In this document: piece by piece, positions 1 to 64,000 of the stretch
How positions within the stretch are numbered: position 1 is the stretch's first letter
Layout: every line of letters begins with the position of its first letter
From: Vitrella brassicaformis CCMP3155
Lineage: Eukaryota; Protista; Chromerida
Reading direction: 5' to 3'
Assembly: GCA_001179505.1 (NCBI GenBank)
Contig: CDMY01000280.1
Location: forward strand, 62,001-126,000
Length of the DNA: 64,000 nucleotides
Position numbers and translations under genes: made by a program
Notes under the pieces: generated by a model
What the model saw: only the letters and a program-made list of their open reading frames with translations
What the model was told of the DNA's origin: nothing
The model's database searches: none

Positions 1-420
1 ACGACGCCATCGCTGCTGTCCTGCGAACACATAGATAAGTCGCTCTATAGGTTTGAACACACGCATTGGATGGCGTACCTGCCCTGCCCCACTAGTGGTC
101 ACAGAAGCATTATCCGATAGGTGCGATACTTGCAAAGTCCTGACCAGAACACACACACACCCAACAGAAACAGACGGCGAATTCTCTGTTCTGCGCCCTG
201 TGTCTGTATTTTATCTCTCCATCTCCCTCGGTACCTCATGGCGTCGATGCTCTTCTTGAGCTGCGATAGGTCTTCCAGACACCTCAGCAGCAACAGCCCC
301 ACATTCGCTACAAGAAACACCAGCAACACTGTCACACACAACACACAACACAGATCCACACCATCAAATGGTCCAATTTCCCTCTGATATCTACAATAAT
401 ACCAGCTCCGATGATAGACC
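1..420 (-). CDS. Partial multi-exon gene running off the window start; hypothetical protein with one hydrophobic segment
   Basis: Minus-strand exons with GT/AG borders join in frame as ...YHRSWYYCRYQREIGPFD|VLLVFLVANVGLLLLRCLEDLSQLKKSIDAMR|TLQVSHLSDNASVTTSGAGQ|DSSDGV. Start not resolved and no family recognised. Confidence 0.35.
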
Positions 421-1153
421 ACCGTCTGCCGAGTGTCCCGGCGCCTCCCTCCCCCTCTCGCGCCGCAGCGTTCCCCACTGTCGTGTATTTGGCCGCCATC
501 ACACACACACACACAGATCAAAGAACACGCCGACCGGCTGCAGGTGCCGATTGCTGGAGGGGGGGGCAGCTGGGCTGACCCAGCACCGACAACAACGTTA
601 TCCCTTCTGCGGATTCCAAGCTCGCAGCGGCAGAAACAGTGGGACAGTGTCGGAGGGGGGTTCTCGTCTTGGTTTCCGTCCTGCGGCTGTGCTGTTCCCT
701 TGCTCTCCCCCTCCCGAAAGGCGTGCTTGATGTAACGGCGAGGTCGCGGCGTACTATTATTTCGCCGAGGCGAGGCGTTCCAACGGGAGTGACGTCCGAC
801 GACGGACGCACACACAGACCACCACAGACAAGACAGTAGACACGGCAATATATAGCCTGGGGGAGCAAAGAGGCCATATATTGCTGTCGGAACAATACCC
901 TGCCCACCAGAGGCCGAGTTGAATTGGCGGCTGACAAGACAGGCAACCAAGAGCCAGCAGCAGCGGTACTAACTAACAGAGGGTAGAGGGCCCAGCCAGC
1001 CGAGCGGCTCGGTCCTCTGCCGGCTGGCCTTGGGCTCGGCCTGTGCCGCCCTGTGTGTGTGTGTTTGGTGAGTGAGTGTCTGTCGTCTGTCTACCACCCC
1101 GCTTCCAAAGGAGAAGTTCTTTACAACAGCAGCAGCGGAGAGGTTAGGGCGGG

Positions 1154-4100
1154 ATGGCCGGCGAGGAGCCAACTGCGGCTCCGCCGAAAGAGGTAAGCAG
1201 ACCACACACATAGGGGCGGGGGCAGGGAGGGAGGGAGGGAGGGAGGGAAGGCACACAACTGACGTGTTTGTCTACTGCTGTTGGTTGTGGTTGTGTGGTT
1301 GTGTGGTTGTGTGGTTGTGTGTGTGTCAGCCACCTCCCCCCAGCAAGACTGTGAGCGGTTCTACATCGATATCGTCCCGGGGCGTGCGATGGCCCTCAGC
1401 CGAGACAGTCAAGCGCAACGTCTTCGACCTCGTCGCTGGCAGATTCTGTACCATCGACTACGTCGGCAGCGAGAAGGTACGCGCCGCACGGGCGAGGGAG
1501 GCGCCGCCCCATGTCGAGCACCTGTGTCAGTCACTGCGGGCGTGTTAATTTGGTCTGGTTTGGTGTATCATTACCAATAATCAGAGTTTCTCTCGTCAGC
1601 AGCTGATGGAGATCGAGCGGAAGCTGCAGAAGGTCATCCGGGTGTTCGGCTGCGAGGGCGGCAAGAGCGTCTGGGAAATCGCACTCAACAAATTCAAGTT
1701 CCAGGTGGGTGCAGTGCGCGGCATGGCATGGCATGGGCAGACGCGTCACGTCAGCAGCAGCCGAGCCGACATCGATGGACATGGTCAATCAATCGCTGCC
1801 ATGTGATGTGTTGGATGGGTGTGTGTAGGAGGACAATCTGTACAATCAGTTTGAGGACGTGTGCCACGCCATGATTGGCCTGACGCTGCGCGACGAGGAG
1901 GGCTCACCAGAGGGCGCCAAGCAAGTCGCGCAAACCGTACTCGATGCTGGTAGACATGGATGGCCCCCCACACCCCCACCCACACCACACCCCACACACA
2001 TGGATGGATGGATGGATGTGTGTTGGTGTGGTGCAGGCTATCGCTCCATCGAGGACCACGCGTTGTTTCGGTACCACCGTCGGCTGTTCAAGAACTACCG
2101 AAGGTGGTGCAGGTACGTCGGGCTCGACGCCTTCCCCTGGAACTCCGCACAGCTCTCACAGCCCCGGACCAACGAGATCATACCGCCTGCCAGGTATGAT
2201 GTCCGCCATCCATCCATGGCAACACACAGACAGAGAGAGAGGGAGAGAGGGTCAGAGTGGGAGTGGGTGCGCGTCATGTGTGTGTGGTTTGTGTGTTGTG
2301 TGTTGTGTCAGGATGGCTCGTGAGGTTGCGCTGTGGAAGCTGATATGGGGGGAGTCTGCGAATTTGCGCCACTGCCCTGAGATGCTCTGCTTCATATACC
2401 ACTGGATGATCACCAGCTGGGACAAAGTGGACACCGTACGCAATGCCACCTAGCCAGCCACACACACACCAATCAGACGAGCGATCGTTGGATGGATGGA
2501 TGGATGTCGTGTAGGAGGCGCTGCCGACGTATCTCGAGACCATCACACCCGTCATTTCCGACTTCTGGGACGAAATGAAGTCAGTCAGCCCACACAACCG
2601 CCGTCCATCCACACCACACAAGTACAATTGCCGTCTTTGCGTCTGTGTGTCCGTCCGTGTGTGTCAGCCGTCCATTCGGCGACCACCCCATCAAGCTCAA
2701 CTATGAGGACTACAACGTACCCACACCACAGACAGACAGACAGACAGACACCCACCTGCACCTGCAATGCGTGTGTGTGTGCAGGAGATATTCTGGCGCG
2801 GCGACAAGATCACGAAGCGGTTCTTCGCGCGGTACGTGTGGAAGGGCGACCTGCACCCCTTCGTCAAGAGGTGGACGGCCAACAAGTCCCTCATCAAGGT
2901 GCGCTAGATGGATGGATGGATGGATCGGTGGGAGGGAGGGTGGGAGGGTGGGAGAGGGGGGCGGGAGTTGAGTTGAGTTGATGACCTCGTGTACTGCTGT
3001 GCTGTGTGTGCACACACACATGACACACAGGGCATGTGGGGGTATCAGCTGGAGACCAACCACGGCAAGAAGACATTCGTCGAGCACAGGCAGTACATCA
3101 ACGTAAGTACGCATCTATCTGTGTGGCGAGCCAGCCAATCACCGTGTACCGTACCCCATTCCCTCTCTGTATGTCTCTCCGTGTCTCCGTGTGTGTGTGT
3201 GGCCTTCCTTCTCGCGTGACTGCAGTTCTTCCGCACCTGGTGGCGCGTCTACGATTGGCACCTGGTCACCCTGGTCTTCCTCATCTGGCTCAACACACTC
3301 GCACGAGGTAACCACACCGCACCCAGCCCCACACAGCATGAGCAGCGACAGATGGGTGCCCGTCGTGGGTCCGGTGGGGTGCGGTGCAGGTGACGTCAAC
3401 GAGGAGCGGTCGGCCAAATATTTCGGCACAGCCATGCTCACCATCACCTTCGGGTCGGCCTTCCGCGACCTCCTGGACATCGTCTTCTCCCTCATGAACG
3501 CCACCCCGCTGCTCTCGCGGGTCATCGAGCTCTGCTACTCGTTCGTGCGGTTCCAGTGGTGGGAGAGGCTGGGGCTCGGCCTCATCCGGCTGGGCTTCTT
3601 CGGACTGGCTTGTCGGTACTGGATGATCGAGGTGCGTGTGGGTGTGGTGGATGGGGGAGGGAGGGGTTTGCACACCTCGGGCTGCCCACATGTGTTTTGT
3701 GTGTTGTGTGTTGTGTGTTGGTCAGGGGCCGGCGTCTCCCGCGTTGCTGCCCACAGGCGTTGTTGGGGGGCCCTTCATGCTCTNNNNNNNNNNNNNNNNN
3801 NNNNNNNNNNNNNNNNNNNNNNNNNNNNNNNNNNNNNNNNNNNNNNNNNNNNNNNNNNNNNNNNNNNNNNNNNNNNNNNNNNNNNNNNNNNNNNNNNNNN
3901 NNNNNNNNNNNNNNNNNNNNNNNNNNNNNNNNNNNNNNNNNNNNNNNNNNNNNNNNNNNNNNNNNNNNNNNNNNNNNNNNNNNNNNNNNNNNNNNNNNNN
4001 NNNNNNNNNNNNNNNNNNNNNNNNNNNNNNNNNNNNNNNNNNNNNNNNNNNNNNNNNNNNNNNNNNNNNNNNNNNNNNNNNNNGGGGGGGGGGGGGGGGG

Positions 4101-7100
4101 GGGGGCCACTGCCTCTATCATGGGCTAACACACACGCACACAGACAGTGCGGCTGTGCAACTGTGGATGTGTGTACGTGTCTGTGTCAGGTGGGCGCTCC
4201 ACGGCCTGCAGCTCTTCTTCATCCAGATGCTCAAGAAGAACAGAAAACTGTGAGTGTACGCTCTATGCATGGCCATGGATCCACCCAGACAGATATCTAG
4301 ATAATGCAACCAACCCGCCCAGCCAACCAACCACAACCAAACCAACCGCTGGCTGCGTGTGCGTGTGCTTGTCGGTCGTTCAGCGGGTGCTGCCCCCGCC
4401 GCGGCCCCTCGTGGCAGTGCGTCAACTCGTTCGTGGCCAACCGCTTCATGCTGGCCCAGGAGTACAGACATGTGGTATGTATGGTCCGTCAGCCAGGGCC
4501 AGGCCGCAGACGACCGTCTGCAGAGACAGACAGACAGACAGGGAGCACGGCGGCCACTGATGTGTGTGTGTGTTGCAGATATCGTATGTGGGTTTCTGGA
4601 TCCCGATTATCGTGTTCAAGCTGGGCGTGTCGTTCATTGTCCACTGCTACGGCTTCGTCGACCTCATCGAGTTCCTTTATGACGAACACTCGTCCATCAC
4701 GTGGGGGAGGGACACACACACGCCCGCACACACACACACAAGAGAGTCGAGTCGGTGCACCTGTTGTGTTGCGTTGTGGTGCGTCAGGTTCAATTTTCTG
4801 GGGGTCCGTCTGACGGACACGCAGAGCATCACCTCCCTGATCGCACTGGGCGTCCCGGGCGTCATCGTCTACTTCTTCGACATCATGGTATGGTCCGTGT
4901 CATGTCAGCCACTCGCATCGCATCGCATCGCCCCATCGACACACCCACCCCATCTGTCGCACTCCCCCTCCCTCCCTGTGTGTGTGTCATTCAGTTCTAC
5001 TACGCCATCTACCTCGCCATATTCAGCTGGGGCATTGGCTACTTCAGAGGGGTGTGGCAACGCGCCAAACACAGCACATCCACAGCACAGCCACAGAAAC
5101 GTTCACCGTGTGGTGTGTGGTGTGTTGTGTGCAGGTCGGCTACGTGACAGAGCTGGAGCACGCGCAGAAGGTCTTCTGGATGCTGCCCCTGCAGTTCGAC
5201 CGCACCCTGTCACAAGACGCTGGCGGATTCATCAAGAAGGTACGGTACGCCGTCCATCCATCCATCCATCCATCCCACGGGCGCCTGCCCTCTGTGTGTG
5301 TGTGTGTGTGTGTGTGGTATCTGTGCAGGTGCGTGTGTCGACGGTTCTGGGGTGGCTCACGTGTGGGCTCTGCCAACGGAGGCCGCGAAACAGCACAAAG
5401 AGGTAGGTGTGGTGTGTGCGCATGATTGATTTGTGTGTGTGTGGAGGTGTGTGTGTGAATACGTCTGTGTGTGTGTGTGTGTGTGTGTGGATGTAGGACG
5501 AGCTACTACCTGAAGCACTCACGCCCGCAATACTGCCAGCCCTACCTCAAGGCAGGCAGCCCTGACACCCTCCCCTCTCTCCCACACACACATGGTGGCC
5601 TGTGTGTGTGTGTGCAGCCGAGTCACATCCCGCAGAAAGCCGTGCTAAACCCCTGGTCAGCCCCCCAGCAGCAGCAGCCCCAGCTGACGAGGCCCGACGC
5701 ATCTGGCCGGGCCTCTGAGGTGTCGCAGAAGGGCAGCCCCACCGGCAGGGTCATACAGCCCAGGTGCGCGGACTCACACACACGCACACACACACACACA
5801 TGCACGTCGTTGTGTGTGTGTATGTGTGTGTGTGTAGGGACACCAAGACGCCGCGGACTTTGGAGGAGGGCAACCTGCCCGACGCCACACCCACACTGCT
5901 CAACGCCATGAAGGGTCCGTGCGTGTGTGGGGGCAGACAGACGGACGGACGGACGGACAGGCCGACTCGCAGCATACCATCTGTGTGCGTGCATCGGGTG
6001 TGTGTGTGTGTGCATGTGTGTGTAGGCATGACCCGTCTCACAGCCGTGAAACGACAGATGCCCGCACCACCACCAGGGTGAGTGACCACTCACACCCCCT
6101 CCCCCCCTCAACACACACACCCAACCACACCTCTCTCTCCCTTCTCTCTCTGTGTGTGTGTCTCTCTCTAGGTGGTGGTCTCGCGAGCTGATGGGTGCGT
6201 CCAAGTTGGCCCCCGAGGTGGTTGAGCACCAGGTGCGGCGGTTCGGCTTCGTGTGGAACGAGGTGGTCGAGTCATGGCGGGAGGAGGACATCGTCGAGAA
6301 CGCCGAGCGGCTCAAACTGCAGTTCAACGAGCTGCCCGCCATACAGTTCGCCGACCTCATGCACATCTGGTCTGGCGAGGCCCACGTGGATTGGGAGGCG
6401 TCCGAGCTGCGGCTGCCCGTGTGGGTCTACAGCGACATTCTCCCGGCCTGCATCAGGTGGGGTGGGTCACAGCAAGTGAGAGGGCGAGGGAGAGGGAATG
6501 GCACATGTTTGGTGTTTGTGTGTATGTGTGTGGACAGGGAGTGTGAGCTGCAGCAGCAGAAGGTCAACGACCTCTGGAACATCCAAAGGGTCACTATTAC
6601 ACACAAGTCTCTTGACGAATTCTGCATCCCCAGCATCCCTCTCTCCGTCTCCCCCTCTCTGTGTTGTGTGTCAGGACGCCATGCGGCGCCACCCCTTCCG
6701 CAGCGAGTACCTTCTCTCCGTCCTCCCTGACCACCCTGCATCATTCTGCGGGTCCGTCACAGAACAGACACCCACAGTGCCGTTTGTGTGTGTGTGTGTG
6801 TGCGTGTGTGTGTGTGACAAAGCTGACATACATAGCTTCCACTTCTCTCTCGTGTGTGTCGTCCTTGGTCTGTCCGTGTGTGGTGTGCAGTAGCAGCGCC
6901 CACTCGATGCGGTCGAGCCTGCGCAAGTCGGGATTGGAGTTCTATGGACGGCTGCTGGGCGGGGGCAAGGGGGACAGGGGTGACCTGCAGCACCTGCTTC
7001 GGCTGGGCCTGCTCGAGCTCTTCGAGGCGCTCTCCTTCTACCTGGCCCGATACTTCACACACGGGCCCCATCTCGTCAAGGCAAGCAATAAGCGCCACAC

Positions 7101-7304
7101 ACCACACCACACCACAGCACCCACACCTCCTCCCACACCACACCACACCACACCGACATCGACACGCCTCTGTGTGTGGCTGTGTGTCTGCAGACGATGT
7201 CGGCACTCTGTCAGCGTGTCGGCGCAGACCCGTTTTTTCTCGCTTACCTGGACCTCAACTCGCTCAGAAACATCCGGTGCGTTAGCCACTCAGTCAGGCT
7301 GCGC

Positions 7305-7339
<35 letters not shown>

Positions 7340-10300
7340 CCACAAGACCACCACACACCCAACCTCTCTCTGTGTGTCTGACGTGCGGTGCAGCGACGTG
7401 ATAGCCCGGACGTTCCATGCGGCGCAGGTGCCGCCGAACGAGAACGATGAGGGGCTCATCCACACGGCGGGCCGGCTGCCGATGAAGCTCATCGACGCCA
7501 ACAAACAGCTCATCAAGGCGCTACGGTCCATCATCATGCCGGCGCTGCTCGAGTCGACCGGCAAACAGGTGCGTTGCATTGCGTCGGGTGTCACACACAC
7601 ACACACACATGGATGGATGGATGGATGGATGTGTGTGTGTGTGTGTATGTTTAGGTGCTGCAATCCGAGGCTTTGGCTCAGGACTTCCCCGAGCTGCCAG
7701 CCTTCTACGCTGCCATCGACCACTGCGAGGCGGCCATGACACTCAACTACCCCGCCAACCACCCCAAACACCCTGTTGGTAAGCACAGACTCCCTCCCTC
7801 CCTCCCTGCCCCCTGCACACGCAGACACAGAGGTGAGCACGCTGTGTGGTGTGTGGTGTGTAGGTGGAGGGTCTCTTGCGGCGTTCAGTGGTGGGTTCAC
7901 CAAGGACACCTCTCCCGAGCGCGGTGGCGGCGGTGGGCTGCCCACACCTGACCAGGAGTGGGGAGACGACATTGAAGTGAGTAACCCTGCACACACACAC
8001 ACACACACACTCACAGAGAATGGCGAGAGAGAGAGGGCGAGAGAGGGAGAGAGGGACAGGTGTGTGGTGTGGTGTGGTGTCCAGAAATCGTTCCCCTTCG
8101 ACTTGACTGACGACGTGAATCCCTTCCTGAACAACCTCGACGACGCGCTGCGGCTCTTCTTCAGGCGGGCCAGCAGGCTACTCAAAGTCTCAGGATACAA
8201 ACCTAAAACTGCTCTGGCGCAAATGAGGTAAAAGCAATCCGCCCCCTTCCCCCTCCCTCCGACACACCCACACACCCACACACACTGTCTGTGTGTGTGT
8301 GTGTGTCAGGCTCAAGTATTTCGCGTCGTCTCTGTTCATGGAGATGCCGGAGGCGCCCTCGGTGATGCGGATGGTGTCGATGTGCACACTCACGCCCTAC
8401 TACCAGGAGGACGCAATGCTCGACGACCAGGACCTACACGCAAAGAGCGCTGAAGGTCAGTCAGTCAGTCTGTCAGTCAGTCGGCCGTCGGCTGTATCGC
8501 CACAATGAATGCCAGACGCCTCTCTCTCTCTGTGTGTGTGTGTGTGTGTGTGTGTGTACGGTGTGGGGTGTGCAGGTGTGACGAAAATAGAGTTCCTGCG
8601 GGCGCTGTTCCCGCAGGATTGGCAGAACTTCCTGGAGAGGGTCGACCCACAAGGTCTGTCTGCTCAGCGACACCACACCGACCCGATGTCTGTGAGTGTG
8701 AGTGGGGACCTGTGGTGTGTGGTGTGGTGTGTGGGTGCAGGTGTGCTGTTTGAGTGCTACCAGAAGGAGGAGGAGTCGATGAAGTCCCTCAGGGGCCAGG
8801 CGCTGCAGGCACAGCTCAAAAACGACCCCGTCGCGCGAAAGAACATGCACAACGAGAGGATGCTCAGCAGGTGGGCCGCCATCTATACTACCCTGCCAGG
8901 CCGCCCAATGGGTGCGTTCGTTGAGCATCTGAATGTGGCGCCACATTCAGGTTTTTCCGCGACGAGATGGAGCAGTGGGCGTCGATGCGCACACAGACTC
9001 TCTACCGGACCATCAGGGGCGTCATGTACTACGAGCAGGCCCTGCAGATTCTGGTGCATGCAAACCCTACGGGCCCCTGCACACACCCACACACACGCAC
9101 CCACGCGGCCATGCCACGTCATGTGTGTGGTGTGGTGTGGTGTGGTGTGTGGTTGTTGACTTTAGTCGTGGCTCGAGTTGCAAGAGCTGAAGGGCACCCG
9201 CTACCACCTCTCGCGGGACCGCAACGTGCTGTCGTTCGACCAGGAGAAGCGGCTCAACTGGCAGGCCGTCCCGGTGCCGCCTGACTCGCCCAGACGGTGA
9301 GTACGTGAGTACGTGTGTGTCTGTGTGGCCTCCACCCCTTCGCTCACACCCACGGATATATGTGTGTGTGTGCAGGTTGTCGATCTTCACTGACATGTAC
9401 AACCGCTGGGTCAACCGGAACCAGAAGAAACCGTGGGCACTCGACCCCACCAGCCAGGTAGGAACAGCCTAACCATCTGACCTGGCTCGCGTCGATGACA
9501 TGATTGCAATGGGTGCGTTGGGTGCAGGCCTTGGCGTCTCTAAGGTTCCAGTATGTGGTCACAGCACAGACATTGGGCGACGACATCAAAGCCGCTGCCA
9601 CCAACAGGACGGCCGCACTCAGAGTCCGGGCCCTCACTGAGCTGCTCCAGGTAGGTCACACAGACAGACACTCACACACGCTCGCACAAAGAGAGAGGGA
9701 GAGAGACGGACCAGCACCGGGCTGGGCGTGTGTGTCTGCAGAGGTATCCCGGCCTGCGAGCTGCGTGTGTGGAGTCATGCGAGCTGCCGGGGACCAAGAA
9801 GCCCATCAAATGCAGCACACTCTTCAGGTGGACACACCCCCACTCATCCACTCATCCACCGCCTGTGTGTGTGTGTGCGTGTCGATTAGGTGGGATGAGG
9901 AGACTCAGCGTCTGGTGCGGGTGTACCGTGTGGTGCTGGGACTGCTCGAGGGGCCGGCGCACAAGCGCAACCCCATCGTGGGTGAGGGCAAGGCCGAGAA
10001 CCAGAACCACGCCATCATCTTCACACGGGGGGAGGCGCTGCAGGCCATCGACATGAACCAAGAGGTAGGTCCATATGGGTGTGTGCCCGCTCGTTGAGTC
10101 GGGGGATGTCCCATTGCCCATCTTCTGTCTGTGTGTGCAGCTGCATCTCGAGGAGGCGCTGAAGCTCCGCAACCTGCTGCAGGAGTTCACACGAGACCAG
10201 AAACTCGGCATCATCGGTGGGTGCGAGCGTACAGACAAGCCCTCTGCACACCACACACACGTGGTGTGTTGTTCTCGTGTGCAGGGTTCCGAGAGCCGCC

Positions 10301-10430
10301 TATGATCAACGCGGCCACCACCTGCTCGTGGGTCGCCAACTGGAACCAATTCACCTTCTGCGTCTTCGAAACACGCGGTGAGTGAGATGCAAAAACACAC
10401 ACCAAACCCACCACACACCCAGCCATCTTC

Positions 10431-10469
<39 letters not shown>

Positions 10470-13111
10470 TGCTGTGCTGCGCAGCGTTTCACCTGCCGCT
10501 GCGAGTGCGCCTGCACTATGGGCACCCCGACGTGATTGACCGTTACTTCATCCAGACGATGGGCGGCGAGAGCAAGGCGTCCACCATCATCTGCGTGTCC
10601 GAGGACGTCTACTGCGGGCTCAACGTCATCCAGAGGGGCTTCTCCATCTCGCAAGTCGACTACATCGAAGTAAGTGGAGTGGGGTGGGGCGAAGCGAAGC
10701 GACACCAGGCACCGCACCACATGCTGTGTGTGCGTGTGTGCGTGTGTGTGTGTGCGTGTGTGCGTGTGTGTGTGTGTGCGTGTGTGTGGTGTAGGCTGTC
10801 AAGGGCTGGCCCAACGACCTCGATCAGCTTGTGGCGTTTTTCCGCAAGTGTGGGGCGGGCTCGGCTGAGGCGCAGTCGTTCAGCAGAGACTCATACAGGC
10901 TCGGTGAGGGCTGGCTCGCCGACACCCTCACACCCTCACACCCTCACACGCACACACTAGACGCACATAGACATGGCCTCCACATGTGTATGTGTGTGTG
11001 TGCTGTCAGCCAAGAACCTGGATTTCTTCAACCTGCTGTCTCTGTGGGCCGCGTGGCCGGGCTGGTACGCACAACCAACAGCATGAGGGCGGATGCAGTG
11101 ACTGCAGCTGCACCAATGGGTGGGTGTGTGTGTGGATGTGCAGGCACATAGCGAACGTGTTGGTGCTCTTCTCCGTGTGGCTGTACATCTACGCCAGAAT
11201 CGTCCTCGGCGTGCTCACAGGTCAGTGAGTGAGTGAGTGGCTGGGTGGGTGTGAGGTGTGATGGGCCACACCGCACAAGACACACACACACGCACACACG
11301 TGTGTGTCTATGTGTGTCGAACAAACAGAGGAGGCATCTCCCGAGATGATAGCGATGCTGAAGGGTTGGGACAAGAAGGACTGGAACCTCATGGACCAGA
11401 TCTCCCTGGGGCTCTTCATCTTCTTCTACGTCAAGTTCTTCGCAATGGTCTCCGTCGAAGAGGTACAGCATGGCCCATTGATGGCACAGACACAGAGGGA
11501 GAGAGAAAGTCCGTGGAGATGTGTGTGTGTGTGTGCTGTGGGTGTTGATTGATTCTATCAGGGTGTTGGTAGGGGTTGGCAGCACTTGCTGTACCACCTC
11601 AAGAGCTTCTCCATCCTACACTTCACATTCACAAGTACACAGACGCCCCCNNNNNNNNNNNNNNNNNNNNNNNNNNNNNNNNNNNNNNNNNNNNNNNNNN
11701 NNNNNNNNNNNNNNNNNNNNNNNNNNNNNNNNNNNNNNNNNNNNNNNNNNNNNNNNNNNNNNNNNNNNNNNNNNNNNNNNNNNNNNNNNNNNNNNNNNNN
11801 NNNNNNNNNNNNNNNNNNNNNNNNNNNNNNNNNNNNNNNNNNNNNNNNNNNNNNNNNNNNNNNNNNNNNNNNNNNNNNNNNNNNNNNNNNNNNNNNNNNN
11901 NNNNNNNNNNNNNNNNNNNNNNNNNNNNNNNNNNNNNNNNNNNNNNNNNNCCCCCCCCCCCCCCCCCCCCCCCTTCATTGTGTGTATGTGTATGTGTGTG
12001 TGTGTGTGGCACCCACCACCGCCACCCCACCCCCCACCAGTCGGCACGTGGACGTCTGCCTTTGACGACACGATGCTGTACGGCCGGGCCAAGTACCAAA
12101 ACGCCGGCAGAGGCATCCAAATCGTACACAGGTGCGGTGCCTACCTACCTGCACAGGCACACAGATACAGACACACCGAGCATTTCATGCGTGTGTGGGG
12201 CACGCCGATGTCCGTCTGCATGCCATGCAGGGATTTCCGCCACTTGTGGCGGATGTACTTCTTCTCCCACTGGCAGCCGGCCGCAGAGCTGCTCACCATC
12301 CTAGTCTTCCACGCCGTAAGCAGAGCACCCTCCCCTCCCCCGCGACTCACACACAACACACCCCCATGACATCTCTCTCTCTGTGGTGTGTGTGTGTGTG
12401 TGATTTCATCCATCCATCAGTTCGGCCAGTCGTTGATGCCTGTTAACTTCGTGCGCACGTGGTTCTTCTGGATCGTGGCGGCCTCGTGGCTGTACATGCC
12501 CATCCTCTACAACCCCATGGGCTTCTCCTGGCACAGACTCACTGACGACCTGCGGCTGTGGCAGCGGTGGATGCGGTCACACGTAAGCCACCGCCCAGCT
12601 CCCACACACAGAGAGACAGGGAGGGAGAGAGAAAGAGAGAGATTTGCAAGTGTGTGTGTGTCGGTGTGATGTGTGTGGTTAATTGGCTGGCTGATTGGCT
12701 GACTGCAGGTGGCGGACGACCCGCAGGAATCGTGGCTGGGCTGGTGGAGGTCACAGATGACGGTCCGGTGCAAGGCCATGCTGCAAAACAGGGCCGTCAT
12801 CTTCACGCGCAACTGGCGGTTCATCATCCTCGCCCTCTGCATCTTCAAGTCGCTCGCGTAGTAAGCAAAGCATCGCGCCTGGGCGGCCAACCACACACAC
12901 ACCGACACAGAGAAAGAGAGAGAGGGCACACGGCGTGGGCGTTGGTTGGTTTTGGTCCAGCCGAGAGGATATGTCGCCATTCGACCTTTTTGCGCCGCCT
13001 GCCGTGGTGACGATGTGCATGCTGATGGCCCTGATGCTCACCGCACGGAGCGAGCGCAAGAGCTTCCAGGGAATCAAGGCCATCGGTCGGTAGTCTCCAC
13101 ACACATACACA

Positions 13112-13147
<36 letters not shown>

Positions 13148-13675
13148 TACTTCACAGGTCTTTCTGCATCTTTCTGTGTGTGTCCCGCTCTCTTCGCCTG
13201 TCTCATTGCGTATGGTTTAGGGGTGCCCATGGTGTTTGCGCGTCTGGCGGCCCCCGTCCGGCTGCTCAGCTGGCTGGTCACCGCGGGCCTCTTCGTGTTT
13301 GCCTGTGCGACGATGAAGCAGAGCTTCATCCAGCTGCTGGGCGGCGTGATGGCCTTGATGATGGCTCTGTGGACCATCTGCCACACGACGGTCGAGGTGG
13401 TGGGGCACATCGGCAACTGGCTGGACTTCTCGACGGTGCCCTTCATTGTGGAGACCGTCCGGCTGTGTCACATGAGCATTGGCTACGCTCTCTTTATGCC
13501 GGTGATCGTGGCCAGCGCCTTCAAGTTCGTCCTCAACGCCCAGGAGTTCCAGACCAACTACATGTGGAACCCCAATGTGACGTCGACCTTCAAGACGTCG
13601 CAGCTCGAGACGGCCAACCTCATACGCAAGGGCACCTTTCCTGACATCGCCACCAAGACGCTCCACACCGCATAG
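1154..13675 (+). CDS. FKS1: 1,3-beta-glucan synthase / callose synthase (GT48, FKS-like), many exons
   Basis: Spliced exons give family motifs in order: LFKNYRRWCRY, VALWKLIWGESANLRHCPEMLCFIYHWM, KLNYEDYN, KTFVEHR, RRFGFVWNEVVESWREEDIV, YFASSLFMEMP..TLTPYYQED, WASMRTQTLYRTIRGVMYY, GEGKAENQNHAIIFTRGEALQAIDMNQ..LEEALKLRNLLQEF, RLHYGHPD, SKAS..SEDVYCG, YGRAKYQNAGRG, PILYNPMGFSW. ATG at 1154 (MAGEEPTAAPPKE|PPPPSK); stop at 13675. Two N gaps fall inside the gene. Confidence 0.95.
3784..4083. other. Assembly gap (300 N) followed by poly-G
   Basis: Run of N inside the glucan synthase gene; may hide coding sequence. Confidence 0.99.
11651..11950. other. Assembly gap (300 N) flanked by poly-C
   Basis: Run of N inside the glucan synthase gene. 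Confidence 0.99.
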
Positions 13676-15506
13676 TGCTTAGCTATGCGGTGTGTGTGTG
13701 TGTGTGTGTAGAGCCTTCCCCCTCTCTGCCTCTGTGTAGACTTTGTTCTGTTTTTGGGCTTGGCCGGGTCGGGTGTGTGCAGCTGAGGGATTGGGAGGGC
13801 GCCAGGGAGGAGCAGCTGTGTGCGTTGTGTATAGCCGTGCGTGTGTCCATGCGGTGTGTGGGGCGGGGGACGAGTAGGAGTGTGTGTGTGTGTGTGGATA
13901 GCAGCAGCAGCAGCAGCAGCAACTGTGTAATTCGCTGCTGAGATACAGCGCGCACACTGACACACACACTGAATGAGACCGATGGATCGCATCTCAGTGA
14001 ATGTCTTCCTGTCCTTCATGGATGGATGCTGCGTATAATTTTGTGGGACGGCACCGAGGGGGCGGTTTGGCCGGGCCGGGGGCGTTGCTTGCCATTTTAT
14101 TTTGTCTGTCTGGTGGTGATGGTGGTGGTGGTGGGAATTAGAGCCATCCGCCACACAACACATCCATCGCATCACAGCACAGGGGCTGCCTGTGACTGAC
14201 TGACTGACTGACCGACCGACCGACTGACGTACCTATCGCTCCTTCCTAGTGTATATAACCCCCGTGTGTGTCACACTGCCCGGCTCTGACATTTTGTAGC
14301 GCTCGCTCTCTCTCTGCGTGTGTGTGTGTGTGTGTGTGGGCAACTCGTTTCCATATGTTTCCACTCTCCTTTCTTATCCTAACTTACTAATGCTGGGCTG
14401 TGCGTGCGTATGGGGCGTTGGGGGCGTTGGGGTGATGAAGGTATGTATCTTCCAGCCACTCACTCATGGGTGTCTCGTCTCCCTCACAGGCTTTTTATAG
14501 GTACCGATTTGATTGATGCGACCCAACACACACACACAGATGAGGGAATGGTGAAATGATAGAATGATTGGCACACGCAGCGCAGCAGGGGGGCCCTCTC
14601 TGTCTGTCTGTCTGTCTGTCTGTGTCGCCGTATTTGATAGAGTCGATGCCGCCCTCCCCTCCCTCTCTGCTGGTGTGTTCTGATGTCAAAACGAGTGACC
14701 ATTGTGTGAGTGCGTGTGCGGCTCCCTAGTGCTGATGGATGGCTGGCTGGATTGCGGGCCGTGTCAGTCAGTCAGTCAGTGAGTCATGACTCTCTCTCCC
14801 ACCCCTAGCTGCCTCCTTACCTTTTTTGTCGTCCGTCCGTCCCCTCGATCTTTGGCTCTCTCTGCTGTCTGTCTCTCGCGTGGTCGTACTGGCTGTGAGT
14901 GAGTGAGTGAGTGTCCGTACTCTCTTTCATGTGGTCGTCGTCTTGACTGACTGACTGGTGGTGGTCTCTCTCTCTCTCCCTCTCCCTCTGCGTGCGTGCG
15001 GTGCCTCTTATCTGTGTGTGTGTGTGAGACTCATGCGGTGCGGCCGTCGACTGACTGACTGACTCATCCAACCAGCCCTTTTTCTGATCAGACCTGGCTG
15101 CCTCTCTGTCTGCTGTGTGTGTGTGTGTGTGTGTCTGGCTAAGTGACGTGTTGGTACCAATGTCTGTCTGCCTGTCTGCTGGACGACACACTGACGTGAC
15201 GTTGCCATTCATTCACACCATCCATCCGCTCGCTCTCTCGGTGCAGCAGTCCGTCCACCAAGCCAACAGGCAATGGAGTCGCAGGAGTCATGGAGCCCGC
15301 CAAGTCGACAGACAAATAGACAGACACATCAAACATGGCCATGTACGTCCACAACACACACAAGGAGATGCTAGGCTATGCTGCCCTTAGCCGTGTGTTA
15401 GTTCTCTCTCCTGACTACCAAGAAAACCACCACACCCCACCGACAGTTCGAGAGCGACTGAAAGTCTATCTGCCCTTCCATCCATCTGTCAGCCTTTTAG
15501 CCCTAG

Positions 15507-18500
15507 CTACATGACGTCGTGTATGGCGTCCATCAGCACCTCCTCCTCAAGACTATCGTCACCCATACCACCACCACCACCACCCCCCGCTAAGCCCCCC
15601 TTGCCGGCTGCATCATCAGGGCTGTTGCAGCCGCCCTTGTCCAACGCACCTAGCCCTAGCAGAGAGGGCACCGTGGACGTGTCCACACTCAGCAACAATG
15701 GCTTCTTCTGTGCCTCGCCGGTGACCATCAACACTTGGCCCTTTCTCTCGCCTCGGTGCTGCTCGCCTCGTCCAGCTGTTGCGGTTGCGAAGGCTCCCCA
15801 GCCGCCGCCGGTGTCGCTTCCTTCCTCGTCTGCCTGGAGGAAAGCCGACGATGGGTGGTGGGTCTCCTGGGTGTCTGTCTCTGCATGGTGGGAGTGGTGG
15901 TGTGGGTGTGTGTCTCCCTCCTCGTCAGCTGTGGCTGCCCTGGTCTCGGCTGTCGTGTCGGTCCGCTTGCCCTCTGCTGCTGGCTCATGCACTGCCTGGG
16001 TGGCGACTGGCTTAGCAGGTTGTGTGGGGGGCGGGATCGGCGACACGGTTTGCGGTGGGGGTGCAGCGGCAGCGGGGGGATGGGAGGCGGGGGCAAGCTC
16101 GTCAGGAAACGCCGCGAACACAGCTGCTGGTGGCATGGCGTCACGCACACAGATCAACACACAACAAGATGACCGACCGAGGGAGCAAGGCATGACATGA
16201 CGCGCTGTGTGGTGTGGGTTAGGTTACCCATCGTGGCGGGATCAGCAGTGTTTGTGTCTGGTGTGGCTGCGTTGCGTGCGGCGATCCACTGGTTGCTCGA
16301 TGCTGCCCACGGAGAGGGGGTGATGGAGGGGACGCCAGAAGATGGTCCACGCGCAAAGGGGTTGCTGCACACACACACACACACACAATCGGTGTGAATG
16401 AGTCGACTGTGCAGACAGGCAATACGTTTGTGGGGCCTTGAATGGGTCGTCGTGTTGCTGGCCGGCGGCACTCGCGACCACCGACTGGATCAGCCGGTCC
16501 TCCTGAATGCCATCATGTGGGGTGGGTAGGGTAGGGTGCACACCACACACGCATCACTTGACGCGTCTGTCTCTGTCTGTCTGTCTGTCTGTCCGTTCCT
16601 ACCAGGTCATCGCGTGTGGAGCCTGACGACCCGTCAGGGCTCTGCGGCAGCAGCTGATCGTCGTCACTCCGGGGGCTATCTGCTCCGGCCACCTACACAC
16701 ACACACACAAAAATGGTATTCACCCCCTCTAGCAATGTTTGTGCGGTGACACCCAAAGCCACACACACACACACATACGTACGTGTCTGTGTCTGCCCTT
16801 TGGCCGCATGGGCAGCTCCACAGCATCGGTGGTGGACCGACCGCTGCCCCACACAGTGCGCCCAAGCAGCAAGAGACCTGCACACCCCCCCCCCCACNNN
16901 NNNNNNNNNNNNNNNNNNNNNNNNNNNNNNNNNNNNNNNNNNNNNNNNNNNNNNNNNNNNNNNNNNNNNNNNNNNNNNNNNNNNNNNNNNNNNNNNNNNN
17001 NNNNNNNNNNNNNNNNNNNNNNNNNNNNNNNNNNNNNNNNNNNNNNNNNNNNNNNNNNNNNNNNNNNNNNNNNNNNNNNNNNNNNNNNNNNNNNNNNNNN
17101 NNNNNNNNNNNNNNNNNNNNNNNNNNNNNNNNNNNNNNNNNNNNNNNNNNNNNNNNNNNNNNNNNNNNNNNNNNNNNNNNNNNNNNNNNNNNNNNNNCCC
17201 CCCCCCCCACACACACACACCTGTGGTGCATCCCGTGAGGCAGCACTCCATCCCATAAGCAAAGAACACACCCAGCAGCGCCTGTCCATGCTGCGGCACT
17301 GTCGAATGGGTCCGCCATATCGAGAACAAACTCTCAGGGCTGACAGACCAAACACACACACACACCGCTTCCCTCTCTGCCTGTCAACCAAAATGCCGCG
17401 GCTGGCTCACTTGGTTCCCCCAGCGAAGCCAGCCCTACAACCGTCCAGCCCTGTGGTCATGAGATCTTCGTCCTGGGGCGGCTGGTGCATCGGCCGCTGG
17501 TAGGCATAGCTCTGGTGCACCGACGACTTGAGCGACTGGGGCACAGGCGAACCGCACAACGACCTGGCGTGACCTGTCACACACAGACAGACAAACAAAC
17601 GTCCACACACGAGACGAGTGTTTCTAGATCTCTCCTACCCCCTCCCTCCCTCTCCTCACAGCCACCTGGCGCGATTGCGTCGATTTGCCGTTCGAGTGAG
17701 TTCATCTGCGCCTCTCGAGTGAGGAAGAAGACCACCAGCGCCGCCACCAGCAGCGGATAGGGCGCCACTCCCGAGACCAGGAGGCTGCCCACCGAGTGCG
17801 CGACGGCCGTGAGGGCTATCACGGCCACACCGAAGTTCATCGCCGCCGGCAATGTCGCCATGAACAGACTTCCCGCATCCATGCTGACACACGCACACAC
17901 ACATCCATGTGTGTGCTGTGCTGCAGGTCAGGTAGGTGTCTGTCCAGAAGCACACACACGCGCTCACCCAACCGACCTGTTTGCGTCAGCTAAGTGTCTT
18001 TTGTTTCTGTCCTTTGGCGATCCGCTGGGCGACGGCATTGGGAGGGGCAGCGAGGCCGACGACACGAGATGGCCTGCACCATGACATCACGTCAACAAAG
18101 TGAGTGCAGTGCACATCGTGTCATGTCATCGTGTGTGTCCCATCGACCGACATACGTACGCCTGTGGATGAGTGTGGCGAGGGCCAGCAGTGACAGCACA
18201 TACAGCACCGTCCACACCGACAACAGGTGGTCTGATTATATATATCCACACACAACACACAACACACACACAACACACGAACGAACCAACACCTCGAGTG
18301 AGTACATCTGTCTGTCTGTTGCAACCGTTGGCTGCGCCGCTGAATTACCGAAAAACGGCTGCATCCTAAAGTCCGTGTGCGGCAACGGCAGGAACAGCGG
18401 CAACAGCCTGATCGGTCCATCCATCACAAACCCGACAGACACAGAGACACAACAGACAGCATCCATCAGCCACGTCGGCTCGGCTCCTGTCTTGGTTCTG

Positions 18501-19133
18501 CGTATCGTACCACGCCATTGCGGCAGCTACGAAGCCCACGAGGTGCTTTAGGCTAAACCGACCCCTGTGCACCTGCGACAGCACCAATGAGGTCAACGCG
18601 GTCGTCTGCACACACAACAGACACACAGCACAGCTGTGTGGTGCACTGCACTCGCCAATTCCTCTACATGATTCAGTGAGTGTCACGTGCATGCCTGCCT
18701 GCATTGGCACGGCTGCCGTGACGGGCAGGAGGGCGTAGGTGGCGCACTCGAGGGCGAAGCCGACCCACGGCAGGATCCCATACAGCACCGGCGACAGATC
18801 TGACAACCTGTGCACACACACAGACACACACACGCACACGCGAGCAGATGAGATGTGAACCATGACTCCTCTTGTGCAATGAGTTATCTATCTGCGTGCG
18901 TACTTTGCGGCCAGATTGAGTGGCGTGACGAGGATGTGTGGGTTCAACAGAGGCACGCGCACAAACCGCACCGCCTGACACATACACACAGACGACACAC
19001 AACAGATCTGCAAAGTCCATCGGCCCTGCCTGCAGCTGGTGTATCTATCTACACACACACGTACCTGCAAGGCCGCCGCCATGGTGCAGCTGGTGTATCC
19101 CAGCAACACCTGCGCTTCCACCGACAGCGTCAT
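15507..19133 (-). CDS. Multi-pass membrane protein, probable DMT-superfamily NIPA-like Mg2+ transporter, with a long low-complexity C-terminal tail
   Basis: Exons MTLSVEAQVLLGYTSCTMAAALQ|AVRFVRVPLLNPH..|LSPVLYGILPWVGFALECATYALLPVTAAVPMQ|TTALTSLVLSQ..LKHLVGFVAAAMAW|LLPLFLP..|DHLLSVWTVLYVLSLLAL..|ATLPAAMNFGVAVIALTAVAHSVG..YPLLVAALVVFFLT. ECATYALLPVTAAVPM resembles the NIPA motif NFAAYAFAPATLVTPL. The terminal exon is Pro/Ala/Gly/acidic-rich, stop at 15507. Confidence 0.55.
16898..17197. other. Assembly gap (300 N) flanked by poly-C
   Basis: Run of N inside the minus-strand transporter-like gene. Confidence 0.99.
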
Positions 19134-19351
19134 CTCCTCCAGATCCCTTCGCCTGGACGCCGCGGGAGCTGACCAGACGCCGATGTCACAAAAACCTCAG
19201 TTCCACCACCTTTTCGTGGCTCATCTGAGGCGCTCGACACAGAGAAGCGCTTTCACTCCCATTTGGGTGCTCCTCTGCCTTCGGATACAGCAAGCGCGCA
19301 GCAGAATCGCTGCTGAGCTTGCAGATCTTTTCCCTTTCATCGCCTGGCGTC

Positions 19352-20440
19352 ATGGATGAGGCGGCCTTCAACAAGGAGCGGTCCCTGCTGCGGACCAAAC
19401 ACGCCAATGAGCTCAAGGAGCTCGAGAAGGACGTCAAGAAGAAAAAGGCAGGGCACATCACAAGGATGAGACGAATTGACGAGATCTCCAGCTTACATTT
19501 GATTGACTGACTGCGCCGGTGTATTGTGTGTCATCGTGCAGGGTGCGATGAAGGAGGCGGCTCAGAAGAAGCTCGAGGATGCCGAGGAGCGTCACGCAAA
19601 GGAGCTCGCCGAGTTCGACAAACAGAGAGGCGGTGGCGGCGGCAAACCATCCGCAGCATCAGCATCAGCATCATCATCATCATCATCGAAGGACCAACCC
19701 AAGAACGGCACGGCCTCCAGCAGCTCGTCTTCGGCCGCCCTGGCCATGAAGGTGTTCCCCGACGCCAACTGGTCGGGGCTGTCGAACAGCGAGCTGCAGG
19801 CGGCGTGTGAGGAGCGGGGCATCAGCAAGAAGGGCAAGAAGGAGGACCTCATCAGCCGACTCATGCAATTCCACCAGAGCCAGGCCGCACGGCTCAGGGA
19901 ACAGGAGGGCGGCGGCCAGGGGCAGCAGCAGCAGCAGCAGGCCAGCAGGGCGGCAGGGGGTGACGAGAATGGCGGGATGGACAAGGATGACGACGACGAC
20001 GACCCCAAGAGCCAGGCTGAGATCGAGGAGAGCGAACGGCAGTACAAGAGAGAGCTGGTCAGGCAGAGAGGGAGGGAGGGAGGGGGAAGAGAGAACACCT
20101 GCATCCATCACACACCCATCAACATACCTGTCTGCTGTGTTTGTGTGTGTGTGTGTGTGTGCAGGTGATGCGCAAGGCGCTTCGTGCGGTGCTCAACAAG
20201 CATGCGCAGAAGCTGGCGGCCGATGGCGTCACCGAGGACCCCGGCATCCCCATCGACGAGCTCTGCGAGCGGTTCGCGGCCATCAAGGTCCGCAACTTCC
20301 GACCCGAGCTGCTGGGCTACACGACAGTGGAGGAGTTCGTCGACAGCCAGCCGGACGGTTTGGTGTTTTACGACAAGAAGGCCAAGCGCCTCTACCCACC
20401 TGAGGAGGGAGACGATGACGACGAGGACGATGACGACTGA
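19352..20440 (+). CDS. SAP-domain + C-terminal LOTUS/OST-HTH-like nucleic-acid-binding protein (3 exons)
   Basis: MDEAAFNKERSLLRTKHANELKELEK..; SAP motif LSNSELQAACEERGISKKGKKEDLISRL; C-terminal LRAVLNK..GIPIDELCERFAAIKVRNFRPELLGYTTVEEFVDSQPD fits the LOTUS pattern; acidic tail; first intron GC-AG at 19448. Confidence 0.8.
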
Positions 20441-21036
20441 GTCGGCCGCTGGCCAGCCCTGTGTGGGTGTGAATAGGTGTGAGCGAGGTTGTGGCGTGTG
20501 TGCGGTTTGCACGGTTACTTCAGACTGTGAGTGAAGGTTTTGTGTGTGCGTCGTGTGCGTCGAGTGAGTGCTGGCTGCATCCATCAGCTTATGTAAGTCA
20601 TGTATCTCAGACTCATATACGAGCAGAGCAGTGTCAGTGCCAGCACTCTGTGTGTGCCGTGACGTGGCGTCATGTGAGTGAAGAAGGCACATCTGCATGT
20701 CTGAGACCACTTGTGCTGACTTCAATCAATTTCATTCTTCACCCTGTCGCGTCTCAGTCTTTGCACAGCCAAGCCAAGCCAGCCCCAGAGTATCGACACA
20801 TGGGACAAAGAGCAGCACTGCTGTCTGTTTGAAAAGAAAAGAAAAGAAAAACCGGGCCCACCTCACGTGTCTGCCTGCCTCACCCGAGTGAGCCATCTCA
20901 GCTGCCACGCCTGCCCTGCCAGCCACTTCTTAAACAAAACACCACACCCTCACGCTACCACCCACATCACACCCTCCTCGCACCACGAGAATGCACACAC
21001 CACAGCCGGCCCGTGTGTGTGTCGAGATGGGTCAGA

Positions 21037-23627
21037 TCACCAGTAGGGGTCTTTGTTGTCATCCCACGGCGGGAAACCGCCGTCGTCTTCGGGCTGACTC
21101 GGACTCAGCGGCAGCCCCTGGAGGGCCGCCGGGCTGTGGGAGGAAAGGAAGGCGCAAAGAGCCCATCCATCCATCCAGCGAGTACAGATGAGCGTGCCCC
21201 TTTCTGTCTCTCTGTTAGCGTACGTGTCAAGTGTTTGGTTCGCACTGAAGGGTACCGGTCGTGTTGTGACGGGTTGGGCGAGGACGGCAGGCTGCTGGCC
21301 GGGGCTGCGGTGGGATGTTGCCGCCCATCGCGGCCGACCCACGCTCACACTCCCGCCGACAAAACGCTGCGGCACTTCGTAGACCACTGGGGGCGGTAAG
21401 GCCTCGGCGAGAGTTACACCACACTGAATGAATGGACCAAGACAGACAGATCGATGGATGCACCTCCCTCTTCGTCTGGCTTGACACACCCACCTCGAGA
21501 AAAGCCATTTGTGACGAGAGCGTGATGGTGTGCTGGATCATAGAGGGATCTATCTGCTGGGCCAACAGGTTGGCGAGCGTCTGCCGTGCGTGGGGGGACA
21601 GCAGCGGCACCACCGTGTTGATGAAGGCACCCACATCGTCGTCGGTGCAGACACCCGTTTGGGTAAACAGCCGCCTGGGCCGCTCGAGCATTGCCGACAT
21701 CGACGTAGCGATGTGCTGCGAGCAGTACTCGTCCAGCTCAATGCCCGCCTTGCAAAATGCCGCCAAAGCTTTCACAGGCGGACACACGCATATGAGTGCA
21801 GAGAGAGAGATGACATAGTGCCATTACTTGCAAATGGCCTGAATGGGGTGCCGGCGAGGATGCCGACCAGCAGCCTACGATCATAGTCCGTAACTGACCT
21901 GAACGAAGACATCGACGGCGCTTTCACACACAGTGTCAGGGAGATCCGAGGAGGGCCCTTTCGGTCTTTGATTCTCTCCCCTCGGCGACTTACTTTGCGA
22001 ATTGCGTAATCTCCTCCCACTTGGTCTCCATGATGCACTGGCGCAGGTAACGACAAGCCATTGTGCGGAAGGGGTATGAGCAGAAGAAAACATTGACCTT
22101 GACCTCCTTAAGCGGCACCTCCCCAACTCCCGCCTCTGCAAGCTGCTCGATCGACAGCGTGTTGCCACACATGTGGAGCGGCAGGTTACTGCCCAGGAAG
22201 GTAACTCCATATTCGTGGCCCCCGTGAGCCGCTGGGCCACGAAGCCACCCCGTCGGCTTTGACAGCACCGCCACCTCTTGCCGTCCCTGTCCTTGCTGGT
22301 CTCCCTCCTTGTCCACCCCAATTTTCACCCAAGCATTAAAGCAGGCACACGCGGATGGCAGAGAGGCCTCTGTAGCGGTCGCCGATAGGCAGAGCTGGAA
22401 CCTGGTCGCCTCGTGCAGCAGCCGCTCGGCCACGAAGGGAGGTTGATTGGGGTGGTTGGGGTCTGCAGGGGGTGAGAGGCAGACGGTAGCACTGACGGAC
22501 ATCCCGGGCAGGATGCTCCGGCTGCATGTGCAGAGAGTGTCCGTGCACTCGCAGGTGGGTACGACGGGGATAGCAGGTGAAGTGGCGAAGGGGTAGGCCA
22601 CCTGCTGCTTCGAATAGCATGCCAGATCCTTGCGGTCGAAAATGACACCTGCAGGCAACACAAAACAATGAGCAGACAGCCTGTCTGAGTGTCGTGCTTG
22701 CTTCTTTCCCGCACCGACCGATGGCGTCAGGAAGCTCTTGTGTGTTGGTCGATACGATGAGGAAGTTCGCCAACTGCTCTGCCGAGGCCTGCATATGGCC
22801 GCAGGCGAGATGTCGGCAGAGGTAGCTGACCAGCACCATCACTGCAGCACACACGCAGCAGCGATGAACGACCTGACCTGTCTGTCGCGCACTTCTTAAG
22901 TAGGTATGTGTACCTGCTCTCATTGCGATAGGATCGTCTCCGTCCCAGAAGGGCTGGATGAGGTCGGGGTTCTGCAGCAGAAGGCTCGACACAGCCGCAG
23001 GCCACTGGTCACACGCCCGCTGAAGCGACGAACTTCGCCACCACAGTATGCCCAATGGACCGGATGAGCTCAATTGCGAACAGCGGATCATCTATCCAGT
23101 CGCGACGCACCATCTGTCCATGACACCACACACACGACGTGGCATCTCGTTGGTCCCATCTCTCTCCTTCCCTTCTCCCTCTATGACCTTCCTCTCGAGT
23201 TTGCGAAGCATCATGGCGCTCACGCCGCTGTGGAAGTACTCGAGGGCCTCGAGCACGGAGAGAAAGTTCTCCTTCGTCAGGGCATTGAACATAGCACTTT
23301 CCTTCTGCAAGACCAATCGAGCTGTTACGAGGTCCACCTCCTTAATCACGATGCGATGCGACTTGGACTCGCCGAAATTCGCCTCTTGAAGTATCTGACG
23401 AGGACGGTGATGCACACAAGACACACAGGCAGCTGCTCGGTTGGTTGCCTGTGTGGGTCCCTCTCTGACTCATGCCATACCGGTGTGAAGTGTGCGAATG
23501 TCATGAGGAGGTCCCGCTTGATGTGCAGCGTCTGGTCAGCGCCCACATTCGTGCTGCCTTCATCCTCCCACTCATTGACGAACACCAACTCGACAGAGGG
23601 GCTCAGGAGAGGACCGGATGTGGTCAT
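21037..23627 (-). CDS. BTB/POZ-domain protein (possible BACK/MATH-like downstream region)
   Basis: N-terminal SVELVFV..TLHIKRDLLMTFAHFTP|ILQEANFGESKSHRIVIKEVDLVTARLVL..LTKENFLSVLEALEYF follows the BTB pattern. Further spliced exons run to a stop near 21037; the 3' end is approximate. Confidence 0.65.
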
Positions 23628-23910
23628 GATGGGTGAGGGCTGAGGGATAGGGCCTGCCTGGTGCTCCGCATCAGCCCTCTGGCTGCCTGAATCATCAAGA
23701 GGAAGAAACAAAAGCATCAATTGTTCGTTTTTCACTCATTGGAGGAATCGCCTATGATGACTTACCCTCAGTGGACATACTAAGAGGACGCCAACGCCCC
23801 TTTGTGGCCCTCTGGGCCTCTTCGAAGTAAAGGGGTCGAAGTGGCCGGGTAACGGAAACGGGCCAAAGATCTGCCGATTTTCTAGCCAATCCCGCAGCCA
23901 TCGCATAGAG

Positions 23911-26885
23911 ATGGACAGCCACACGCCTCGCCGCGGGCTGTCCATCCCTCCCAACAGCCGCTCAGCCGCCTCCATGCGCGCCCCTTCCCGCACGCCCGTG
24001 CCGTCATCTGCTTACCGCCCTCTGGTCGGCAAGCCATCCCTGACGGGCAAGGCATCGCTGGGCGGCAAGGCGGGCGCCCTGGTCAAGGGCGGCAAGAGGG
24101 CGGGAGCGGGTCTGCGTGTGAGCCAGTCGCTGGGCAAGGGGAGCAAGAGGGCAGATCCCCGCAACTTCCATGACCGTGGTTTCCAGAAGGAGTGCGGGAT
24201 GCAGCTGCTGCAGTACCTCAATGCGCACGACTACCCGTACCCGATGACGGCCAAGCAGCTCAACTCGCCCAGCCGCAACGACTTCTTCAACGTGGTCAAG
24301 TTCCTCATCGGCGTCTACGACAACGAGTATCGCTATGACAAGTCCATCGAAGTCGACATATCGTCATTCTTCAGATACGTCCGGTGAGCATGGGACGACG
24401 AGGGCCAAACACAGAGAGGGGGGGAGGAGGGAGGGCAGATGTCATGGTGTGGTGTGGCGTGGCGTGGCGCGGTGTGGTCAGGTACCCGAACCCCATCAGC
24501 AAGACGGCGTTGCTCAACGTGGGTGCGCCCAACACGTGGCCATCCCTCCTGGCCGCCCTGCAGTGGCTCATCGAGCTCTGCCAATACGCCGAACAGGTCA
24601 ACACATACATCCGACCCGTCATCCATCCATCCATCCATCTCTTTCTTTGCGCGTCAGTTGGATGACCGTGAGGACCCGTTCGGTGTGTCTGACGTCGAGG
24701 AGGAGGGCGCCCATGGCAGCAGCGAAGCATCGCCATTGTCGCCCTCGTCTTCCCTGACGTCGTCTCTGCGTCGCGAGCAGTGGGTGTGTCTGAAGGAGAC
24801 CTATGCCCTCTACATGGCGGGCGAGGACCACTACCCGGAGCAAGACAGACGACTCAGTAAGATGATGCACACAACACAACACAACAGAACACAGCGCAAC
24901 ACGACACACCCCTGTGTGCGCGGCGTTGGACGGCATGGTGGTGTGTGCTGTTGACGTCCATCCATCCATCCATCCATCAGAGGCTCACTATGAGCAGATG
25001 GAGTCGGCGTTGCAGACACGGCTGCAGAATGCGCGCGATGTGAGCCGGCAAACGGGACCCCACACAGACCCACGGGGATGGCGCATGGATGGTTGAATGA
25101 AATGTGGTGGTGCGTGTGCCTTTGGCTGTCACTTACAGCGTTCGGCCGAGCAGGCGGCCTCGAAGCTGGGCTACCAGGAAGACCTGCAGAAGGAGGGTAC
25201 GGTCAGACGACATGAATGCATTCCTACACAGACAGACGGACACAAACACGCAAACACACACTCATGTGGGTGTGGCTGCGTGTGTGGTGCAGATACGTTG
25301 AAGGCGAGCATCGCACGCAAGCAGACCGACATGGAGAAACTCTCGCGGGAGATACGTAGACTGCAGGAAAACCGACAGAAGAAGGCACGCACACTAACAC
25401 TTGACACCCACAGGCGCCTATGGCTGGGTACATGTGATATATGTGTGTGTATGGTGTGCAGGAGGGTCCGTGGGGTGAGGTTGCCCGTGCGCAGCGTGAA
25501 GTAGAGGCCGTCAGGCAGATAGTCCAGGAGCTGGTCAGTGAGTGAGTGAGTCAGAAAGGGAGATGCACAACCTATGTGTCCACACATCCACACGCCCGAC
25601 CACACTGCCCTCTTGCTGTTTGTGCGTGTGTGTGGTCAGAGTGCTGAGGAGAAGAGGCTCAAGGAGACGGTGGCAGCCCAGGAGGTGGGTGTGGGTGGGT
25701 GCGTTGGTGGGGGTATGCCGTGTGTGGGTCCGTCCCTGTGTATACGTGTGTGTGTGTGTGTGTGTCTTTGTGTGCAGATAAGTGCGTCTGATGTGGAGCA
25801 TCTGCTGAGCGAGCAGCGCAGATACGAGACCAAATACAAAGCTGACAGAGACGTAAGGACACCCAACACACATACACGAAGGCGTCGAATCTCTGTTGTG
25901 GTGCCCCTCCCCCATCACTTCAGGACAAGGCCAAGTTGGACCACAGCGTCATGCAGATGGAGGATAAGGTGAGTATCGCCTCCCACACACACCAGACACA
26001 GGTCACATATGACCCATCTGTCCATTCCTCAGCTGCACCAGCGCCAGAGCTCCCTCTCATCCAATAGCCGAAAGGTAAACACGCGCATGCGCACCGGGGC
26101 CGCTCACAACAAACCCCTCCCTCCCGCCCATTTTCCTTTCCACACCCCAATCGCAGTTGCAGAGCCTCATGTCGGCCATTCGTCACGACGGGCAGCTGCC
26201 CAGCACCGACTCGCCCACCATCGGGTCGTTCCTGGCGCTGCCCACGCCGTGTCTGATGCTGCAGTGCGATGCGCTGCAGCCGGCCGCTCTCGAGCAGCAC
26301 GAGAAGGACAAGCGTGAGTGGACAGATGTCGTCGATAGCGTGGTACGTGGGTGGCTGGGTGGGGTGGTTGTGGGTGGTGTGATGCCATCGGCATACATGT
26401 CTGTGTGTGTGTGTGTAGTTGGGTGTGGATAGCCAAAGGTTTCGTGATCAGCTGGAGGGGCTAATCGAGCAGGAGGCCCAACACCATAGCAAGGTAAGTG
26501 GGTGAGATATCTGCGGTGTGTCGTGCCGTGTGTGAAAGGCCTGTCGTATTCTGTGAACAGTTGAGTGCTGAGGCGGATGAGCTGCAGAGGGCCATCGACG
26601 CCATGACAAAGACCATCAAACAAAACCAACAAGTACATTCCCACCCTCCCTACCGACACGCACGCCGCCCAAACACACCACCCTCGGATGCCCCCGCCTC
26701 TCTCTCTGTGTGTGCAGGCCAAGGACCGGTCTCACTGTCGGTATGAGCGTCACGTGGACGAACTGCAGCGGCTGCAGAAGCAGCACGAGGAGGAAGTAAA
26801 CAACATCAACAAGGAGACACAGGTGGGCGAGTGGGTCGCCCACACATAACAATGCATAGACCAGGGGACAAATGGACGGTTTCTT

Positions 26886-26920
<35 letters not shown>

Positions 26921-27447
26921 GCGACGATAGCCAAGGTTGAGAAGGAGCAGGCGGACGAGGAACGCAGCCTGCGCCAAATCGAGGAGGAAAAAGAGGCACT
27001 CCCACACATCCATCCATCCATCCACCCACATGTATCTGTCTTCTTTCCTTGTCTCTGTCTGGCAGCTGTTGCGTGACCAGATCACCGCTCAGCGTGAGGA
27101 GTGGCAGCAGAGGGCCAAGACGGCATGTGACATCATCAAAGAGGTACGCACACACATGGCCATGATGCAAGACTCTGTCTGTCTGTCTGTCTATGTGTGT
27201 CTCTCGGTCTGCAGAGTGTGCGCATGGTCGATGCTGCCCAGCCGCCTGTCGTCAAGGCACTCAACGAGTGAGAGAGAATGGCAAGACACACGCCAAGATC
27301 ATTTCTTTCTTCTGTGTGCCGTCCATGTCTCTGCGTCACATCAGTGGTTTCCAAGCCCTGGTAGACGTCAAGAAGCACCTCTCACAGCAGGAGGCCGCTA
27401 TGCCGCTGCGCATGCCGACCTTCCCCACTGATGAAGAGCCTCAGTGA
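23911..27447 (+). CDS. NDC80: Kinetochore protein NDC80/HEC1
   Basis: Basic N-terminal tail, then the CH-domain signature DPRNFHDRGFQKEC..QLNSPSRNDFFNVVKFL..SIEVDISSFFRYVR|YPNPISKTALLNVGAPNTWPSLLAALQWLIEL, then long coiled-coil exons to the stop at 27447. Confidence 0.92.
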
Positions 27448-27656
27448 TGGCTGGATGGCCGCACATTAGATGGTCGACTGGGTGTGTGGATGGATATGAG
27501 CGGTCGGTTGGGATGCATTCACGTGCCTTCGTGTGTATACATTCAGAAAGACACTGACTGGCCTGACCGACAGACTCATTTTCTTTCCACAAGTGGCAGT
27601 CTTTGCTAACCAAACGACACAGTCAGAGTCCTCGGCAAACAGTCACATCGCTGCGA

Positions 27657-27935
27657 GTGCCTCGTCTGTTTACCCGCTGTTTACCCTTGTTTCCCTGGCT
27701 TTTGCGGTTCCCCCACCGGGCAAGCGAGTGGGGCCGTTTACCATAGCCCTCTTTACCTTAGAGTGCGCCACTTGAGTATGTCACGGTAGATACTCCTGCG
27801 ATGCGAGCTCGGCTTCAAGCTCGCAGCGGCATTGAGGCGGCCGGCCCCGCTTATGGTAAACGGCCCCACTCGCTTGCCCGATGGCAAAGAAAGGCAAAGC
27901 CAGGCAAACAAGGGCAAACAGAGAGGCATCGTGGC
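27657..27935. mobile_element. MITE-like / foldback element with long imperfect terminal inverted repeats
   Basis: Perfect 29-bp inverted repeat: 27717-27745 cgggcaagcgagtggggccgtttaccata versus 27852-27880. It extends imperfectly outward (aaagccagggaaacaagggtaaacag vs aaagccaggcaaacaagggcaaacag). No coding capacity; no target-site duplication identified. Confidence 0.55.
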
Positions 27936-28129
27936 TTTCACATGAAGACCATCTGGCTGTGTGTCAGGTCCTCATTGTGCGCGTCGCTGGTGTGGCTTGC
28001 CTGAGATCTCTACGTGCATCAGGTGTGCCGTCACACACACCGCACACACACACACACACACACACATCCATGCACACAGCACCCTCCCTCGCTGTCCTTG
28101 TCTGTCTGTGTGTGGGTGGCTGGTCAGTC

Positions 28130-28907
28130 ACGCGATCGATCTCTGCAGCGTCGCATCGCCTGAAGCAGCCGCCGGCAGCGCCTGCAGTGGCCGCCGGCGG
28201 AGAGCTTGAGATGCCTATTCTGCCGCGGGTCCTAGTGAAGGTCTACTACAGAGGCACGCAGCAGACCGGCAACCCCGTCTTAGAGTTTGACATGCCGCTG
28301 CGCGACGACACCTCATTTGAGGACCTGAGGGGGGTGGCCCTGCAAAAGCTGGTGCACTGCTACGACCAAGCCGGAGATCAGAAGCCGCCAGCTGTTTACC
28401 AAATCGTGTATCCCAGAGGCGAAGACGAAGAGCCTTTCCTCCTTTCCGACCCTGTCAAGTGCGTATGCTTGAAGACGCCACACCACACATGCACATGTGT
28501 CACAATGTGTGCTTTCTATTGCGCTCCTCCTTCTGTCTATCAGACGTGTGCATCGGAAGAAGATCGACGCGAAAGAGCCCATCGTGCTCGTCATGATCGC
28601 ACCCGCACCGTCAAGTGAGTCAGACAGGGACCAAAAGACAAATGCTTGCGTCATTTGCTGTTTACGGTGCTTGTTTTTGGGTTGCTGTACTAGGACGGAA
28701 GAGACCGACGAACAGCCAACCGCACTCAACTCAGCCAGCCAGCGCAAATCCGACAACCCATTCGAATCGAGGCGTCTCTATGAGGAGCAGCGGCCATGGA
28801 TCACGCTTTGTCTCATCCGCCTCTGCGGAATTACTGGAGCCACTTCTCGATACGACGTGAGACGATATCTTATCGGCAAACTCGACAAATGGCCTGCACA
28901 GCGTTGA
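28130..28907 (+). CDS. Hypothetical protein, possibly beta-grasp/ubiquitin-like
   Basis: Coding-like exon ..EMPILPRVLVKVYYRGTQQTGNPVLEFDMPLRDDTSFEDLRGVALQKLVHCY..PFLLSDPVK|RVHRKKIDAKEPIVLVMIAP. Start uncertain: the ATG at 27881 sits directly next to the inverted repeat. Confidence 0.45.
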
Positions 28908-29606
28908 AGCGAACCAACACAGCTGAGGTGCACCAGCTCCGCGCGCTTCTCTTGTTCCTGCTGGGCTGCATCGAGCTTGCGGTTGATCCTCTCGCGAGTC
29001 TCGGATTCAAGCCATAGTGGCTGTGCCCGGTGGGGGGATACACTCATCCAACAAGGTGGACCGGAGGGGACGTAGAAGAGAAGACATGGATGGAGAGAGT
29101 GGTTGCTATAGCTATGGCTGCGGGAGATCTGGGTGATGTGCATGCGGCCGTCGATGTTTCTGCCGTCGTCTGGCGTACTCGCTTTTTCTGCCAGGCACTC
29201 TCGCACAGGCTTCATGTTGGATACGGCAATGATTGATGCACATGATTAATGTGCCGCTTCTTGTGCCGGTGACCGTTTTTGCGTGCCTTGTCTGCTTCTT
29301 GTTTATCATTCGTTATCTGTGACAAGTACGGTGGACATCGTAGGGAAATATATATGTCAAAACTCTGTCACACAGCTCTGTGCTCTGATGAATCAAGATA
29401 TGTATTCACACTCATACCAGATATCACCAGTAGTCATGCCACATGCGACTTCAGTAGATACAGCATATTGCACACACGTACGCGTGAACACGCATGTGAA
29501 GACAGGCACATAAGTGGCCACACAGATCGACTCCCAAATGGCCTTGTCTCACCAATGGGCCTGTCTCGCTACATGATACAACCGTTGGAGGCTTCCTCGG
29601 TCTATG

Positions 29607-29706
29607 TGTCTGTCTATCTGTCTGTCTGCCTGTCTGTCTGTCTGTCTGCCTGTCTGTCTGTCTGTCTGCCTGTCTGCCTGTCTGTCTGTCTGTCTGTTTG
29701 TCTGTC
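29607..29706. repeat. (TGTC)n tetranucleotide microsatellite, ~100 bp
   Basis: tgtctgtctatctgtctgtctgcctgtctgtctg... in intergenic DNA; one of many SSRs in the window. Confidence 0.95.
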
Positions 29707-30205
29707 AGCTGCCCAACCCCTGGAGTGTGTACACGTACGACGTGCCTCATGCAGTGATAAATAAGTCGGCTGGACTAGACAGGTGGCTAAGTGGCTAAAT
29801 GGTCTGTTGAGCCTGTTTTTTTCCGTCGATTTATGTGTGCTTATTTGTGGTCGCTACGGTCTGGCTGATGACGTGTGTAATGGCGCACACGTCCCGGCCA
29901 ACGGTTGGCTCGGTGCGCTGTGTTGTCTGTTAGTTTCTGAGCAGCTGGCACCACGACGAGTGCTGAAACGTTTGTGATGTCCACAGATATTGTTGTGTGT
30001 GCTGACCATCCGTTGATATCCCATCTGGTATACACAGTGTACACGCCATCCATCCATCCATGCATCCGCCATCCATTGTCGGCCATTGACATGCACCACA
30101 AGCCCCCCAACCGCCCGACAGCCACACACTAAGCAAAGCATCAAAACACAAACACGCACATGAACGCATGCCTGGCGTGCTCATGTATCCATGCATGTTT
30201 GTGGG

Positions 30206-32103
30206 TCAATCAATGTCGCTGATGTCACTGCCTCCAGCGGATGAGCCCTCGTCCGTGTCTCGCTCCTCGGGGCGCTCCGGCACAGACTGGGGGAAGTACG
30301 ACCTTAGGAGTGCCACACACTGCAGCCACGCCATACGTAAGGGGGGCAGAGTTGTGGCGTGAACGGTTGGCTTCATTGCTGACCCATCGATTGAGCCCTT
30401 CCGTGCCGTGCAGCGCCAGATGTCGCATCTTGGCCACGCCGCCAGCCTGTCGTTTCCCTCCCCATACGCAGAAACCCCATGAGCCAGACCGTCTTGCCCT
30501 CAATTGTGTCTCCTCCCTGCCCTCATGGTGACTGACCTGGTGGACGAGGTCACAGTAGGGGTTGTTTGCGAGGCCGTCGGCCGCCTGCTTCTGCTCACCC
30601 ACACTGCATACACATGGATGGGCGACGACACAGCCACACAATGCATTAATGGGTGCCGCCCCTTGTGCGTGTGATCTATGTGCTGCCTGACAGACCGCAG
30701 AATGCCATCGAGTGTCATCAGCGCCAGTCGGACCTCCGCAGGGTTGTCGCTGTCCAGCACGCCACATAGGGGATCGATGCACCCACACTCAACCACATAC
30801 TCGCCCTGCAGGCCCGTACAAGAGACAGAGACGCGCATCCATCCCTGTTTGTCTCCTTAGCTGAGGATTTACCTGTGCCTGTGATCCCTTTGACGTGATG
30901 TTGTACAGTGCCAGCGCTGCTTCGCCCTTGCTGCCCGACAGCCGCTCAATCAGGACAGGCACCAAGCCCCCATCGATCACCGACTGAATGGCACCGTGCA
31001 GACCTGCAGGCACACATATACAATGTACCCAAAGATGGGACGCGTTGTATCCCATACCTGTATCTGCGATTGCGGCGACAGTCAATGATGCCTCCTTGGC
31101 GATGAGCGGATTGCCCGACGCCAACATCGCCTTGAGCTGGGCCATGTGCTCCAAAAGGACACCAACAAAATGACGATAGTCCCCACCTGTCAGTCAACGA
31201 AGTGACAAATGTCAAAGAACTGACTCCATACCATGTGCTCTTCCTGTTCAGCCCTCTGACCCTCGATGAGGCGCCCCAGGAGGCGCCGGGTTGTCCGCAG
31301 GACTAGCGCTTGTACACAGTAGAACCCTAGGTACTCGCAGCGGGACGGCAGCTGTGGCAGGAAGGGGGCAGGTGACGAGACATGGCAGAGCCCAATCGCA
31401 TGACCTCCATGAGCAAAGGAAAACCCTGGCTTTCTGCAATATCGAAGACGACACAAAGAGTCAGCAGTGCCATGTGCAGCAGGGCCCTGTCTTGGCCAGG
31501 TGTCTCGACCAGCATCACCAGCACACGCACACACTCTGCCACCAGCCAGAGGGGCAGCAGCGGGTTTCTGCTCAATAGAAGCATCAGCAGCGCAACGCAG
31601 TGCTGGGGGACCCCGATTTGCCTTTTGGTCTTGCTACGCAGCCTCTCCAGCAGTGGCTCAATCACGCCCGTCTCCAGAATGGCTTCGCACGCCGCTGCCG
31701 AGTGACTGGCCATGTGAACCAAGAAGGTGGCAACATGATGCACCAGGGTCAAGTCAGCGCTGGACGCCAAGACCTTGACCAGGACGGGAATAGCATCGGC
31801 GTCCATCAGCGATTGGACGGCAACGCCTTCCGATGCTGAATGGGAAAGCCGTCGGGAGATCTCAGTAGCGGCAAGGATAGCGAACAGCGGCTGTCGGCTT
31901 ATGCTTCGCAGCAGCCCGGAGAGGGGCTCACGGCGGAGAGACCATCGAAGGACCGCCGCCACTGCAGCGAATGCCGCCACCACGGCCAGCACCACCAAGA
32001 ACACCACGGTGAAGAACCAGCGCGAAAGATACAGAGGAAGGGACCACACGGGCTGCATGTCAGGCCCACCGCGACGAGCGCAACCACAAGGCAGCGGCGC
32101 CAT
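30206..32103 (-). CDS. Degenerate importin-alpha-like ARM-repeat protein
   Basis: ARM repeats VQSLMDADAIPVLVKVL..ILETGVIEPLLERL; QSVIDGGLVPVLIERL..GEAALALYNIT. The C-terminus YVVECGCIDPLCGVLDSDNPAEVRLALMTLDGILR|VGEQKQ..NPYCDLVHQ|AGGVAKMRHLALH..|CVALLRSYF + acidic tail parallels the importin-alpha C-terminus. No IBB domain seen. Confidence 0.75.
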
Positions 32104-32438
32104 GGCCAGTCCCACCAAAAACTCATCGTTTCGGAATCGGATGCATCCAATTTACTGGGGGCGAGAAAGGGAGACGGCGAGAAAAGGAGGGGGCGAGAAA
32201 GGGAGACGGCGAGAAAAGGAGGGGAAAAGTTCCTCCTCAACAACTGTCTGCTCAGGAGTCCGAAGCAAAAGCAAGGAGGACGGACGCTATCGACTGTGAC
32301 GACGTTCGGCGCTGGGCGAGTAGAGTTCGACCCGTGGGTGAGCCGACATGTACACGCATGAGAGATGGAGATGACATCGTGTGCCCATGTGTCGTGTGTG
32401 CAGGTGAGTGTACGTGAGTCCTGGGTTCTTCAAAATGG

Positions 32439-33550
32439 ATGACGGAGCAGATTTGCCGCCCCGCCGAGATATACGCAGACGGAAAAGTCATGCTCGACAG
32501 ACGCAGAAAAAACAGACACAGAATGACACGCATCGGATATGCGTCTATGGCTGCAGTGCTGGAGGGCGGGTACACTCCACAAATGCTCTTTGGAGCGTCC
32601 ATTCCGTCAGTCGAGGCCCTCCTCAAGACGATCGCCAGAGACGCCGCACTCACGCCAGAGGCATTCGAGCTGTCGCCCGTCAAAGCATGGACCGGTAAAC
32701 CCAGCCATCGCAATGATGATGCTTTCCTTGTATCATCTATTGTATTTGCATCGCTTACCAGGGGGGTTTCCCACCCACAGGGTGTTGCGGGACGATGGCG
32801 ACATGAAAAGATGCCCAAATCCATCATGCTCTTCACTCGTGAGAAGGAAATGATCGATCAATTCATATGGATGCCCTTTCTCTGTCTATCGTCAGCTGGT
32901 GAAGAAGCTTCAGCAGCTGTACAAGCGCTTTAGCCCCCTCAATCCTCTCCCCCCGCCCCCGCCAATGCCCAAGACGGAGCCCACACCCACTCCTCCGCCA
33001 GCCACCGCTCCAGAGACGCGACGGACGCACCAAGAAAGCCGAACGGAGCGAACCAGCCGCCAAGCCAAAGCCACCCATCAAGACGGGAGTGTGGTGGTCC
33101 GAGAAATTTCGGGCGTGGGAGGCAAGGTCGTACACGAGATGGACGACCCAAAGCAGAAGGCCAAGTACTTTCATGTCAAGGATCATGGATTCGAGAAAGC
33201 ATAGGTACCATAGCCAACATCCCACCCAAGCCAATACATCCTTTCCTCTGCTCTCCTTGTCTTCCCTCATCATGTGTCATCAGATATTGGCCGAAAGTTT
33301 CGTCTCAAGCTAGAGCGGACCGAAAGGGTGGCGACGAAGAAGAGGCTCGAGCTGGAGCACCACAGCGGCTTGGAGGGGGTCACCTTTGAGAACAACGCGT
33401 TGAGGGCCTGCTGGATGGAGGGCGGGAAGAGGAAGCGAAGAAAATTCGACCCGCAAGCTGGGATACGAGGGTGCTAAACAAGCGGCCATCACCCACCGCC
33501 GCCAGATGAAAGAACGGCACCATCCCATTCTCAAGGGCGAGGCCATGTAA
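32439..33550 (+). pseudogene. ApiAP2-type transcription factor with tandem AP2 domains, frameshifted
   Basis: AP2 #1: KTGVWWSEKFRAWEARSY[+2 nt]EMDDPKQKAKYFHVKDHGFEKA followed by TAG. After an intron, AP2 #2: SGLEGVTFENNALRACWMEGGKRKRRKF[frameshift]RKLGYEGAKQAAITHRRQM. Confidence 0.7.
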
Positions 33551-34029
33551 GACAGCGAGCAGGACGAGGACACCGAGGACATGGGCAGTGGCGCCGCTAC
33601 TCCAAGACCAACAGGCAAATCGACAAACAACCGGTGCGGTTCAGGAGGGCAAGCGCACCGGGATCGCGATCGTGACCGAGATCGTGAAAGTGACAGCAGC
33701 GCGGACGACAGAGACACAAAGGGCACCGCCACTGGCCGAGGGGTCCATGCGACGGCCATGCAGCGCCGTCTCAGGCGTGAGGTACGACACTACGCCGAGA
33801 GTGATGGCTGTGAAGAGGCTGAAGAGGACGCAGGGCATCACCATTATGCGAGTGGTGGCCGTCGTGGGCGTGGACGGGGCGGAGGGGGGGGAGGGACTGC
33901 CGCTGCTGCTGCGGCACAAGCTCCAACTATAACAGCGACTGCGACGTTCCGGAGGAGGACGATAAGGACGAGGTTCTGGTGGTCCTCCCGTCGACTCATA
34001 TTCCGCGAAAGATGAGTGTTGCGCGGCTA

Positions 34030-34420
34030 GGGGGTGTGTGGCAAGGTGGTACGAGAAGGGCGACCCCACTCGGATGGCCAAGTACTTTTATGTCAAGGAT
34101 CATGGATTCGAGAAAGCAGGTACCATAGCCTAACATCCCACCCACCCAAGCCAATTACATCCTACCTCACTGTCTGAGAACGTCCTACCTCTGCTCTCCT
34201 TGTCTTTCGTCATCATGTATCATCAGATATTGGCCGAAGACCGTCATGAGCTACAGCGGACAGATACGGTGGCGACGAAGAAGGGGCTGGAGAGGGTCAC
34301 CTTCGAGAACAACACCTGGAGGGCCTGGGGGATGGAGGGCTGGGGGATGGAGGGCGGGAAGAGGACACGCAAAACCTTTCCTGTGCGTGAGCAGGTGGCC
34401 ATCACCCGTGTGTCATGCTG
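34030..34420 (+). pseudogene. Degenerate tandem duplicate of the AP2-intron-AP2 block
   Basis: ARWYEKGDPTRMAKYFYVKDHGFEKA, a near-identical intron (gtaccatagcc..acatcccacc..ccaagccaa..acatcc), then LERVTFENNTWRAW..EGGKRTRKTF with deletions. Confidence 0.7.
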
Positions 34421-34708
34421 AAGATGTACGAGACACAGCTACAGTTGGCTGACTTAAGGCTTATTGTCTGTGTGTCTGTCTGCAGCGATTACAGCCGTTC
34501 AAGAGCAGAGATACTGATGCCATCGCTGTCTACTTTTTATATTCGATGTTTCTTTTTCTGCTGCCGCACACGACTCATATAAAGCACTTTTTGATGGCAC
34601 GAGCTGACTGAACAGCTGACCACCTGCAGAGAGATGGATGAGGGCGAGACAAACGATTGGTGTGAAAAAGCATGGACGGTCCGACCACACAAATGGGTTC
34701 ACACACGT

Positions 34709-34739
<31 letters not shown>

Positions 34740-35242
34740 TGTGCTTAAATGAAGGCCACACAGGGATGTGAATCTGAGTGCGCGTGTCTCTCTGTGCAGA
34801 AGCACAACTGATTGAAGAGTGTGTGAGCAGGTTCACTCCCTCTCCCCGTGTGTGTCTGCCTGCCTGCCTGCCTGCCTGCCTGTCTCTCAAGTATCTCCGA
34901 GCAGCCAGGCAGAGAGCTGCTCTTGCAGATACATCCACCTAAATGAGCCACTGACTCGGTTTTTGGCACACCAAAGGACCGGGAGAGAGAGAGACTGTCG
35001 GGAAGCGGGTGAGATACAGTGACTAGTGGATGGTTGAGATATGATATTAATTGGTGGGAGGCTCTGCATTGATTGTCAGCAATCTTCGATGTGCATCGTC
35101 GAGTCTCACATTCAGCTGACTGAATGTTGCGTTGTCACGTCATGCACACAAGGGCTCCCATCCAGAAGGTTCCACTCACGAGAGCTGACCATCAATGACA
35201 GCACAAGAAGACAATTATGATAACTATTTGTCACTAGCATAT

Positions 35243-38200
35243 TTATACCTGTCCATCAGCTGTTTCGGCATGCTCTGCCTTGGCGAGGGTCTTCAATTCG
35301 GCTTCCAAAGCCTTTTCTTCATCCTCTAGCTCATCTATGATTCTCTTTCGTCGCTGCAGAAAGACACGGGTATCACACGCATAATTTCCCATCTCGACTT
35401 GGAACATTTAAATCTTCTCTTACTGAATCTGTAGAAAAAACGTCTGTCTGAGAAATTAGTTTGTCATACTGACGATCCAAGGCATTGGACCGCATTCCAA
35501 GGGCGGCGTAGCGTGGCTGATTGGTGTGTCCGCCGTATTTGTAGTAGTCGTCCGAATGCTGAGCCCCATTGGCTTTGAGGAGGGCAGCGACATCCTTCAG
35601 CTCCGGCTGCATCACCTGCACACACATGGCACGCAGTCAGGCCATGGCATCTCTTCATGCTTATCCCTCCGCTCACCACTTCGTCTAAAGGCGCCACGAT
35701 TAGACCGCCCGGCCGACGCTTGCCAAGGTTGGGGTCTGCTCCGGCTTCCAACAGCAGCTCCACAGTGTCGAATATCCGAGCGGCTCGCGCGCCATCAGCA
35801 TCCCACGCCAAGGGGCTGCCGGTCGCTGTCTCGGCCATCACTGCGCGATGAAGCGGCTCGCCGCACGCCATGTTTGGATCTGCGCCATTATCAAGAAGCG
35901 TCTTCACAGCCATCAAAGCATCTGCTGCCCCTTCTTGATAACGGACGAGAAAGAAATCGTACATGTGCTGCCTCATGCTTTTCCACCCCGTGTCTCCCTT
36001 TCGAATTTGATCGATTCGATCGATGAGCTCGGCGTGTTGGAGTCCCGTGAACTCTGTAATCAGCTGACAACTGATGACTGCCACCGTCAGAATGATGTTG
36101 GCAATGGGAAGCAGCTGCAGCTGGTAAGTGGGATAGCAGAGGAAGAGGACATTGCATATCAGGCCGAGAAGGTCTTCGCAGAGTATGCTGCAAAGACGAT
36201 TGCCCCTGGCATTACGATGGCTTCTGGCGTCAACTTTGGCCTCAAGCATGGTAATCAGAGAAGGATAAAGCATAAAGGTCCCTACCAGGGGGGACAAAAA
36301 GTAGAGGCGCCAAGGCCATGTGGGGACTCTCTCGCTGAAGACCGCAATCGAAAAGAATGTAATCCAATCGGTGATGGCATCGACAAGCTCCGAAATCAGC
36401 ACATGCAAAAGACCCAATCGGCTGTAATCGGGAAGAATAACATCCGGAAGAAGCTCTCTCGGAATCATGCAGTGGGTCACGATGCCAATAGAAATTTCAA
36501 TCACAATGCCGATGAAGAACAGCAAAACAGCCCCCCACCAGAGAAACTCCCCGATCCAGATGAAGATCCACCAAGCAGGAAATGCACCTACCAACCCGCC
36601 CAGCGTCCCGACGCCACACAGAAAGGGGGCCCCCAGATGCAGATAAGGAATTGTGGGGGTATGCTTTTTCAGTGAGGCTGTTATGTTCTGCGCCAGCTGC
36701 TTCTGCACGTGCTCTTGCGAGGCTTCGAAGCCCATGGCTTCGTAGGCTGAGGCGATGGCATTCAGCAGATTCAAAAACAGATTGCAGATGAGTGTGCCGA
36801 TAGCACCGGCTCCTGGGTTGGCGCAAAGAATGATCACGACGTTGATGAAGTCGATGCTGTCGTTCAGGACAGAGATGCCGCTCAGCACCGTGATCACCCT
36901 GACGAGCCACCGAGGAGGGTCGGGCCGGTGGAAGCGAGCGATGATGGGTGCCGTGGGAGACGGCCCTCGCGGGGTCGCTGCCTGAGAGTCCACGCCCGAG
37001 TCAATGAGACAGGAGCGTTCGCCTAATTCGATGTCGCCCGATTGTCCCTTCTTGCGCTGCACCTGAGCGACCGCAAGGCACAGGTCGTCAGCAAATTGCT
37101 CACACAATGATGTCTCCCCTGCGTACCCGTGTGGCATTCATTTGGACGTACTCCAGGCACCATTTGAGGACGAGCAGAGCCGTCGAGACAGCGGCAGAGG
37201 CGAGAAGGAGTCGCTTGCACAGGAGGGGAATGGTGTATTGGGACGGCTCGTTGATGATCATCTCCCAGAAGGAGAACCAGTCGGTCACTGCACATTGCAA
37301 TGGGGGCAGAGAGAGAGCAAGATGCGTTATGATGGCGCGAGAGATGGTAAGAGGCCTGCTGTTGCTTACGGGCTGCAAAGGCGCCCAGAAGGATGAGCAT
37401 CATGTTCTCTCGGAGGAACACTTGCAGTGATAGTCTGGGCCCTTGGGCCGGGCCCTGGCTGGATGAAGCATCAGCTGTATCGGCACGCACTGCCTTTAGA
37501 GCTTTCTCGCTATTCTCTCGTCGCACTTCAATCAAAATTCTTGTCGCCACGTGTGCATCGCAAATCAGTGCCTTGGATCGCATCAAAAGGGCGGCGTAGC
37601 GTGGCTGATTGGTATGTCCGCCGTATTTATAGTAGTCGTCCGAATGCCGAGCCCCATTGGCTTTGAGGAGGGCGGCGACATGATTCAGCTCAGGCTGTAT
37701 TACCTGCACACACATGACACGCAGTCAGGCCGTGTGTGTGAATCTATGTGGCATCCATCTCTTCATGCTTATCACCCCGCTCACCACTTCGTCTAAAGGC
37801 GTCACGACTTGGCCGCCGGCCAGCTGCCGTGTGCCAAGATTGGGGTCTGCCCCGGCCTCCAGCAGCAGCTCCACAGTGTTGAAAATCCGAGCGGCTCGCG
37901 CGCCATCAGCATCCCACGCCAAGGGGCTATCGCCGGTCGCTGTCTCGGCCATCACTGCGCGATGAAGCGGCTCTCCGTTTGCCATGTTTGGATCTGCGCC
38001 ACTGTCGACGAGCTCTTTCATGGCCAATAAAGGAGCGTCTCCGTTTCGAATCTGGTCGATTCGATCGATGAGCTCGGCGTGCTGGATGCCGATGTGTGTT
38101 CTAATCAGCTGACAACTGACGACCGCCACCGTCAAAATGATGTTGGCTATGGGGAGCAGCTGCAGCTGGTAAGTGGGATAGCAGAGGAACAGGACATTGC

Positions 38201-39640
38201 ATACCAGGCCGAGAAGGCCTTTGCAGAGTATGCTAGAGAGACGATTGCGTCTTGCATCACGATGGCTTCTGGCGTCAACCTTGGCCTCGAGTATTGCGAT
38301 CAGAGACGGGCAAAGGATTGGCCCTCTGGCGTCAATTTTCTGCTCGAGTGTTGCAATTAGAGAAGGGTAAAGGATGAGGGTTTCTGTGGCGGGGCAGAGA
38401 AAGTAGAGGTGCCAGAGCCATGTTGGGACTCTCTCGTTGAATACCGCAATCGTGAAGAAGGTAATCCAGGTGCTGGTTGTATAGACAAGCTCCGCGATCA
38501 GCAAATGTAAAAGACCCAATCGGCAGTAGTCGAAGAGAAGAACATCCGAAAGAAGCTCCCTCGGAATGAGGCAGTGCGTCACGATACCCATAAAGAGTCC
38601 ATAAATTAATTTCGTCAGCATCAGAAAGATGGCAAACCACCAAAAAAGGCGCCCAATCCAGGTCATCCACCAAAGCCACCAAGAATTAGCAAGAAGGGCG
38701 CCGATCAACCCAAAAGGCGCAAAAAGCACGCCGGTCACCCCACAAGGCATAATAAAGACCGCCGGTACAGCGGTAGCCAACATCCGAACGATATCGAACA
38801 GAACGAGCTCGTCCAACCCTTTGCTTGTGATTTGCGCTAGCTGTTGCATGCGCATTCGCGAGGCTTCGAAGCCCATTGCCTTGTAGGCTGAGGCGATGGC
38901 ATTCAGCAGATTCAAGGAGAGATTGCTGATGAGTATCCCCATCGCGTGGCTTCGGGGGTTGCCGATGGCGCAAAGAATGATCACGACGTTGATGAAGTCG
39001 ATGCTGTCGTTGAGGACGGAGATGCCGTTCAGCACCGTGATCATCCTGACGAGCCACCGAGGAGGGTCGGGCCGCTCGAAGCAAGTGATGATGGGTGCCG
39101 TAAGGGATGGCCCCTGCGGGGTCGCTGCCTGAGAGTTCACGCCTGAGTCGATGAGACGGGAGCGTTCGCCTAATTCGATGTCGCCCGATTGTCCCTTCTT
39201 GCGCTGCACCTGAGCGACCGCAAGGCACCAAAGACGTCAGCAAATTGCTCACACAATGATGTCCCCACTGCCTACCAGTGTGGCATTCATTTGGACGTAC
39301 TCCAGGCACCATTTGAGGACGAGCAGAGCCGTCGAGACAGCGGCAGAGGCGAGAAGGAGTCGCTTGCACAGAGCCGGAATGGTGTATTGCGACGGCTCGT
39401 CGATGATCATCTCCCAGAAGGAGAACCAGTCGGTCACTGCACATGTGCATTGGGGGCAGAGAGAGAGCAAGATGCGTTATGATGGCGCGAGAGATAGCAA
39501 GGGGCCTGCTGTTGCTTACGTGCCGCGAAGGCGCCCAGAAGGATGAGCATGATATTCTGTCGGAGGAACACTTGCAGTGATAATCGTCTGGGACCTTGGC
39601 TGGTCGAAGCCTGCGACACGGAGGGTTGTCCGCCGGCCAT
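35243..39640 (-). CDS. Polytopic membrane protein with two in-frame tandem [multi-TM + ankyrin] modules (A 39640-~37500; B ~37470-35243)
   Basis: Each module: LQVFLR(E/Q)N(M/I)MLILLGAFAA|LTDWFSFWEM..KWCLEYVQMNATL|VQRKKGQSGDIEL..several TM helices..LCYPTYQLQLLPIANIILTVAV..GADPNMA.GEPLHRAV..VELLLEAGADPNLG|..LLKANGA. The last exon of A reads directly into the first exon of B (ORF 37023-37715). Long ORFs 37725-39209 and 35464-37137. Confidence 0.85.
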
Positions 39641-39796
39641 TCTTCTCTTCTGCAGTCGGTTTGTGCCTGTTGCTTTGTGCCTTGTTGCCACGATCCTATA
39701 AATAAGTGGGGGCGACTTGGGGGGCGAGACTGAGGGGCGACGGAGTCTCGGTCTTCCGCGGCCCCCTCGTGAAGGACACCAGGACACATCGCAACA

Positions 39797-40342
39797 ATGG
39801 CGCTACTTCGCCAGATATTGGGCTTTGCACTGGCAGCTGTTGTTCTCGCTGCTTTCCTCGCAGCTCAAACCGACGCGAACATGGTACGCATCTTTCCTCT
39901 GCCCAGGCGTTCTGCCATCCGCGAAGATACCTTGTTTGTATCATTGCAGATCAAAGACAAGCCCAATGTAGCCTATATGTCCTTCTTGGCAAGAGACATC
40001 ACCAGTAGGCCAGACAACAAATTGAAGCTCAATCGTTGGAGTGCTTCTGCGTGTGCTCGACAGAGAAGGCAGTCGGTCCATCGTCGGTCAACAAATCGTC
40101 GTCGATCCCTCACCCATCGTCGCCCGAGAGCACCACCCAAGGCCAGAGCACCAGGAGCCACGCCAAGACGGTGGCCGTTGAGGCTGATGGGAGACGTCGC
40201 GTCATCCATCCGATCGAGTGTGTGGATAGGCGGCAGTGTGCACGAGACAGAGACAGACATGGTCATGTGCACTTGGGAACGGACTCTACATTTCGTTCAA
40301 GGGCTTGGTTGTGTGTCGACCGATATCAGAACACAGTGTTAA
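39797..40342 (+). CDS. Small predicted secreted protein
   Basis: Signal-peptide-like MALLRQILGFALAAVVLAAFLAAQTDA, then a GT-AG intron (gtacgc..cattgcag) and a basic exon. 3' end uncertain. Confidence 0.35.
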   Translation: MALLRQILGFALAAVVLAAFLAAQTDANMVRIFPLPRRSAIREDTLFVSLQIKDKPNVAYMSFLARDITSRPDNKLKLNRWSASACARQRRQSVHRRSTNRRRSLTHRRPRAPPKARAPGATPRRWPLRLMGDVASSIRSSVWIGGSVHETETDMVMCTWERTLHFVQGLGCVSTDIRTQC

Positions 40343-40395
40343 CATGCCAACAAGCAGAATGTCCAACCATATTAACATCTCACAGCGACACGAAG

Positions 40396-42000
40396 TCATT
40401 CTAACCCCTCCCCCTCCACCGCCCCGCCATCATCGCCATCACTGTCCGATTCCTCATCATTTGACGGTGGTTCTTCCTCTTCTTCCCACACCTTGTGGCC
40501 CAGCTCAGCGCCGCACACACGCATCACGGCAGCACGTGTCTCTGTGTATGGGCGAAGCTCGGTCGTGAACACCAGGACAGCCATGACGTCCCGCCCTTCA
40601 CTGCTGCCGTCGGCAACCATCAGCTCTGCCACAATTTCCTTGTCCACCACCTCGTTTGTCAGCAGCAGACTCCGAAAATGCCCCGGGTTGTCAGGAAGGC
40701 CTCCAGTGGCGCAGTCGAACACTGGGCACCCCTCGACCGGCCCACTGAATGGGGCCGTCAGCAGCTGCTGGCATCGACGGAAACATGCCGAGTCGCGCTG
40801 AGCAGATGTCCACTGCCTGATGGAGTCATTCCGGATCTCCTCACAGGCGGCCAAGAGGCGCACACCCACCAGACATGTGAGAGAGCGATACACCTCGTCA
40901 TGCCCAGTGTAACGCGCTGGCGGGTTGTTGCGGTCGAATGCATCAGGTGGGAAGAGGGGCGAGGGATTGGGGAGGACGGTGAAGTGGTCGAAACGGTCCT
41001 CGCCGAAGTCCCTTAGCCGATCATCGCCCTCCATCAGCTGCCGGCCCTCAACCACGAGCTCCTTCCCGATGACGCTCAGCTGTCTCATGGCCTCTGGGGC
41101 GGCCAGGAATGCCTGTCGCCCTGCCCGCGTGCTGACATGCTCGAAGGTCGCCTCACCCAGCACCAGTGGCTCGTCGCAGATCAGCCGGAAGATCACCAGA
41201 TGCGGCCGCCATCTGACCCACTCGCCGCCATGCTCCAGCACAAACAGCCGCCTCAGCACACGGGGCAGCTCGTCAGACACACTCAGCCACGTTGTCCCGT
41301 CGCTGCGGATGCGCCGATGGCGGGGGCCCTCGATGGCCGCCACACGCAGCAGCTCAGCGCCGAGGCTCATGTGGCTGTCGATAGCCTTTGAGAGGCGGCT
41401 GGTGAAGTAGGCACCATCGATTGGGTGCTCTGTCGCGACAATGAAGTCGGTCTTGACCAGCCGGAGGGTCAGGGCGTCATCGATGTCCAGCAGGTCGGCA
41501 AGAAGGGGATGCAGGGAGAAGGGGAGGCTGGCGAAGCTGTGGCGAACCTGAATGACAAGCACCCGATGGAGAAGAGAAATGAAGAGGAGAAAGATGCAAA
41601 AGCTTCAGATCCCGAAGCGCGTACCGTCTGTGTGTCACCCATGTCAGGACGCAGGCGACTCCCAGTAGCGAAATACCGAAAGCCGCCACGCACCTGATCA
41701 TTCCAACACAGACACACCAGAGAAAGCCATCCCTGTCGACTGAGTGAGCAACCCGGTCTACAGCTGTCTGCTTTGCCAACCGCGTGTGGCTCGAGTTCCC
41801 TGAACCGTGCGATGCTGTTGGGCACCACCGCCTCGAAGAGCTCCCTGCCGCCCGCCTCCTTCATGGACACCCGTGTACCGCCTGGCGTGCTGGTTGTGGC
41901 ATACACCTCCGCCGCCACCCATCCCCGCCGCGGTGCGGCCGACGCCTGCAGCACGCGAGTGCCGGGCTTGTAGCGACAGGAAGGGATCACCTGCATGGAG
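40396..42000 (-). CDS. Lineage-specific hypothetical protein with acidic C-terminus
   Basis: Long terminal exon (VRHSFASLPFSLHPLLADLLDIDDALTLRL..EEEEEPPSNDEESDSDGDD) preceded by phase-0 exons ..ELFEAVVPNSIARFRELEPHA|VRGGFRYFATGSRLRPDMGDTQT. Start uncertain. Confidence 0.65.
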
Positions 42001-42225
42001 AAAACACACAAGAGGGAAGGGAATCGACGACACAACCGGTGGGTCAAAAGCGCTGTGTGTGTGGTTTCACCATGAGTGCAGGAGTCGGTATGGCACAGGA
42101 CGCTGCCAACATGAGCCACCAAGACGTATGGTGCGCTGTCTTGCCTCTTCTCTCCTTTCTCTGGCCTTCCTGCGATCCAAGCGCGCAGTCGTTCGTGGAG
42201 CAAAGAACGCAGAATAGGTGAAGCC

Positions 42226-42861
42226 ATGAGCGGTGACGGTGGTAGCGGCAAGGTGGGATCTGTAGTGGAAGTGGTGGATTCGGAGGCGATGGTCGAGGTA
42301 GACCTGGAGGAAGGCAGGGCGGTGGCCGACAGGGTCATCGAGGATGAGGCCACCCATGCTGCCACCAAAGAGGAGGAGATGGAGGTATAACCGGACGGAC
42401 GGGGGGGCGAAGGGACAGACTGCACTCGATGGATCTCTGCCCTGCTGATGTGCGCTGCGTCTGTGTGTGTGCAGCCTTCGCACGAGATAGGTCGTGGTCC
42501 GAGTTACTACCGCAAGGACGACGTGCCCCTCACGTGCGTCGTTGCCAGCTTCTGGCTCAGCTTCATCTTCCCCATCGCTGGTCAGACACACACACACACA
42601 CACACGCGCACACACGCACACACGCACACAAAGGGCTTCGAATGCAGCAACGCATCATCCGTGTGTGTGTCTGTGCGTGCAGGTTGCATAGGATTCTGCC
42701 ACAACGTGACGGCGCCCGAGACGAGCGCCCGCAAGATGTGGGCGCGACGGGCGGTGCTGATCGGGTCCATCCTGTCGTTTGTGTACCTGCTCGTCATCGC
42801 CTCTGCCATCGGCTCCTCGCAGCATGAGAACCACGTTGACAACTTCGTCAATGCGGAATAG
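42226..42861 (+). CDS. Small two-TM membrane protein with acidic N-terminus (3 exons)
   Basis: MSGDGGSGKVGSVVEVVDSE..KEEEME|PSHEIG..VPLTCVVASFWLSFIFPIAG|CIGFCHNVTAPETSARKMWARRAVLIGSILSFVYLLVIASAIG..AE*; canonical GT-AG introns. Confidence 0.75.
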
Positions 42862-44172
42862 CTGGGGCGTGCATGAGATGAGGCTGGTGCAACGGAGTGG
42901 GCCACTTTCTCGTGAGGGGGTGGATGCGATGCCTGGCGATTGGTCGTTTTTGATGTCAGTCGGGCTCCCTGTGGACACGTGTGTGTGTGGTTTTATCCAT
43001 CTGCGTGTGTGTAGTGGATGTGTCCGTGTGTTCTGTGGCCATCTTTTTGCCTGGCGCACTGAGCGAAGATGATGCGTCTCTCTCTCTCTCTCTCTGGTAT
43101 GTCCTCCTGCGTGTGCTGTGGTGTCTGCATTGCCGACTGGTCCTGGAGGTGGTGAGGCGAGTGCTGCTCAGATGATCGTCTTGACCAGCACTTGCCTGGC
43201 CACCGGAGCATCATGTCGGCAGCAGCACGCACACACACACACACGCGTGAAGAGAGACGAGACGCAGCGGGCAGTGATGCCAGCCGGTGTGTGTGTGGTT
43301 TGGGTCACTTTTGGATGATGTCACTGTGTATCACCCTGCCCACGTCTCAGTAGCGTGATCGATGCATTCGTTGTGTCTTCTCCTCACTGTCGACGTCGAT
43401 ACCCAGTGCATGAGAATACACTGGCGGTCGCCGTCGGCGGTGGGGCGGGACAACGGATGCATCGATCGGCGCATGGGATGCAGGGAAGCTAGCTAGCCTG
43501 TTTTCTTGCCCTTGGTTCTTGTGTGCCTTGGTCTGGATGCGCGTCACTGCTGTCTACCGTCGTGGTCAAGTGCTGCACGAAGACTGATCGGATAAACGTC
43601 TCGATCAGAAACCGTGTGCTGCTTGGTCTGAACGTCTGACTGCGGTGCTGCGCAGAAATCATCCATGCCCTTGGAATTGACAGACAGCGAGGCCACACGC
43701 CGCTCCCTCTCTCTCTCTCTCTGCAGACTTGTCGGTGCGTGGTGTCTGTCCGTGACGCTGTCCCTCCCCCGCCGATCGAGCAAGGTTTTTGATGCTCGGT
43801 GGTGAGGACAGGGCTGCTTGAATACCTACCTGCATGGTGTGTCCGCCTGACCTGTGGTGTGCACGATGGACGGCATGGCATGACGACTCGATCGTGAGAC
43901 GATGGATGGATGGCTTTATAAGCGAGGTCGTCTGCCTGTGATGGTATTTATTTGACCGAGGAAATAGAGACGAGTCACTCACACATGCCGCATACACCTG
44001 CTAGACATCAGTCAGCCAACCACACAGTCAATGTACAGGTCCCCGAGCCTCCCTTGAACAAAAGAAAGCACCGGGAACGACACACATGGCCATTCTACCA
44101 TCATGCAGGCCTATCTTATCTACAAACGCTGACAAATGACACTGGCATCGGCACTCCGCCCCTGGTACACAA

Positions 44173-45450
44173 TCACGTGACCAGCTTGATCAATGTGAAG
44201 AGCTGAAACTCCACCATGGATGGCACGGCGTATGTGGGCATCAGCACCATGGGGTAGCTCAGCACCTCTCGTGTGTCGGGCTTCCGCCCGCCAGTATACC
44301 CAAACCCCCACAAAGACGGCAGATAGTAATACAGGAACTGAACAAACAACACACACGGATGCCGCAACACGCTTGTGTCTGTGTGTCTCGTAGAAATGTG
44401 TTGATCGCTGCTTACGATGACGGCGAGTGGTGCCACCGAGATGCCCACAGCGCAGAGGAAAATGAGGAACGAAGTGTTGACCGCCACGCCGGCCGTCAGG
44501 CAGATGCCCGTGACCAACACGGGCACCGCATGGAGGAAGTCGACAGTCGCCGGCATTGCGGCCCACCACAGCGGCAGCTTGCCCCGGAAATACTGCACAC
44601 ACATGAAACGAAGTCAGGAAGGAATTTGCCATTGGTCGGCTGGTGGCTTCTGCTTCGCAGCCGGCAGACCTTGATTAGTGTCCCGACAGCCAACACACGA
44701 ACGTACTGGAGCGTGAACAGCCACCACAGGGGAGTTGCATCAAGCAGATCCTGCAAGGAAGGCAATTCACAAGAAACAAACAGATGACACGCTGCAATCA
44801 TGGGTCTCTTCCTCGTATGCCCACCGCAGTGGCGGTCCTGAAATCCCCCGGCACAGCCGCCGCAATGATCGTGGCGACGAGCGGCAGTATGCCCACCGCC
44901 ATCGTGAGCTGCCGTGTGGTCCGCAGGAAGAAGCCCTGGTACCCAAGAGCGCCGACCACCACACCGAAGACCAGGCGGACGGCGAACCATGTCCAGAGGG
45001 AATACTCCTGGGCGGCAGAGTACCAGCCGATAGTGAACGCCAGCCAGATGAACTGCCAGAGAAAGATCAGTGGCGTGACGACGCTGTTGCCGCGGTCATG
45101 CCGGGGCTGTTCCTCCCACTCACGGGAATCGAGCTTCTGAGATTCCACATCGCCTGCCAACCGCACACACACACACGCACACACAGGCATGGTAAGGAAA
45201 GAATGACTCCTATTGTGAAGCTGCAGAGCGTACTGCATGATGTGCATTCCTGACCTTGAACAGGGACGGTGCCGTACTGCTGTGCTGCCATTTACGCTTT
45301 GCGAACACGTAGATATCGTCAAGAGGCTGTAAGTGAATCGACGGCGGACAGATCTGTTAGATCCGAGCACAGATAAAGCAGCACAACCATGAACACGACA
45401 AGCATAAAGCTCCTTTCCCTAAACATGAACACGAATCTTGCGAGCTCCAT
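44173..45450 (-). CDS. Integral membrane protein resembling an uncharacterised bacterial membrane family
   Basis: Exons ..LIFLWQFIWLAFTIGW..|DLLDATPLWWLFTLQYVRVLAVGTLIK|YFRGKLPLWWAAMPATVDFLHAVPVLV..|..VLSYPMVLMPTYAVPSMVEFQLFTLIKLVT*. 5' end approximate. Confidence 0.65.
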
Positions 45451-45747
45451 GGTCTCATTTGCGAGCTCGACTTTCTGCGTGGGAGTTTTAGTCAGCGCGA
45501 AGGTCCCGTCAGCAGCAGAGGCCACCAGAGAAGTCACAACACCTTCCTCACCCTCTTACTTCCAGCCTTGCTTCCAGCCGTAGTTTTTGAGAGCCCCATT
45601 GCTGCGTAGCCCATTGCTGGGGCTGTGCTGAAGACGGCCCTGTAGCCCCATCGCCGCATTTTTAGCAGTCATTTTTTTGCGACATATATATTCTTCTTTG
45701 CTCTTCCGCCCCCCCACCCCGTCATTTCAAGAGCCCCGCCTGCAGCT

Positions 45748-46335
45748 ATGAGTGACTCAGAGCGCAGTGTCCATGAGCCGCCGCCGCGGATGTCGAGGAT
45801 CACATCCAACGTGTCCTTCCTGGTGGAGCAAGAGGAGAAATCGGAACCTATCGACCGACCGCCTTTGTTCCGGCTGCCCACTCATCGGTTCCGCCAGGGC
45901 TCGACTGTAGTCTCGTCCACCGCATCGACCCTGCAGCACGCCTCTCTCGAGCGCCGCTTCATCCTCGCCTACCTGCACCGCTACTGGATCGTCTACATCC
46001 TTTTGCTGTGGCTGGCGGGGTGGGTGGAGGTGGCCCTGCAGAAGGAACTCATCCAGTGGACCAAATACGGGATTGAGCTGTTGGCGTCGGGGGTCTTGAC
46101 GGCGGTGCTTCTGCTCTTCCTGGGGACGAATGTCGGGCTCAGTCACCGGGAGAAGGCGGGTTACCAGGTGGGCATTCGTGTGCTGTATGCGTGTATTATC
46201 GCCGTGCACCTCATAAGTCGGCTCGCGCGGCGTCGGGAGAGGGCTGGAGCCCAGCACTCGCTGTGGATCTACATCGCCATTGTGGCCAGCAGGTGAGGAA
46301 CAGACAGAGACACGGAAAGAAACAAAGAAAGAGAC

Positions 46336-46366
<31 letters not shown>

Positions 46367-49300
46367 TGCATCCGTGTCTCGCTTTCTCTTGTTTGGTGCA
46401 GGTTGCCTGCTACGTATGGCCTTATGGTTGGTTTGTCGTCCGTCGCGGTTGTGTCGATCCTCATGGCCTTCGACTCGCCCCCCAGCATCGTGCAACTGGT
46501 CTTCACCATGGCCTTCCAGCTGCTGGCTGTGGTCCGAACGCACAGAAAGTCAGACAATACAAGATAAAGGGACGCAATTTCCTTGTCTGTGTGGCTGGCG
46601 GGCTGGCTGTGTAGGTGGGTATGGGTGTTGCTGGAGCAAGGAAGACCGACAAGTGAGTCAATGAGTGCCGAGCACGCACAGCGGGCATGCACTGCATTTG
46701 TTGACTACTGTTGCTTGCAGGACTCTTCAGGAGCTGTAAGCGCGTCTTTTGATATATCCATCGTCCACTTTTCCACACCTACACACACACATACAGTCCC
46801 CTCCCTGTTCTCTCTGTTCGCTGGTCAGGTATGACGTGTTTTGCAAGATCCGCCTGCATGCATGCGACAGCAAAGACAACCTGGCGACCCGCATCTTCAT
46901 CGGAGAGCAGTGGACGCCCGGCAAGACATTCAGGCAAGCATACCATGGGTGGATGCTTGGATGGATGGATGGCTGGATGGATGGCTGTATGCCTTCCTTC
47001 ATTCAATCTGTCAGAGGAGTGATCCATCCGGTGTATTTGCGGTTCAAGAAGGAGGACGCCGCGCAGTACTACGAGACCATGCGGATGCTGTCGGCCATGG
47101 GCTATTACAAATCCTCACTCAGGTATCTCGTCGCAAGCGTCACATTGTGGACATTGAGTCAGCTGGCGACTGCCTGGATTCTCTATGGCGAATGGAATCT
47201 CGCCATGGACCCTCTGACTCGGGACTCTGCTCTGGTAAGCGAGTGAAGTTCACTCAGTGAACATTCTTACGGAGACACAGTCTCAGTCTCTCTCTCTCTC
47301 TCTGTCTCTTTGTCTCTCTGTGTGCCTCTGCGTTTGCTAGGACATGATTATTTTTGTGTTGTTTTGCTGGGTGACGGGCGTTCTGAGCTATACATTCATA
47401 TCGGCGAGGAACATCGAGCGGCTCGGTCTGCTGGTGGCCCTGCAGCGGCTGGCGTCCTCTTTCTGGCGGACGTATCGGTTTGCTTCGCACGCCAACCCAT
47501 CGCTGTGCTTCGAGATGACGGTGTTGAATGTGATTGGGATCCACACTCTGCTGAAGGTGAGGTTCGACTACGTCATCGCCATCGACTTGGCTGTGCTGAT
47601 CGGATCGAACGTGATGCTCTGGGCGGGGGGCAGCTTCAAGTGAGTGGCAGGGCAGGGCAGGGCAGGGCAGAGCAGAGAACCACATGCGCGCGCACAGACA
47701 CAAAATACAATCTCTCGTCGTGACGTCGGCGTGTAGGCATGTTGTGGAGATGAATTACACATCAGGGCTGTGCGTGCTGCTGTGTATGTACAATGCACAC
47801 CAGGTGACTGACTGACAATACGGAACATGGATCATGGGAAACAACGCAACGCGTTGCCTTTGTGTGCGCAGTGCGAGTACAACAAGCGGCTATTTTTCAC
47901 CGTCGTCAGCTTCCCTGGCCTCACCCGGGCCCACATGATGGTCAGCCAAAATCCGGATCAGCGCGGATGAGCGCACCCATTTCATACTGTTTGTTGCTGT
48001 GCTGTCCACAGGCCAAGACTCGCAGCCGCGGCAGTTCTTCTCCTGGAGTGCCCGTCATCTGCAGACCACGCCGACGGAGAACTGGGGCGGCAACGAGGAG
48101 CTGCACCATCCGCTCTTTACCATGAACAACATGCCGCACACCAAGCAACTGCTCCAGGACGGCAGCTCACGCAAGACAGTGGCACTCATCCGCATGGCCA
48201 CCAGAAGAGTCGCCAGCGTCGCCAAATCATACGCGCGAGCAAGTACATATGCCAAGTGAATAACGATTACCCGCCTCCCTGTCTCCACGTGGATGTATGC
48301 GTACGTTTCTGCGTGTGCAGACTCCCTTCTCTCGTTCACCAGCGGTCTCGAGTCAGAGACGCGGTCTGAAACAGAGAAGGACAACATCAAGACGGCCATC
48401 GCGAGGGACGGAGGGGATGCTAGCGGCCGTGGGAAATTGCGCAAGCTGAGGTCGGCACCGCTGGAGGGCGTAGGCGCACTTCACCAGTGTTCGGCCGGCA
48501 CAGATGCCGCCGAGAATGCTGGTGTGGACGAGGGTGCTAAGGGAGATGAGCGCGACTGCGCGTCGGACACGGAAGTGGTCGTATTCAGCAGATGGTCAGT
48601 CAGGCAGCAAATACAACACAAAGACGAATACATCATGAGCGGCTGATTGGACCATCAATCAGGCGGTCTCGTCTGCTGTCTTTGGGCGTCTTACCGAGTA
48701 TGGTGGAGGACCTCTTGTCGCCTCTGGAAAACGTGCTCAACACCTACTTTCAGCAGTACCTACAGGATAGCCCCTGGCTGCCGCGCGAAAGGCGACGGAT
48801 GTCCGACACGACAACGGCTTTCCCCCCACCGTCGCCCGCAAGGGAGAGCAGCGAGGCCACCTCATGCAGCCCGCAGTGGAGAGCCGACCCGGTGTATGGC
48901 CGGGCAGCTCCCATCAGCCCCGGTAGATGCGCTGCAGAAATGGCCCTCATTTCTTCACAATAATTAGATCATCTCTCTGTTGTGCAGGGTGCATGAGCAT
49001 CGACGCGATGGAGACGGGGTCCATTCTGTCGGTGAGTGAGAAATTAACATGAAAAACTTTGATTCCAGGGCGTGGATGGGATATGGCACGTCACGCGTTC
49101 CCGTCAGGCGAATCCTCGCACAAGTCTGGAGTCGATATCAAACCAGGTGAGTCATCAACACAACAAGATCCCAATTTCCTCCTATACCGCATTTTGTCCC
49201 GTCTGTGTAAAGACTGCGATGATCCGCAACTTCCTCAGCTCCATCATCGGCGGCACACCGTCTTTCAGACCAGCGTAAGCCCAGCACAATTACATACCAA

Positions 49301-50065
49301 AGAGGAGAGACAAATGCTTCTGGCCTGTGTCTGTCTTCTTCCCCTGTTCAGACGTGTCAATTCTTTGAAGAGACCGTCACTTGTTCAGACAGGCATAAGT
49401 GCCCAGGCGCATGGCAGGGAACCCGTCGCGAAGAGGCCGCCAGAAAGCCCACCAAACAACTCACCGTGAGGACTGCACAGACAGAGATACTTAGATGAAG
49501 CCTCACAGTGGCATGCTGGTACGATAGGGTCTCTGCAACGAGCTCACAAATGCGGCAGACCGTCAAGCTCCGGCGCAACTCATCAATGGACGTGCGAGGC
49601 ATCGGAGGGGCGCACTGCAACGCCCTCAACCCCATGAGCCCCCGATCCGCCCACCGACACTCTTCCCGACGGATGCCTGACAGGCTCCTTACGTTGCCTT
49701 CTCTCAAGACCATCGACGAGAGCCCCGTGCTCTTTCTGGCCAGGAGGGCGAAGAAGCGCGAGAGGGACTCTGTGTGCGTTGATTCGATCGGGGATGAGAG
49801 CACGCAGAACGGGGAAAGGGAGAGAGACATGGTCATCCGACCACCGCCCGAGACATGTGTGCCGCCGTTCTTTCTGCCGAGCGCCTGCGGGCCGCCTCAG
49901 TGTCAGAGACAGAATGAGAATGGGAATGGGGATTTGCAGGGGGTGGGGGAGGGCGGGGATGATGTGCTGCATGAGCAGCTGTTTTGTGGCGACCACATGG
50001 TGCTTGAGAGTTTCTCTCACTCGGGCAGCTCCCTGACCGCAGACGACAAGAAAGAGAGCGATTGA
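45748..50065 (+). CDS. Multi-pass membrane protein with two nucleotidyl-cyclase-like TM cassettes and no intact catalytic domain (pseudo-cyclase-like)
   Basis: Two hydrophobic blocks, preceded by QHASLERRF and YLRFKKEDAAQYYE and followed by LEQGRPTRLF and CEYNKRLFF. Later RSRLLSLGVLPSMVEDLL resembles the pre-catalytic helix of class III cyclases. Long disordered tail ending at 50065. Some internal junctions are unresolved. Confidence 0.5.
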
Positions 50066-50906
50066 CCTTATAGATCTGATCTGGTGTTGATGCGTTCAGT
50101 GGAGAATGAGGTGTGAGGGCTGAGCGCCTTTTTGCAGTCCGTATGGCGGGTTGTAGACATCACATGTATGCCGAGCTCGTATCATCTCCCTGTCTGTGTC
50201 TGTGTGTGTGTGTCTGTGTCTGTGTGTGTGTTCGTGTGTCTTTTTCGTCTGTCCATCCATCTGTTTGGTAGTCATTAGGGCGGCTCGCCGCTGGCGGCCG
50301 GTAGCTCAGCCACGCGCGGCTTTACATGTTATCCATTCATCTGAGCGCACACGTCAGTGGGTGTCTTTATCTGTCACGGCTGCTGCTGTGCTGCATGGGT
50401 CGGTCGTGGCTGCCTGTCTGTCTGCCCCTGGTGAGTGACAAATAAATAAGCCAAAAACAATCGTGGGATCGATCCGGAAGGCAATGAAATCATCAACCAG
50501 CCGACCAAGAGGCCACCCACACACAACAGCCCACGCACGTACCTTACGCTTAGCCTACACGTACATTCTGTGCAGCAGTAGACCACCGCCCCCACCAGTA
50601 AGTCAGTCAGCAGAGGCCGCCAGCGACAAAAGATGACACACCGGTCAAATCAGTGGCCATCCATCCATCCATCCCCCCAGGCAGCCAGCTGACAGGGGAC
50701 TGACTGGCTTACAGACAGACACAATGACTCCCGCCCTCCACGTCCCCTCCCTGTAATGTTACCGACGACCGTTGACAGCCACACTCACTCACTCATGTGA
50801 GTGGGAGGCACACAGACAGACAGATTTATACGCACACCACAATTATTATGGGGTTTGTATGTGTGATCGGTGAATGGATGGACGGCTATAGGGGTGGGCG
50901 AGAGGG

Positions 50907-51255
50907 TCAAAAGGCGTCCGAAATGAGTACACACCTGTCGGTGGGCTTGAGTGGCGTCTTGGAGGCTTTGGGGGGGTTCAGCTGCAGCGGCTCGCCGTCA
51001 CGCCACACGCCAATCACACTGTCACCCTCGGCACGCGCAAGCTCGTTCAACTGACACACACACACGCACACACACACACAGGCAGGCAGAAAGAGACACT
51101 GTGGTTGCATGTGTGTGTGTGGGTGAGTGTGAAGGCACATTGGTTACTTGTGCGACTGTGATGGTCTGTTTGGGTGCGACTTTGTATTTGCTGTTGATGA
51201 CCGGCACACAGATCTCCTTGCCGGACGGCTGCAGCAACTCCTGCGCAACCGCACA

Positions 51256-51289
<34 letters not shown>

Positions 51290-53655
51290 TGCGCCTCTCC
51301 CTCCAATCTCGTGCCCACTCGAACGAACCGTGTAGATGTGTTGCAGCTCCGGCTGCATGAGGATCTGGACGAGGACGCCGCTCTCGAGCTCTGCCGGCAC
51401 TATCACATCGACGCCCTGCAGCTTTGCCCTCGTGGCCCTGAGCATCAATGTGGGCGATGACGCCAGCCGGCGGGACTGATAAGGGAGCCGCCAGGGGCGG
51501 GGGGCGGCCTTGGCGGGCAGGTACTGCACGCTCAACGCCTGGCTGAGGTGCGTCACCACTCTGATGGATCAAGGGAGAGAGGGAGGGATGGCGTGTGCCG
51601 GTGTGTGTGTGTGTGTCTTAGTGCCTCGGCATAGGTTTGTTTGTGTCCCTCATGTGTGACTCGAGCAGCAGCCGCATCCCCAGGATCTCAGCGTCACGCT
51701 GCATCAACACATCAACCAATCAGCCACACTCACATCCATCCGCAGAGCGAGAGGATGGCTTTGTGTCCTCATCTCAGCTCATCTGACCTCTTGCTGTATG
51801 TTGACGTCGCTCGTTGACCTGACAGAGCTGCCGTCGAGGTGCACGAGCAGCGCCACGTCGGCATCCTCAGCCTGCACAGACACAGTGGATGGATGGATGG
51901 ATGGATGGGCCATCTGATGGCTGGCCACCTTGACGCTTTTGAGTGTCTTGAGGGTGGAAGGGTCCTTGACGACCGTCCTGATGCGCAGGTTGCCGAAGCG
52001 GCGGCAGGTGGTGGGCCGGGGGAACGCCTTGACGTGCAGCTGACCCACACGCCTGAACACATAACACACACACACACACACACACAGGTGGGTATCTGTG
52101 TGTGTGTCGAGAGGTGAATTGGGTTAGGTCAGTTACTGGTTGAGGGGTGCTGGTGTGACCAGAGTGACGTCGAGCGGTTTGGTGAAAGTCGCCGCCCACT
52201 CGTCGAGATGACGCAACAGACTGGCCGTCTGCTCTGAGCTCCCACTGCAGCCAAACCGCCCACAGACACACACCCAACAGCACACACACAGTCTCTCTCT
52301 CTCTGTGTGTGTGTGTGTGTGGTGTATCTGTCGGCTTACGCGTCCATGGTCAGGTCGGCCTTTGCCGTGTTGAGGATGAGCACTTTTCGCGGATATGCCT
52401 TCTGCATTTCGGCCTGTGTGGCCCGCCGGCTCCTCCTGACGTCAGACACCTCATGTGTGCCGACGGCCGAGCGGGAGTAACGCAAATTGGTCTTCTGCAC
52501 ACACACACCACACACACAGATGGATGGATGGATGGACTCGTCTGTGTGTGTGTGTGTGTACGTCCGTGGCGACAAAGATGAGCTGGTCGTTGGGGCCGAT
52601 CATCACACTGTTGGGCGGCGACAGCATCAGCTCGCCGTCCTTGACCAGACCACACAATGACGCCTGCACACACACACACATCCAGGCAACACACACCAAC
52701 AGATATGGCCTCTTGTCAGTCATTCAAGCATCCCGTGTGTGTGTGTGTGTGTGTGGTTTACCCTTGGGAAGTGTTTCCACGCCTGTCCGAAGGTCTTGCC
52801 CTGCACGCCAGCGTACATTCTGGCCGCCTCGATGTAGAACTCACTGCCCTCCTGGTGGAACAACTCGGCGTACACCTGACAGACAGACAGACAGACAGCA
52901 GGTGGACACACACACACACACACACAGATGGATGGATGGATGGATGGATGTGTGTGTGTGTAGGGTCGGTGGCCGACCGTGCTGAGTCCGGGCTGCACGA
53001 CACACTGTGCGAGCAGCCGATCCACAAAGCCGTCGGTGTCGACCTCAGCCAGCGATGCGAAACGGCCGGCCGCAGACGCACCGGGGTGCTGCTCCACTGC
53101 TGCCTCAGGCACAGACACCTGCAGCACACCACAGCACAGCACAGCACACACCACGAGCACATAGATAGATGGACACACACAACCAACTCTCTCTCTCTCT
53201 CGGTGTGTCTGTCGACTGACCACGACGGTCGGCGGGTGTTTTGCTGCCCTTGACGACGGCAGGTCGTTGCTCTGTCTGTCCCGTACAGCGGCGAGTACGG
53301 CCGTCTGGCGGCGGACGGCAGACGCCCCACCAGTCTGCTCAGCCCCCTTGGCGGCCGCAGTGTCCCTCAGCACCAACACGTTCTTGGCCGCACCTGCTGC
53401 TGCCTTGTCCAAATCCTATCGACCCATTGCACACAACACACACAGACAGACAGACAGACAGAGAGGGATGTGTGTGTGTGGTGGTGTGTGTGGCTTGGTC
53501 ACTTACGGTGAGGCTGTTGGGGTCTCCCTCTCGTGTGACGATTCTGAGAGTGCTCTGCCGCTTGACGTCCTCGGCGATCTTCATGTCCATCGTCGGGCGA
53601 CTCTGATGGACGCACACACGCACCCACCCACACACACTCACACACGTGCCAATCT

Positions 53656-53686
<31 letters not shown>

Positions 53687-54781
53687 CGTGTCTGTCTGCC
53701 AATCGCTGTCCATCACCCACCCCACCCACTTGGTCAGAGAGTACCACAACGGTGCCGGGGTCCCTGCCCTCCTTCTTGGCGAGGTCCAGCTGCCGCAGCA
53801 CAGCCGTCGTGCGGTCGTTCCAGTTGAGCACCACAGTGTGGCCGCTCTCGTGAACCGGGAAGTTGCCGTAACGAAACGATGCTATCGCAGTCGACAGGGC
53901 CGTCGACAGCAGCCCCAACAGAGAGGCGAACGTCAGAATACCTGCGGGCAGGCGGGCACCAAGCCAAGCAATCAACCACACACAAAACCGCTCGGTGCGG
54001 TGGGTGTCCTTCCTGTGTGTGTGTGTGTGTGTGGTTCCCTACCGGTGATGTACAGTCCGTTGACGACCCCCCGGCCCCACCCAGTCTCGTTGAACAAGCT
54101 GCAGCCGGGCAGCCCATTGAGCCACAGGTAAGACTGGAAGAGCGACTGGCGCCACGACCGGCCCGTTGCTGTGCGGTAGAAGAACGCCCCGACGCCGATC
54201 GCCGTGGCCGCAAACCCCGCCAGAGCCAACATCTGGACGGGCAGGGCGGCCGCCAGCAGCAGCTGGAACCGATACACCACCGACCGCGACACGAAGGACG
54301 GGAAGAACCGCACAATCGCCAGCAGCACGGCCAGAGAGGCCGTGACAATGACCACATTGCGCTGGAGCTTCGGCATGCGGGCGATGAACTTCGGGACAGA
54401 GAGGGAGGGCAGGGGCGGCGGGGAGGGGAGGGGCGGCAGGGGCAGCCTCCGTATCGGCATCATCCGGCCCTTCCGCCTCTTCTGGCGCTCTCTCTCCTGG
54501 TCGGACTGCAGCACACTGACGGGCACGGCCACATCCGGCCAGCTACTCTGGTCGATGTATCTGTGCTGAATCTGCGGCGGGGCGGCGTGGGAGAACAGCA
54601 CGCCACACTTCCTTTGCTGACGGTGCTGCTCCAGCAGCTGAGTCGGCCGCCCCATCGACCGCCGCTCCAGCCACGGCAGCACAAACCCATCGCAGTGGGC
54701 CAACAGGGCGACCAGAGGGAAGGCGACGGACGCCAGGAAGGCCACCGGCCTCCTGCGTCGTGGCAGCACCGCGGTGCGCAT
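50907..54781 (-). CDS. CASTOR/POLLUX/DMI1-family cation channel (PEC-like) with N-terminal signal + transit-like leader
   Basis: Pore region SWRQSLFQSYLWL..GILTFASLLGLLS; RCK1 VHESGHTVVLNWNDRTTAVLRQL..RIVTREGDP; FVDRLLAQCVVQPGLSTV|YAELFHQEGSEFY; RCK2 RKVLILN..VIVPAELESGVLVQILMQPELQHIYT|ELLQPSGKEIC..GDSVIGVWRDGEPLQLNPPK..RCVLISDAF*. Confidence 0.88.
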
Positions 54782-55231
54782 GAGTGAGTGAGTCGGTCAG
54801 CCACCGGGGGATTGTCGAAAGGGGGACGCCGGATCTCGCTGCCTTGACATTAGATCTTGACAATGGCCGATGGGCAAACGTCCACAGCACCCAACACGGA
54901 GGCGTCTTCGGCTTCGCAATGCGAGCTTAGATGTGCGAAGCTCGCAAAGTTTGCACAGCTTCATTTTGGCACGAAAGGAGGTTGGAGAGGAGCGGTGAAG
55001 ATCACAGCATATCCGCTGACCAAGATCTAGCCCGCACTCGCCCGGTGAGTCGAGTCAGCTCACACGCAGGCCAGTGGAGGACAAGAGGTACACCGATGGA
55101 GGCAGGCGTGCAGACAGACAGACAGACGAACAGCCTTAGCACAGATGCACCAGAATAGGATGCGCCACTATGGGTATCGTCTCTTGCATCCTACCTTTTC
55201 TTGTGCGTTATCTGATCTGCGGTCAGGCATC

Positions 55232-58200
55232 ATGTCGGTGGCTTCGTCGTTCGACCCCGTGACCAACGACAATGTGGACGGGTGGGGTCCCTCATACACC
55301 GACGACATCTTCGACTCATGCCTCCACGAAACTGAAAAGTTCCCCTTCGAAGTCTCACTCAAAAGTAAGCAAAGCACACAGGCCGACTAGTTGGCCTGGT
55401 GGCGGGATGGATGGCTCACCAGCCACTGTCTGTCTATCTGTCTGTCTGTCTGTTGGGTGTGTGTGATTGGTTCGCTGGTTGAGCAGTTGACAAGTTGAGT
55501 CGCGTGTGTGACTTCACCCAGAGCGGCTACCGATGGCAGCAGGAGAGGGCCAGGCAGCAAGGTACACAGACAGACAGACATACTACGCCTGACACAAAGA
55601 GTTGCCAGAATCGCTCGACGCGCGACTGTGTTTGTGTTGTGTGTGGTGCATTGTGGTCAGCGATTCGCTTCGGTCGTGAGGGCGGAACACCCGAGAAGGA
55701 GAACGAAGAAGACGCGTTCCAGCTTGTGGTACGCACCGCACCCTGCCGAACGACTGACTGATGCAGACATACATCGCTCGCTCACTGATCAGCTCCCTGT
55801 GTGTGTCTGTGTGGCTGGTCACGTCACAGGACAGCCGCCCGGCGCCTAAGCCAAAGTATAGGACGTATCAGCAGCGACGGCCGTGGCAGTACCACGGCGG
55901 CAGGGGGGGCCGACAGCAACCGCAGGAGGACGAGCGAAAGTCAGTGAGAATGAGCATGTCGAACGAACGAAGGGGACAATCGATGCATTGATCGTGTGTG
56001 TGTTGTGTGTGGTTATGTTGTCAGTTTGCAGCAGGGTCGTTGGGGTCTGCAGCGTCAGAAGACGCAGCAGCGTCAGCAGCAGAAACAGCTGCAGAGGCAG
56101 CAGCAGCAGAGGCAGCAGAGGAGATGGGACAAGTGAGTCACGACCAACACAACAGACGGAGGGAGGGAGGGAGGGAGGGACGATTGGATTGGAGGGGGGA
56201 ATGCACATGAGTGTCTTGGTGTGTGTCGTCCGTCCATCAGTCGTTCCAGGATGTTCCGCGAGTGGTCGGTGCAGACAAAGCCCGAATGGCAAGTCGTCCA
56301 GGAGGTAATGATCAACACTCACAGACACACAGACAGACAGACAGACAGACAGAACCACCAACACACGTGTGTGCGCATCAGCATCAATCGTGTTGCATCT
56401 CTCTCTCTCTCTCTCTGTCCGTATGAGCAGATCCCCTTGGCGCAGCTGCCCAAGCAGAACCTCGATGCGTCAAAAGTCAAAGTCACCGACCTGTGAGCAG
56501 CAAACCACACACACACACACACACTCAAGCAATGACACCCATTCTTTACTGAGATTTCTATGCCTATTCTCTCTGTCCTTCAGCAAGTGGTGCGGCGATC
56601 TGCGTCACTACGACCGTTCGTACGACCGCATCACGGAGAAGACCAAGAGGAACCTGACGCGCTACACACAGCTGCAGTTCTACAACCCCTCCACCACATC
56701 GGACATCAACCTCAGGTCACACTCACACACTCGCCTCGCAACAAGATGAGATAGATGGTCATGTGCAGCTGGAGGGCCTGTGGTGTGTTGTGGTGTGTGC
56801 GTGTTGTGTTGTGCAGGGAGTTCTTGGCCGATGACAGTGTGCAAGTGATTGTCACAGGTGCGGCAGACAGCTAGGCAGACAGACAGACACGCAGGACACG
56901 CACAAGCCATCCCACACCTTCAGGTATATGTGGTGGTGTGGTTGTGTGGTTGTGTGGTGCAGATTCCATCCTGTCGATGATGATGGCTGCCTCACGGTCC
57001 GTCTACTCGTGGGACATCATCGTCATTGTGGTCAGTCAGCGAACCAGTCCTTCACACACACACACACACACGCCCCTCTACCCCACTCTCTCTCTGTGTG
57101 ATTGTGGTGTGCAGGCTGAGGGCAAGATAGTGCTGGACAAGCGCGAGGACGCCCCCGACCTGCTCACAGTCAATGAAAACGCACAGGAACCACCCGCACA
57201 AGACGCCAAGGTGAGTGGAGGCAAGTGGTGGGTGCGGTGCCTCCAGTCGGTGGCAGCTTTTTCCCTTGTTGTTGTGTGTGTTGCGATTGTCAGCCTGAGT
57301 TTAATCAGCCGCAGCGCCTGGCCTTTGAAGCGTCGCTCATCAACCAGAACTTCTCGCAACAGGTCAGTCGATGCGGTCGCATCGGCCTGACCATTTGCCT
57401 TTAGCTGTCTTGTGTTGTGTTGTGTTGTGTTGTGTGTACTGTGTGTAGGTGCTGGACAAGACGTCGCCCCCGGTCGATCTCAAGGAGAAGAACCCATTCG
57501 CACAAGGCATGCTCCCACACTCGCCCAGTGACCCACCCTCACCCCTCCCTCGATCCCTCTCTGTGTCGGTCTCTCTCAGACGACAGCCAGGCAGCGTCGT
57601 GTGCGTTCCGGTACCGCAAGTTCACCGTCCCAGGAAACGACAAGGCACCCAATGAAGCGGTCGGTCCCCACTCACACCACACACATCACAAAAGCAAGAC
57701 AGCCGCACTCTCACACTGTGTGTGTGTCCATGTGGGTATTGGTCAGGGCAAGAAGGATCTGACATTGGTTGTGCGTGCGACGGTGGACGCCAAGATGCCC
57801 ACCGAGGCGGGCGATTCCTACTGTGTCATCAAGGCACTCAACGAATACGACCCAAAGGCAAGCCGCCCAGGCAGTGTCAAATGACTGACCCCGCAAACGC
57901 GTCATGAGTGCCCGTTTGAGCAGGTGGGATTGAGTTGGCGCAAGTCTCTGGACTCACAGCGGGGCGCCGTGCTCGCGGACGGTAAGAAAAAACCGATCAC
58001 TCCCACACACACAGAGGGCATCACATGTGTGTGTGTGTGTTGGTTGGTTGGTTGTTCGTCCATCCATGTATCAGAGATCCGCAACAACGCCAACAAGCTG
58101 GGCCGTTGGGTGGCGCAGGCCAACATTGCCGGGGCTGACACTCTCAAGCTCGGATTCGTCACGCGAACCAACCCAAAGTAACAGACGGCTCACACGCACG

Positions 58201-58768
58201 GACACACGAATGCACCCCTGTGTGTCTTTCTCTCTGTGTCTGTAGGGATCCGACGTCTCACCAGGTGTTGAATTGCCAGACGTACCTCACCAACCAGTTC
58301 GCATCGCAAATCGGACTCACCGAAAACAACGCGTAGGCCAACAGAATCGCTCTCTCTACATGTGTGTGTGGATGTCTCTCTCTCTCTCTCTCTCTCAGAT
58401 GGGGCGTGGTTCGTTCGATCTTGGATTTGTGCGCATCCCAGGAGGACGGCAAGTACCTCCTGCTCAAGGACCCCAACAAGCCCATCATCAGGCTCTACCA
58501 GGTACGCATTCCGGACCCCACACACAGACACGGGGGCCTGGCCTGCACTCACCACATGTGCGTGTGTGTGTGTTTCGATCGCATGATCCACCAACAGATA
58601 GCGTGGGAGGACTTTGCTGCCGACGATGAGGACGAGGAGGACGTCCGCCAGCCAGCGCCACCAGCTGACAAGGACAAGACACAGGTCAGTCGGTCACGCG
58701 CTCATTGCTCCACCATTCCCCTCTGCCATGCGTCTTGTTTCGGTGTGTATCAGGCTGGTGCCAAGTGA
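55232..58768 (+). CDS. EIF3D: Eukaryotic translation initiation factor 3 subunit D
   Basis: NDNVDGWGP; [10 protein letters not shown]; YDRSYDRI; [10 protein letters not shown]; [12 protein letters not shown]; FRYRKF; ALNEYDPK|[18 protein letters not shown]|[31 protein letters not shown]; [31 protein letters not shown]. Confidence 0.96.
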
Positions 58769-59218
58769 GCGATGGACTGGTCGGCCGAGATCACGCGTGC
58801 GTGCAGCCAGCCGTGCCAGCCTGCTGTATCGCCGCCACACTGTTCGTGCAGCTAGCTTGTTCAGGTGTGTGTCTCGTGCGAGCGACTGAGCCCAGATTTT
58901 TGAAGGTCTGTGCATTGCATGCGATTCGTGTCAATCGGGTGGAATGCAGTGGTGCGGTCACATATCTGACCGTCGGGTATGCAGCAATGGCTCGGCTGCA
59001 CTCCTTTGTGTGTGTGTGTGTGTGTGTGTGTGACGAAGGGCAACGTGAGGTTTCAAGAGTGAACTGCCATCTTTCTGAATCCCAGACCGAATATGCCCTT
59101 TGAGTGCCGAATACAAGCATCACCGTCTCAGTAGCCTAGTCAACTCATGTCACTGCACCCCACTGGACTGCACTCCACTGGACTGATGCAGGGAGGAAAG
59201 AGATCGTGGAAAGAGATT

Positions 59219-59720
59219 ATGGAGGCAGAGACAGGGTGTTTCAGGGTTGTTCGCCGCCCCGCCTCCCGGCCGTCCGCTGCTGGCCGCCGCCCGCCTTGCG
59301 CTTCTTTCCTTCTTCTGCTGCTGTTGGTTGTTGCTGAGGCTGTGGGGCGGGGGGCTGGGCACCAGCAGCCGCGATGGCTGCACTACACGCAGAAGTTGAT
59401 TGATTCTACGACCTTCCAGGGGCCCACCTATCTACACGTACAGATAGGTTCTTCTGTACAGCCATCCATCTATCTGTACGTGTCTCACATCTCACATCCG
59501 TCTTTCAAGAAACTGAGTTACTCTCCCCGACTGAACCCACCCCCTCCCCCTCCCCGACTCCTATTGGCGACTCGGCGCTTCTTGCGCACCTCCCCGCCCT
59601 GCTGTGCCCCTCCGGCCGTCCAGGGCTGCTGCACGCCACGTCCTGCTGTTGTATGCTGTTGCTGGTTGTTCTTCTGCTGGCTGTTCTACTGTTGGTTGTT
59701 GCGCTGTGGAGGTCGTAAGA
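59219..59720 (+). CDS. Possible small signal-peptide/TM-containing ORF upstream of the plus-strand ankyrin gene
   Basis: MEAETG..ASFLLLLLLVVAEAVG.. and a second hydrophobic stretch CCCMLLLVVLLLAVLLLVVALWRS*. Exon linkage not established. Confidence 0.2.
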
Positions 59721-60122
59721 AAGGCAGACATTGGGCAGACAGAGACACGATGTACATCGAGTGATCGAGTTCGGTGACATCGTGCAGCATCAAAGTAGCC
59801 CGGGGCCCGCTGCTGGTAATTTGCACACACACACACACCCCACTGTGGAAGGCGACTGGCATACGTGCGCCTTTCTACCGGAAACACAAATGACCCAGCG
59901 ATCACCCTACCAGCGATGGGAGCGCTGCCAGCGAGGGGAGGCAATACTTGGACAGTGGCTGGACATATGGACATGAGAGTGTGGTCATTTGAAAGCCCTT
60001 GCTCTTGCGGTCATTTTGGCCCATTTCCTCTCCCTTCCCCGCAGATCCGCGAGCTCAGCCTTTTTGAGGACCGTGGCAGCACGGCGCAAACCAATAGGCA
60101 AAAACCACTGTAGAAGAGGAGA

Positions 60123-63100
60123 ATGGCTGGCGGACAGTCCTCCGTGTCGCAGGCTTCGTCCAGCCAAGGTCCCAGACGACTACCACTGCAAGTGTTCCTC
60201 CGAGAAAACATGATGCTCATCCTTCTGGGCGCCTTCGCAGCACGTAAGCAACAGCAGGCCTCTTACCATCTCTCACGTCATCATTATGTATCTTGCTCTC
60301 TCTCTGCCCCATTGCTTATGTGCAGTGACTGACTGGTTCTCCTGGTGGGAGATGAACATCGACGAGCCGTCCCAATATACCGTTCCCCTCCTGTGCAAGC
60401 GACTCCTTCTCGCATCTGCCTCTGTCTCTACGGCTCTGCTCGTCCTCAAATGGTGCCTGGAGTACGTCCAAATGAATGCCACACTGGTACGCAAAGGAGA
60501 CGTCTTCACGTGAGCAGTTCGCTGACGACTTGTGCATTGCGGTTGCTCAGGTGCAGCGCAAAAAGGGACAATCGGGCGACATCGAGTTGAGTGGACGCTC
60601 CCGTCTCATCGACTCGGGCGTGGACTCTCAGGCAGCGACCCCGCAAGGGCCGTCTCCCACGGCACCCATCATCGCTCGCTTCCACCGGCCCGACCCTCCT
60701 CGGTGGCTCATCAGGGTGATCACGGTGCTGAGCGGCATCTCTGTCCTCAACGACAGCATCGACTTCATCAACGTCGTGATCATTCTTTGCGCCATCGGCA
60801 ACCCCCGAAGCCACGCGATGGGAATACTCATCAGCAATCTCTCCTTGAATCTGCTGAACGCCATCGCCTCAGCCTACAAGGCAATGGGCTTCGAAGCCTC
60901 GCGAGAGCGCATGCAACAGCTAGCCATAGCGCAAAGACTAGAAGCTCCCGTCGTCCTCTTTGCGGCCTTGGGTGTGATCGGTGCTCTTTGCGCTTATTGG
61001 GGGTGGATCACTTGGTGGATAAGTTGGATTGGGGGGTTCTTATGGTGGCTTGCCTTGGCTTTGATGCTGGTGATATCAATGTGTGAGACGATCGCAACCT
61101 GCTCGAGAGAGTTTCTTTCAGATGTTCTTCTCTCCGACTACATCCGATTGGCACTCTTGCACGTGCTGATCGCGGAGCTTGTCTATACAACGAGCACCTG
61201 GATTACATTCTTCACGATTGCGATCTTCAGCGAGAGAGTCCCGACATGGCTTTGGCACCTCTACTTTCTCATCCCCGCTACAGAAACCCTCATCCTTTAC
61301 CAATCTCTAATCGCAACACTCGAGCAGAAAATTGACGCCAGAGCCCACGGCCATTCGACCAACGCACTCCGTCTTTGCACCATGATACTGGATGGCCTTG
61401 TGGGCCTGATATGCAATGCCCTCTTCCTCTGCTATCCCACTTACCAGCTGCAGCTGCTCCCAATAGCCAACATCATTCTGACGGTGGCAGTCGTCAGTTG
61501 TCAGCTGATTGCAGACTTAACGAGACTTCATCACGCCGAGCTCATCGACCGCATCGATCAGATCCGAAAGGGAGACACTGTGTTAGTGGACATAAAAGGG
61601 CTTCTCGACGGTGGAGCAGATCCAAACATGGCATGCGGCGAGCCACTCTATCGAGCAGTGGCGGTCGAGACACAGACCGACAGCGACCGGCCCTTGGTGA
61701 GGGATGCTGTCGCTGCGGCCGCTCGGATATTCAAGAGTGTGGAGCTGCTGTTGGAAGCCGGGGCAGATCCCAATCTTGGCACACGTCGCCTGGCCGGTGG
61801 CCTAGTCGTGGCGCCTTTAGACGAAGTGGTGAGTGGGGGGATAAGCATGAAGAGATGAATGCCATCGAGACTAACACACATGGCCTGACTGAGTGCCATG
61901 TTTGTGCAGGTAATACAGGCGGAGCTGAAGGATGTCGCCATCCTCCTCAAAGCCAATGGGGCTCGGCATTCGAAACACTTCTATAAATACGGCGGACACA
62001 CAAATCAGCCACGCTACGCCGCCATTTTGATGCGATCCAATGCCTTGGATCGCAAGTTAAATGCTTGGCGACATGAACGTGCATGTGTGCAAGAGATTCA
62101 GATGATTGAAGCCGGTTCAATGTAACATGGGTCTGATGTCCGTGTCTGCAGCAGGAAGGAGAGCCTGAAAAAAAGCTACTGGATGAAGAGAAAGCTTTGG
62201 AAGCCAATTTGAAGACCATCGCTCGCGCTGTGCGCGCAGAGACAGCCGATGGACAAGCTTTCGTGCCGCAGGCTTTGTCCAGTGACGGGCCTAGAAGGGT
62301 GTCATGGCAAGTCCTCCTCCGAGAAAACATAATGCTCATCCTTCTGGGCGCCTTCGCGGCACGTAAGCAACAGCAGGCCTCTTACCATCTCTCACGCCAT
62401 CATGATGCATCCCTCTCTCTGTCCCCATTGCAATGTGCAGTGACCGACTGGTTCTCCTTCTGGGAGATGATCATCGACGAGCCGTCCCAATACACCATTC
62501 CCCTTCTGTGCAAGCGGCTCCTTCTCGCATCTGCCTCTGTCTCTACTGCTCTGCTCGTCCTCAAATGGTGCCTGGAGTACGTCCAAATGAATGCCACACT
62601 GGTACGCAGAGGAGACGTCTTCAGGTGAGCACTTTGCTGACGACTTGTGCATTGCGGTTGCTCAGGTGCAGCGCAAAAAGGGACAATCGGGCGACATCGA
62701 ATTAGGCGAACGCTCCCGTCTCATCGACTCGGGCGTCGACTCTCAGGCAGCGACCCCGCGAGGGCCGTCTGCCACGGCACCCATCATCGCTCGCTTCCAC
62801 CGGCCCGACCCGCCTCGATGGCTGGTCAGGATGATCACGGTGCTGAGCGGCATCTCTGTCCTCAACGACATCATCGACTTCATCAACGTCGTGATCATTC
62901 TTTGCGCCATCGGCAACCCCCGAAGCCACGCGATGGGAATACTCATCAGCAATCTCTCCTTGAATCTGCTGAATGCCATCGCCTCAGTCTATAAGGCCAT
63001 GCGCTTCGAAGCCTCGCGAGAGCGCATGCAACAGCTAGCCATAGCGCGAAGACCAGAGGATCCGGGAGTATTGGGAGCTGCCGTCGTCCTCTTTGCGGTC

Positions 63101-64000
63101 TTGGGGGTGATCGGTGCTCTTTGTGCTTATTGGGGGTGGAGCACTTGGTGGATAAGTTGGATTGGGGGTTTCTTATGGTGGCTTGCCATCGCTGTGATGC
63201 TGATGATATCAATGTGTGGGACGATCGCAACCTGCTCGAGAGAGCCTCCTTCAGGGGCTCGCCTCTTCGATTACAGCCGATTGGGTCTTCTGCATGTGCT
63301 GATCGCGGAGCTTGTCTACACAACCAGCACCTGGATTACCTTCTTGACGATTGCGATGTTCAACAAGAGAGTCCCCATATGGCTGTGGCGCCTCTACTGT
63401 CTCATCCCCGCTACAGAAACCCTCATCCTTTACCCCTCTCTAATCGCAACACTCGAGCAGAAAATTGACGCCAGAGCCCATCGCCATCCGACCAAAGATG
63501 GTTGCAGCATACTCTGCGAAGCCCTTTTCGGCCTCACATGCAATGTCCTCTTCCTCTGCTATCCCACTTATCAACTGCAGCTGCTCCCAATAGCCAACAT
63601 CATTCTGACGGTGGCAGTTTTCAGTTGCCAGCTGAGTAGAAGGCCCATCGGCCTTCAACATGCCGAGCTCATCGACCGCATCCATCAAATTCGAAAGGAA
63701 GATGCTGCGTGGATAAGCATGGCCATGAAACAGCTTCTTGACGGTGGCGCAGATCCAAACATGGCGTGCGGCGAGCCGCTTCATCAGGCAGTGATGGCCG
63801 AGACAGAGACCGACGACAGCGACAGCCCCTTGGTGCGGGATACTGAAGGAGCTCCTATTCGGATTTTCAACACTGTGGAGCTGCTGTTGGAGGCCGGAGC
63901 AGACCCCAATCTTGGCAAGCGTCGGTTCGGCGGCCTAGTCGTGGCGCCTTTAGACGAAGTTGTGAGCGGAGGGTTAAGCACTAAGCGACGGACACCTTCG
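60123..64000 (+). CDS. Second [multi-TM + ankyrin] tandem-module gene (module C 60123-~62290; module D ~62290->64000), 3' partial
   Basis: Same exon-intron structure as the 35-39 kb gene. Linker exon QEGEPEKKLLDEEKALEANLKTIARAVRAETADGQAFVPQALSSDGPRRVSWQVLLRENIMLILLGAFAA joins C to D in frame. The main exon of D is open through VELLLEAGADPNLG..PLDEV near the window end. Confidence 0.85.

What the first reader, a model, noticed from the sequence alone, without database searches (positions are those of the whole stretch)
35243..64000. Concatemeric membrane + ankyrin module family: two inverted genes, four modules, hypervariable segment
Seen: four ~2.1-kb modules (A, B on minus; C, D on plus) share intron positions. 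They are fused head-to-tail in frame via a coiled-coil-like linker (EEKALEA.LKT.A.A..AETADGQ). The two genes point away from each other across a ~20-kb block of unrelated genes. Flanks are near-invariant (LCYPTYQLQLLPIANIILTVAV, HAELIDRI.QIRK, YKYGGHTNQPRYAA), while the stretch between EAS..Q.LA and .DY.RL.LLH differs greatly in length and sequence. Module B stops just where a further module would begin (ADGQV*), and the start MAGGQ.SVSQAS matches the linker, suggesting excision from longer arrays. Inference: an undescribed, rapidly diversifying receptor/channel family (TM sensor plus ankyrin adaptor), loosely analogous to plant ACD6 or TRP channels. D..(T)DW and EDxxG helices hint at an XK/scramblase-like fold (weak).
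Basis: partly seen in the sequence, partly recalled or inferred. Interest (0 to 1): 0.75.

Follow-up and report, generated by a model that had tools for sequence, protein, structure and literature searches.

The report
Chained membrane-ankyrin gene modules in Vitrella
A single-celled alga related to malaria parasites has a gene family found nowhere else, in which whole membrane-protein genes are joined end to end in one reading frame, up to six in a row; what the protein does is unknown.

Summary
The window carries four ~2.1-kb modules, two on the minus strand and two on the plus strand. The genome (Vitrella brassicaformis) has 16 modules plus one fragment, and the plus array continues past the window to six modules.

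Each module is a complete coding unit. It has about ten predicted membrane helices, ankyrin-like repeats and a short helical tail, with introns at fixed places.

The minus-strand gene (35243-39640) is an uninterrupted two-module reading frame of 1296 residues. The plus-strand C-D joint stays in frame only with a non-homologous splice donor, so that fusion is unproven.

Arrays keep one start (MAGGQ), one end (ADGQV...stop) and a shared 3' tail. They therefore grew by internal duplication of the coding unit, not by excision from longer arrays.

The variable segment is real (71-133 residues). It has raised synonymous as well as non-synonymous change, and pN never exceeds pS, so positive selection is not shown. 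By predicted topology it lies in the membrane and cytoplasm, not outside the cell.

Word, profile and metagenome searches found no relatives outside Vitrella. The XK/scramblase hint failed. Two structure models were too poor to use.

Overlapping notes of this scan (s1-221654, s1-221894) saw the same array.

The parts
35243..39640 (-). Two-module gene (modules A and B): 8 exons, 7 GT-AG introns, uninterrupted 1296-residue reading frame
   Evidence: model built in a script from the window
39520..39640 (-). Exon 1 of the minus gene: start MAGGQ and first membrane helix
37785..39209 (-). Main exon of module A (type I): helices 3-10 and ankyrin-like repeats. Open, with length a multiple of 3
38523..38879 (-). 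Variable segment of module A (119 residues)
37370..37703 (-). Single exon holding the last ankyrin-like repeat and helical tail of module A, the A-B joint (TADA...SSSQGP) and the first helix of module B. Intron 4 is absent here
35677..37062 (-). Main exon of module B (type II, closest to the single-module genes)
36421..36738 (-). Variable segment of module B (106 residues)
35243..35353 (-). Last exon: helical tail ending ADGQV and stop
34943..35238 (-). Sequence after the stop that is shared with the last modules of other arrays (80-87%) and in part with the single-module genes: a common 3' end
60123..60243 (+). Exon 1 of the plus array (start MAGGQ)
60551..61828 (+). Main exon of module C (type I); this is the annotated protein P0001
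60881..61144 (+). Variable segment of module C (88 residues)
61910..62086 (+). Exon 4 of module C. Candidate donors lie at 62079 (homologous, breaks the frame) and 62087 (keeps the frame)
62152..62362 (+). Joint exon: helical tail of module C, the linker ETADGQ, and the first helix of module D
62666..63961 (+). Main exon of module D (type I). The array goes on for four more modules beyond the window
62996..63277 (+). Variable segment of module D (94 residues)

Best explanation
This is a gene family known only from Vitrella brassicaformis. Its unit is a whole coding sequence of about 620-650 residues. The unit has roughly ten membrane helices with both ends in the cytoplasm, two to three ankyrin-like repeats, and a short helical tail.

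Two single-unit genes exist. In four arrays the unit has been duplicated head to tail, introns included. The duplication lies between a fixed start (MAGGQ) and a fixed end (ADGQV...stop plus a shared 3' tail), with neither a stop nor a start at the joints. Genes therefore encode two to six units in one reading frame.

The joint lies in the four residues A-D/G-G-Q, which the start and the end share. This suggests unequal recombination on that short homology (inferred).

Conserved flanks are kept alike by exchange between copies. The fifth and sixth helices and the two cytoplasmic loops beside them stay different from unit to unit.

Most likely function (inferred, low certainty): units that would otherwise assemble as separate subunits of a channel- or carrier-like membrane complex are tied into one chain. 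That would fix the number and mix of subunits. The ankyrin repeats and helical tails would act as cytoplasmic contacts.
For: Shown:
- There are 16 modules plus a fragment, in four arrays and two single genes.
- Intron places are fixed, with GT-AG ends.
- 14 of 16 membrane parts are open, with lengths that are multiples of 3 despite many length differences.
- Flank omega is about 0.2-0.6 in internal modules too.
- The A-B reading frame is uninterrupted over 1296 residues.
- Every internal joint can be read in frame, four of them with no intron to splice at the joint (three by loss or read-through of intron 4, one in the module that lacks the ankyrin part).
- Annotated proteins hold two modules (P0009, CEL99447.1, 1339 aa) and three modules (P0011, 1470 aa). 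A spliced MMETSP transcript crosses a joint.
- Start, joint and end align at A-D/G-G-Q, and the 3' tail is shared.
- Nearest neighbours differ between segments, which shows mosaic structure.
- The ten-helix, N-in/C-in topology fits: 23 against 2 K+R.
- Invariant N, D, E and H residues lie inside the helices.
- A profile of the ankyrin part hits ankyrin repeat proteins at E 1e-8 to 1e-5.
Against: - No fold could be obtained. Both models have pLDDT 46-47.
- No function has been tested.
- Some modules are damaged. Two have frameshifted membrane parts, two carry a stop or a frameshift in the ankyrin part, and one lacks the ankyrin part altogether.
- The C-D joint and the joint of modules 4-5 hit a stop with the expected splice sites.
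- The public annotation splits the six-module array into three genes.
- The window's minus gene matched none of the database proteins that I mapped to the genome.
- Transcript support is one assembled transcript that matches no genomic copy better than 87%.
Confidence: 0.55

Rival explanations
1. Polyprotein. The chain is made whole, inserted into the membrane, and then cut at the conserved linker (around A-D-G-Q/R). This would release single units like the products of the two single-unit genes, and so co-express a fixed set of different units.
For: - The linker is conserved at all ten joints. It coincides with the natural start and end of the family.
- Both ends of a unit are predicted to be cytoplasmic, so a cytoplasmic protease could reach the linker.
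- Single-unit genes exist (P0004).
- Related alveolates (dinoflagellates) express membrane light-harvesting proteins as polyproteins (PMC4079212, citing Hiller et al. 1995).
Against: - No cleavage motif is known here.
- The A-B joint has lost part of the linker (TADA, then a deletion).
- The known algal polyproteins are plastid-targeted. These proteins show no such leader.
- Nothing was tested at the protein level.
Confidence: 0.2
2. Decaying tandem duplicates. Only the first unit, or only some units, is translated. Frame continuity across joints would be a leftover of recent duplication, and the long models would be artefacts of gene prediction.
For: - There are frameshifts and stops in 4 of 16 modules, and the ankyrin part is lost in one.
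- The C-D joint and the joint of modules 4-5 meet stops with the expected splice sites.
- The annotation is fragmented.
- Flank omega of about 0.4-0.5 is rather relaxed.
Against: - 14 of 16 membrane parts are open, although synonymous differences between modules are 0.17-0.35. By my rough reckoning, neutral copies at that distance should carry several stops each.
- Length changes keep the frame.
- Splice sites are kept in internal modules.
- A spliced transcript crosses a joint.
Confidence: 0.15
3. One reading: a receptor or channel family with an exposed sensor segment under diversifying selection, possibly with an XK/scramblase-like fold.
For: - A sharply bounded variable segment exists.
- In the single-gene pair, the ratio of non-synonymous to synonymous differences is higher in the variable part than in the flanks (odds ratio 3.9, p 4e-4). 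The changes sit in two hot patches, one containing a compensated +2/+1 frameshift.
- One language-model hit pointed to XK-related proteins (0.85).
Against: - pN does not exceed pS in any pair tested, and pS is raised too.
- The variable loops are predicted to be cytoplasmic.
- There is no PF09815 match.
- The XK lead was not reproduced.
- There is no match in the PDB.
Confidence: 0.1

Closest known systems
Polyprotein genes for membrane light-harvesting proteins of dinoflagellates and Euglena
   Same: Several complete membrane-protein units lie in one reading frame, separated by a short conserved linker, in a related lineage (PMC4079212; the rest is my own knowledge).
   Different: Those units have three helices, are plastid-targeted and are known to be cut apart. 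Here the units have about ten helices plus ankyrin-like repeats, no plastid leader is evident, and cutting is untested.
Single-chain channels that arose by joining subunits (two-pore channels, four-repeat sodium and calcium channels)
   Same: A unit that could assemble as separate subunits is repeated in one chain. The repeats have diverged from each other.
   Different: This comparison rests on my own knowledge, not on a test. There is no sequence match to ion-transport domains. The number of units varies from 1 to 6 between loci rather than being fixed.
Ankyrin-repeat membrane proteins (TRP channels, plant ACD6 with a PGG domain)
   Same: Ankyrin-type repeats on the cytoplasmic side of a multi-pass membrane protein.
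   Different: The repeats follow the membrane domain instead of preceding it. There are only two to three repeats. There is no Pfam match to TRP, ion-transport or PGG domains.
XK-related scramblases (PF09815)
   Same: A similar count of hydrophobic segments with both ends cytoplasmic, and one weak language-model hit.
   Different: No profile match in the proteins or in the genome. The lead did not recur. The fold could not be compared.

Membership tests
Ankyrin repeat | Sequence match to ankyrin repeat profiles | tested here: met
   Single sequences fall just under Pfam's cut-off (Ank_4 22.2 bits against 22.7; Ank 18.3 against 21.1). A profile of 11 modules hits consensus ankyrin proteins, DARPins, ankyrin-1 and the CLPB ankyrin domain at E 1e-8 to 1e-5. 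It gives 209 PDB hits at E up to 1; those listed are mostly ankyrin-repeat proteins.
Ankyrin repeat | Stacked helix-turn-helix repeats of about 33 residues in the structure | tested here: inconclusive
   Both models have pLDDT below 50 in this part. One repeat carries an insertion of about 13 residues.
XK-related (PF09815) | Match to the family profile | tested here: not met
   No hit at E up to 1 for P0004, P0002 or P0006. A six-frame search of the whole genome gave only one chance-level hit elsewhere.
XK-related (PF09815) | Fold of two related repeats of four helices plus a half-helix | not testable with these tools
   The models are too poor for a fold search. A self-comparison of the two halves gave nothing (probability 0.3).
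TRP / voltage-gated-like channels | Six-helix ion-transport domain with a pore loop | tested here: not met
   No Pfam match. No PDB match with the profile of the membrane part.
ACD6-type (ankyrin + PGG domain) | N-terminal ankyrin repeats followed by a PGG membrane domain | tested here: not met
   No Pfam match to the membrane part, so none to a PGG domain either. The order of the parts is reversed.
Algal polyprotein | Several complete units in one reading frame with a conserved linker | tested here: met
Algal polyprotein | Cleavage into single mature units | not testable with these tools
   Needs protein data.

The most novel reading that the evidence does not exclude
A eukaryote builds very large single-chain membrane assemblies of up to about 60 helices, or polyproteins of polytopic non-plastid membrane proteins. 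It does so by seamless in-frame chaining of a whole intron-bearing gene. Splice-site choice at the joint intron (donors 8 nt apart at C-D, acceptors 12 nt apart at modules 4-5) would decide whether the chain stops or runs on, so splicing would set the number of units.
Probability: 0.2. Interest if true: 0.8.

Novelty: new variant of a known kind. Interest (0 to 1): 0.55.

Why it matters
If the chains are made as predicted, this would be a caught-in-the-act case of subunits being joined into one multi-repeat membrane protein. Unit numbers from one to six still coexist in the same genome. Alternatively, it would extend the polyprotein strategy of alveolate and euglenid algae beyond plastid antenna proteins. 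Either way it gives a tractable system for asking how concatenation, exchange between copies and a protected variable segment shape a membrane protein family. As it stands it is a lineage-restricted family of unknown fold and function.

Tried and rejected
- XK/scramblase link: no PF09815 match in the proteins or genome. The language-model lead was not reproduced.
- TRP, ACD6 and PGG: no matches.
- Structure: two AlphaFold runs on 14-row alignments gave pLDDT 46.9 and 45.7. I therefore ran no fold search, because matches would be meaningless.
- PDB profile search of the membrane part: only chance hits.
- Internal repeat between the two halves of the membrane domain: not significant. The motifs TDW and (I/V)CN do recur in the same order.
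- Relatives elsewhere: the word search, the full profile search and the JGI metagenome scan found only Vitrella.
- Positive selection: pairwise counts do not show it. Per-indel counts in the variable part were unreliable because the alignments over-gap.
- Telomere association: no telomere repeats at the contig ends.
- Excision from longer arrays: rejected, because the 3' tail is shared.
- Literature: nothing found on this family.
- The spliced A-B model was joined only inside a script, to check its frame and length. It was not sent to any search or fold tool. Searches were made exon by exon by reference, or with database proteins.
Full report
ORGANISM AND PLACE

The window is G000:C280:62001-126000 of a 72.7-Mb assembly. 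Database proteins encoded here are named Vitrella brassicaformis CCMP3155. Vitrella is a chromerid alga; earlier notes of this scan had said as much. Genes have short GT-AG introns.

THE OBSERVATION

Repeat search finds two tandem copies on the minus strand (35.4-39.7 kb) and two on the plus strand (60.1-64.0 kb). Start-to-start spacing is 2045-2150 nt. The two pairs are inverted with respect to each other, at 74-94% identity.

A six-frame search of the whole genome with the main exon shows many more copies. I fetched these and placed them:
- Array A1: C280 42-48 kb, 3 modules.
- Array A2: the window's minus pair.
- Array A3: C280 122-134.5 kb, 6 modules.
- Array A4: C351 94-100 kb, 3 modules.
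- Two single genes, S1 and S2, on C619.
- A 2.2-kb fragment contig, C109.

ANATOMY OF A MODULE

Exact mapping of the annotated, spliced proteins and a DNA alignment of the 16 modules give four introns at fixed places.
- Intron 1 follows the first helix (..GAFAA | LTDW..).
- Intron 2 follows ..NATL.
- Intron 3 follows ..PLDEV.
- Intron 4 lies between the last ankyrin-like repeat and the helical tail.

Introns 1-3 are shared by every copy, including the two single genes. Intron 4 is found only in the arrays. It has been deleted or read through in three modules, one of them module A of the window.

The single gene S2 encodes P0004 (615 aa), which has its own start and stop. One module therefore equals one whole coding sequence.

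CHAINING

The starts of A1, A2 and A3 read (M)MAGGQ. Internal joints read ..AETADG(Q/R)VF... Last modules end ..ADGQV(SMGW)stop or a near variant. The three kinds of site align at the DNA level from the ATG/ACA codon onward.

About 300 nt after the stop of the window's minus gene is 80-87% identical to the sequence after the last modules of A4 and A1. It is 74-80% identical over 50-85 nt to the 3' ends of the single genes. The arrays thus keep the family's ancestral start and end and have grown inside. That the joint arose by recombination on the shared A-D/G-G-Q codons is my inference.

READING FRAMES

Of 16 membrane parts, 14 are open, with lengths that are multiples of 3. Two are frameshifted (A1 module 2, A4 module 2). 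One module has a stop, and one a frameshift, in the ankyrin part. A3 module 3 lacks the ankyrin part.

Every internal joint can be read in frame. Four need no intron to be spliced at the joint: three through loss or read-through of intron 4, and one in the module that lacks the ankyrin part.

For the window's minus gene I joined the exons in a script only. Eight exons and seven GT-AG introns give an uninterrupted 1296 residues from 39640 to 35243. That joined model was not sent to any search or fold tool.

For the plus array, the C-D joint is in frame only with donor GTGCAA at 62087 and the acceptor ending at 62151. The donor homologous to those of other modules (62079) leads to a stop after five codons.

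The public annotation splits A3 into three proteins:
- P0001: module 1, running into intron 3.
- P0011: 1470 aa, modules 2-4.
- P0009: CEL99447.1, 1339 aa, modules 5-6.

P0011 ends at a stop reached three codons after the usual acceptor. An acceptor 12 nt further on would read through.

A spliced MMETSP transcript (P0006) crosses a joint with introns 1-4 removed. It is at most 87% identical to any genomic copy, so it comes from another strain or from an unassembled or chimeric copy.

None of the database proteins that I mapped to the genome lies on the window's minus gene.

THE VARIABLE SEGMENT

The protein alignment of 14 intact modules shows near-invariant flanks and a stretch of 71-133 residues with many length changes. 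The stretch lies between ..FEAS.. and ..DY.RLGLLH...

Nei-Gojobori counts over all pairs:

| Region | median pS | median pN |
|---|---|---|
| Flanks | 0.28 | 0.13 |
| Variable part | 0.58 | 0.37 |

Omega in the variable part is about 0.2-0.9. In the eight less diverged pairs tested one by one, pN never exceeds pS. The ratio of non-synonymous to synonymous differences is higher than in the flanks only for S1-S2 (odds ratio 3.9, p 4e-4) and for module B against A3 module 5 (p 0.04).

Nearest neighbours change from segment to segment. For example, A3 modules 3 and 4 have identical second introns but 0.46 synonymous difference in the variable part.

The simplest reading is that exchange between copies homogenises the flanks while old, different variable segments are retained. 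Positive selection is not shown.

In the S1-S2 pair the differences sit in two sharply bounded patches. One contains a compensated +2/+1 frameshift.

Two module types exist. Type II (..NPGA.AIGTLICNLFL....DAITDW..) resembles the single genes. It occurs as module B, as A3 module 5 and probably as A4 module 2, judged by nearest neighbours because that copy is frameshifted. The other modules are type I.

TOPOLOGY

Ten hydrophobic cores lie within the helices of the model. An N-in/C-in arrangement puts 23 K+R inside and 2 outside. The ankyrin part is then cytoplasmic, as expected. Both ends of a unit are on the same side, so chaining does not disturb topology.

The variable part then consists of cytoplasmic loop 4-5, helices 5 and 6 with a very short outer loop, and cytoplasmic loop 6-7. 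That does not fit an outward-facing sensor.

Invariant polar residues sit inside helices: N-D..D..N in helix 3, N residues in helices 4, 9 and 10, and H and E in helix 7. This is my reason for leaning towards a channel- or carrier-like core. It is an inference only.

FAMILY ASSIGNMENT

- Pfam gives nothing for the membrane part.
- PF09815 (XK-related) finds nothing in the proteins or the genome.
- The atlas hit to XK-related proteins (0.85, 149 shared features) was not repeated with P0001 residues 1-425.
- A profile of the membrane part finds nothing in the PDB.
- The ankyrin-like part is just under Pfam's cut-offs as single sequences. As a profile it hits ankyrin repeat proteins at E 1e-8 to 1e-5.
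- AlphaFold models of P0004 and P0001 have pLDDT 46.9 and 45.7, so no fold search was run.

DISTRIBUTION

The word search and the full profile search of 1.84 billion representatives (six hits) return only Vitrella proteins, the MMETSP transcript, one ENA contig product and a fragment.

MECHANISM

Shown: the architecture, the fixed ends, the open frames, purifying selection on internal modules, and the mosaic variable segment.

Inferred: the chains are translated as such, and they tie several different subunits of a membrane complex together.

The main rival is a polyprotein that is cut at the linker. Dinoflagellate light-harvesting polyproteins are a precedent for this.

A decay scenario explains the broken modules. 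It does not explain the many open frames at synonymous distances of 0.17-0.35.

VERDICT

This is a real, lineage-restricted family with an unusual chained gene structure. Fold and function are open.

Noticed in passing
L030/L035 (C280:129974-130078), joint of A3 modules 4 and 5: Two acceptor AGs lie 12 nt apart. The first gives a stop after three codons, which is the end of annotated P0011. The second reads on into module 5. At C-D (window 62079/62087) two donors 8 nt apart do the same. Splice choice could set the number of modules.
   Followed up: partly
L030:6695-7801 (C280:126695-127801): Module 3 of the plus array lacks the whole ankyrin-like part. Its last helix runs straight into the helical tail and the next module, still in frame.
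   Followed up: partly
L033:3461-4707 and L034:3069-4358 (C619): The two single-module genes lie about 25 kb apart in opposite orientation. One has a frameshift in its ankyrin part. Their differences are packed into two short patches, one of which is a compensated +2/+1 frameshift.
   Followed up: partly
window 52723-53412 (-): An open frame between the two arrays has a weak, sub-threshold match to the Castor/Pollux ion channel middle domain (PF06241, E 3.7e-4, 20.9 bits against a cut-off of 26.7).
   Followed up: no
window 3784-4083, 11651-11950, 16898-17197; C280:135242-135541; C351:100517-100816: 300-nt runs of N (assembly gaps). The one on C351 lies just upstream of array A4, so its first module and start are not assembled.
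   Followed up: no
window 43191-43257 and 51217-51283: (CA)n/(GA)n microsatellites with similar flanks inside the 20-kb block between the arrays.
   Followed up: no
L007 (C109:1-2241): A 2.2-kb contig made only of one module's main exon, its tail and the start of the next module. It is probably a collapsed or unplaced piece of a further array.
   Followed up: no
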